Below, one piece after another: positions 1 through 64,000 of a stretch of 64,000 bases of DNA. The stretch is from Selaginella moellendorffii (taxonomy: Eukaryota > Plantae > Lycopodiophyta), in NCBI RefSeq assembly GCF_000143415.4, contig NW_003314314.1:377771-441770 (forward strand), in the 5' to 3' direction. The number at the start of each line of letters is the position of its first letter. Positions within the stretch are counted from its first letter, which is position 1. A program made the position numbers and the translations under genes. The notes under the pieces are model-generated. The model did not search any database. It was not told the origin of the DNA and worked only from the letters and a program-made list of their open reading frames with translations.

Positions 1-1457
1 TTCTAAAACACTTTCTAGTATATTCTTTTTTATTCTACCATCTATTTCTTTGCAATGTCTGAACCTATTTAATAATAAATTGCTACGCATTGAATATAGC
101 AACACTTGGTTTGCTTATTAGTAGTTTTATTATTACTTATTAATCTAATTGATCAAATAAAGTATATAATTATAAGTTTAAGAAAGTTTATAAATTTTAA
201 ACATGTTTATAAATTATAAATACAAGATTAATCTAAATAAATAATAACTGTTAGATGGTAGAATATCCTAGAATACCCAAGCATATTCTAAGTATATTTA
301 CTACCAACAACCAAAAATATTGCCAACAGTTTTCTTTGTTTTGTCTTTAAGATGCTTGATCTTCCTGCTCAAACTTTGCTACTTTGATCTGGATCCACCA
401 ATACAGGGAGCCAAGGGAGCCATTACCGTTGACAAGAATATTTTAAGAATATTCTAGCACACTAAGAATGTTTAAGTTTTAGATCAAGAACAGAAGAACT
501 TGAATAGTGATCTTTGATTTTTTAGTTTCATTCATTTCATTTTATTTGCAAGATACAGAAAAGCGACAGCCTTTGAAGACTTGCATGATGTTAATATGCC
601 TTAAATTTCTGGTCTTCTGCTGCCTCTCCCGGTGCTTCCATGGCTGGGCCGTACTCAATGGATTTGGTGATGGCGGTGGTGCAGTCAGGCACTCGGCAGG
701 CATCGCACTGCAAAGAGAGATCACGTTAGAGCAAGAATTCAGGAGCTAATATATGCACCTCCAGTTGTTCCATATGTTATAGAGCCATTTGACTGCAGAA
801 AGAAAGAAGACTCACTCACTTTTGAGACAAATATTAAGCACTGAGTTAACGCCTACTGAAGACTGTCAAGCCAAAGTTATGGTTCATAAGCGGATCAAAA
901 GGCCTTAGTGCTCCCATTGTATGGAAACAGACTTGACACGAACGAAAGCTTCAAATCGTGAACGCGTTTTTAATGAAAAAAAAAAAAAAAAAACGAAGAG
1001 AGAACTTTGTTTGATCAGCATGGCAACTTCCATCGCAAAGTCAAACTTGCAAACCTATCTTTCACGCAAGCCTCGGATGCTTGCAGAGATTTTATAGGAT
1101 CCAAGAACAGCCGAGGATCTAATAGTAACAAAACCGCTGTGAAACAAATTCCGGGATTTGTCTAGCTCTCCATTAGCAATGGCAAGCTCCGCCTGCCAAA
1201 ACCAAAGAAAGATACAAGAATAACTGCATTGGAACCTTTGGTATGGTCCCATCACGCTTTTCCAAATCCAAACTACATGAGAAAGTAACATAATGTTTTG
1301 ATATGAGTATGGTAGTCGTCGCGTGATCACTTATCGCGGCCACTGCCGATCCATATATCCAGAGCTTCCTTCACATTTGCAAGTTTCTATAATAAGGGTA
1401 GAAAGAAATTGGATGGTCATCGTAGTCTCTTTCCTGTTCGAAGAACGGTTTAAATTA

Positions 1458-1529
1458 AGGTCCCACCGAGATTCGAACTCGGGCTCTTGGATTCAAAGTC
1501 CAATGTCGTAACCACTAGACTATGGAACC
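1458..1529 (-). tRNA. tRNA-Gln(TTG)
   Basis: Reverse complement GGTTCCATAGTCTAGTGGTTACGACATTGGACTTTGAATCCAAGAGCCCGAGTTCGAATCTCGGTGGGACCT (72 nt) folds as a cloverleaf with anticodon TTG and a GTTCGAAT T-loop. Confidence 0.95.
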
Positions 1530-1835
1530 ATTTCTGTTGAGTTAATCGATCGTTACTATGGCTTTAAAAAATATTTACAAACCAAAACCATCGACAAAGT
1601 TGAAGGGAAAATTAAAAAAATTCCGCGACCGTGGTCTGGTCAACGGTACCCACGCGAGATCAGCCCCATGGATGAACATTCGTTTCCGCTAATTACGTTT
1701 GAAAAGATGGCGCAGGACAAAAGAGAGGAATATTCATTAAATTGGACTTCTCATACTTGGCATCTAGCATTGAGCATCTTGACGGTGTTTACAAAACCAG
1801 CGATCTCCTACTAATGCATAAGTGATTTTATAGCT

Positions 1836-2891
1836 ATGGCAGAAGATTTTAGCATTCCTCTCATTGATCTCGCTCCTTTGCACCAGGCGGGAAACGCTCC
1901 CAGAGTCGAAGTTCTAGAGAAAATCTCCAAGGCCTGCGAGGAATGGGGATTCTTCCAGGTGATCAACCATGACCTGGATTTGAAGCTCTTGTCTTCTCTC
2001 TTCCAGAAGAAGAGAAAACCAAGATGGAAACCAGCCATCCACCCGTGGGATATGTAAACAAGAGCGGTGTTGGTGGAATGGTTGATAGAAAAGAGCACTT
2101 CTTTGCGCACGTAAGTGACAATCCAGCTTCCAAGAACGTCTGGCCTGAGAATCCATCGACTTTCAGGTATGAGAACGTCTTAGGAAGTTGATTGATTGAT
2201 TTGCATGTTTTCTGTGTTGATGGTTTCTCTCCTTGAAGGCCAACAGCCGAGAACTTGATTCTGGAAGCACGGAAAACTGCAAGTTTTCTCGTGAAGATCA
2301 TGAGCGAGAGCCTGGGCCTTCCCAACGAGCAACGTCTGGAGAACTTGTACAAAGCCGGCGATGCTCTGATCATGCTGAAGTACCCAGCATGTCCAGAGGG
2401 ATACGAAGGCCCGGTTCTTGCCAAGCACCGAGATGGAGATATTCTCACCATCGTCGCCCAGCTCAACAATGCCCAAGGCCTCGAAGTTTTACACGAGAAA
2501 GACCAGCAAGAGATCTGGGTTCCTGTAAAACCAGTGGAAAATGCCCTGGTTATCAACGTTGGTGATGTTCTCCAGGTAAAATCTTTGGTTATTTCTATCG
2601 ATCTAAGCTAGTGTTTTTATTTGCCATGGTGTTTATAAGGTGTGGAGCAATGGGCGATACAAGAGTGTTTTGCATAGAGTGTCCGGCTCACAAATGGATC
2701 GCTACTCCTTTGCTTACTTCCATATGCCAGTGCCAACCACGCAAATCTCCCCTCTAGACGCTTTCACTGCGCACGAAATACCGAAGTACAGACCTTTCAT
2801 GCATGGTGAATACCTCCAATTACGCTACGAAAACAAAAAGCTCGACTCCAAGAATGCCAAAGAAATCACAATAGATTACTATGCAATGTAA
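1836..2891 (+). pseudogene. 2-oxoglutarate/Fe(II)-dependent dioxygenase (DOXC type), frameshifted in exon 1
   Basis: Motifs IPLIDL, ACEEWGFFQVINH, HxD (HRD), NVGDVLQ|VWSNGRYKSVLHRV and RxS (RYS). Introns at about 2167-2238 and 2576-2639. Exon 1 changes frame near 1990 (LKLL then FSLPEEEK in another frame) and the first frame stops at 2057. Confidence 0.8.
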
Positions 2892-3034
2892 ACGAGCTTA
2901 CATCAAACAAAATAAAAACCCATCTCTTTCCGCAAAGATGTCGAGTTTTCAAGGCGAAAAAAAGCTCTTTTTTTTCCTTTTTAACATTTTTACAGCAGCT
3001 CCACCCTCGTTATTACAAGCCTTCGTCCTGGGAA

Positions 3035-5260
3035 TCAAATCTTTCGCTGGACCATTCGCCGGCTTCGCGTCGATCGTATCACTGGGAGCTTCAAAGTTTG
3101 GCCCGGCTGTGCCGCCAATTCTCGCACCCGAGCTAAAATGTGAGCGGGAATCGACACCGAGAAATGTTTTCTCCGCTTCTCACCTTGCTCGGACACCTGT
3201 GAGAAGAAAAAAAAAAAGAGAAGACATTTATGTACCACTATAGCTTGTGAAAGATATCACATACCTGACGCGAAGAATGTGAATGTACTCGACTGGCTCG
3301 TAATAAGTTTCGCCACTTGTCCTGCACTAGTTCGATCAGGAAACACTCAACCATCTAAACTAGAGAATTTGGGATGGTTTTCTACCTTCAAGTCAACTGG
3401 AGTTCGATAAGCGATGGCAGAGAACGCAAGTCTCTTGATGTCGGCCCACTTTCCAGTGCCACAGCGAGAAACTCCGTCCACCAAAGCCATTACTTCCCGC
3501 AGCGTCCAGGGTCTATGGTGCTTCCTACGCGATCCCGACTTTCGATCTGTGTCCTGGTCCTCAGTGTCAGATGGCTGCAATTCGTCTGACACAGAAGGAA
3601 GCATGCACGAGACTTGATCCGCGGACTCGTCATTAGGCTCGTAGTTTTCGTCCTGCGAGACAGTGTTGAGTTGAAACACAACTAATGAGAAAAACTTACA
3701 TTGTCCTGGCCGGGAGCAGATGGAAGCTTGAACTTGATTTTCCTGATGCTAGTGTTCGCGTCGCGTTTAGCCGCCCTTGCATTTCGAGCCATTTTTACAA
3801 GCTGCGCTGCTCGTCGCTCGGCCTTCAGCTCCTACAACAACAAAACGTGAGCCGGAGAAGCACGCAAAAGTTACCAGAACACTTACACCCATGCGATTGC
3901 GACTCCGGGCTCCGAAAGAACCTTCCGGTGACATCGAGTCGAGCTCTCTGCCATTCAGATCAAAGGACTCGTCCAGGTCGTCGCCATCAACATCTGGATC
4001 ATCGGGATCACCATCTTCACCATCTGACTTCCAAAAGTCCACTTGCAGCTGCTGTTGTTGATCCTCGGGGCTGCTCATCGATGGAACAAATGACGCAACA
4101 TCATCAGCTTCTTCTTCCACATATCTCCTGTTTGGCTTCCGGTGCCTCTTTCCTTCCAAACTCTGGACTTCGTTGAGATGGGACTGCCCGTCGCTAGGCC
4201 TGCTCACCACTGTGGTTGTCGAGGCGTCTAAGGAAATGGTTGGCGAGGTACCTAATACCACCGGCTTGACGTCCTCCTCCTGCTTTTCCATGCCAAAAGG
4301 CTGCTCCGCGGAAGTCTCGCCTTCAAGGCGTTCTTTCAACAAATTTTCCTGTGCCTGTGCAGCCACCACCACTGCCTGTGCCGAGCTCTCGTTCATAGAA
4401 TTCAGGCCTTTGGTGATTTTCTGCTTCAGCCAGTGCTTGTCTTTAGCCGAAGTCACCCGACCAAACGTGTTCCTGTAAGTGTCTTGCAGTGCCCTGATAG
4501 AAAGGTTGTCTAGAAAAAGCTTGGGTGGAGTATAAGAAGCATCGAATTGAGGAGTAATAGTACCGGGTGTAGAGCTGCTGCAGATAGGCTCTTCTTCCAT
4601 CAGTTTCAATGGCTCAACCTTGACTTGGGCCACCATTTGGTCAGAAGGAGGAAGCTCGCCGGTGCAGTCGAAGGCGTTTATGTTGAAGTATTTTGGATTA
4701 GGCCGACGCCGTCTCTTGTACGTGAACTTCGCACCATTATAGCCGGAACTCTCTAAAGCTCTTTGATCTTCCTCCGTCTTGACTTTCAAGAGCATAGTAT
4801 CTACAACCTACAGTCAACCATCAGGTGGTGAAACGCGTGGTAAAGATAACGAGAGGCATACCTCTAGCTGCTTGAGCAATCTCAACTTCACGTCTTCCAA
4901 GTCTTCCTCCATGGGTCCTGGACGAAGCAATTCTTGAATAGGAAGAGAAAGAAACAAAGACAAAGTTAAAAGGAACTTACGTGCATCGTCTTTCTCATCG
5001 TCTTGATCGGTATGATCGTCCTCAGAACTCTCGCCTTGAATCAGTGATTCAACTTCCATGAGATCCTCATCGGTAGTAGGAAACATCATCCCATTCTCGT
5101 CAATCTGTTGGTAAAAAAAAAAAAAAAGAAAACGAAGACTTAGAACAAAAAAAAAAAGAAAGAAAAAACAAAGAAGAACTCTTACCCGGACAAGAGTGTA
5201 CATGATGCGCTCGTCTTTCTCAAGAGGGATTTCCACCTCCTCATTCTTCACAGCCAGCAT
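3035..5260 (-). CDS. TRF-like (telobox MYB) protein, TRFL3/TRFL6-like, multi-exon
   Basis: C-terminal RRKHHRPWTLREVMALVDGVSRCGTGKWADIKRLAF..YRTPVDLK|DKWRNLLRAS. Also N-terminal YTLVR..PTTDEDLMEV and central LDNLSIRALQDTYRNTFGR..KDKHWLK blocks. Start codon approximate. Confidence 0.85.
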
Positions 5261-5795
5261 TTTTTTCCCAGCAGGAACAAAAAAGAAAGAAAAATAAATC
5301 CGCGCAGCGCTCTGCCAGCAAAAGAAATAGCCTAAGATCGATCCGGAGCTGCGAAGAATGCAGATCGGCACACCTAGAGCCCAGAAACCGAGCGATTCCT
5401 AAAGAAACCTATCCTGACCTGATCAAGCGCCGTCAAGATGCCGCGGGGCGCCGCTCGAATCGCCCCTCCCCAGCTCGAAAATCACGCCTCGACCGCCATA
5501 GCCAGCGCCATCGCCATCGGCCCCCCTTTTTTCCTTCCTCCTAATAAAGCCCCGCCCTTCGAGAGCTCAAAGATCGCCCTCCTCCGCCATAGCCAAAAGC
5601 TTTCTATGTGGAGGTGAGAAGGAAAAAAAAGAGAGAACGCCTCCACTACTGTAGCAACAAATGAGGTAAAAAAAAAATCCCAATTACTCGATTCCTGAGG
5701 TAAATAGCGATTCGCGTGACGCGTCCGTACGGCCCCAGGGTGTACGGGCGGTGATTAAAAATAAACGGCCGCAAATACGACACGTGGGCTCATTG

Positions 5796-5824
<29 letters not shown>
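5796..5824. repeat. (CT)n microsatellite
   Basis: Direct CT run between the polygalacturonase stop and the TRFL 5' region. Confidence 0.9.
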
Positions 5825-5827
<3 letters not shown>

Positions 5828-5829
5828 TT

Positions 5830-7655
5830 TCAAATGGAGGAAGACGAGCGTTCTTCTTCGTTTTCCTCGTCGCCAAAGCAGCCCTGGGGAGAATTCTCGC
5901 CCAGCGCGATCCCCTGTGCGTTCTCGCAAAAGGAGCTCACGCTACTCTTCGCTTTGACGCTGGTGAGATTCACGTCCATGAGCACGATTCCATGGCAGGA
6001 GACTGAATCGCTGCACGCGAATCTCACTGCCACCGCCGTGGACGACGTCCCTGTGATGTTTCGGTAGACAATTCCACTCACTTCCACGCCAGAGGTCTGT
6101 AAAAGAAGTTGGAAGTGAGATAGAACTAGAACTAGATCTAGAACTAGAAAACAGTAACAGCTTCTATCACCTGATTAAGACAGGGAACGGACGAGTCGCA
6201 GTAGTACTGATCGATGATAATGGGATTTGCGACGCCGATCATTCTCACGTTTTGGTACAGGACTCCATACACTTTGCCATGGCCTCCCTGTGATCAACAT
6301 CGAAAGCTAAGCGATGAAAAAGATGGTGCTTGTGATTAAAGCGGGAGTTACCTGCCAGGACTTGATTCTTAAGCCGTTTGTTGTTCCATTTAAGACGGCC
6401 CCGTCTACTACAACAGCACGAACATTCCCAGCCGAGCCATCTTTTCCGAGGCTTCCAATGCTGCATCGAGAAAAAAACGAGTAAGAGAAGGGACAATGTT
6501 ATACCAGCAGCAAGAACAGCTCGTTACCTTATTCCGTGACCAGGACCGCAGTAGACATTCTTGATGTGAATTCTCGAGCTTCCGGTTTGGATCGAAATGC
6601 AGTCATCACCTGGACTCTAGATGCTCAGTGAAAACAACTCTAGCTGGAAATATACGCGAGAACTACTGAACCTGTGGCAATCACGCAATCTTGGATGAAT
6701 CCGCTTTGCACGTCGTGGAGGTGGATGCCATCTGTGTTCGGGCTTTTCTGCGGTGCGCTGATGTTCAGCCCGATTGCCCGGATGTTTACTCCAGTGTCAA
6801 AAACCAGATGCATTTGCTGGCTGTTGACGAAATGCAGATTCCGGACGGTGGTACTATTGCAGCTTTTGATTGTAAGTGCCTGACCAGCAAAACCGTCAGT
6901 ACTCGAGCATCCAGAAAAGAAAAAAAAAGTTTTTACCTCCGGTGCGGGGTGGCAGGGCTGAAGACAACGACGAAGAGCCAGGTTAAATACGAGCAAGTTG
7001 AGAAAAACCAATGAAAAACTACTCACGTTGGAATGATTGCGTTTGCAAGACTGCTCCCACCACGATTCTCCTTGCCCGTCAATTGTTCCAGTTCCTTCCA
7101 AAGTGAAGCCATCCAGATGCTGAAACCGCAGCCACTGACGGCGATTTGTGCTGTTCCAGTCGAAAAATCCAGGGGCAACTAGAACACCATCCAGCTGAGA
7201 GATTAAAACATTAGCTTCGAGAGAAACAATTGAGAAAATAACGTTCAGAACCTGCACTTTCATTCCCAAACCACAAGGACCCGGAAAAACGGTAGGCTGG
7301 AGCAAATAAGTCCCGTTTTCGGGTATGACCATCACCGAGTAGTTTGATTCGCAAGCGGCTGACCAGGCTGCCAAAAATGCCTACAGGAAGAGTGGATGAA
7401 TTAGAAAAAGAAACGAGAAAATATAAAAGACAACTCGACTTACTGGCGAGCCTGGAGTTCTCTTACCTCAGAATCATCCGAGACGCCATCAGAAAGTGCG
7501 CCATAATCCAGCACGTTGTAGAAGGTATAGTTGATTCTCCGCGGAGGATGAGGACGAGGACGCAAAATGTTCCACTGTTCTAGCTCTGCGCATCTGCTCA
7601 ATGTCCAAAACAGTATTATCATGAGCAAAGAAAGAGAAAGCCTGGCCATGCTCAT
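5830..7655 (-). CDS. polygalacturonase (glycoside hydrolase family 28), multi-exon
   Basis: Signal peptide, [23 protein letters not shown], and catalytic motifs NTDG, GDDC, GPGHGISIGSLG and RIKSW across exons. Confidence 0.92.
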
Positions 7656-8248
7656 GCTCGCAAACAGACTGTAATAGTTTCTCCTGTTTTCAATCCAGAA
7701 ACAAACGAGTCATCACAACAGCGACTCGAGTTTCACAATCACACAAATGCTCGCAACAAGACAAGCTACAAAATGGCGACGAAAAGACGAGCTATATGCA
7801 TAATGGATGGAAGAGTATGGCTGAATGGATGGAGGAGGGTAGCAGTCAGTTCGAGCGGTCGATGGACGGCACGCAAGCCAATGCTGGGACGGCAAGAATC
7901 TGCACGTATGCATGAAACTCTTGTAAGAAGAGAAGAAATACTTACGCGGGTTTTGAGGGTCCACTTTAACAAACACCTGCGAGACGAAAGACTTTCAGAG
8001 CTCCAGTATCATAGAAATGAAGCAGATGTACCTTGCGAACGAAGCATAGCTCGCTGCAATGCGATTCCAGCAAGCACATAGCATTCACATGAATCGTCAA
8101 CTCCAAGGCTGTATATGCACGTCAAGATCATAAACCCGCCACACAACTCTATTTTGCTTGCACTATATGCACGCCTGTGATGATTGCGAATTCATACCAT
8201 CTTTTCGAACATTCTCAAGCCTTTCACTCGTGCACCACGCAAACACCT

Positions 8249-10104
8249 TCAAAGCCTGGAGCGAGAACGAGCGATGAGTTCTCTTCTCAAGAGCTTTCCC
8301 GTGGCAGACTTTGGTATGGCGTCCAGGAATCGCACTTGTCTGACTCTCTTGTAGGGAGCGACCTGTGCGAAGCAATCTTAGAAACGCATTCTGGTTTTTT
8401 GGCCAAACCTGTTTCGAAACAAAATCCACAACTTCCGCTTCGGAGAGAGTGGAATGAGGTACACGAACGACATAAGCAAGGGGGACCTCGCCTGCCTCTT
8501 CGTTTGGAAATCTGCAACAGCAATAAATACACCAGTTGAGTGAACAGCTACGTGTGCGTTACTTACGGAACAACAGTGCAGTCTTGGATCGCAGGATGAC
8601 TCAAAAGCAATGCCTCCAGTTCAGCAGGCGCCACCTACACTCAAGATTTTTTTGTAGTTCACAACGCGTCATCGAGCGGAAATACCTGAAAGCCCTTGTA
8701 CTTGATCAACTCTTTGAGCCTATCCATGACAAACATGTTTCCATCCGTGTCAAGGAGGACAAGGTCCCCAGTATGCAGCCATCCATCCTTGTCAATGGTC
8801 TCGGAAGTTGCTTTGGGATTGTTAAGATATCCTACTCACAGCCAACCAGTGCTTGTTAGATCCAAAAGTTAGAAACGAGAAAGCGAGAAAGGAGACGAGG
8901 AACTCACCTTCCATGATGCAACGACCGCGTAAACACAGTTCACCTTGCGAACCAGGAGGGAGAGTTCGACCAGTGCCTACCTCCACAACTTTCGCTTCAA
9001 AACCCGGCATGATCTTCCCAGCCGAGCCGACCACAGTATCTTTGGAAGCTCCAAATCCCACTCCCGTCGTCTCCGTCATGCCATAAGCCTGCCACCAAAG
9101 TTGTCGAAAGAACAAAACCAAAAACAAAAAAGAGCTGTAAGAACCATGAAAACGAGGAAAAACTCGAAGAATACCTGTGGAAATCGAGCCACCTGTGGAT
9201 ACAAGCGAAGAAAAGCCTCGTGAGTCTCTCTCCCGAGGGGCGCGGCACCACACACCACGCGCGAGAGAGAGCTCAGGTCATACCTCTTGCTCGAGCTATG
9301 GTGCTTGATAAACGCAATGATCATTGGAGGGACCGCGGTCATTTGCGTCACCTTGTAGCGCTCGATGGTCTCGAAGATCTCCAGGAGCTCAAACTTTGCG
9401 ACCACCACCATCGTTGTTCCACTGTAGATCGTGGCCAGTACCCCATAGATCAGTCCAGCGATGTGAAAGAATGGAAGCATTCCGAGCGAGACCTCGTCCT
9501 CCGGCACTGGCTCCTTTCGAGCGGTGTAGAGCGTTTCCATGGCCGCGACCAAGTTTCCATGCGATAGAATCACTCCTTTGCTCACGCCAGTCGTCCCGGA
9601 GGAGTAGAGCAATGCCGCTGGACTGAGCTTCTTCTTCGCTGGCAAATTCATGGCGCTGGAATTCCCATCGTCCAGCAAATCCTCGTAGGAGACATGGCTG
9701 AGAGGAAATCCCGGCTTCCCGACGAGGAGCATCGGCAATCGCAGCTCCTGGATCTTGGAAGCCAAGCTCCCGGACGAGAAGACGAACCTGGCACGAGAAT
9801 CCGCGACCTGGCGCTGGATGTCCTTGACAGTATTCTGCGGATTCGCCGTCGTCACAGTCGCGCCGAGCGCCAAGACGCCGAGGAAGAGCACCACGAACTC
9901 GATGCTGTTGCCCAGGACGATCAGCACGACATCGCCAGGGCAAATCCCGAGCGATACCATGCCTGAGGCGGCCACGGCGACGCTGCGCCTCAGATCACCG
10001 TAAGAGATCCTCTGGTTCGTTTTGGAATCAATGAATGCGATCTTGTGTGGGGAGACCCTGCCCCATAGAACTTGTAGAAGAGAGACCGCGTTACTGTCCG
10101 CCAT
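8249..10104 (-). CDS. 4-coumarate:CoA ligase-like acyl-activating enzyme, peroxisomal (C-terminal SRL)
   Basis: AMP-binding [40 protein letters not shown]|[21 protein letters not shown]. Ends ...RSRSRL* (PTS1). Confidence 0.92.
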
Positions 10105-10141
10105 AGCCGTGCTTGAAAGAATTAGGGTTCTTAGTTTTTGG

Positions 10142-11536
<1,395 letters not shown>

Positions 11537-11653
11537 AGCGAGGTAACCAAAAAAACTCTCTTTACTTTCTCGAAACAAAATCCCATCCTAGATGAGACTT
11601 ACTGATAACAGCATTGAGTTCTTGACTTAAGGAAACAGATGGAACCATGAAGT

Positions 11654-12022
11654 CTAGAGCTTGAGCTTCGCTTTGCCGGGTTTGAAGCAACGACAGATGG
11701 GTGGAATAGATCTGGTGCAGAGGCTGCAGCTTCCACCGTTCAGGCAGTCCGCATCCGAGCAACACTGTGATGCGGCGCTGCATCTTTTCGGATTCGGGGC
11801 GTCACAGAAGCAAGTTGGAGGAAAGCTTCGGGTGCAACGTCCACAAAACTGGCCTGCCTTGCTGCATCGCTTGGAGCCGGGGCAGCACTGGGAGTTTGGC
11901 CTGCACACCATGGCCTGGAGATTGGCAGCAGAGACTAGATCATCGCGTTGCTCATCACCAGCAAGAGCGGCTGCAAGGCAAGAGAGAGCAAGCAAGAGCA
12001 AAACACTACGAAGTTTATCCAT
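11654..12022 (-). CDS. secreted double-headed Bowman-Birk protease inhibitor-like protein (122 aa)
   Basis: Signal peptide followed by a Cys-rich mature part with two canonical 9-residue BBI loops, CTRSFPPTC and CTRSIPPIC (P1 Arg, predicted anti-trypsin). Confidence 0.9.
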   Translation of the reverse strand: MDKLRSVLLLLALSCLAAALAGDEQRDDLVSAANLQAMVCRPNSQCCPGSKRCSKAGQFCGRCTRSFPPTCFCDAPNPKRCSAASQCCSDADCLNGGSCSLCTRSIPPICRCFKPGKAKLKL

Positions 12023-12460
12023 AGTTGCCGTGGAGGAGATAGTTGGCCATTATATTCTCGGTGCATCCCACGATTTCCACGCATGACATATTCTTTAAAG
12101 TTATTTCTCTTAGTAAATCTATTGGATTTTGACCTCAGCCACTTCAGTAGTGATAGATCTATTGCTATTCTCAGGTTCAGGATTATGTCCACTGACATTC
12201 ATTGCACCATCCACTGACCATTCCATGGAAAGGTATGCTTCTAGATCCAGATAAATAAAAGCATATTTTAGAATGATTAAGTATATTGCTAAGATTTGGA
12301 TAGATATCATAAACCCATTTACTTTAAAATTCAAAAGAAAAAGTATGAACAACTTTATTTATTGCCCACTCTTTATGAATTATGAAACACATATGCCTTT
12401 TCTAATACACTAATGTTTATAGTACATAAAAAGCACTCATTATTTACTTTCTTTATTTGT

Positions 12461-13390
12461 TTACTTTGGAATTTTCCAGATACAGGTGAAGTTTTCAATA
12501 TTGCAAGATGCAACAAAACCTTCATTTTCAACACAAACAGCCATTAGTTGAAATGACTTTTTATAAAAACCATTTGACCATAAAGCTTTTAAATTATCAT
12601 TGTAAAGAACAAGATTTCCATCTACCTGCATCCTAAGAAAACAATTTTTACCTTGATTTTGTGTATTTGTAGACCATATAATTGTTTTTCCTTTATAAAA
12701 TACTAAATTGCAATCTAATTGCATATATAACATAAATATCATATTTGGAGATATAATAAATTCCCCAGTTTTTAAATTAGCAAAATAAGAAGTATCTTCT
12801 GAGCTTCGGATACAAGTTTTTCGCCATTCACAATCACCTCCTTCATTTTCATAATTTATATGTTGTTCGAATGAAATATTCAAGAGATTATTCCTAAAAT
12901 TTAGTTCATATATTTTATACTTTTTAAGAACTATATTTAAGATAGTAGAACTTGGTTTTGTATATGTGTACATTATACTAAATCTGCCAACAATATATTC
13001 ACTTAAACCCCATTTTAAAATTTGACTATCAGCTTTTATAACCTCTCTAAGTATTCTATAGAATATATATTTTAATGATAAACCTGGTCTTGGAGTACCA
13101 TAGCTAGGGAATAAGCTACACATTGGTATGTAATACCAAGGAACTGGACGATCTAAAGATGTTATTATTACAGTAACTCCAGTGATGATATCAGCAAATC
13201 TACGTTCAAACACTGGATAATAAGGAGTTTCATCTCCAATCATTTTTATAGCTTCCAGTATAGCAGAAAAGATGAAATAACGCACTTCATCAGGAAGAGG
13301 AACAACCTGTTCATGATCTCGCTTGATCTCGAGTGAAATACATGTATTAAACAAAATACAAGTAATCAAAACTAACACTATTAAAGACAT
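12461..13390 (-). CDS. secreted protein with C-terminal bulb-type (GNA-like) mannose-binding lectin domain and unrecognised N-terminal domain
   Basis: Intact intronless 309-aa ORF with a signal peptide and two QxDxNxVxY-type sites (QLDCNLVFY, QVDGNLVLY), each followed by WS motifs. Confidence 0.75.
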   Translation of the reverse strand: MSLIVLVLITCILFNTCISLEIKRDHEQVVPLPDEVRYFIFSAILEAIKMIGDETPYYPVFERRFADIITGVTVIITSLDRPVPWYYIPMCSLFPSYGTPRPGLSLKYIFYRILREVIKADSQILKWGLSEYIVGRFSIMYTYTKPSSTILNIVLKKYKIYELNFRNNLLNISFEQHINYENEGGDCEWRKTCIRSSEDTSYFANLKTGEFIISPNMIFMLYMQLDCNLVFYKGKTIIWSTNTQNQGKNCFLRMQVDGNLVLYNDNLKALWSNGFYKKSFQLMAVCVENEGFVASCNIENFTCIWKIPK

Positions 13391-13639
13391 TTCATTTTAT
13401 CTTTTACTCCTTTAATCTTGTTACAGAATTAAAGGACAAGTGAACAAACCTTGCATACTGATGATTTGGATTCTACTTTATTATTTTCATCTATTTTGTT
13501 TACATATATACAAGATATCCATAAGGCATTTAGCATATGTCAAAAAACAAAAAATGTTATTTTCTATAGAGACAATGCCGTGGCGGAAAAAGATGCAAAA
13601 CAGATATTAATAATACTTACAATATGAATCCACCATTAT

Positions 13640-14090
13640 GTCTGTTTTGCAAGCAAAGATATGGTCATACATGGTAGAGACCAGAGTCAGTTATTTTGCA
13701 AGAGCGATGCGGTCAAACGTGGTCAGGCAGAAGGATCAGCCCAAGTCCCTCACACAAGGAAAGAAACAACCATTGGTATTGATCTAATCTTAGGTGAATA
13801 TTGACTATGCAGCAAAGGGCCATGACGAGCTGCTTGGCCACCAGCAAAAACTGAACAAACTTATAGCAGTTAAGTACAAGGTCTTTGTATGAGATCCTCA
13901 TGAACCATAAAACACCATAAGTTGGCCATCCCTTCATGGTAGTTATCACCTTCATTGTTTATCTAAAAATAGTGTCAATTATCCAAATAGCAACAGCTGG
14001 TTGTTTGCCTGTCTTTGCCATGTCCGTTTTGCAAGCCCAGATGCGGTCAAACACGGTCAGAGAAACAGGGTCAACTAAGGTCAAAAGACA
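13640..14090. promoter_or_regulatory. three imperfect ~50-bp direct repeats with a W-box cluster between the lectin gene and HMA gene 1
   Basis: Repeats of TTTTGCAAG..GATGCGGTCAAAC..GGTCAG near 13645, 13694 and 14027. W-box cores (TTGACY/RGTCAA) at 13711, 13801, 14045, 14069 and 14079. Confidence 0.5.
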
Positions 14091-14228
14091 ATGCAGCTGG
14101 CTGCTTTGTTTTTTAAACTGTAAACGGGGTCTTTTGGTTGCTTTTGTTTGGTGGTGTTTTCAGACTCATCAGTTAGGGAAGCCATCTCACAGAAGGCCCC
14201 GAGAGAGCGCAAGAGAGCAAGAGGCAAC

Positions 14229-14889
14229 ATGGGAGCTCGCAAGGTACGAGTAATGTAGGACTCCCACACATCGATTTAATCTCGTAATCCCCGGATGGAT
14301 GCAAATTCCCCCAAAACACCAGATGGTCGTCAAGGTGAACATCCCCTGCGCAAAATGCCGCGACAAGCTGCTCGGCCAGATCTCCGCTGTGTCAGGTAAC
14401 TAAAGCACCACACTCTTGGATCTGGAGCAATTTCTCCGAGTCTATCCTCTCTCTCTCTCTCTCACCACTTTGCCCCTTTCTTCTCTGTGCGTGCTCCATT
14501 GTCGCGCAGGCGTCAAGAAGGTGGAATCCACCACCGAGTGCTGCCCAGTCTTCACCATCGTCGGCGACTTCAAGGTGGAGGACATCTTAAACGCGGCGGG
14601 GAAGAAGCGGCGGTGCCTCAAGGTGGAGTCCGTGGAGGAGCTCCCACCACCGCCAAAGCCCAAGCCCGAGCCCAAGCCGGAGCCCAAGCCGGAGCCCAAG
14701 CCCGACCCGCCAAAGGCCCCGCCAAAGGAGATTATCATCAGCGAGAAAGGTTGGCCAAAGAAGTTGCCAAACGTTCCTCCCGGTACCAGCCTTGTGATCG
14801 TGGTGGAGAACTTGAGCTTGTGCCCCAAGGATTTCGACCACCATGGCGGCGGTGGCCATGGCTGCGAGTGCTGCGATAGCTGCTGCTAA
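14229..14889 (+). CDS. small HMA-domain protein with Pro/Lys linker and His/Cys tail, copy 1 (155 aa)
   Basis: Exons 14229-14243, 14323-14395, 14510-14889: MGARK|MVVKVNIPCAKCRDKLLGQISAVS|GVKKVE..VGDFKVEDIL..(PKPE)n..HHGGGGHGCECCDSCC*. Confidence 0.85.
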
Positions 14890-15689
14890 GCCACCATAGT
14901 CTCTCTAGTTCTTCCTTTCGTACGCTGGACCGCGCAGTATAGCTATGGAGGCTGGCTCTTCTTCTCGCATCCATTTCGCGAGTACGATATGTCGTGCTTG
15001 TTTTGCTCTTCCGGGTTCTCCTCTCCTTCTCGGAAGTGGTGTCGGGAATAATAATCGCGTGTTAGAAAATGTGGTGGAGAGAATTCATACCAGAGTGACT
15101 TCTTTTCACTCCCTCCCGGTCACGATCTGTGAATCTTATAATTCTTTGGTTCTTTCCTCTTTGTTGGTTTCTCGCCTTTTTCTCTAATGCCCGCCATGGC
15201 CCGTCGCGGGGCGGCACGCCTCGTAGAGATTGTCAGCCAAGCATTTGACGTTTTGATCGCCCACAAAGACAATGTGCCGGATATATAAGTTTCAATATGT
15301 TGGTCGGTGCTGTTTTTTTTCGTCCAAACTCATTAAAGTTGGCCGCAATGTATATGAGTTGTTTTTTGATTTTGTGTGCAATCTCACCATACAGTTGGAC
15401 GAGTCAGATAAATAAAAATCATGAAATCTTCTTTCTCCCTGAAAGATGGCAATGGCATATTCCAAGGCGGAAGCACAGCGACACACGTCTCCTCCACCCG
15501 TCCGAAGATCAAGCTACCGAAAGTATAAGTTCTGGCAGAGCGTATGAAATCTACGTATACTTACGAGACATGACTTTGACGTGACAATCGCCTCATCCAT
15601 CGAGAAAGAAACCGAGTAACAGAAGTTTGTTTCCACTCTGATTCATCTAAACTAAGAACCGATGAACTGAGACTAACCTTAAGTTGCGA

Positions 15690-16052
15690 TCAATCGGGTG
15701 ACAATCCAGACCTTCGCATCCCACTGCGCGAATTGTTCTCGTCGGACCATCTCTCGTCCATCTTCTTCACTCGGCAGTCTTGCTCCCAGTGTCCACTCTT
15801 CCCGCAATAGCTGCAATTCCCGGGCTTCTTCTTCCCCCACAGATTCACGCCTCGCTCATCGCCCGTCCGGCGATAGCCCCGCCAGCTCGAGTTGTCTCTC
15901 ATCACCTGATCAAACTCCCCGAATGCAAACCCCGGGCAACTCCTGTTGGATCGAATCCAGTCCAGAGAGCCCACATTCTTCCCACAATCCGGGAACTTGG
16001 CCAACATGGCAGCCAAAGCACCGAGCTTCCCCCGAGCCACTCCAGCAGCCAT
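15690..16052 (-). CDS. small CCHC zinc-knuckle protein, possibly a gag-derived relic
   Basis: CSYCGKSGHWEQDC matches CX2CX4HX4C. The rest of the ORF is not recognised. Confidence 0.45.
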   Translation of the reverse strand: MAAGVARGKLGALAAMLAKFPDCGKNVGSLDWIRSNRSCPGFAFGEFDQVMRDNSSWRGYRRTGDERGVNLWGKKKPGNCSYCGKSGHWEQDCRVKKMDERWSDENNSRSGMRRSGLSPD

Positions 16053-16347
16053 GGATTCCCTTCATCCAAACACCAAGCAAGGAACTGGGCGATCTAGAAT
16101 CCCGATCTAAAGCTCACCAGTGGCGCTTCCTTCGCCAAAATGTAGCCCTAGAAGTTGCACAATTCTGGAGTTCGAATCTTGTGAGCACTCTCCGACAGTA
16201 TCTGCTTTTTTTTTGTCGGTCAGCGCCAGTCAGACGTCAGTCCACTCAAGTCAGAGACGACTTACAAGAGAGAGAAGCTCTCATTGTATATGAGCTGTGC
16301 ATCTTCTAGGGTCCCAGCCGGAGCGTGGAGTGCTTCTCTCCGCAACG

Positions 16348-16838
16348 ATGTCTCGAAAGGTATGAATTCGCAGTGCCCGGCAACTCAAATTCTGGTTTTT
16401 CCCCCAAAATCAACACCCACAGGCCGTCTTGAAAGTCGATCTTTGTGGAAAATGCAAGGACAATCTCTTGAAAAAGCTGTCCGAAGTCCCAGGTATCATC
16501 TCCCATCGCTCGGATTCTGATCTCTCCTTTGTCCTCTTGAATTTGCAGGAGTCGCGAAGGCCGAGGCTACCGGCGACCACCAATTCACCCTCACGGGTGA
16601 CTTCAAGATCGAGGACATCAACGCCGCCATAGCCAGCAAGAAGCGTTGCGTCTCCATCGAATCCGTGCAAGAGATCCCCAAGCCTGATCCACCAAAGCCG
16701 GATCCACCAAAGCCACCACCCGAGGTCGTGTGCCCAAACACGATTGTCATCCACACCAAGAATCTCGTCTTCTGTTTCCACGGCCGCAACATCGGCTGCC
16801 CCTGGGATCGCTGCTCGGATCGCTGCTGCAGCTGCTAG
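16348..16838 (+). CDS. small HMA-domain protein with Cys-rich tail, copy 2 (123 aa)
   Basis: Exons 16348-16359, 16423-16492, 16549-16838: MSRK|AVLKVDLCGKCKDNLLKKLSEVP|GVAKAE..TGDFKIEDI..PKPDPPKPDPPKPPP..GCPWDRCSDRCCSC*. Not in the ORF track. Confidence 0.85.
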
Positions 16839-17735
16839 ATTCTCCTCCTCCCAGGAATTCCTCCCTGGAATCCTTCCCTCCGGGCTGGAAAGGCCAAGAA
16901 ATCCATCAACAAAGGGAGGAGAAAATCACAAAAAAAGCAGAAAAAATCAAGCACATAACTTGTGGATGTTCGCCTTGGATCGGCGCGCGACAAATTTACG
17001 ATGGAGATGCCACTGGCACACGGTTGGTGTTTTCGAAATCCACAAAAAAAAAAAAGCAAAAAAGGAGTTTGAAGCTTAATCTTGAAACTCAGCTATTTTT
17101 CTTAGAGCTTGATCAACTATTTGGATCAACTTTCACAAGATTTCTTCCTGGGATCGACACAATATGTATTGTTGCCAGCGATCTCAAGGTTATAATAAGA
17201 CTTGGGCGATTCGATCCATCGCATGTCACCGTTTATTTCTTCATGTTTTCTACGTCCCACTTGGGCTAATTCTCAAAGCTTAGCTCTCTACCAAACAAAA
17301 GCAGCGCACATGTGACAATGGGATCCACCAAAGAAGTTGTAGCTTTCATTTTTAGCTGGCTGCCACCGAAGAGTATGTTTTCCTTTAATCTCTCTTTTTA
17401 TTATAATTTTTCAGAAAAAGGTGATAAAAGTACATGACATCATCTAACTTTTTCTTAATATGAGTTTGAATGGAAAAAGTTGTGCTCTCACTTTGGGGGA
17501 ATGAAACTGAGAAAGGCTTTCCAGACAATGACCTATACAGTCATGTTTAAAATGAGCTCTAGAGGTTGGGAAGTCAATGTTACTCCTGGTTTTTTCTCAT
17601 TGGTTCCTTCTCATGGTTTTGCTATAAAATTTTTGCTGTTTGGTCCTTGTTTCTCATGGTTTGATAAATATCTTGCACCTTTCATTTGCTACTCAGAAGA
17701 AAGCTCGAGTTTAACACAAGTTCTCTTGCGCAACA

Positions 17736-18113
17736 ATGAATTGGAAAGTATGGCTGTGAATTCTATAGTCTCTCTGGGATGATACTCAATCAGAATCTAT
17801 GTTGGTTTTTCTAGGCCATCGTCAAGATTCACGACTTCTGCTGGAGGGACAGCGTCGCGGGACAAATCTACGACAATCTCCCTGGTAATTTCTCCGGTAC
17901 ACACACCCAAACTACGTGCAAAATCTTTGATCCCTCGAAATCGCAGGCGTGATGAGGATGGAACTAAGTGGCTCCCAAGTGACTTACACGGGAGGCTTCA
18001 AGAAAGAGGATTTTCTAAAACAACTGGACGAGCACAAGAAATGCGCGAGTGTGGTGTCTTTGGCACCGATTGTCCAGCCGCCACCACCGCCACCGCCATG
18101 TAAATGCTGCTAG
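17736..18113 (+). CDS. small HMA-like protein, copy 3 (82 aa, CxxC degenerate)
   Basis: Exons 17736-17747, 17815-17884, 17947-18113: MNWK|AIVKIHDFCWRDSVAGQIYDNLP|GVMRMELSGSQVTYTGGFKKEDFLKQLDEHKKCASVVSLAPIVQPPPPPPPCKCC*. Same intron positions and phases as copies 1 and 2. Confidence 0.75.
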
Positions 18114-18388
18114 AAAGATAGATCGATCCAGCAAGAGATCACTCCACCCTAGAAGCTTATCGCCCATCAGTGGCGCTGTTAGTTCTATAGATCCACGGGA
18201 GTGATTTAGCGACTGTGTAAATAACCAAAGATTTCCAAACTACGTGCTTCGTGCTTCAAGACAGACTCGCCTTCAATCCTGGCCATTGGCCAACTTTGTT
18301 ACGTTCTAATCGATACTTATCATGGCTAATTGGTGATAAGCAAATAATATACCACCACCAGGGAGTCAAGGCTTTGTTCTTGGTGGCT

Positions 18389-20436
18389 ATGGCGGATGAT
18401 AGCCAGGGCAGTGGCTACCGGGAATGCGATGGGATCTACGCCAGTCTCGCGTCGCCGGTGGCAATGCCGCTCCATCCCCATCTGGATTTCGTCTCCTACA
18501 TGTTCTCGCAGCGATTTGGGAGGCCCGAGAGCGCCAGCAATGTCGCGATCGTGGATGGGAAATCCGGTCAGTCGCTCACTTGCTCGCAGCTGCGCCGATC
18601 GATCGAGGCGGTGGCGACAGGGCTGCACGAATCCGGCATCCGCCAGGGCGACGTTGTCATGATCTTGCTGCCCAACAGCCTCGAGTTCCCGGTCATGTTT
18701 AACGCGGCGCTGCGCATTGGCGCGGTCGTGACGACGATGAATCCCCAGAACACGCCCGCCGAGATCGCGCGCCAGATGCTGGATTCGCGTCCCAAGATGG
18801 TGCTCACGAATCGCGCCGGGGTCGATAAGGTGAGAGCCGCTTCCCCGGATCTCCCAATCGTGCTCGTGGACGAGGAAGAACGCGAAGAACACGGAAGAAC
18901 TCTAAACAGTGATGAGAAAAAGCCCCAATTCATCCCATTCTCTCGATTCCTCGCCTCGGATCCCGACCAGCGACCACGCAATCGATGCCTCATCCGCCAG
19001 AGCGATCCGGCAGCGCTGCTCTACTCGTCGGGCACCACCGGATTGAGCAAGGGCGTGGTGATCTCCCATGGAAACCTTATCGCCGCCATGGCCGTCCAGA
19101 ACCAAGTGCCCGAGGAGATGGATCGCGGCGACACGAATGTGGTGCTCTTCCCGATGTATCACATCGGCGGATTGATGTGGCTCTGCTGTGGAGCGATCAT
19201 GGGCGGCCCGACGTTCGTGCTGCTGCAGCGCTATGGATTGGCGGATCTGCTGCGCGCGGTGGAGCGGCACGGCGCCAACAAGATCACGTCCGCGCCGCCC
19301 GTCGCGCTGGATTTGCTCCACAGCGCCGAGACCGCACGCTACGATCTGCGATCGCTGAGAGCGCTCATCTGCGCCGCCGCGCCGCTGAGCAAGGAGACGA
19401 TCCAGGGCCTGATGATCAAGTTCCCCCACTTGGAGATGTTCATCCAGGTTTGAAGAATTCGTTGACTAACCGACAGTCCGTTGACTTGCGGTCATTGACC
19501 AACAGTTATGCTTGACTAACAGTCCTTTGACTAAATTGACTTTCTTCGGTTTTTTGTAGATGTATGGAATGACCGAGACTGTGACCGTGGGAAGCGGTGG
19601 AAGGGGCGTTATGGGATCTTCCGGGAGGCTAAATGCCACGCTGGAGGCTATGGTTGTGGACCTGGAGACCCGGAAATCACTGCCTCCTAATCAAAGAGGA
19701 GAGCTTTGGCTTCGAGGGCCACCAATCATGCAAGGTAAGTATAATTCTTATGGTCTTATGGTTTCATCTATGATTTCTCTATGGTTTGCATAGTCTTTGA
19801 TTTTACAAATTTATTGAACTTGCAGGCTATTTGAACAATCCAGTGGCCACCGCAGAGGCGATCGACAGTGAGGGCTGGCTACACACGGGAGATCTCGTGT
19901 ATTTTGATTCCAAGGGGTATTTATACATCGTAGACCGTCTCAAGGAGTTGATTAAGTACAAGGGATACCAGGTATTTACTTGTAAAGACATATCTCATAG
20001 CGAGAGAATTAACCTTGCTTTGCTTTCAAGGTTGCACCAGCAGAGCTAGAAGCACTACTGCTCACACATCCGGCCATAGTGGACTGTGCGGTAGTACCGT
20101 AAGTTTTACCAGCTTTCTTGTACATTGTTTTTACCCATTTTCTACAACTTTTTTACCTCGTAGGTTTCCAGATGAAGTGGCTGGAGAGATTCCACAAGCG
20201 TTTATCGTTAGGGCTCGAGACAATAGCATTTCTAGCGAAGAAGTCATGCGTTACGTAGCAGACCAAGTAAGAGATCTCTTTGATTTTAACTCGAAAACAA
20301 TCTTACAATTGTCTCTATGATCAAGGTGGCTCCGTACAAGAGAATCAGAAGAGTATCTTTCCTGGATAAGATTCCCAAGTCCGCCGCTGGTAAAATTCTT
20401 CGCAACGAGCTCAAGAAGGCGGCAAGCAAACTATAA
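18389..20436 (+). CDS. 4-coumarate:CoA ligase-like acyl-activating enzyme, peroxisomal (C-terminal SKL)
   Basis: [46 protein letters not shown]|[21 protein letters not shown]. Ends ...ASKL*. Confidence 0.93.
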
Positions 20437-20840
20437 CACACACACATATACGTTTTTTTTAACGGTGTCCGATTGTGCCAAGTCTCACAATCGGACGGCG
20501 TACAAGCTCTAACAAAACGCGTGGATTTCTTCGTTTACCCATTAGGGTTCTAGCGAAGGGATTTTGATGCTCCGGACGGATCTAGATGCCCTACATTGAG
20601 GGAATCGGTGACGAGGTAGTCCTAGCGGCAGTGTTTGCCGCGCCGGCTGTGATCGTCTACTGCTCTTCAGCTGGGTAAGACGGCCAGTAATTCTCGCGGG
20701 ATATCTAGTTTTCTGGATCGATCGTCGATTGCAGTGTGTTTGCTCGACTGAGAAAGGGATTGCAGTCCCTAGGGGTGTGGATCGTCCAAATTTTCCAGAT
20801 TTCGACAGCACCGCCGCCGCTAGATCATCCGCCTATTACC

Positions 20841-21641
20841 ATGGAGGCTCCGGACGAGAACGATTGCTGCTCGGTTTGCCACGATACTTTCATGCTCCCT
20901 TGCCAAGCGAACTGTGCTCATTGGTTTTGTGGTAAGCTATACATTTTTTTTGTGTGTGTGTGTTCTTTTGAGTCTCAGGAACTTTGATGGATTTCTTTTT
21001 TCTTTTTCTTTCTTCCAGGGGAATGCATTCTCAGAGTCTGGCAACACAGTGCTGCTTTACAGCCTTGCAAATGCCCGATTTGTCGCAGGACGATCAATCT
21101 TTTGATCCCGGGACGTGAGTATCAAGAGCGAAACCGAGATGCCGAGTCCGAGCGTTTGCTAAGAGAAATCTCAAAGTATAACCGGCTGTTTGGAGGAGCA
21201 CCTTCCAGCGTGATTCAGGTAGAAGAACACGGTTTCTTACATTCATTGACGAGTTGGTTTACAGCGTTTAAGAGACATGCCTTTGCTTTTGAGGCGTTTC
21301 TTTCGAGATCTTTTGGACCCTCAGCGAGCGCTTCTTATTTTACACAGAACACGCTTCATCCTAGTGGTAAACACACAGTCAAGAAAAAGACTTTGTAGCC
21401 TAATGTGCTCTTCTCAGGTTTTCTTATCAATGTGCTACGTGCTTTCGCCCATCGATCTTCTTCCAGAAGGTAATGTAACGGATCTCTTGGAAAGCTTGTT
21501 ATTGAAATCTCTACCTGTGACGCAGCCGTTTTGGGATTAATCGGCCTCGTCGACGATGCTCTGGTTGTGTTCTTCGCTCTCTTCCAAGTTTCCATGATCT
21601 ACAGGCGTTTTCTCGTTCGGCAACATGGGAATTACAGCTAA
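20841..21641 (+). CDS. RNF170-like RING E3 ligase (RING-HC plus DUF1232-type membrane region)
   Basis: CSVCHDTFMLPCQANCAHWFCG|ECILRVW..CKCPICRR and C-terminal YVLSPIDLLPE|AVLGLIGLVDD. Confidence 0.88.
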
Positions 21642-22689
21642 GTTTAGGCCTTTGCTTGCTCTTGCCAAATTTGTGTAGGTGTTGCAAATTAATTGCAAGA
21701 AACAGCGTTTGAAAGAGAAGCTTCTCATCTTTTCTTCAAGCGAGTCTCGATTGTTATGGAATTTTAAGTTATTTTTGGATAATTTTGTTTTACCCTTATA
21801 AAATAACAGCGACTACAACTCTTAAGGTTTTAAGACTTCAAGTATATTGTAAAAGATTCTTTACTTTAATCTTTTTCTCTAATTAAAAATTTAACATTAA
21901 TCATTTTAGTTATCATTAATATAAATCATAGTTACCATCCAAAGATTGTTTCATGGTTTATCAAGAGTTCATCCTTGCCATGGAGCTGAAAAACATATGC
22001 TTTAAGTGTGTGAGCAAGCTTTCTCTCACTCTTCCTTTAACAAGTGTGATGGGAAGACTAATAATTATACCTAGACTTTGGCATTCTCTGATGTTTACAA
22101 TCTAACTCTTCACACAGGCAAAGAGTAATCTTAATAAAAATCACACAATATTTTTCACTAGCAAAGCCTATTCTAAAGCTTTTACCACAAAAAGCTCTCG
22201 CATCCATGAGTAGCTTTGCCACAATATATGTGAAAGATTGCCATGTAAAATTATCATGCTTTATCTATTGTGTTTTTGTTTGTCAAAAGCTTCCTTTGTA
22301 TCAAGAGTGGTTAACACCTTTTATACAAGCTAATATAGTGAGCTGGGATAGAATATTTTAAATACCGCTTTAAAGAATTATATTATAGAATATTCTTTTA
22401 TATTAAAGTTTTTTAAAATTGTAAATTTTTAATTTTTATTTATTTAAAATAAAACTATAACTCTCCCTTTAACCTAATGGCAATTGCTTGATGAATCCCT
22501 TGAATCCACAATAACAATATATCCAAATGATCACATGCATTACAAAATCCTAAAGGACAAGATCACTTTTCTTAAAAAGGGTAAAGAACCAAGAAATAAT
22601 AATAAAATATTTGATCAATCCCAAGATAATTGTTGTCACGCTCCGGTCTTGCACGCGATCTAATTCATATCTATTGACGGCTTTGTACA

Positions 22690-23644
22690 GGAGAGTCGGG
22701 GACGAGGATGAACTGAGAAGATCGCGACCCCGGCAAGAACAAAAAGGAGAAATGCCTTCAAGACTGGAACTAAAATCTGGTGCGCTCCCGGAGAGGTCCC
22801 ATACGCGGCGCCTTGAAAACTGGAAATCCTGCTGGTATCGGCGCCCTCTTTGCTCTCCAGAGGAGCTCCAAAGTGCTTACCAACGTCCTGTTCCGGTGGC
22901 TGGAGAGAATAAATCGTCGTGGACGTGTATGTCAAGGTTGTCGTTGTTCAAATAGTTCGACACGCCTAAAGGAAACGCTCGTATTTCCTAGAACAGTTTA
23001 AACAAATACGGAAGATCAATTAAGAAACATCACCGAGTAAACAACTCGAGAAACCACGAGAACAACCACACACACACAAGCTTTCGACAGCTTTGTACCA
23101 TACCAATCCAGAAAGAAAGAAGAAAACCTCCATACAGTCACCATCCACGAAAACGTTCAAAGAATCCTCACAAGTGACAAACTATAAAACTTTCACAAAG
23201 AAACAAAGAACCATAGAACAAAAGCAAGAACCGCGATATCTGGTTGGAGAGCTCGACCTTCCAAGCCTTGGCAGGGGATGGAGTAGCCTTCGCAGGCTCG
23301 TGTTTGAGGTCGATGGTGTCTTCGTTCCTACTCAACAAAGGAGAGCATGGAGTGTTTGTGACGACGGAAGGCCGACTCTTGCCTTACACAAGCCCCGCAA
23401 CGAACGAAGTCAAGAAATCTAAATACGTACCACATAGCAATCGAAAGACTATGGACTTTGTGCTTGCCTTGATCCACCAGCATGAGCTCAAACAGCGCTG
23501 GAACGTTAGTGCCGTCGCTGGCGAGCGCCATAGAGAGAATCGTCGTCCATCGCAACAAGCCAGCGAATATCCATTGATCGTGAAATGATACGCACTGCGC
23601 GATCTAGCTTCCTGCTGTAATGCAACTGCTGGAGGCCGTGCCAT
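22690..23644 (-). pseudogene. degenerate BTB/POZ-MATH (BPM-like) gene
   Basis: Fragments in different frames: YHFTINGYS, ALASDGTNVPALFELMLVDQGKHKVHS, SNYLNNDNL, YSLQPPEQDVGKHFGAPLESKEGAD, FPVFKA..GPLRER. Deletions and frameshifts lie between them. Confidence 0.7.
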
Positions 23645-23930
23645 AGAAATCCAAGCTCATCCTTCCTCCAGCCTCACCGACATTGAGAAGTTGCGACATT
23701 GAGAAGTGAAAGAAACCCGCGAAATTCCTGGAAATATCTTCAGCCGCGAGAGAATCGAGCGCCAACGCCGCACGGCTCAGCGCATGATGATCCACCGTCG
23801 ATTCTATGGACGGTCCGGATCCAAGAGCCCTGTGAGGTACGAAACTTTTAGGGCGGCCAGACCCTTTAGCTTAGGAGAAATTAATTTTAGGGTTTATAGG
23901 CCCCGGATCGGCGCGGATCGTCAATCGGCC

Positions 23931-26773
<2,843 letters not shown>

Positions 26774-28488
26774 TGCGATTCATTTGCTGAAATAAAAGTT
26801 CTTATTTTACCTCCGACCACCATGGTTCCCTTTTTCAATCTCCATATACAAAAGACTAGAGATCCATTGCATTGTACAGTTGGGATCCAAGACCCCAAAA
26901 ATATGTATTATTATTCATTCATTAGTCTTATAAAGTTTTGCAGCACTCACTCTAATTAGATTGCCTGAGTACTCAACTTTCAGAAGATTAACTGGCTATG
27001 CCATAACATGAGATATTAGTATTTTTTATTTCAAAAACTAATTCCCTGAGTGAGGGCTCAATTGCCTCCTGATTCATATTTCTTAATACAAATGCAACAC
27101 TCTACCATAGTTGATTTGAAGTCCATATTATATTGTTCTTTTCATCTGTTACAATTGCTTGTTAAACTTATGCTAGAGGACATTTACATCCAGCACAAGC
27201 TGCAAGCATTTAGCTTGGAAACAAGTGGTGGCTTTTGTGAAGGCCTAAAGATGTTCGTACTAAGACAAATTGGTATGCAATGACTCCATATCCCTCATGT
27301 ATGAGCATGGTTAATGCTACAAAATATGCTATCTACAACACATTCATCAACTTAGTTGGTTGATGTCAAAGGGATTGGAAAAGGGAAGAACAAAACAATA
27401 CAAAAACATAGGAGGAAATAGTGGGGAAATAAAAGTAACGGAAGCAAAGGTAGAAGTAAAGGGATGAAGAGGTACAGAAGTGAGAGGAATGGATGAAACA
27501 TAAGGAAGTATGAGATAAAAGGGAGAAGCCTCAAAGTCACATTTGGCATGATTGTGCTGCAACTAATCTATACCAAGAATGAGGTCAAAAGCTTGACTCG
27601 GTACCACCCGCAATGATTGCAACTCAAACTCGAGATCACCCACATGCACAAACCAGGTCTGCCTCATCCCGTGCACATACATATGTATGGCTCTTGCCAT
27701 AAAAAATGAAAACTGGTTCCGCTGCACGACGCAAGTGTAGACGGCAACGTGTGGCAACAGGTCGAGCAATAGAAGATAAACTCGAACCTGTATCAACCAA
27801 CATGAAGAGAATAATAAAAGACCTTTTGTTATAAAAATGAGTTTGGAAAGTAAACACTAGATGAACTGGTGCCAAGTGAACCCCTTGATGATACTCCCGA
27901 AAGAAAGATGGAGGGGTCATTGACTTATTTGCGCAAGGTTCCTCTATTATTCGCGCGACTCCTTGTTTCCCAAATGTATCTCGGTGTCTAGACCTTCCAC
28001 TGCAGCAGCACCAATAGGACATTGTTGATGCCAAGGTCTCCACCTAAGAAATGGAGGTTGCTAACAACGCTGACAATGCCGATAAGTATGACCAACTTCA
28101 TCACACACCTAGCAGCAAACATCACGGCCACGACCACGTCCTCATCCTTGTCCTTGGACTCGAACATCAGCAGCATCAACTTCCATTGGAATAGGACCAT
28201 CGCCCATAAGAAGTGGAGCTGAAGGATATGCAACGAGAAGTGGAAGAGGCAACATCTCATAACGTTGTGCCAAACGAAGAGCATCGTCAAGGGTGGTGGG
28301 AGCAAGTGCATGCACAAGTCTAACAAAATCTTGACGAAGTGCTAGCCACAACATTCCAAGCTTGATCCGCTCTGACATATTTGGCTCCGCACAAAGCAAA
28401 AGACTTCGGAAATGAATGCCAAATTTTATCACCAACTTAGATGTCCTTTGGCGAAAACAATGCAATTGTTAAAAAGGCATCATCATAG

Positions 28489-29623
28489 TGTAAGGAACCA
28501 ACTCGCCGAGGTGTCGTAGGCTAAAGGAACCCCGAAAACATGACCAAAATGACAAAGAGTTCATCGGATGGGACCAAGTCGAAGATCGAGTCCAAGACCG
28601 ACTCTAGGACCGAGTTCGAGATAGAGTCCGGAATCGAGTTCGAGACTGACTCGGGGACCGAGTTCGAGTCCGAGTTTGAGACCGAGTTCGAGACGGAGTC
28701 CGAGATCCGAAATCGGGTCTGAGACCGAGTTCGAGGTCGAGTCCGAGGTCGGGTCCGAGATCGGGTCCGAGATAGAGTCCGAGATCGAGTCCGAGACCAA
28801 ATCCGAAGTCGGATCCGAAATCGGGTCCGAGATCAAGCCAGAGACTAAGTCCAAATACTAATACGGGTCAAGGGGTGAAAGCCCAAAGCGTGCGTCTCCC
28901 AGGGGGGGGGGGGGGGGGCTGCAGGGGGTTCCAAAAGTATAGTAGGGATAGTGAGGTCCAAGAACCAGTTTTGAAGGGACTCTCCAGTGGGGCTTCCAAA
29001 CCGACTTGAGGTTGAGATTGGGACCGAGAGGCCTTGGGTGGGAGTGAGCATGGACTTGGTTGGTGCCGGAGGGGCCATCCAAGGAAGTGCTCAAGAGCAG
29101 CTCCCACTCCCGAAAGGGAAACCGATTGCGGTGCTCCCGGCTCATGTGGAGTGGTGCCCCACTTGAGTACCATGCGGCTCATTGGTCCTCGCCCTTCCTA
29201 GGGGCTTGGGGGGGGGGGTAGAGGTACCCATACCGGGCCGCTAGGCCACGGTGTTTCGCCCCGGCGTCCCGAAGTAAGTGTTGCACTCAAGACTTGGGAT
29301 TTAGAGGGTCCCATGATCAAGTCTTGTGGTACCAAGGGATGTTAGGAACCTGGAAGCTTGGTGTGCTTGGCTGCTTGTGCTTGCGGGGAGTGTAGCCGAA
29401 CCTTAAGTCCAGTCTAACCCGGGGAGGGGGATTGGGAGTGATTTGGGAATCCGTGGATGGATGGCTAACACTCCATTGCTCGTGCAGTGAGTAGCTGAGA
29501 CCAAGTAGGAGCTGGTACCATAGGCGAGAACCTTGGCAAGGGAACTTAGCAAAAGCCAAGGCAGTGTTGGACGGGTAGACAAGGTAAGCTGGCAAATTAT
29601 AAAGGAAAAATTTGTGGCTTACA
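28489..29623 (+). repeat. 5' LTR, with an internal tandem array of CCGAGATCGAGT-like units (about 28570-28850)
   Basis: Near-identical to 34855-36001 apart from substitutions and indels in the tandem array and poly-G tracts. Confidence 0.95.
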
Positions 29624-32600
29624 ATTTGGTATCGGAGCCTTTTCCTCAGTTCTAGCGAAGGATAGAGGCGGATTGCTGGGAGATGGCAAAGGCGGGGCGC
29701 AAACGAACCAAGGCGGAGACGGAACCTTCGCCAGAGCTGGAGCCTCCGGTCGAACAAGAGGCTATGGATGAGGAATCCTTGCATGAGGATGACTCCAGCG
29801 AGGAAACTTCCAAGCAGGAGTCTGGTGGCGAGGTTCGGTCGTCCAAGGCTCGATTGGATGTTCTAGAAGGACAGTTGGCACAGACCAATGCCCTGCTAGA
29901 GACTCTCGTATGCAAGCTAAAGCGTGACGAGAAGCGGAAGAAAAAGAGAAAGACTGCGGATGCTGGCAGCGCAGAAGGTGCGGACCCTTCGGCAGGGACT
30001 GAGGCAGAACCAAACAAGGTCGAATAGACCGAAGTGGAATCAGTCCCTCAGGCAGTTCCCAAGTACAAACCAAAGCCCCCACCGGTCTTCAAGGGAGTGA
30101 ATGACTATAAGGTGGTGGAGGATTGGTTTTACGATATGGAGGACTACTTCCGAGCGTTGCGATTACCGAGCTCGAAGAAGGTCCCATGTGCAAAACCATA
30201 CTTGGCAGATAATGCCAAGTCTTGGTGGAGAATGACGGAGGCCAATGAAGGACCAGTGGCCACTTGGGACATGATGAAGGCGAGGATCCGCGCAACATAC
30301 GTTCCTTCGAATGCCACTCTGCATCTTAGAGATGAGCTGAGTAGGCTGAAGCAGACTGGAACCATCCAGGAATATGTGAATGGGTTCATGGCAAAGAGGA
30401 TACTTGTCACGGACATGGGGGATATGGATGCGTTCCATGCCTTCATATCAGGTTTGCAAACCTGGGCTCGCGGTGAGGTGATGCGCTGGAACTTGACCAA
30501 CTACAAGGAAGCGTTGGATGCGGCCATCAAGGTGCATTTCAACGATAACCTGCAAAAGGGGAACACAACGGGGTCGGGATCCACGTTTAGCAAAGGGGCC
30601 AAACCAAGGGGAACGTATAGCAGGGGGAAATTCAAGAAGAGTTTCTCTAAGAATGAGTCCTCGGGGTTCCGGAAAGGCAAATCCGGTGGCCAGCGAGCGA
30701 GTACGTGGGGGAGTCAAGCGAAAAGAGACAAACCCACGGATAAGAAGGTCAAGTCGTATAGCAGCGTGGGAAACAACGTATGCTACAATTGCGGTGAAGT
30801 GGGACACTTTTCGAGGGAATGTCCCTACCCGAAGAAGGCTAGAGCTAATATGGCCATCAAGTCGGGTGAAGTCCAAACTGAGGTATGTGATCCAGTCCCT
30901 AACTCAAAGTTACTCATTACACGAGCAACTTTGGTAGAGAGTCGTTCGCGACATCTACTAGCCCTCCGAGGGAAGCTCGGAAGTAGCTTTGTTAAGATCC
31001 TTATTGACACGGGTGCTTTGGATAATTTTGTGGCTGCAGACATAGTCCGGCAAGCCGAACTAACGATGCAGCGGCTAGGCGAACCAAGGACTATAGAGTT
31101 TGTTCAAGGTAGCCAAAGCACCGATGAGGTACTTTGACAAGCGAGAGTCGAAGTAGGGACATGGAAAGTAGACATGGATTTCACCGTGTTGGACATGGCG
31201 GGATTTGACGTGATCTTCGGAATGGATTGGTTCAATCGGTTTGTGGTAGCCCTACATGGACAAGGTAGGAACCTTGTGGTACTGGCGAATGCCCAAGGAA
31301 GAAGATCTAGGGTGGAGGCCCAAGATCTAAAGGTAGGGCAAAGCAAGGCCAAAGAATCCTGCTTAAACCTGGTGTCCACGAGAGGACAACTCACTAAAGG
31401 AACTAAGGCAGCCTTTTTGTGCTTACTCTCGGTGAAGAGTGACAAAAATACAGGAATGAAAGAAGTACCTTTAGTGATCCAGCGGGTGTTAGACCAATTC
31501 CAGGATACCATGCCGGAGGAGCTACCGGCGGGGTTGCCCCCCGCACGACCAATAGAACATAAGATTGAGCTGGTTGAGGGCGAGGCGGTGGTTCGTCCAC
31601 CCTATCGTTTGAACGAAAAAGAACTCGCGGAGCTCTAGCGCCAACTAGAGGAGTTGGTGGACAAGGGGTATGTTAGGTTGAGCAAATCGCCGTATGGGGC
31701 GCTGGTGCTATTTGTGAAAAAGAAAGATGGGTCTATGCGTATGTGCATAGACTACTGGTTGCTCAACAAGTATACAAAGAAGAACAAGTACCCTTTACCA
31801 AGGATTGAGGACCTGTTCGATAGGTTGGGAAAGGCAAAATACTTCTCGAGAATTGACATAAGGTCAGGATACTATCAGATCAGGGTAGCGGAGGAAGATG
31901 TCGAGAAGACAACCTGTCGAACGAGGTATGGGAGCTTTGAGTTTCTGGTGATGCCCTTCGGACTATGCAATGTGCTGGCAACGTTTTCGGCGTTGATGAA
32001 CCATATCTTTGTACCCTATCTGGATCATTTTGTGGTCGTCTATATTGGCGACATCCTGATCTATAGCGAAACGCTAGAGGAGCATGCCAAACACTTGACG
32101 AAGGTGTTTGAGAAACTAAGGGAACACCAACTATATGCTAAAGAGAGCAAATGTGACTTTGCTCAACAAGAGGTAAAGTTTCTTGGGCATGTGGTGGGCA
32201 AGGATGGGCTCAAGGTGGACCCTGAGAAGGTCCAAGCGATCCAGGATTGGGAGCGACTATCAAATGTACACGAGTTAAGGGCATTCTTAGGGCTATGCAA
32301 CTACTATCGAAAGTTTATCAGACACTATTCGAGAGTAGCCCTGCCCTTAACGGACCAAATGGGAAAAGGGAAGATGGTATGGACAGCGGAATGCAAGGCG
32401 GCATTCGTCCACCTCAAAGGGAAGTTGAGGAAGGCCCCCGTGTTGGCATTACCAGACTTTGGTAAGGACTTTGAGGTAGAAACAGATGCTTCAGACTTTG
32501 CGTTGGGCGCAGTTTTGAAGCAGGACAACCATCCAGTAGCATTCTTCTCGAAGAAGTTGGACAAGGCTCAACAAAAGTGGCCTGCCTATGAGAAGGAATT

Positions 32601-33553
32601 GTTTGCGGTGGTCAAGGCGCTCAAGGAGTGGCGACACTACCTTGGGAGACACTTCAAAGTTTACACGGACAATGTGGCAACGAAACACTTCTTGTCACAA
32701 CCCGACCTAAGGGGAAAACAAGGTCGGTGGGCCAATGCTTTGGCCGAGTTTGATTGTGAGATCCTGTACAAGCCTGGGAAGAGCAACATCGTGGCAGATG
32801 CGCTAAGTCGAAAAGCGAGCTTGAAGTTGGCGATATCTAGCGCGACAGCAACCTTTTGGGATGATGTGCGGATTGCATACGAGAATGATGGTCTAGCACA
32901 AGAAGTGTTGCTGAGGAATCTAGAGGCGCGGGAAGCTCACCAGAGAGGTGAGCTGCCAACAGAAGAGAAAACGGGCTATGCAGAACGCAACGGACTCATA
33001 TATTACAAGCAAACGAGGGTGTATGTTCCAGAAGGGGAACTAAGGAAGGTAGCCTTGGAAGAGTGTCATGACGGACCTCTCGCGGGACACGGCGAAGTGC
33101 CCAAGACGATGGGCTTACTCAAAAGGAAGTATCACTGGCCAGATATGGCTAATGACGTCCAAGACTATGTAAAGACATGTCCAACATGTCAGCAGGTCAA
33201 AGCCGTGACGAAGGCTAGTGGGGGCTTGTTGCAAAGCATCCCCATTCCAGATCGTCCGTGGAAATGTCTCACGATGGACTTCATCACGGGACTACCCCCA
33301 AGCGAGGGATTCGATGCGATATTCGTGGTGGTGGACCAATTTTCAAAGATGGCACATTTCATACCCACCACAACGGAAGTGGATGCGGAAGGTGTGGCAA
33401 AGCTGTTCTTCGAACAAGTGGTTCGAGTTCGGGGAAGGCCGGAAGAGATTATCTCATATCGAGATAAGATCTTCACCAGTAGGTTCTGGAGGACACTCCT
33501 AGAACAGTATCGCACCAAGTTGAAATTCAACACAGCCTATCACCCACACACAG

Positions 33554-33600
33554 GTAATGGGTATTAAGTCAAGATTGATGGCACTAACACTTCTTGACAG
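33554..33600 (+). other. putative spliceosomal intron 1 in integrase (47 nt)
   Basis: G|GTAATG..CACTAAC..TTCTTGACAG|AT. Removal gives AYHPHT-D-GQTERVN. Confidence 0.8.
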
Positions 33601-34018
33601 ATGGACAAACGGAAAGGGTGAATAGACAGCTGGAGGATTATTTGCGATGCTATGTCTCGGGAGACCAGACCAACTGGGTAAGTCATTTGGGACTTGCGGA
33701 AATGTGTTATAACAACTCACCACATTCGAGCATCGGGGTGAGTCCATGGGAAGTCATCAATGGGCGAGCTATTGAAGGTCCTGTGGTACTCGGCGTGGCC
33801 GAGTATCATGGAGAGTTACCCGCAGTGGAGGCATTCACGGCGGAAAGACTCAACATTTGGAATCTAGTGAGGGATTCCTTGGAACGGGCTCAACAAAGGC
33901 AAACTAAGTACGCGAACCAAAAGCGTCGGGATGTGGAGTTCCAAGCTGGAGAGAAGGTGTGGCTGAACACCAAGAACCTCAGGCTACCAAGTGGGATCAG
34001 CCGGAAGTTGACCCAAAG

Positions 34019-34070
34019 GTAAAAATGCATGTATTCCTATAAATGAATTGATCTTGAGTTCCTTAAGCAG
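34019..34070 (+). other. putative spliceosomal intron 2 in integrase GPY/F region (52 nt)
   Basis: AG|GTAAAA..AT-rich..CCTTAAGCAG|G. Removal gives SRKLTQ-R-FAGPYEI. Confidence 0.8.
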
Positions 34071-34854
34071 GTTCGCGGGGCCTTACGAGATTGAGGCTCG
34101 AATCGGTAAAGTGGCTTACCATCTCCGACTTCCTCGAGAGATGGGGAAGATGCATCCCGTATTCCACGTGAACTTACTCAAGCCATATTTTGAGGATCCA
34201 CTTCGCAAGGACCAAGTAAGACCTTTACCTGAGGTTATCCAAGGGGAGGAGGAATACGAAGTCGAGGCCATCCTCAATGCGTGCAAGAGCAAGTGACAAG
34301 GACGCGAGGTGAGAGAGTTCCATGTGAAGTGGAAAGGATTTCCACACTGCGAAGCAACATGGGAACCGGAGGAGAACCTAGCGAACGCGCGAGATCTAGT
34401 GGAGGAATTTCTGCATGGCAGAACTCTATGTACTTATGCAAAGTTCAATTAAAAGTATCAATTTGAGAAGTTGAGCAATGGCATATGTTGGGACCCAAAG
34501 GCGCGCCGAAGGTAAGCTAATTAGCATGGGTTAGCTAGGTCGACCAGGCGTAGGGAGCTACGCCCGACTCCCTACGGGGATGTCGAATCTGTAGACATAT
34601 TCTACAGAGGTTGGGTTCGAGTCCCAACCCCCTAGTAAAGCAAGGCTGGGTTCAAGTCCCGACCCCATACTAGGGCGTGGTGAGGTGAGGAGTATAGGGA
34701 CACCTATATTCCGTTGTCATGGGCTCTTGGCTGGGGAGGCTAACTTAGGCACACCGCTAAGTGGGGGGATGCCCCCGGAGACATGGTCAACAAGTCGTAG
34801 GATAAAATGAGATGTTCGATGTGGGCATCGAACTTCTTCTATGGGTGGTGGAGT

Positions 34855-36001
34855 TGTAAGGAACTAACTCGCCGAGGTGTCGTAGGCTAAAGGAACCCCG
34901 AAAGCATGACCAAAATGACAAAGAGTTCATCGGATGGGACCAAGTCGAAGATCGAGTCCAAGACCGACTCTAGGACCGAGTTCGAGATAGAGTCCGGAAT
35001 CGAGTTCGAGACCGACTCGGGGACCGAGTTCGAGTCCGAGTTCGAGACCGAGTTCGAGACGGAGTCCGAGATCCGAAATCGGGTTCGAGACCGAGTCCGA
35101 GGTCGAGTCCGAGGTCGGGTCCAAGATCGGGTCTGAGATCGAGTCTGAGATCGAGTCCGAGACCGAATCCGAAGTCGGGTCCTAGATCGAGCCAGAGACT
35201 AAGTCCAAATACTAATATGGGTCAAGGGGTGAAAGCCCAAAGCGTGCGTCTCCCAGGGGGGGGGGGGGGGGGGGGGGCTGCAGGGGGTTCCAAAAGTATA
35301 GTAGGGATAGTGAGGTCCAGGAACCAGTTTTGAAGGGACTCTCCAGTGGGGCTTCCAAACTGACTTAAGGTTGAGATTGGGACCGAGGGGCCTTGGGTGG
35401 GAGTGAGTATGGACTTGGTTGGTGCCGGAGGGGCCATCCAAGGAAGTGCTCAAGAGCAGCTCCCACTCCCGAAAGGGAAACCGATTGCGGTGCTCCCGGC
35501 TCATGTGGAGTGGTGCCCCACTTGAGTACCATGCAGCTCATTGGTCCTCGCCCTTCCTAGGGGCTTGGGCCTTCCTTCGGGATGGAAGTGGGGGGGTAGA
35601 GGTACCCATACCGGGCCGCTAGGCCACGGTGTTTCGCCCCGGCGTCCTGAAGTAAGTGTTGCACTCAAAACTTGGGATTTAGAGGGTCCCATGATCAAGT
35701 CTTGTGGTACCAAGGGATGTTAGGAACTTGGAAGCTTGGTGTGCTTGGCTGCTTGTGCTTGCGGGGAGTGTAGCCGAACCTTAAGTCCAGTCTAACCCGG
35801 GGAGGGGGATTGGGAGTGATTTGGGAATCCGTGGATGGATGGTTAACACTTCGTTGCTTGTGCAGTGAGTAGCTGAGACTAAGTAGGAGCTGGTACCATA
35901 GGCGAGAACCTTGGCAAGGGAACTTAGCAAAAGCCAAGGCAGTGTTGGACGGGTAGACGAGGTAAGCTGGCAAATTAGAAAGGAAAAATTTGTGGCTTAC
36001 A
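34855..36001 (+). repeat. 3' LTR
   Basis: TGTAAGGAAC..GGCTTACA followed by the TSD CATAG. Confidence 0.95.
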
Positions 36002-39000
36002 CATAGTCGTCAGAATGTCCAAAGGTGTGTTTGAAGACGTTCGGAAGAACATTTCAATCCCCACAAGTGGTTGCGCACAAACCATTGTACCACTGCAATG
36101 CCGTCCTTTAGAGACATGTGAGAAACTCAGAAACATCGAGCATCATCCTAAGAATGATATATGGCAATCACCGTGAAGTGATCGAACCAATGGTACATAT
36201 CATCCCCAAGATTCCCGCGAAAGAACTCCGGCCGAATGCAAGGATTGGCACTAAGAGCAGGAGGAGTTGTTCCACGTGCCATGAACGCTGCCATCAACTG
36301 AGTTTGATTGTTCGATTGCAAGTGCATAGCATCAAGTAATTGTACCAACTGTTGCTCCAGAGTCAAAGGAAGAAATTGCTGATCTGCCATGAAGATGAAC
36401 GAAAAAAAAGAGCAAAAGAAGAGAAATTACAAAAAGTTAGAAGGAAATGGTAGATCTAGACAATGCAAAAAGCTAGATCTAAACCAAAATCCTGAAAGGA
36501 AAGAACAAAAGAAAGGAAATGGAAAAAGCTAGATCTAGACGATGTAAAAGCTAGATCTAAATCAAAATCCCAAATCCAAACACTCCTCAGGGATAATCAA
36601 AGGTGCCCCTCACCTCCACCAATGTGAGTGTTTAGAATATGGAAAAGGAATATAGAAAATAAGCATTTTAATTAGCCCAAAAACCTTAGCTTATATATAG
36701 GAGCAAGTGGTTCGGATTGAAACCAATCCAACGGGTACCAAAATCCCACTATGCTAATATTAGTATACGGCATCGTAGTAGTACACTTGGCCTTCACAAT
36801 GTTAATATTGTAAAATAAAGAAAATTTAAATTTACTTTTTAAAAATAACTTACTATGTAATATATATATTATTTAAAAAATTAAATTTTAGACTGAAATA
36901 AAGTTTATAGGTTATAAATTATTTTAATATTTCAGTGGTTTAAATGAATAAATATAAATTTTTAAACAAATTAAACCTAAGGTATTACTATTTTTTATAT
37001 AATAAGTAAAAAATTAAATATAAATAAATTAAAAATTTATTATTTTATAGAAAAATATATAAGTTATTATTTAAATTATTTGTATTTGAGCTGACAGTGG
37101 AAAGAGAAAATGCTCTTCTAGAGTCAAATTTTATAAAAAATAAACAGTACTTTCTTTTTGCTAGTTTGATTTTCTAGTTTTAATAAATAAAAATGTGTTA
37201 TAATGAATAAAATTTAATTTGATTGGAATTTTTAATTATTAAAATTTATATCTATATCACTATATCATTATTATCACTATTGTTTGGCAAAACATTAACC
37301 TCCTTAAGTGATGCATTAAAAACTATTTAGCATAAGATAATTTATTACTAGCATATAGTGATATCAGCTCTATATAGTTTTAATTTTATATTGATTATTG
37401 ATATAAATAATTTAAAGTATTTTTTGCTAGTTGCACAGTTTATAATTTTTATACCACTGTTACCATAGAAATATTTTTGGTGTAAATTAAATTTAAAATG
37501 TTGTATTTGGATATATTATTGATGTTTTTCATTATGTTTTTATATTTTAAAAAAAAATATAAGAAATTGAATGAACTCCCCAAGAGTTTTCCAATCCAGC
37601 ATTTTTCTTACTTGATGGATTCTCCCAACCTTAATGAGTACGTTGAATAAGTAATTATATGCCATTGTGTTAAGATTGTAACAAGCTTCTTTGATCAGTC
37701 ACTAAAAGAACATGAAAATAACGTTTGAATCTTTTTTTTTTGCAAGATCTTGTACACTGCAATGTGGCTAAAGTAGAAGCCTTAGAATGTAGCTAGACTC
37801 CCCACCAGAATTCCTTCTAAAAACTTTGATTCGAGAACTTTGTAAATCTCTGTCACTAAGTATTCATCCACTGCTGCAATGTCGATTGAAGGATTGAGCT
37901 CGTCTATAATATCTAATATATTTTTAATAGAAGTATAAGCTTATTAAAAGCACATAGATTCAGTATATTACTATTAATTATCTTTATAAAACTCTTAGAA
38001 AATTGTATCTTGTTTTATGCAAAATTTACATGTAATCTCATTTTCTTTTTATATAATTTTTTTTCTTTAGAAAAGAACATTGTGAATGTAAACTTTTTAA
38101 ATTAGTTGTGCTAAATGACACAACTATAGATGAAGGTTTTATGTTTTAACTTAGTTCCAGCAAATAAATTTCTTAAGAATGGATTAAATGCTCATTCAGA
38201 CAAAAGAAACAGAATATACTTCCCATTGGAATTATAAGAAATGGCACTGAGAAATGGTTGTCAACTTGAGAGCGTTTCTGCTGAATAACAAATATTTTTC
38301 CGTTCAATGCGTTCTCATAGCTCTGAACGAACGAATGGGATGGGATACATGCAAGTTCGATTTGCTGTTTTATCTGCTTTGAACGATATTTCGATACCTT
38401 CCATTCAATCTGTCAAGGTAATTTAAGCATACAAGAAAGCAGCCACCACACCAATTCTGCTGGTGGTCTGGGTTACAGTGGCGGCAGCTTGTACACACAT
38501 ACGTAGAACATTTCTGTCAGTCCACTTAAACCCCCTTGGATACAATCGCTTTGGCGTGCTCTCATAAAACTTTGGCAATGGAGCTCGACAGTGTCCCAAA
38601 AAGGTGTAAAGTCTGGCTCTGCTACAATGTTGGGTTCATTCAACAGCAGAAAAGCAGTTGGAGTGGGAGAGCATGTGAAGATCAGAAGTTAGCAGATCTA
38701 TCCAATTATAAAACTAAAAAGAAAGAAAACTATCGTTGCTAGGTTCCAGGGCCACCATGTGTTGCGAGCAGAATCTCTAGGAGCTAGAAGAGCTTCTTCG
38801 TGCATTCATTGGAATCGAGACATTTGAGGGAGTGGCAGTGGTGTCATTTTCAAGAAGGCGCTGGTCGCTGGTCGGTCGGTAGTTTGGTTCAAAGTTCAGA
38901 CCTTCCAGCAGCACGACTTGCTTCCTCCCTGTTTTGTCAAGCGCCTCCAATTGGTGAAGGTGACGGTGAAGGTGACGGCAGCGGTAGTGGTGGTGGTGGT

Positions 39001-41348
39001 GGTGGTGGCGAGCCACTGTACCGTGCGTAATGGTTGGTGTTTCTATCATCTTTCCCAAGACTTTTCTCTTCCTCCTTGTGAGAGTTTGAGAAGTCTGGGA
39101 AAGCTCTTTAAATTATTCCGGGAAGAACATGGTGGGCGGTGGGGCGAACATGAGACACTGTTCCACTCGCTCACACAACTCACTTGCATCAATGATCGCC
39201 AAGTTCGTAGCGTAAGCTGATAGCTAGCCTTTCTCTACCTGAATCATGGGCTTCTTTTCAACTTTTCTTTTTTTTTGGAATCTAAACAGCAGACATTTGT
39301 GGCTTGTGTGTGTCGTCTGCCGCCACAGGTTCAGAAAGTGTCCCCGCAGCGAGATATGAACTCTGAAACCGAAGGGGCTTCTGTTTCCTGCTGTGCTAAC
39401 TCACCCGTCGGCATCAGATTCAGTCGCTTATATATACACTTCGAAATTGCAAATGTCGCTTTTCCTATGAATACTATTCACCATTCAATGGCCACATGAA
39501 CTCGAAAGCAACAAGACGACGATCCTAAGGTTGAATCATCAATTTTTCTGGTTTGGTTCCATCAACAAACTTAGGGGGACAAGTTGGACCACTCGAACTT
39601 TTTCGTCGCCCAACTTGGGATCAAATGGGGGATCAGTTTCGCTTTGAGTGTGACCCAAGAGAACTTTGATCCAGTGCAACTTGCAACTTCATCACTCCGT
39701 ACTGCTATATTTCCATCAAGGAAATTTTTTTCGTACGCTGCATGTGGCCGACGGACGTGGCGGGCAGGAAACCAATGACCGTTATTCCGTCGCAATCCCA
39801 CCCGCCACTCCCACGACGCCACGTCACGGCCCTGTTTCTTCGTTGTCTGGAAGAGCGAAAATGTTTTCGTTTATCTTCGAAAGCTTCACATGGAAATGAT
39901 ACCGAGACACGTTCTCACGTGGCCGTGGGATCAGAGTTTCTCCGGAAAGATGCCGAAAGATTCGGCTGGGATTCCCTTGTTGAATCCCATGGCACCAATG
40001 CGTTGAAATGGAGTGACATGGGAGTGGGGTGCACGACGGACAAAACTTTCTTCTCTCCAATTGGCCGGCACTTTGATTTGTCTTTTCGGGGTTCCACTCA
40101 TGGGATAGATTACAATTTACATCTTTAAAAAAATGTGGAAAGCTTTCCACCGATTTTTTTCTTTTCTTTAATCGCTTTGCAACAACGACAACGGCCAACT
40201 GAAAGAACATGGATTCGATTTAAGCGTTACTCGCCAGATGTTTGATTTGGATCTGGGGCAATCTAAGGCGTTCGTTTGGAAGGTTTGATAATTGTTACGA
40301 GCTGGCTCCTTGATCAACCAAAGTAGAAAATGGTTTGCTTGGATTGAAAATTCCTTGAAGATGCGCCCGCCATATTATCCAAACTTTGGAAGCATCATCG
40401 CCGCCTTCGACATACATTGTCTTAGTGGATTCCATCTCTATCTAAGATAGATTCCATTTCCATTTCATTTGGAAACTTGGACGATGACATGGTTCTTCCC
40501 AATCTCAAGAGCAACGATTTGCTGACTGGGCGTGGTAAAAAACATGTCTTTTTACTCCTCTTTTACCACGCCAGTCAGTGGTCACGCTCGCCGCAAAATC
40601 CAACACGCCGCCACGCCACGACCATTATAGGAAATGCATGTGTGGATGAATCATCAAACACAGAGAAAAAAAAAAAAGCCTTTTTACTTTTGACTGCAGT
40701 TTTTACCATCTCCACTACTTACACGCCCTCGGTCAAAGTAAAAATCGGCGCTCCTCCCAAAACCCAACCAACCAACGTTTCACCTTGTTCTGTTATTTCC
40801 GTTGATCAGACAGTGGCTGTCCGTTAGTTTAATTCGAAGCTTTCCGCCCAAAAACACTCGAGCGATGGAGAGAACGCTCCACCAAAACGCTCCCGGGATC
40901 CAGCTAAGTCACGCTTTCTTTGAGCGGTCCCAATGCGGCGGCCCGGGGATCGCCCGCTAGCTTAGCGATTTGGCCGAGCGATCGCCTCCCCCCTCGCCGT
41001 ATAAAAACCCCCTCTCTTGTTGAGCCATTCATCCATCCATTTCATTCATTCAATTGCCCATCCTTTCCCTCTTTTTCTCGCCTTCTTTCTTTCTTTCTTT
41101 CTCCCATTCGATTGATCGCTCCCCCTCGCCTTCCTCTCTCGCGATCCGCGAGTTCTTGGGCTGGATTTCGCAGCGGCAGGGTCTTGATTCCTCTGTTTCT
41201 TTGGCGACAAGGCGAGGATACGAAGATTCTCCACGCCGTCTGCCGAAATTTCGACCTGCATTGCGCGAAATCCAGCGATCCACCGGGTTTTTCTCTCCCG
41301 ATTCGTCCCTCCAGCTCCCATTCGATCTCGTCTTTGCCGGATTCTTGG

Positions 41349-43306
41349 ATGGATCGCCCGGCCAGAATCTTGCTTCTTGTTCTTGCGTGCTGCTGCGCAT
41401 CGCTCTTCTTCCCGCTCGCCGCCGCCTCGAGAGCGCTCAAGGATCATCGACACCAGGGATTCAATGCTAGCGCCAGCGCCAGCGGAGCCATCGATAATCC
41501 CAGGTCCGATTTCTTCCCCAGGGTTTCTTGTTTCTTGGATGCTTCGATTCCTCGTTCTTGTCTGGATCAGTGCCCCTGCTTGGGCGAGATTTGGAGGAAT
41601 TCCTTTCGGATTTCCAGTCCCATTCCTGTTAGCTAGAGCATTAGGTGAGATGTGTTGATTGTCGAGGCAGAAGAGGTACTTCCTAGTCGTTGTTCTTCTG
41701 GTGGATTTCCACCAGGGAGATTCGAACCCCTGGTCTGGTCTCACTCTTACTGCCGAGATTCGAACGCGCGTCCTCTTTGTCCTTTGAAAAAATTTCGACT
41801 CACTCCGGGTCTTTTTCTCAGAGGGAATGGCACACAAAGGAGGGAAGCGTTCTCGCTACTGGGCTGTGGCAGCAGCGGCAATCCGATCGACGACTGCTGG
41901 CGCTGCGACTCAAACTGGCACAACAACCGCAAGCGCCTGGCCGAATGCGCGATTGGATTCGGCCGCAACGCGATTGGGGGTAAGAACGGGGAGATCTACG
42001 TCGTCACCGACTCGAGCGACGACGACCCAGTGAACCCCAAGCCCGGCACGCTGCGCTACGGCGTCATCCAGTCGGAGCCGCTGTGGATCATCTTCGAGCG
42101 CGACATGAGCATCCGGCTGAGCCAGGAGTTGATCGTCAACAGCTACAAGACGATCGATGGGCGAGGCGCCAACGTCGAGATTGCTCACGGCCCCTGCATC
42201 ACGATCCAGTACGTGTCCCATGTCATCGTCCACGGCATCGCGGTCCACGATTGCAAGCCTGGGGGACCGGCGATGGTGAGGAGCAGCACGACTCACTTCG
42301 GATGGAGGACGGTGTCGGACGGGGACGGGATTTCCATCTTTGGATCCAACAACATCTGGGTGGATCACTGCACGCTCGCACGCTGCACTGATGGTCTCAT
42401 CGATGCCATCATGGCTTCCACGGACATTACCATTTCAAACAACCATTTCAGCGACCATGACAAGGTGTGTGCTCTGCTCTCTCTCTTTTCTCCAAAGTAT
42501 TCCTTGTTTACAGCAATTCCCCGGACTGGGTTCTTGCATGGGTGTTTTTTTTCTTGATGTGTTCTTGCGTCTTTGCTCGCCAGGTTGCTTGGGTGATTGT
42601 TTTCTTTATGTGTTCTTGTGTGTTTGCTCGCTAGATTGCGTGTCTTGGAAGATTTCTGGTAGCGTAACTGGTTTTTCTCACGCTTGAGTTGTCGATTTGC
42701 AGGTGATGCTCCTGGGACACAACGACGATTACACTGCGGACCGGGCAATGCAAGTGACTGTAGCTTACAATCACTTTGGACAGGGTTTAATCGAAAGAAT
42801 GCCGAGGTCAGCCTCATCCTTTTGCTTTCTTAGCGCACGGGTTTGGCTTTTCTAAACTGGATTTCGTTTTCTTCTTTTGCTTTTGTAGATGCCGACACGG
42901 ATACTTCCACGTCGTCAACAACGATTACACCGAGTGGAGGATGTACGCCATTGGAGGCAGCGCGAACCCCACGATTAACGCCGAAGGCAATAGATTCTTT
43001 GCGGGATTCAACGAAAACTCGAAAGAGGTAACTCTTTACAACTTTTTGTTTGTATACACAAACCTCATGTTTGCTTCTAAACAGATAACAAAGCGAGAGT
43101 ACACGGAGGAATCCATATGGAAGAGCTGGAACTGGAGATCCGAGGGGAACTTGTTCCTGAATGGAGCGTACTTCATCACGTCTGGAGCTGGATCCGGGTC
43201 GGTCTACGGCAAGGCCTCGAGCCTCGCCGCCAAGCCCGCGGCCTACGTTGGTGAGCTAACTCTCTCGGCAGGAGCACTTCTCTGCGGCATAGGATTTCCA
43301 TGCTGA
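41349..43306 (+). CDS. pectate lyase (PL1 family), multi-exon
   Basis: Signal peptide, [41 protein letters not shown]|[29 protein letters not shown]. Confidence 0.96.
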
Positions 43307-43713
43307 CTTGAGGATGATCATCGCCATCGCCATCGCCAGTCGTCATCAGCAGCTGTACAGCAGTACTCCTATAGCTCCTCGATCGGTCTCGCCCTCTTAA
43401 TTAGCCACTGCGGACTACGATTTTTTTGAAGGTCTCGGACGGAATAAGCGGTGTTCCATCGCTAGAGGGGTGGTTACACGATGGAGAGAGAGAGAAAGAG
43501 AGGAGCTCCATCTCTCTTTTCCATCTCCATGGAAGCAAGAAGAAGAAGGAAAGTCTGGCAACCTCGGCCGGGAATGGAAGAACACTGGAAAGAGTTCTCC
43601 AGCCTTGGCGCGGAAGCGTTGTTTGTTTGCTCTTTCCATATGAAACAAAGAAAGTAGCTTTAAGTACCTCCGGAAGTTTTAGTTTTGCTTGATTATAACG
43701 CGAAGAACTTGTT

Positions 43714-45178
43714 CTAGCTCTTGCTTCCCTTGTGCTTAAACGCTGCCGGACACAAGTTACTAATCAAGCAGTCGCCACAGCGAGGACGAAGTGGAGTGCA
43801 AATGGTCTGACCAAATCCAACCTGCGAAGAAAATCGATGCATGAAAAAAACATGGAACAAAAGCGAACCAGCAATGGATTGATCGGAACCCATTCTTCCC
43901 TCGGCAGCCACGACTCTAGCGAGATCCGCGTCTCCTCTGGAGTTTTCGTGTCCTTTCAAAGCAAACAAGTATGGATCACAGTCTAGAGAGAACTTTGCTG
44001 GAAGAAACAACGTACCAAGCGTTTCTTGGATGTTGATTTTGGATGTGAGACCCATTCCAGCCGGTTTGTGATACGGTGGACGTGAGTGTCGACACAAATG
44101 CCATGCACGCTCTCCCAGCCGACGTTCATCACCTAGATAAAGTTTTGGAACTCCGAAGGAACAAAAGGAAGAACTTTGTTTTACCAGATGAGCCATCTTT
44201 GGGCCGATTCCAGGAAGAGCGAGGAGTTCACTGAGCGTTTTAGGAATGTCTCCTTGGTACTTTTCCAGGCACAGTGCCGCGACTTTCTTGAGATAACTGG
44301 CCTTTCTCGCATAGAAGCCAACCTTTCACGAGTCACAGGATCAGAAAAGAGTCGCGAACGCCAGAGTTTTCCGCACCGGATAGATCGCATCTCTGATTGT
44401 CGACTCTTCGGCTTTGGAGAGATCTTCCATCGACAACAAGTGCCGCTCCGAAAGCCGCTTCATCGCACCTGAGCAGGCTTAAAGTTAAGATCCGAGGGGT
44501 ATAGGAAACGATCAGAGTATCAAATAATAAACACCATGGTTTACTTCGTCTTTAGTCTGGCTGGAGAGCAGCGCAGATATGAGAACTGCAACTCTTCGCT
44601 CCTGAAAAGCGAAGAAAATCCATTTTGTTCTTCCAAGAAGAAGAAGAAACTAAAAACCTTTGGTGGAAGAGAGATTCCAGCTTTCTCGCATCCCATGGAG
44701 TCGACTGGGGCATCCTCAGAAGCTCTCATTTTGCGTATCCCTTCCAAAACTTCTTTCCACTTTGGAGGCTCTCCTGTTAGATGATTACTTTGCTACAAAT
44801 AAAGATGGAATAGAATTGAATAGAAGCGCTACCTTTCTTCTTTAAATCCATAGCTTGATTGCCATCGTCACAATTTCCCTATCGAAAGGAATGAAAAAAA
44901 GAAAGAAAGAGAAAGAAAGAATGCGAACCTCGTAAGAGACTTTTACAAATGCACGCTTGGAAGCCCTCTGGCTATGGACATTCGAAGAACTCCTTTTGTA
45001 AGTCCTAAGGCTGGAGGGGCTGGATTCCTGCTTGATCCTCCTCGGCACAAACGCATCGCTCTTGAGCTCAAACTCGGAGAAAACCGATGAAACATCGCGA
45101 TTCCTGCGATGCGCCTCACGAGAAAATGAGTGCATCAGACAAGAAAGGAAACTCACTGTGCAGGAGGAGGCGCGCCAT
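43714..45178 (-). CDS. NTH1: endonuclease III homolog (HhH-GPD DNA glycosylase/AP lyase), multi-exon
   Basis: [71 protein letters not shown] (4Fe-4S loop). Start codon approximate. Confidence 0.9.
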
Positions 45179-46562
45179 CGCCAGAAAACTCCGCCATTAG
45201 AATTAATCGAAGAAACCTAAAACCCTGCGATATGTTCCATCAGGAATGTAAAATAAAATTTGCTGATGCTATTGACCAGTCAACGAAAATTGTTGACCAC
45301 GTGTCCATTGACCGTGACCAGTCAACGATGGCCGATGGGTCAACGGCACGACTTGACTAAAATCTTCCGAAAACTCTTTAAAATTTGCTAGTATATAGCA
45401 ATTTTTTTCATAAAAAATAACTTGGTAACTAGAATGACTGAGTCACTTCATGATTATCAAAAAGAACAATATAGAAGAAGGTGCTCCCCTGGGTCTGTCA
45501 GTCTTTTGCAATGTCTTGGATTGAACCGGGGACCTCTACTGTGTGAGCCACCCAAGCTCATGAAACCTAGCTTCACTCTGTATCTCCAGTATTCTTTTCT
45601 CGATCATGGCTTGGAAGGCATACGCTGAAAGTCTCCTTCCAATTCACAATTGCTGATGAAGGTTGTGCCCAAGATCTAGGCACCGTGCACGAAATGCAAA
45701 GATAAGATTGTATCTCAGATCTATTACAACGTCTCAGGTACGTCCAAGAGAAATCTCTTCATGACAATAGAGCTGTTTCAAACTATATGCTTATATTCTG
45801 GAAGTGGATGATCCACACTACACATTCACTGACGATTTAAAAAAAATCATAAAGAAGAAGAAGAAGAGGAGTTCGAATCAGGAGATTTCTGAGCCAAACA
45901 AGGATAAACATGGCACCTGCTGTTGCTGCTCTTCTAGTGGTCTGAAGCTTGACCATTTCTAGAAGTTCTACGTTTTTTCACTTGCCAGCTTAATCTTATT
46001 CCCTTTTCTATTTTTATTTTTAGAGTCTCGACAAAGCCAATGTGGCCGATGAATTCTCGGCCAGCTCCATCTGACAGCCTGGTCGCTCGTCTCGTGAGGA
46101 AAGGTCTTCCATAACAACTTTATGAATTCTTCACATGACATTTTTTTAAGTTGTCGTCCACCTTGCCTCTGACTCCTTGTAGTACCGTTGGACACAATCT
46201 CACAAGTTCATGTCAAAGTCAATGCTTGTAAACAGGGACTTGACTTGAATAGTGCCTATAGCCAAACTTGCATTGCTTTTTATGAAGCTTTTACGATTCC
46301 CCGGAATGATTCCTTCATGCAGGCGTAACATCCTTGAAATTTAATCGCAACGATGGGAACGACCATTTCAACGTAGCACTCGCGTGCTCGGGATGTTAGA
46401 TGGACAATCCTATTGCAAGAAATTTTTTATGAAAGAAAACGAATGATCTGGTGCTCTACGTTAAACCCTCGTTCGAAATTTATTACAAGGAAAACAGAGA
46501 GGAGACATCGATCATCTCATCCACAACGAAAACTCTTTGTGATCAGCAATCAGTCCCGAATT

Positions 46563-46971
46563 CTAGCAGCAGCAGCAAGAGCAGCAGCAGCAGCAATCGT
46601 CCTTTGGCTTCGGCTTGGGCTTTTCCACCTTGATCTCCTGGAAGGATTCCACAGAAATACACTTGCGTTGCTTCTCGGTGGCCTTGAGGATGTCGTCCAC
46701 CTTGAAATCACCCGTGAAGGTGTAAAAGGGATCGTTAACCTCCACTTTCTTCACACCTGCAAGAGCACGAAGATCTCTTGATCAGCGATCAAAATTTGGG
46801 AGAATTTGCGGAAATCTACACTCACCGGAGACGCCGTGATAGATCTGAGACATAATCTTGTCCTTGCATTTGTTGCAAGAGTCCACTTTCAAGACAACCT
46901 GCAGCACAGAGCTCGAGATCAAACAAGGCTCAACGAAATCAGCCAGACGCAATGCTCACCTTCCAAGCCAT
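46563..46971 (-). CDS. small HMA-domain protein with poly-Cys tail, copy 4 (about 92 aa)
   Basis: MAWK|VVLKVDSCNKCKDKIMSQIYHGVS|GVKKVEVNDPFYTFTGDFKVDDILKA..KPKPKPKDDCCCCCSCCCC*. Confidence 0.85.
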
Positions 46972-47389
46972 CTTGATTGTCTACGAATTTGCAGATCACA
47001 GTTGTGAAATTCGCAGCTTTGACAAGCTTGAGACGCTAGATACCGGAAGACGGAGAAGCGGAAGAGAAGAGGGCCCTGCTGCTGACTGGGGAGACGTCAT
47101 CAATTTAAGCAGTCGGATGGAATGCTTTCCACGGTTTACGCCGTGTGGAAGCCGGTCTTTGTATGTATGATGAATCCCGCGCACGTTCGTAAAAAGAAAA
47201 CCTTTTTTTATTATAATACTTTTTATATCGAGACATAGGCGCCAAAGCCCTAATTTTTGGAACAGAAATGTAGATTTGAACTTGATGGTCTCGCTGGCGT
47301 GCAAGAGCTGGCGCGCTCACACCGGCGTGGAGCTCCACTTCTGCGATCGTCCACGACGCCATCTCCAGCGTCATCGCGTGCCTCCGCAA

Positions 47390-47962
47390 GGTCTGTTTAG
47401 AAGCAAACATGAGGTTTGTATACAGACAAAAAGTTGTAAGAGTTAACCTCTTTCGAGTTTTCGTTGAATCCCTTTGGCGTTAATCATGGGGATGGCTCCA
47501 GTCGGTGTAATCGTTGTTGACGACGTGGAAGTATCCATGTCGGCATCTACAAAAGCAGAAGAAGAAGACGAAATCCTGTTCGAACAGGGCAATGCAAGTT
47601 TACAATCACTTTGGACAGCATCCTTTTTCTTTCTTAGCTCACAGCAGCACGACATTCTGATCTGCGATCTACGAGATCCGAGCAACCCTACGTCGCGGCG
47701 CGGAATGGAGCGTACTTCATCACATCTGGAGTTGGATCCGGGTCGGTCTAGGGCAAAGCGTCGAGCCTCGCCGCCAAGCCGCGGCCTACGTCAGTAGCAC
47801 TTCTCTGCGGCACAGATTCCATGCTGACTAGTGATTATCATCGCCAGTCGTCATCAGCAGCTGTACAGCATTACTGGACTGCGGACTAATTGTTATCCCT
47901 CTTAATTATTTGAAGGTCTCGGAAGGAATAAGCTGGTGCAATATCATTTGAAGGATGGTTAC

Positions 47963-47999
<37 letters not shown>

Positions 48000-48190
48000 C
48001 CATCTCTCTCCTCCATCTCCATGGAAGAAAGAAGAAGGAAAGTCTGGCAACCTCGGCCGGGAATGGATGAAAACTGGAAAGAGTTCTCTAGCCCTGACAC
48101 GGAAGCGTTCTCTCCATTTATGAAACAAAGAAAGAAGTTGTACCTTTGGAAGTTTTGCTTGATCGTATCCTGAAAAACTTCTTAGCTCTT
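47390..48190. pseudogene. scrambled pectate lyase exon and 3'-flank fragments, both orientations
   Basis: 47395-47580 are inverted copies of about 42860-43085. 47700-48190 is a direct, deleted copy of about 43160-43720. Confidence 0.8.
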
Positions 48191-49161
48191 AATAGATCAT
48201 ATGTGGATAAAAGATATAATGGAATAGTGCTAGTTGCTGCAACACAATGTGCAGCAATTTATTTTGTGTTGCTGATTAGGCAAATGGGAGAGTTTGAGAA
48301 TATTCACAACATATTATTATTCTATAAATGTGATAACATAATAGAATGCTTATTACTATTTAACATTTATTCCTTGGAGAAACTACATGGTTAACTAAAC
48401 TAAAGATAAGGTAGTACCAACTTGAGGAACACCCAATTGCTGGTCTGACGAATGAGCCTAGCAGCTCATCTAGACAAAAAGTGGGGTGAATCTAGTAGGC
48501 CAGGGCATTGAGATGGAACAGCTGTTTGCAGGGCAGAAATGTGCTCAAGGACTTGTATACGTATGCGGATCCATCATACACGTGGTGCTCTCTCTCCAGG
48601 AGTGCAGATGAAAGATATGTGGATTATATTGCCCAGCTCCTGTTCGACGATCTGCTGCCTCCACCTTAATTGTCTTGGGAAATCACAGCTTTGATCGCAA
48701 CTGAGACACTAGATACCGAGTCGGAGAGACGGAGACCGGAGAGGGCAAGCCGTACATACTTGGGGCGAAAGATGGACTGCTGGTTCTAGATTAATCATAG
48801 ATTAATATAAGTAATTTGAATTATATCCCAGCAAGCTACATACGGCAACTCGCATTACTTTTTCGAAGCTTCTACGATTCCCCGCTGATTCCTTTATGCA
48901 GGCTTTGTGTGTCAACATCCTTGAAATTTAAACATTTCCGCTCCCCCAAAGATGGGAAGAACCATTTCAACGTAGCACTCGCATGCTCTGGATGTTAGAA
49001 TCTCAATCCTATTGCAACAAAAATTTGGTGAAATACACCGAATGATCAGGTGCTCTACGTTAAACCCTCGTTCGAACTTGATTACAAGGAAAACAGAGAG
49101 GAGAGATCGATCATCTCATCCACAACAAAACCTATATATGATCAGCAATCAGTCCCGAATT

Positions 49162-49570
49162 CTAGCAGCAGGAGCAAGAGCAGCAGCAGCAGCAATCGTC
49201 CTTTGGCTTCGGCTTGGGCTTTTCCACCTTGATCTCATGGACGGATTCCACAGAAATACACTTGCGTTTCTTCTCGGTGGCCTTGAGGACGTCGTCCACC
49301 TTGAAATCACCCGTGAAGGTGTAAAGGGGATCTTTAACCTCCACTTTCTTCACACCTGCAAGAGCACGAAGATCTCTTGATCAGCGATCAAAATTTGGGA
49401 GAATTTGCGGAAATCTACACTCACCGGAGACGCCGTGATAGATCTGAGACATCATCCTGTCCTTGCATTTGTTGCAAGAGTCCACTTTCAAGACAACCTG
49501 GAGCACAGAGCTCGAGATCAAACAAGGCTCAACGAAATCAGCCAGACGCAATGCTCACCTTCCAAGCCAT
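49162..49570 (-). CDS. small HMA-domain protein with poly-Cys tail, copy 5
   Basis: MAWK|VVLKVDSCNKCKDRMMSQIYHGVS|GVKKVEVKDPLYTFTGDFKVDDVLKA..KDDCCCCCSCSCC*. Confidence 0.85.
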
Positions 49571-50234
49571 CTTGATTGTCTACGAATTTGCAGATCACAG
49601 TTGTGAAATTCGCAGCTTTGACAAGCTTGAGACACTAGATACCGGAGGACGGAGAAGCGGAAGAGAAGAGGGCCCTGCTGCTGACTGGGGAGACGTCATG
49701 AATTTATATCCGAGCAGCAGTCGTTCCACTCCGTTTACGCAGAAAGTTTCCCGTAGGAATTGCCGTGTGGAAGCCGTGTTTGTAATCCCGCGCACGTTCG
49801 TAAAAAGAAAACGTTTTTTTATTATAATACTTTTTATATCGAGACCTAGAATCCATTTGGCGCCAAAGCCCTAATTTTTTGAACAGAAATGTAGGGTTTC
49901 ATCTTGATGGTCCCTGGCGCGCTCACACCGCCTGGATCGGCACGCTCGTCGTGCGGTGGAAGATCGCCCCCAATTCGACAGCCAGGGCGTCATGATCCAG
50001 GAGGAGCGCCGCCGAATCTGTGGCAAGCACGGCGTGGAGCCCCACTTCTGCGATTGCGTCCACGACGCCATCTCCAGCGTCATCGCGTGCCTCCGCAAGG
50101 TCTGGTAACTGGATCTTTGCGAGCTTCGAATTCGCGGATGGATTGGAGTACCTCTCCTCGGGGATGCCAGCGAGTTCCAGCGGCGTTTTGGAGAATCTCT
50201 TCACGCCGTCCATGCAAGAAAGCGCTCAAGGGGT

Positions 50235-51612
50235 TCCTGCAAGCGCTTGGCGGAATGCGCGATTGGATTCGGCCGCATGGTGTAAGACTCGATCTTTGGG
50301 TCCGTCCAACAACATCTGGCACGCTCGCTCGCTCCACTGATGGTCTCATCGACGCCATCATGGCTTCCACGACAAGGTGAGTGCTCTGCTCTCTCTTTTC
50401 TCCAAAGTTTTCCTTGTTTACAGCATTTCCCCGGAACAGTTACGATACCAGAAATCTTCGAGCGAACACACAGGAACACATAAAGAAAGCAATCACCCAA
50501 ACAATCTGGCGAGCAAAGACGCAAGAACACATCAAGAAAAAAACCACCCATGCAAGAACCCAGTTTTATTCACGCTATTTGCAGGCTCAGATCTCCAGTT
50601 CCAGCTCTTCCAGATGGATTCCTCCGTGCACTCTCGCTTTGTTATCTGTTTAGAAGCAAACACGAGGTTTGTATACAGACAAAAAGTTGTAAGAGTTAAC
50701 CTCTTTCGAGTTTTCGTTGAATCCCGCAAAGAATTTATTGCCTTTGGCGTTACCTCCAATGGCTCCAGTCGGTGTAATCGTTGTTGACGACGTGGAAGTA
50801 TCCATGTCGGCATCTACAAAAGCAGAAGAAGAAGACGAAATCCTGTTCGAACGGGGCAATACAAGTTTACGATCACTTTGGACAGCATCCTTTTTCTTTC
50901 TTAGCTCACAGCAGCACGACATTCTGATCTGCGATCTACGAGATCCGAGCAACCCTACGTCGCGGCGCGGAATGGAGCGTACTTCATCACATCTGGAGCT
51001 GGATCCGGAAGGAATAAGCGAGCGTGTTCCATCGCTAGCTCCATCTCTCTCCTCCATCTCAATGGAAGAAAGAAGAAGGAAAGTCTGGCAACCTCCGCCG
51101 GGAATGGATGAACACTGGAAAGAGTTCTCTAGCCCTGGCACGGAAGCGTTCTCTCCATTTATGAAACAAAGAAAGAAGTTGTACCTCTGGAAGTTTTGCT
51201 TGATACTTCTTAGCTCTTGCTTCCCTTGACATGCCTAAACGCTGCTTGACACAAGTTAGTAATGAAGCAGTCGCCACAGCAAGGCCAAGCGGATTGCAAA
51301 TGGTCTGACCAAATCCATGCATGAAAAAAACATGGAACAAAATGGATTGATCGGAACCCATTCTTCCCCCGGCAACCACGACTCTAGCGAGATCCACGTC
51401 TCCTCTGGAGTTTTCGTGTCCTTTCAAAGCAAACAAGTATGGATCACAGTATAGAGAGAACTTTGCTGGAAGAAACAACGTACGAAGCGTTTTTTTGGAT
51501 GTTGATTTTGGATATGATACGCATTCCAGTCGGTTTGTAATCCGGTGGACGTGAGTGTCGACACAAATGCATGCACGCTCTCCACGTTCATCACCTACAT
51601 AAAGTTTTGGAA
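50235..51612. pseudogene. scrambled pectate lyase fragments plus a 3' fragment of NTH1
   Basis: Direct PL exon-2 remnants (50237-50420), inverted PL intron-2 and exon-4/5 pieces (50430-50880), and NTH1 3' exons ([22 protein letters not shown]) at about 51210-51610 on the minus strand. Confidence 0.8.
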
Positions 51613-52423
51613 GGCAAAATGATTTATAAATAAAATATAAATGAGACAAAACAGATATAAAGCTATAATATATAAATAAAAAATACATATAACTCAATAT
51701 ATTATTCTAAATGAACAAATAAACGAACACAACGAAAAAATAATATAGTATACACAAGGTACAACATGAATATGGAAATTCCTGTCCTACAAATTTCAGC
51801 TTACCAAATAACACAAGAAAAATACAAATACTATATAAAATATTACATTTAAAAAAGAAAATAGCAATTGAAATAACACAAAAAATAGCAACGGAAAATG
51901 AACTAGTAAATGGAGCAGATGGAGTATTATAAAATGTAACCCATATCAAAGAAGAAAACATAATAGATAGAATCCCCAAATATAGAAACAGGTGAAAAAA
52001 CAAAAGCTAAAGAGTAAATAAAAATAATTTTAAAAAACAAGATACCAATAAGAAAAGTAACAAGAATAATAAATATTGCTAAAATCCAAAATTATGTTTT
52101 AAACAGAACCCACCATATGTAGGAAGAATAATACACAGAGCTTAAGGATCAACAGTAAAACAATTAGAATATGACCTGTATAAAACAAAATATCAAAGAC
52201 AAGCATATATAACATTATCAAGAGCACAAACATTAGAGGTAATAAAGATGCAGCTAAAGACATAATAAGAATGACAACAGAAGCACCATGGCAAATTAAT
52301 TTAATAGATTTACAAAAAGAGAAAAAATCTAACCAAACTAATACAAGTTTTAAATATAACATCTGTTACATCATATCAAGAAGATATAAAGAGTGTTTCA
52401 ATATTATTATTATTAAATATAAT

Positions 52424-52426
<3 letters not shown>

Positions 52427-52499
<73 letters not shown>
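52427..52499. repeat. (TA)n microsatellite within an AT-rich block (about 51613-52900)
   Basis: Long uninterrupted TA run. Confidence 0.95.
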
Positions 52500-52503
<4 letters not shown>

Positions 52504-54041
52504 ACCCATATAGCAATATTTCATACAAATGACTATAAATCAGAAAAATTAAAACATTTAAAAACAGAAAAAATGGCAATGTCATATATATCACTAGTGA
52601 AAAATAATAAATAAATACAAATACTAAATTTACATAGAAAACCTGGAACAATTATATAAATATTTATAAAATAACTACATATGTATATATATATATAAAA
52701 TAATTACAGGAAATTTCAATATTGACTATCAAAATGAAGAAGCAAAACCAATGGAGATATATATAAATAATAAAAGACAATACACATTATAAGAAACTAA
52801 TAGATCATATGTGGATAAAAGATATAATGAAGTAGTACCAGCATACTGGACAGATCAAAACAAATTATATAGTAAAAAATATTAAAAAAAAAAAAACAAA
52901 ACAAGCATTGCTGCAACACAATGTGCAGCAATTTATTTTGTGTTGCTGATTACGCAAACTGTTATAAATGGGAGAGTTTGAGAATATTCACAAAATATTA
53001 TTATTCTATAGCGGGGATTTAATGTGCTAGGGCTGGCGGCCGGACGAGGCCGTGATGGCGGGGATGATCGAGTCGTGCTGCAACATAATTGAATGTTTAT
53101 AATGTTAAACCTTTTTACTATGTAACATTTATTCCTTGGAGAAACTACATGGTTAACTAAACCAAAGATAACTGGTCATCTAGCAGAACACCCAATTGCT
53201 GGTCTGACGAATGAGCCTAGCAGCTCATCTAGACAAAAGTGGGATGAATCTAGTTGCCATAAAACTTAGGCCAGGGCATTGAGATGGAACAGCTGTTTGC
53301 AGGGTGACAGCCCATGACAGTGGAAAGAAGAGTGGGATGAGGGATCCTTGTCCTCGCAGTTGAGCAAAAACTGGATGTATGCGGATCCATCATACACGTG
53401 GTGCTCTCTCTCCAGGAGTGCAGATGAAAGGTATGTGGATTATATTGCCCAGCTCCTGTTCGACGATCTGCTGCCTCCACCTTAATTGTCTTGGGAAATC
53501 ACAGCTTTGATAGCAGCTGAGACACTAGATAGACGGAGAGCGGAGAGGGCAAAGCCGTACATACTTGGAGCGGAAGATGGACTGCTGGTTCTATATTAAT
53601 CATAGATTAATATAAGTAATTTGAATTATATCCAAATCTGAACAAACCATAAACCTGTAGACCAAGTCAATGTTTTGAACGAGGATTTGACTTGACCATT
53701 GAATAGTCAAGCACGTTCACACAGGTTAGCAAGCTACGTACAGCACGCATTACTTTTTTGAAGCTTCTATGATTCTCCCACTGATTCCTTCATGCAGGCT
53801 TTGTGTGTCAACATCCTTGAAATTTAAACATTTCCGCTCCCGTAAAGATGGGAAGGACCATTTCAACGTAGCACTCGCGTGCTCTGGATGTTAGATTGAC
53901 AATCTCAATCCTATTGCAACAAAAACTTGGTGAAAGAAACCGAAACCCCTCGTTCGATTTGATTAGAACTTACATGAGAGGAGAGATTGATCATCTCATC
54001 CACAACAAAACCTCTCTATGATCAGTAATCAGTCACGAATT

Positions 54042-54445
54042 CTAGCAGCAGCAGCAAGAGCAGCGGCAGCAGCAGCAATCGTCCTTTGGCTTGGGCTTTT
54101 CCACCTTGATCTCCTGGACGGATTCCACAGAAATACACTTGCGTTTCTTCTCGGTGGCCTTGAGGATGTCGTCCACCTTGAAATCACCCGTGAAGGTGTA
54201 AAGGGGATCGTTAACCTCCACTTTCTTCACACCTGCAAGAGCACGAAGATCTCTTGATCAGCGATCAAAATTTGGGAGAATTTGCGGAAATCTACACTCA
54301 CCGGAGACGCCGTGATAGATCTGAGACATCATCCTGTCCTTGCATTTGTTGCAAGAGTCCACTTTCAAGACAACCTGCAGCACAGAGCTCGAGATCAGAC
54401 AAGGCTCAACGAAATCAGAGACGCAATGCTCACCTTCCAAGCCAT
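54042..54445 (-). CDS. small HMA-domain protein with poly-Cys tail, copy 6
   Basis: MAWK|VVLKVDSCNKCKDRMMSQIYHGVS|GVKKVEVNDPLYTFTGDFKVDDILKA..KPKPKDDCCCCRCSCCCC*. Confidence 0.85.
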
Positions 54446-54934
54446 CTTGATTGTCTACGAATTTGCAGATCACAGTTGTGAAATTCGCAGCTTTGACAAG
54501 CTTGAGACACTAGATACGGAATGAAGAGGGCCCTGCTGCTGACTGGGGAGACGTCATGAATTTATATCCGAGCAGCAGTCGGATGGAATGCTTTCCACTC
54601 GTTTTACGCGGAAAGTTTCCCGTAGGAATTGCCGCGTGGAAGCCGTCTTTGTATGTACGATGAATCCCGCGCACGTTCGTAAAGAGAAAACGTTTTTTTT
54701 ATTATAATACTTTTTATAAGACCTATAATCCGTTTGGCGCCAAAGCCCTAATTGTTTGAACAGAAATGTAGGGTTTGATCGCTGGCGTGCAAGACCTGGC
54801 GCGCTCACACCGCCTGGATCGGCACTGTTGTCGTGCGGTGGAAGATCGCCCCCAATTCGACAACCAGGGCGTCATGATCCAGAAGGAGCGCCGCTCGAAT
54901 CTGTGGCAAGCACGAAACAAAGAACAAGGCCAGA

Positions 54935-55750
54935 GAACTCTGGCCGAGGTTGCCAAACTTTCCTTCTTCTTTCTTCTATGAAGATGGAGATGGAGCTCCA
55001 ATCTCTCTCCATCATGTAACCATCCTTCTAGCGATGGAACACACTCACTTATTCCATCCAGAAACCTTTAAAACATCATAGCCCGCAGTGGATAATTAAG
55101 AGGGCGAGACCGATCGACAAGAATGTTGTACAGCTGCTGATGACGACTGGCGATGGCGATGATCATCCTCAAGTCAGCATGGAAATCCTACTCCGCAGGG
55201 AATTGCTCCTGCCGAGAGAGTTAGCTCACCAATGTAGGCCGTGGGCTTGGCAGCGAGGCTCGAGGCTTTGCCATAGACCGATCCAGCTCTCCAGACGTGA
55301 TGAAGTACGCTCCATTCAGGAACAAGTTCTTCCCGGATCTCCAGTGCCAGCTCTTCCAGATTGATTTCTCAGTGTACTCTCGCTTTATGATCAAACATCA
55401 GTTTTGTAGCCTATACAAAGAAAAAGTTCAAAAAAGCTTTACCTCTTTCGAGTTTTTGCAAAGAATGTATTGCCTTCAATTGTGGGATTTGCGCTGCCTC
55501 CAATGGCGTACATCTTCCATTCTGTGTAGTCATGGTTGACAATGTGGAAGTATCCGTGTCGGCATCTACCAAAGCAAAAGAAGAATACGAAATCCAGTTA
55601 GAAAAGCCAAACCCGTGCGCAAAGAAAGCAAAAGCGTGAGGCTGACCTCGGCATTCTTTCGACTAAACCCTGTTTAAAGTGATTGTAAGCTACAGTCACT
55701 TGCATTGCCCGGTCCGCAGTGTAATCGTCGTTGTGTCCCAGGAGCATCCA
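54935..55750 (-). pseudogene. inverted copy of the pectate lyase 3' exons and 3' flank
   Basis: Reverse complement of about 42700-43580 ([39 protein letters not shown]) with substitutions and indels. Confidence 0.85.
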
Positions 55751-55939
55751 AAGCGTGAAAAAAAGGAGATCTAGGAGGTGTGAGCGTGCCAGGCCTTGCA
55801 GACCGTCAGCAACAAAAGGAGATTGAGAGCGTGGTACCGGAAGATCTGGAGAAAGCGCTCCAAGAAAGAGATTTCTTTCAAAAAATTATGACAAATTTGA
55901 AAAACTCAGTTGGCGGTCAATTGGCGCCAAAATCCAAAA

Positions 55940-56024
55940 TGGGGTGAGAGATGCTCGAACTCTCGACCTCAGGATTTCTCAGGAGCTATGAGACCTACGC
56001 GCTGACCAACTGCGCCACCACCTC
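55940..56024 (-). tRNA. intron-containing elongator tRNA-Met(CAT), variant
   Basis: GAGGTGGTGGCGCAGTTGGTCAGCGCGTAGGTCTCATA[GCTCCTGAGAA]ATCCTGAGGTCGAGAGTTCGAGCATCTCTCACCCCA, with an 11-nt intron one base 3' of the anticodon, as in plant elongator tRNA-Met. One mismatch each in the acceptor and T stems. Confidence 0.85.
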
Positions 56025-56330
56025 TTCTAGAAACTTCTTATATAATTATAAGTCAAACCGTGCATTTTATTTTTCATCAGATTCATTGGACGTAAGTTCA
56101 AGCAAGGACGCCTTCCACGCGGGCGAAACTTTAAGCGGAAACCGAGTGGAAAGGACTGGAAATCTTGCGTCGCACGTTACTCGGGTATAAATTCATGACG
56201 TCTCCCCAGTCAGCAGCAGGGCCCTCTTCTCTTCTGCTTCTCCGTCTCTCCGACTCTCGTGGTTATTGGTATCGCTTGTCAAAGAGCTGCGAATCCGTGA
56301 TCTTCTCGATCAAATTCGTAGACAATTAAG

Positions 56331-56744
56331 ATGGCTTGGAAGGTGAGCATTGCGTCTGGCTGATTTCGTTGATTGTTTGATCTCGAGCTCTGCGCTGTAG
56401 GTTGTCTTGAAAGTGGACTCTTGCAACAAATGCAAGGACAAGGTTATGTCTCAGATCTATCACGGCGTCTCCGGTGAGTGTAGATTTCCGCGAATTCTCC
56501 CAAATTTCGATGCTGTGATCGCTGAACAAGAGATCTTCATGCTCTTGCAGGTGTGAAGAAAGTGGAGGTTAAAGATCCCCTTTACACCTTCACAGGTGAT
56601 TTCAAGGTGGACGACATCCTCAAGGCCATCGAGAAGAAACGGAAGTGTATATCTGTGGAATCCGTCCAGGAGATCAAGGTGGAAAAGCCCAAGCCGAAGC
56701 CAAAGGACGATTGCTGCTGCTGCTGCTCCTGCTCCTGCTGCTAG
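56331..56744 (+). CDS. small HMA-domain protein with poly-Cys tail, copy 7 (92 aa)
   Basis: Exons 56331-56342, 56401-56473, 56551-56744: MAWK|VVLKVDSCNKCKDKVMSQIYHGVS|GVKKVEVKDPLY..KDDCCCCCSCSCC*. TATA-like GGGTATAAATT at about 56183. Confidence 0.87.
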
Positions 56745-59362
56745 AATTCCAGACTGATCACTGACGATAAAGAGTTTTGTTGTGGATGAGATGATCGATC
56801 TCTCCTCTCTGTTTTCCTTGTAATCAATTTCGAACGAGTGTTTAACGTAGAGCACCAGATCATTCAGTTTCTTTCACCAAATTTTTGTTGCAATAGGATT
56901 GAGATTGTCGATCTAACATCCGGAGCACGCGAGTGCTACGTTGAAATGGTCCTTCCCATCTTTGCGTTTAAATTTCAAATAAAGCCTGCATGAAGGAATC
57001 ATTGGGGGGAATCATTATCACTTCACAAAAAGTAATGCGAGTTGCTGTAGATTGCTGGCTATAGGCCAGGTAGACGACGTGTGTGAACGTCGTGCTCGTG
57101 TCAAGTCAAGTCCCGTTTCATAAGCATTGACTTTGACATGGACTTCTGAGATATTTCTGTCCAGTGGCAGTACAATGAGTTGTATATATATTTTATGTGA
57201 TTGTATGGATACAAAACCATGTCCATCCCAGATATCCCACTGAAAACAACCTCTAGGCTCCATCAGTGTCCCTATTGTATTAACAGGGAGCTAACCCTAG
57301 GTCAACCATAAAATATTTTTGGAATATTCCTATGCTTCTGCCATTTTAGAATATAAATGAAAATCCTCTATAACCCTGTAGGTTGCAGCACATTGCATTG
57401 CCAAGGAATCTCCATTCTTTGTTGGGTATGGAAGATAATTGATTTCTGAAGAAAGTAGTGTAGCCAGATCAGAAAAATTTAGATCATAAGTAACCAATAA
57501 ACAACTAGCTTAGAAAATTGCTTCTCAAGAAATCTGACAATGTGTAAGAAAGGAAAAGATTCTTTACAGTTAATTAAAAGTTGATCAAGATTGTCTAAAG
57601 GACATTGAAAGGATAAAAATTTTTGAGTGAAGCCACATGTTGATATGCCATTGACAAGGATCTGGAACTGATTTACAAATGCAACACATTTTTAGCGACT
57701 GCAAAAGAATAAGTAACAATTTATTTTCTTGGACTACAGGATGAAAACGGTGCCATGAAAAGAATTAGTAAGATGTCTTTAATACAAGAAATAATTGATG
57801 AGTTTATTCAATAAAGTTAGTAGAAGCTAATTTATTTCATCATTAACCCCTCTTTACCACCCTTTATTATAATTTATAGAATGACAATGCTATTTTTTTG
57901 TATTTATTTATTAAAAATTAATTTATTTTCTATCTTGGCAAAAGAATATATAGTTATGCATTAAGAAAATTAAATTTCTATGATATCTCTAAATAAAATT
58001 ATATAATATAGATTTTTTAGATATAAAGTAACTTTCCTTATTTACCTTACTACATTTCACATTTCACACAATTGTTTTCTGGAAGAATTTGAAACCCTAA
58101 TACTTATTGCAATTGAAACTAAATAAAATTAATTAATAAATTTACTACTTAATATTTTTTATCTTGGTTAAGCAAGTAGTGGATGGATAAACCTAAAAAA
58201 AAATTGATATTATTTAAAATAATCTTGTAATTATAAATTATAATCATATTTATAATTTAAAATAAGCTTTTCTTTAACAATTTTTAGAGGATCTTGTGGT
58301 TGGAGATTGGATGATGCATCATAAAAGGCCTAAATAAGAATATATAAAATTACAAATTATGGACGTGTTACTTTTTTTTGTTTTTTTTACTTATAAAGAT
58401 AAATATCAATATAGATAAATCTTGTTTATTCACTAAAGTTAAATTATAATCACTATAGGAAAAACAATCTAGCTAAATTTAGGCTATAAATTATTTTTAA
58501 AAAAAATATTAAGTAATAATAAAATTATTTATAAGACTGGGTGACAAAAAAATGAATATGACTAACAAGGATGAAGGTTATAATTAACAAAAAATGGAGA
58601 ATGATACGTTAAATAATGCTAAGAATTATTATAAAAAAACTCATTAAAAAAAGAATATCATATAATCATTATATCAAAAAAATTTAAAAACTTGAATAAT
58701 ATGCTTTGATTATTTATTAGTGTGAGGATGGTGAAAGTTGATAGCTTACTTTTGATATAAAGGAAATAAATAAACTAACACCAAAAGGGGAAACAAATTA
58801 AAGCCCACAATCATTAATAATGTTATTTAGCAATCTATAAAGACAAAGGATCTTTTTATAGATAAACTCAACCTCCATCAACTGTTTATCTACATAGCAA
58901 AAAAATGTGTCATTTTGGAAACCATTCAATCATAATAAAGATATTGCTAAATCCTTAAAATGGTAGAAGATCAATAAGGAAATTTATAAAAGTAGATTTC
59001 CAAGCCTCTAAGAGGAAATGATTGGAGAAGACAAATTGAATGATGCTAACGTATTTTGATTCACTAAAACATATTGTTAGTAGAACCAAACTTTCCAATA
59101 TACTTAAACATATTAGGCCATTTGGGACCAATTGCAATATCTTGTAAATGTCAAAGTGCTTTGTTGTAAGAGTGTCATAGCACATTTGGATAACATACAA
59201 CCACATGTCATATAGCTGAGTGAATTAATAAAGAAGTCCATCTTAAAATTGAAAATACTAATGATTGACCAACTTGAAATATTATTTGGCTTCTTATTAG
59301 ATATATTTATTTTTTATTTTGCATTTGATTTAGGTTTAAGCCTAAACTCAATACTATATTAG

Positions 59363-60210
59363 TGTAAACCATAAATTTTTCCTTTCTAATTTGCTAACAC
59401 CTCGTTTATCTAACCACTATGGCCTTAGTCTTAGTTAAGTTCCCTCGCCAAGGTTCACACCTATATTATTAGCTTCTACTTGGTTCTATTTGGTTTCAAC
59501 AACTCATTACACGAGCAATAGGGTGTTAGCCATCCATCCACGAATTCCCAAATTCTCTCCCAGTCCCCTTCCCAAGGTTAAATTGGACTTAAAGTTTGAC
59601 TACAATCTCTATAGGCATAAACAGCCAAGCACACCAAGCCTCCAAATTCTTAACATCTTGGTACAACAAAACTTAATTATATGATTCTCTAAATTCTAAG
59701 CTTTGGGTGCAACACTTGCTTTGGGACACTAGAAGGAAACACTGTGGCATAACGGCCCAATATGGGTACTCTTACTCCCCCACTTCCATCCCGAAGGGAA
59801 GACCCAAGCCCTTATGAAGGGTGAGGATTAATAAGCCACAAAGTATTCAAGTGGGGCACTACTCTATATAAGTTGGAAGCACTGCAGTCGGTTTCCTTTT
59901 TAGGGGTGGGAGCTACTCTTGAGCACGTCTTTGGGTAGCCCCTCCGACACCACCCTAGTCCATGCTCACTCCCACCCAAAGCCCTTCAACCCCAGTTTTA
60001 ACCTCAAGTCAGTTTAGAAGCACTACTAAAGAGTTCTTTCAAAACTGATTTCTGTACCTCATTATCCCTACTATACTTTTGGACCCCCCCCCTGGAGACA
60101 CACGCTTTGGACTCGGTCTTGATTTCGATCTCAGACTCGACCTCGGACTCGTCCTTGGACCCGATCTCGAACTCAATCTTGGACCCGACCTTGGACTCTA
60201 TCTTAGACCC
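59363..60210 (-). mobile_element. decayed LTR of the same chromovirus family (solo or 3' LTR), running into the gap
   Basis: Reverse complement matches the LTR end (..AATTAGAAAGGAAAAATTTATGGTTTACA), internal LTR blocks and the CCGAG tandem array, with many transition changes. No PBS follows its 3' end. Confidence 0.88.
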
Positions 60211-60748
60211 NNNNNNNNNNNNNNNNNNNNNNNNNNNNNNNNNNNNNNNNNNNNNNNNNNNNNNNNNNNNNNNNNNNNNNNNNNNNNNNNNNNNNNNNNN
60301 NNNNNNNNNNNNNNNNNNNNNNNNNNNNNNNNNNNNNNNNNNNNNNNNNNNNNNNNNNNNNNNNNNNNNNNNNNNNNNNNNNNNNNNNNNNNNNNNNNNN
60401 NNNNNNNNNNNNNNNNNNNNNNNNNNNNNNNNNNNNNNNNNNNNNNNNNNNNNNNNNNNNNNNNNNNNNNNNNNNNNNNNNNNNNNNNNNNNNNNNNNNN
60501 NNNNNNNNNNNNNNNNNNNNNNNNNNNNNNNNNNNNNNNNNNNNNNNNNNNNNNNNNNNNNNNNNNNNNNNNNNNNNNNNNNNNNNNNNNNNNNNNNNNN
60601 NNNNNNNNNNNNNNNNNNNNNNNNNNNNNNNNNNNNNNNNNNNNNNNNNNNNNNNNNNNNNNNNNNNNNNNNNNNNNNNNNNNNNNNNNNNNNNNNNNNN
60701 NNNNNNNNNNNNNNNNNNNNNNNNNNNNNNNNNNNNNNNNNNNNNNNN
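60211..60748. other. assembly gap (N run)
   Basis: Run of Ns starting inside the LTR tandem array. Confidence 1.
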
Positions 60749-63700
60749 CTTCATGGTTATTGTGTTGTATAAACTTTTGCTTAGGCTTATAAAAATGGAT
60801 TTGAAATGTACTATTTGTATGAGTTTACTTGGGCTCATGACTGAAGTATATTAACAACTTAAAGTCACATATTAAGTTGGCAAAATTAGTGTTAGCCTTT
60901 TAGTAGTTATCATATAAGCTATTACCATGTTATTATAGGTAAGCCTTGGGTTTGACATGAGTGGCAAATAAACTAATCTATAAGTATATAATATGACACT
61001 AGTTGATCCTTTGATTATGAGTGGATCAAATAAGACTATAGGGATTAGTCTATAATTCAAATAATCATTGCCATATTCTTTCATAAACTCTTCTTATAGG
61101 ATTGAAAGCAGTGTGAATGCAAGTTTAAGGTTTAATTAAAGTTGAGGCCAAAAAGAGAGTCATAATAGACAAAGGATCAAACACATAAATTATTTTTTCT
61201 CTAAAAAATGATTTGCAATAAGATGTGATCTCATTACTTGTGTTTATGTCATCTGATCAAGAGTCTCTACTTCAATACATATTGGTTATAGTGATTTTAC
61301 AAGTGGTGTGCTATAGGATGGATAACAAAGAAGTGTTAAACCATTTTGTTTAGGCTTGTTAATGGAAAGTTAATGTTGCAATGCTTAATTTTTCCCAAGA
61401 AGCCTTACTATTACTCTTTGAGTAGCTTGGTGTTAGATTATTTTTGAGTTTGGTTAGAAAGTAGGTGATATCAATTTATTTATATTGTAAATAAAACTAA
61501 TGGTATTAAGTGTTATAAATATTTATTAGTGGGATGTGGCATTTATGTTTTATTTTATCAATTAAAGTTGTTACTTGATAATATGATAAATCTTTGTAGT
61601 AATATTATGAGCTTACTCATTGTATTGCTCAATTTGATGATCAAATTATTGTGATTCTATATCATATTTTAATGTTCATGAGCAATGTATTTATGAAGTT
61701 ATTTATTCAAACAATAATCAACCCCAAATTGGTTGATAGTGATGTCTACTTGCAAGTAATAACATTGTAATAGCTTTGATTGAGTTTTCAAAGGTGATCC
61801 ATTATACTAAACTAGAGTTAGTACCTTAGTTCCTATTCATTAGGTTTTGAAAAGGTTTTAACATTCATTTATTATACATTGTCAATGAATTTATTAGTAT
61901 TTAAAATAGATTATTGGATAGAGAAGGTGTGTAGTTGAGATGTTAACATCACTAACACTTATGTTAGTGAAAGTTATAGAATTATATTGAGTGAGGAGAA
62001 CTTTTCCTTAGAACTTGATTTTTTATGTTATTTTTCTTGTTAGTGTTTAACTTATACTTGATCTTGAAGGTGATTGAAAAAGAATGTTAGTGAAATATTT
62101 AGTATTTATAATTAAATTTTAGGTATTTATTATGATATTAATGTTGAATATTTAAGCATGTTATTAAATACTTTAGTATTTTATTGGGTCATAAGAATTT
62201 GTGTTAAGGTGAAACTATGTGATGTTGTAAATAAAAAGAAGTTGGTTAAGTCTTAAAAATTTGCATTCTTAATCTAAGAGTCATTCTTTCTTTAGGATAG
62301 AAAATTTTTCACACATTTTTTAGACTTTTCTAATGGTTGATATATTATTTATTTTGCCTAAAAACCATTCTGTTTTTGTAAACTATTACAAACTAGTGAA
62401 AGAGTTGGAATTGACTTCGGTTAGCTTAGACTTTAGTAAATAGTTTATATACTTAAAAGGGATGCTAACTAAGACAATTGAGTTGAATGGAATTTAGAGT
62501 TGAAGTAGAAAAGTGGTTATTACATTTTTTTAAGAAAATGATTTTTATACTTTTCCTCTAAATATTATGCTCAATGGTAAATTGCACTTTGCATTTGGTA
62601 TGAGAATAGTGAGCTCTCATTGATTTTAACTTGGTTTTGGTAGCCCTATGCATTTGGTTGGTTGAGGATAATGATGTGTAACTTAATTATTTGCGGTTGA
62701 GGTGTTAGTACTCGTATTATAATTTTATCCATTAGGAAGTTGTGTACATATATGAGCTAATTTAATAGTCTTCACTTTAGTTTTGCTGAGTGTTGATTAT
62801 TTATAATTAGCCTTTTCAGTTATACTCAAAGTTAAAATCAAGCATCCTCTTATCCCATTTGAAGCTTTGACCATAATCATTTATAAGCTTGGTGATTACT
62901 GAAGCACTTCGAATAAAGCATTGCATTGTTGTTAAAATTTGTAAGAAGCTCACTAAAAACATAAGTTCCATTAAGAAAAGTGCTAATACTCTTGAGCTTT
63001 CCACCATTGATGTGCTTTCCTGGGTCAACCAGCTTTCATCAGACTTAGAGCATCAATTTCAGTCTTTATTCCACTATTTTCTGTAAGCCCCTAACCTTTA
63101 CTCATTCCCATAGTAGCTCATTTGTCTCCTTAAGAACCTTGAGAGCAATAATGTGTAATGTATTGTAAATAGAGGCAAAAAAATCTTGCTGAAATCTTGC
63201 TGATGATGTAGTCAAAATATGACCTTTAACACCAGCAATTGTAGCATCTACAATATTGCCCAATTGCAAACAACAAACCCCTGTAAGCACACTTAGCATC
63301 ATTCATGGTGGATTTAAACATCTTCATATGTGTTCCCCTGTTATTATTCACCACCAACACCTTTGACAAGGAACAACACCACCTTCTACAGAAAAGAGTC
63401 AAATATAAAAATAAGTAAGAACGAAAAAATATTGAGATTGCCAAATGAAAGCTTGAGGAGTTAACATTCAGCTACGTGATCAGTTGTGATAGCATAAACA
63501 AGGCTCCATAGCATACACTAAAATGGCAGTCCAAGAACTTTCATACCATAAAAAACTTCAACTCCCACATAGAAAAACTCCTCAAATTCTGCAATAACAT
63601 GTTCAAAAACAGTATCTAAAGAGTACACACCTTCTAGTTTTATGACATCCTTGCAAATATACAGAACAGACAGTACAAGCTTCTCCACTGCAGCTATTCC

Positions 63701-64000
63701 ACTGGCTCCACCATTAAGCATTGTAATGCATATGAGTTATGCATTTTAGTCCTTGTGCCTGAATCCGGGTTGAAATGAGCTTGGCAGAAAGCAATGTGAA
63801 GGTCTGGCAATGTATTTGCTGCAGTTTGGACAACAAGCTGGCAGCTCCCAGCTTTTCTTCTCATTGAAAACGTTTTTATACTCTTGGAACTTCGCACTAT
63901 ACCAGATTTCACAAATTGTTGTTGAAACTTGATTGTTGTCTCTCAGTATAATAATAATAATAATAGTAATATATAATTCACACCTTCCTTAGTTCACCAC

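Follow-up and report, generated by a model that had tools for sequence, protein, structure and literature searches.

Seven intact three-exon genes (g1–g7) of Selaginella moellendorffii encode small proteins that pair a predicted HMA domain with a cluster of cysteines at the extreme C-terminus. We read them as a tandem array evolving by birth and death, a family of small cytosolic Atx1-like proteins of the HIPP/HPP lineage whose remodelled tail is most likely a putative lipid anchor, and we put the probability of this reading at roughly 55%. We infer the cytosolic location, lipidation and metal binding of the family from the evidence set out below. The window, meaning the whole stretch of DNA analysed (64,000 nucleotides), lies on scaffold GL377618.1, and direct reading together with enumeration of GT-AG models gave seven intact genes within it.

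Three of the genes lie close together on the plus strand: g1 (exons 14229–14243, 14323–14395 and 14510–14889; 155 amino acids, tail CECCDSCC), g2 (16348–16359, 16423–16492 and 16549–16838; 123 amino acids, CSDRCCSC) and g3 (17736–17747, 17815–17884 and 17947–18113; 82 amino acids, CKCC). Three others are on the minus strand, namely g4 (46971–46960, 46898–46826 and 46756–46563; 92 amino acids, CCCCCSCCCC), g5 (49570–49559, 49497–49425 and 49355–49162; 92 amino acids, CCCCCSCSCC) and g6 (54445–54434, 54374–54302 and 54232–54042; 91 amino acids, CCCCRCSCCCC), and g7 is on the plus strand (56331–56342, 56401–56473 and 56551–56744; 92 amino acids, CCCCCSCSCC). A first-pass annotation of this DNA had placed seven three-exon genes at these positions, and the models bear it out, down to the exact sequence of every tail; the minus strand of g4–g6 is a correction to it. 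The shared gene plan that it described is likewise present: a first exon of 4–5 codons, a second intron in phase 1 within the Gly codon of a G-V pair (7/7 genes), a GDFK helix and a Pro/Lys linker. The CxxC motif that it gave to the whole family sits in the β1–α1 loop of g1, g2 and g4–g7, in the forms CAKC, CGKC and CNKC, but not in g3, which reads FCWRDS. The cysteine opening β4 is invariant in all seven. Individual members differ further in their linkers, which in g1 is a PEPK repeat (accompanied by an IVVENLSLC motif and by an HHGGGGH stretch immediately N-terminal to the tail) and in g3 a run of seven prolines.

Transcripts agree with these models where we checked them. The RNA-contig check covered g1–g3, and all six of their introns were present as GT..AG joints at the exact model positions in contigs from four runs of four studies. 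For g1, the joint 14243|14323 occurred in runs X1 and X7 and 14395|14510 in X1, X6 and X7; both introns of g2 were confirmed; for g3, 17747|17815 occurred in X6 and X7 and 17884|17947 in all four runs. The search for spliced transcripts that the first-pass annotation had proposed thus came out in its favour for these three genes. Both g1, annotated in the public assembly with a product of 155 residues, and g2, identical to P0034 (EFJ16496.1, XP_002982251.1, UniProt D8SG01), are existing gene models, and the scaffold's public gene table has no gene at the position of g3. A near-identical g4-type copy is found in the database within P0033 (residues 88–175), with the same exon 2–exon 3 join as g4 and a mis-modelled N-terminus. 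In the public annotation, g3 and the true g4–g7 models are absent or mis-modelled.

By profile comparison and structure prediction, the g1–g7 family is one of HMA-fold proteins, as had been proposed from the sequence. At a cut-off of 24.8 bits, Pfam PF00403 (HMA) matched g2 (25.5) and the paralog P0038 (28.1), and gave no HMA match for g4/g7-type sequences or for single exons; the g4/g7-type pieces are homologous to g2 at 43–54% identity. Searched against PDB, the family profile returned HMA domains in 22 of 23 matches. AlphaFold models agree: g2 is predicted to form a β-α-β-β-α-β domain (domain pLDDT 84–90), and a near-identical counterpart of g7 on another scaffold, an allele (P0032:159–246), is modelled with strands at residues 2–7, 26–32, 35–40 and 58–64 and helices at 9–22 and 44–52 (pLDDT 78.6), the tail being disordered in both. 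When the g7 allele was compared with PDB using Foldseek, all 50 among the matches listed were HMA domains (TM by target 0.48–0.73), including those of OsHIPP43, OsHPP09, Pik-1 and RGA5, as well as Atx1 and CopZ.

We read the family as a lycophyte variant of HIPP/HPP, closest to the small ‘CxKC’ HIPPs. Outside Selaginella, the only hit with a significant E-value was a Typha latifolia ‘HIPP2-like’ protein (P0043) ending in the CaaX box CSIM, and hhalign of the family against it gave a probability of 98.5%, an E-value of 3.9e-15 and 38% identity over 77 columns; RefSeq names the paralog P0038 ‘HIPP43’. This nearest outside relative has an LKVD-x-C-x-KCK metal loop like that of the family in its one N-terminal HMA domain, a flexible linker rich in Pro, Lys and Glu and a Cys-bearing C-terminal stretch with the cysteine signal at the very end. 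Its single intron is in phase 1 and in the same Gly codon as intron 2 of the family. The HIPP/HPP kinship suggested earlier is thus upheld; the HIPP-like exon layout suggested with it holds for the Gly-codon intron but not for the mini first exon, an additional 4–5 codons in g1–g7 that the one outside HIPP gene compared (P0043) does not have. HIPPs are a large family confined to vascular plants, and the Selaginella genes share both this occurrence and the tendency to tandem expansion. They depart from HIPPs in that clusters of 3–10 cysteines ending in CC or CSC replace the canonical CaaX, in having Cys, Ser or Lys instead of aliphatic residues at a1 and a2, in the missing Cys −4 of g1 and the missing CxxC of g3, and in that their prenylation is putative. 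Were the tail not prenylated, the family would formally be HPP, a class without a prenylation motif (ATX1, CCH, NaKR1 and others) that it resembles as a set of small soluble plant HMA proteins; we know of no terminal Cys cluster in the HPPs described so far. We found no paper describing HPPs with such a cluster, and our sequence searches found no relatives with cysteine-run tails outside S. moellendorffii.

The position of the tail is its most constant property. It is at the extreme C-terminus in 7/7 genes, ending in CC in g1 and g3–g7 and in CSC in g2; the paralogs P0035 and P0038 likewise end in CC, and the tail is kept terminal across paralogs that are only 38–54% identical in the domain. 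The final four residues are DSCC (g1), CCSC (g2), CKCC (g3), CCCC (g4 and g6) and CSCC (g5 and g7), so that a cysteine at −4 is present in 6/7 genes, with a1 and a2 not aliphatic. In g4–g7 (tails at 46566–46595, 49165–49194 and 54045–54077 on the minus strand and 56712–56741 on the plus strand), the tail is encoded by an imperfect (TGC)10–11 repeat, for example (TGC)5 TCT (TGC)4 in g4. All Cys codons are TGC, the interruptions (TCT, TCC or CGC) are each one step from TGC, and a Lys-rich stretch, KVEKPKPKPKDD, lies directly upstream. On these sequence features, the tail seems to be a HIPP C-terminus that was remodelled in place, in g4–g7 resembling slippage of a TGC repeat, and does not look like the fusion of an HMA fold to a metallothionein-like module that the first-pass annotation had put forward. 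Its phrase ‘rather than a typical CaaX’ fits in that none of the tails is a typical CaaX, but is too sharp, since 6/7 genes keep Cys −4 with Cys at X, which Arabidopsis farnesyltransferase accepts; this enzyme takes any a1, and at a2 its strong exclusion is confined to charged residues (PMC3017772).

The tail is probably a lipidation anchor, with metal binding as the main rival. Under the anchor reading, the architecture would follow the HIPP plan of an HMA domain, a flexible Pro/Lys(/Glu) linker and, in place of the CaaX box, a cysteine cluster. The HIPP C-terminus would have been remodelled to a CC or CSC end, usually keeping Cys −4, and in the young g4–g7 copies the tail would have grown into the imperfect (TGC)10–11 microsatellite. 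Cys −4, where present, would be prenylated and the adjoining cysteines S-acylated, and these lipids may tether the HMA domain to a membrane, much as isoprenylation and S-acylation of NbHIPP26 serve membrane and plasmodesmal targeting (PMC12835825), with the CxxC loop as the putative binding site for a soft metal or for a partner protein. Like lipidated motifs already known, namely the CC or CXC termini of Rabs, the CSP cysteine string and the combined prenyl and S-acyl ends found in H-Ras, NbHIPP26 and type-II ROPs, the family has a terminal CC or CXC, a string of adjacent cysteines and, in g4–g7, a Lys-rich stretch before the tail; it differs in having neither a Rab fold for REP nor a DnaJ domain, and its lipidation is only putative. 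Because Cys −4 is lacking in g1 (DSCC), P0038 (DSCC) and P0035 (SSCC), the CaaX route cannot hold family-wide.

A double geranylgeranylation of the Rab type was considered and rejected: the CC/CXC end fits 7/7 genes, but Rab geranylgeranyl transferase recognises Rab only when complexed with REP (PMC6866125), and the fold here is HMA.

Several observations stand against the anchor reading. Cys or Ser at a2 is non-canonical, ten thiols in a row would equally meet the needs of a metal–thiolate cluster, g4–g6 carry no signal of purifying selection and g4–g7-type sequences have no Pfam HMA match. The tail could instead be a thiolate cluster like that of metallothioneins or the HMA4 C-terminus, binding several ions of Cu(I), Cd(II) or Zn(II) and loaded or unloaded by the HMA domain, so that the protein would work without lipid as a cytosolic buffer or sequestration device for metal. 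We consider this rather unlikely. Its appeal lies in the density of tail cysteines (3–10 in 4–11 residues), whose CC, CxC and CCxCC spacings could form metal–thiolate clusters, in the intact CxxC of 6/7 genes, the invariant β4 cysteine and the HHGGGGH stretch preceding the g1 tail. Plant HMA2/HMA4 pumps have CC-rich C-termini that bind Zn and Cd, and there too the cluster accompanies an HMA domain; several HIPPs confer Cd tolerance. However, a metal cluster needs neither the extreme C-terminus nor a CC or CXC end, and all members have both across deep divergence; g3, with CKCC only and without CxxC, still keeps the terminal motif; and the tail occupies the position of the prenylation box in P0043. 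Membership of the metallothioneins themselves was rejected, as Pfam found no metallothionein family in the exon-3 translations including the tails, and a 4–11-residue cluster on an HMA protein, short, homopolymeric in g4–g7 and always terminal, resembles metallothioneins and the HMA2/HMA4 tails in composition only, with no detected homology.

The family shows recent amplification with gene conversion. The seven intact genes reported earlier stand, but an eighth, decayed copy had been missed and further copies lie beyond the window. Found by tblastn and then read, the eighth copy (45606–45962, plus strand) is a P0035-type pseudogene: its first intron has a GC in place of the GT donor, exon 2 contains an in-frame TAG, part of the GDFK helix is deleted, and the tail, which reads CCCCSSSGLKLDHF, has lost the terminal CC. 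Three further copies lie within ~20 kb beyond the window's end; beyond the window, one copy has a tail cut by TGA and another is decayed. At least one paralog, the g1-like P0038, is unlinked. Between g4 and g5 there are 9 non-synonymous, 0 synonymous and 1 intron changes. Across g4–g6, changes are mostly non-synonymous and introns nearly identical, with dN/dS ~1 or higher (Fisher p = 0.026 for g4 versus g5 and 0.16 pooled, on tiny counts), and variants are shared in a mosaic pattern, that is, gene conversion, which confounds the reading of dN/dS. Since g4–g6 show no shortage of non-synonymous against silent changes, these youngest copies are not visibly under purifying selection.

This pattern bears on two further explanations. 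The family might chiefly be a target or bait for pathogen effectors, as small HMA proteins are in grasses, an arms race driving its amplification and diversification and the tail providing only membrane or plasmodesmal placement. We regard this as improbable. The tandem birth-and-death dynamics, the mostly non-synonymous changes and the best structural and profile matches, among them the HMA domains integrated in Pik-1 and RGA5 as well as OsHIPP19, OsHIPP43 and OsHPP09, would suit it, but the changes rest on the same few, conversion-confounded counts, and the structural likeness to rice HMAs simply follows from the common fold. We know of no lycophyte effector–HMA interaction.

Just as improbably, g4–g7 could be recent, largely neutral duplicates with a functionless, slippage-expanded TGC microsatellite for a tail, leaving g1, g2 and, less clearly, g3 as the working genes, a view that the high dN/dS, the decaying neighbours inside and beyond the window and the imperfect trinucleotide repeat would favour but that four copies with intact reading frames, both GT-AG introns and a terminal CC speak against, as do Cys-cluster tails conserved among paralogs <55% identical. 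The repeat itself adds to this. Among mammalian amino-acid repeats, poly-cysteine is described as non-existent despite equal opportunity for slippage (PMC3523016), which implies selection against it, and its toleration in four or more Selaginella copies is therefore itself notable.

What the family may mean for HIPP biology depends on the tail. It is possible, though doubtful, that the (TGC)n-encoded tail, with about 9–10 Cys in 10–11 residues, is a new plant C-terminal module, either a multiply lipidated ‘cysteine-string’ anchor replacing CaaX or an HMA-fed metal–thiolate cluster, that arose in lycophytes from the HIPP CaaX end by slippage and was kept by selection. If so, it would join a very small number of poly-cysteine tracts that occur naturally in any proteome; a tolerated poly-cysteine tract encoded by a TGC microsatellite is a rare case, mammalian proteins reportedly having no such repeats (PMC3523016). 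A lipidated tail would show another way of anchoring from early in the evolution of vascular plants, and a metal-binding one a chaperone with a built-in store. The role of the HIPP prenyl tail is debated, with membrane or plasmodesmal targeting, metal handling and effector targeting all proposed, and the lycophyte swap of CaaX for a cysteine run offers a natural experiment on that role.

Direct reading of the sequence and enumeration of GT-AG models bore out the first-pass annotation of seven intact three-exon genes for small HMA-domain proteins with C-terminal cysteine tails. Numbered left to right, g1 (14229-14889), g2 (16348-16838), g3 (17736-18113) and g7 (56331-56744) lie on the plus strand, and g4 (46563-46971), g5 (49162-49570) and g6 (54042-54445) on the minus strand. 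As proposed there, each gene opens with a mini first exon of 4-5 codons and carries a phase-1 intron within the Gly codon of G-V. Exon 2 encodes beta1, the CxxC loop and helix 1; the CxxC, thought to be shared by all members, is present in g1, g2 and g4-g7 but missing from g3. Exon 3 completes the domain (T/V-G-D/G-F-K); it also encodes a conserved KKRKC-type loop and a Pro/Lys(/Glu) linker, and its cysteine tail extends as far as the stop codon. All six of the tail strings reported earlier are exact: CECCDSCC (g1), CSDRCCSC (g2), CKCC (g3), CCCCCSCCCC (g4), CCCCCSCSCC (g5 and g7) and CCCCRCSCCCC (g6). Read by eye, the N-termini (MAWKVVLKV, MSRKAVLKV) have no hydrophobic signal-like stretch, and we rejected a secreted protein on this basis.

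RNA contigs from four runs of four studies, covering 14100-18200, confirmed both introns of each of g1-g3, the six GT..AG joints falling precisely where the models place them: 14243/14323 and 14395/14510 in g1, 16359/16423 and 16492/16549 in g2, and 17747/17815 and 17884/17947 in g3, all on the plus strand. These runs carry only the database label 'RNA?', but the spliced joints, including one in a minus-strand neighbour, show that RNA-derived sequence is present in them. This neighbour, a small spliced gene between g1 and g2 (~15400-16150, minus strand), shows a CT..AC joint at 15513/15565 in 4/4 runs; its public annotation gives a 120-residue product, in which a CCHC zinc-knuckle-like motif (CSYCGKSGHWEQDC) can be seen by eye. 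One contig of run X3 (record 8, 14367-15513) is unspliced across g1 intron 2 and continues into this neighbour, which is explained either by DNA carry-over in run X3 or by a retained intron plus read-through. Directly 3' of g3, from 18380 onward on the plus strand, is an AMP-binding (4-coumarate-CoA-ligase-like) gene, annotated publicly with 553 residues and PF00501 plus PF13193. The window belongs to S. moellendorffii scaffold GL377618.1: a public locus is identical to its positions 13348-19838, and the proteins that match have accessions of this species. Transcribed and spliced as it is, g3 is absent from the scaffold's public gene table.

Searches and fold analyses used database proteins as queries: P0034, identical to g2 (EFJ16496.1, XP_002982251.1, UniProt D8SG01 'HMA domain-containing protein'); residues 159-246 of P0032 and 88-175 of P0033, mis-modelled entries containing one g7-type and one g4-type protein, respectively; and P0038, a g1-like paralog. 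For g1 and g3-g7, exons were joined locally for translation and substitution (dN/dS) counts only. The expected Pfam HMA match exceeded its gathering cut-off of 24.8 in both g2 (25.5 bits) and the paralog P0038 (28.1 bits). A full-domain family profile matched HMA chains in 22 of 23 PDB hits. The structural expectation also held, with AlphaFold confidently predicting a beta-alpha-beta-beta-alpha-beta domain, and beyond it a disordered linker and tail, for both the g7-type protein and g2, and Foldseek against the PDB with the g7-type model returned HMA domains in 50/50 among the matches listed. ESM Atlas neighbours were streptophyte HMA/HIPP clusters, which we treat as a lead only. Together, the Pfam, PDB-profile, AlphaFold and Foldseek results on these proteins establish the HMA fold, poly-Cys members included. 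Automatic annotations already identify g2 and the P0032 and P0033 entries as HMA proteins, and RefSeq names P0038 'HIPP43'.

Shorter queries were less informative. Single-exon translations gave no HMA match in Pfam, as half of a 60-residue domain is too short. A word search with g4 exon 3 over lengths of 35-110 aa returned no candidate, the mis-modelled 175- and 246-aa entries falling outside that range, and g1 exon 3 retrieved only low-complexity PEPK-type matches. An exon-3 profile found nothing meaningful among PDB sequences, for which the full-domain profile was needed; against 1.84 billion representatives it recovered seven real relatives, 7/7 from S. moellendorffii and P0034, P0032, P0033 and P0038 among them, a result that says little about distant kin because a profile of half a domain lacks the length needed to reach ordinary HMA proteins. 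Two further matches to it, P0037 and P0039, were discarded as spurious repeat proteins.

With the full-domain profile in a word-indexed search, the sole significant protein from outside Selaginella was a Typha latifolia 'HIPP2-like' protein (P0043), which ends in a canonical CaaX box, CSIM. Aligned with the family by hhalign (probability 98.5%, E = 3.9e-15), P0043 has in common with it the LKVD-x-C-x-KCK loop, a linker (PPPPPPPKP) and a C-terminal stretch that contains Cys. Its single intron, of phase 1, interrupts the Gly codon that intron 2 interrupts in Selaginella; the P0043 gene has no mini first exon, unlike the Selaginella genes. The HIPP exon layout ascribed to the family thus applies to the Gly-codon intron but not to the mini first exon, P0043 being the one HIPP gene compared. 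On the loop, linker, C-terminal stretch and intron shared with P0043, the arrangement of HMA domain, flexible linker and cysteine signal at the extreme C-terminus is that of HIPPs. A published count for S. moellendorffii is 5 HIPPs and 4 HPPs (PMC12835825), HPPs being HMA proteins that lack a prenylation motif. In the papers searched for HMA or HIPP proteins with cysteine-rich or poly-cysteine C-termini, the S. moellendorffii census paper not among them, no such clade was described.

The cysteine cluster is the last element of the protein in all paralogs, though domain identity is only 38-54%. The final residues are CC in g1, g3-g7, P0035 and P0038, and CSC in g2; position -4 is a Cys in six window genes (CCSC, CKCC, CCCC, CSCC), whereas the seventh, g1, has DSCC. 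Since Cys at X is acceptable to Arabidopsis farnesyltransferase, which does not discriminate at a1 and strongly excludes a charged a2 (PMC3017772), these ends read as atypical CaaX boxes, but not obviously excluded ones. Rab geranylgeranyl transferase, the enzyme for CC/CXC ends, offers no obvious route, because it requires Rab bound to REP (PMC6866125). We favour, with a probability of about 0.5 within an overall 0.55, a HIPP-derived membrane-anchoring tail, given its strictly terminal position and conserved CC/CXC end, its occupation of the place where the nearest relative has its CaaX box, the Lys-rich stretch that precedes it in g4-g7 and the precedent of NbHIPP26 (PMC12835825). The tail would be prenylated where Cys -4 exists, and neighbouring cysteines would be S-acylated. 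The main rival, in which the same cysteines form a metal-thiolate tail, is compatible with a lipid anchor and we consider it rather unlikely. That the family serves as an effector target or bait seems improbable.

In g4-g7 an imperfect (TGC)10-11 microsatellite encodes the tail: Cys is always TGC, and the interruptions (Ser TCT or TCC; Arg CGC) are one step away. Poly-cysteine has been termed non-existent among mammalian amino-acid repeats (PMC3523016), which makes its presence in at least four intact copies unusual. These genes belong to duplicated units of roughly 0.9-1.2 kb with 83-90% overall identity. Their gene bodies are more alike than their flanks, with g4-g6 introns 129/130 identical against ~90% in the flanks, and because variants are shared among g4-g7 in a mosaic pattern, the sequences point to gene conversion. 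Exon differences among g4-g6 are almost all non-synonymous (g4 and g5 differ by 9 non-synonymous, no synonymous and 1 intron change; Fisher p = 0.026 for the pair, 0.16 pooled), a pattern compatible with relaxed or diversifying selection from counts that are thin and confounded by conversion. That g4-g7 are simply neutral young duplicates is an explanation to which we give little credence. Repeated gene fragments co-duplicated with the HMA units (42941-43306, plus; 43714-44196, 47443-47685, 50650-51141 and 51059-51697, minus) look broken, while the HMA copies are intact. Pfam returned only weak matches for the co-duplicated ORFs, to endonuclease III pieces (EndIII_4Fe-2S, HhH-GPD); other co-duplicated pieces have no Pfam match and look, by eye, like a pectate lyase gene's 3' end.

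The family exceeds the seven members first counted: these all stand, an eighth copy in the window, at 45606-45962 (plus), is a decayed pseudogene, and three more lie within ~20 kb past the window's end. On locus L003 (GL377618.1 439799-460649, reversed; overlapping the window from 62029) these are at ~10440-10851 (plus), 13846-14290 (plus) and 16330-16050 (minus). One is an intact P0035-type gene (tail DSCCCCSSCC), publicly modelled with a wrong N-terminus; another is of g4-g7 type, its tail (CCCCCCSSS) stopped one codon early by TGA; and one is decayed. P0038 is unlinked, with the same three-exon layout and the tail DCDSCC, and counterparts of g4 and g7 on another scaffold (P0033, P0032) have public models with spurious N-terminal extensions. 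Because neighbouring copies are decaying, this is a birth-and-death family, and the lipid-modified tail that we favour would keep the HMA domain of its members at a membrane.
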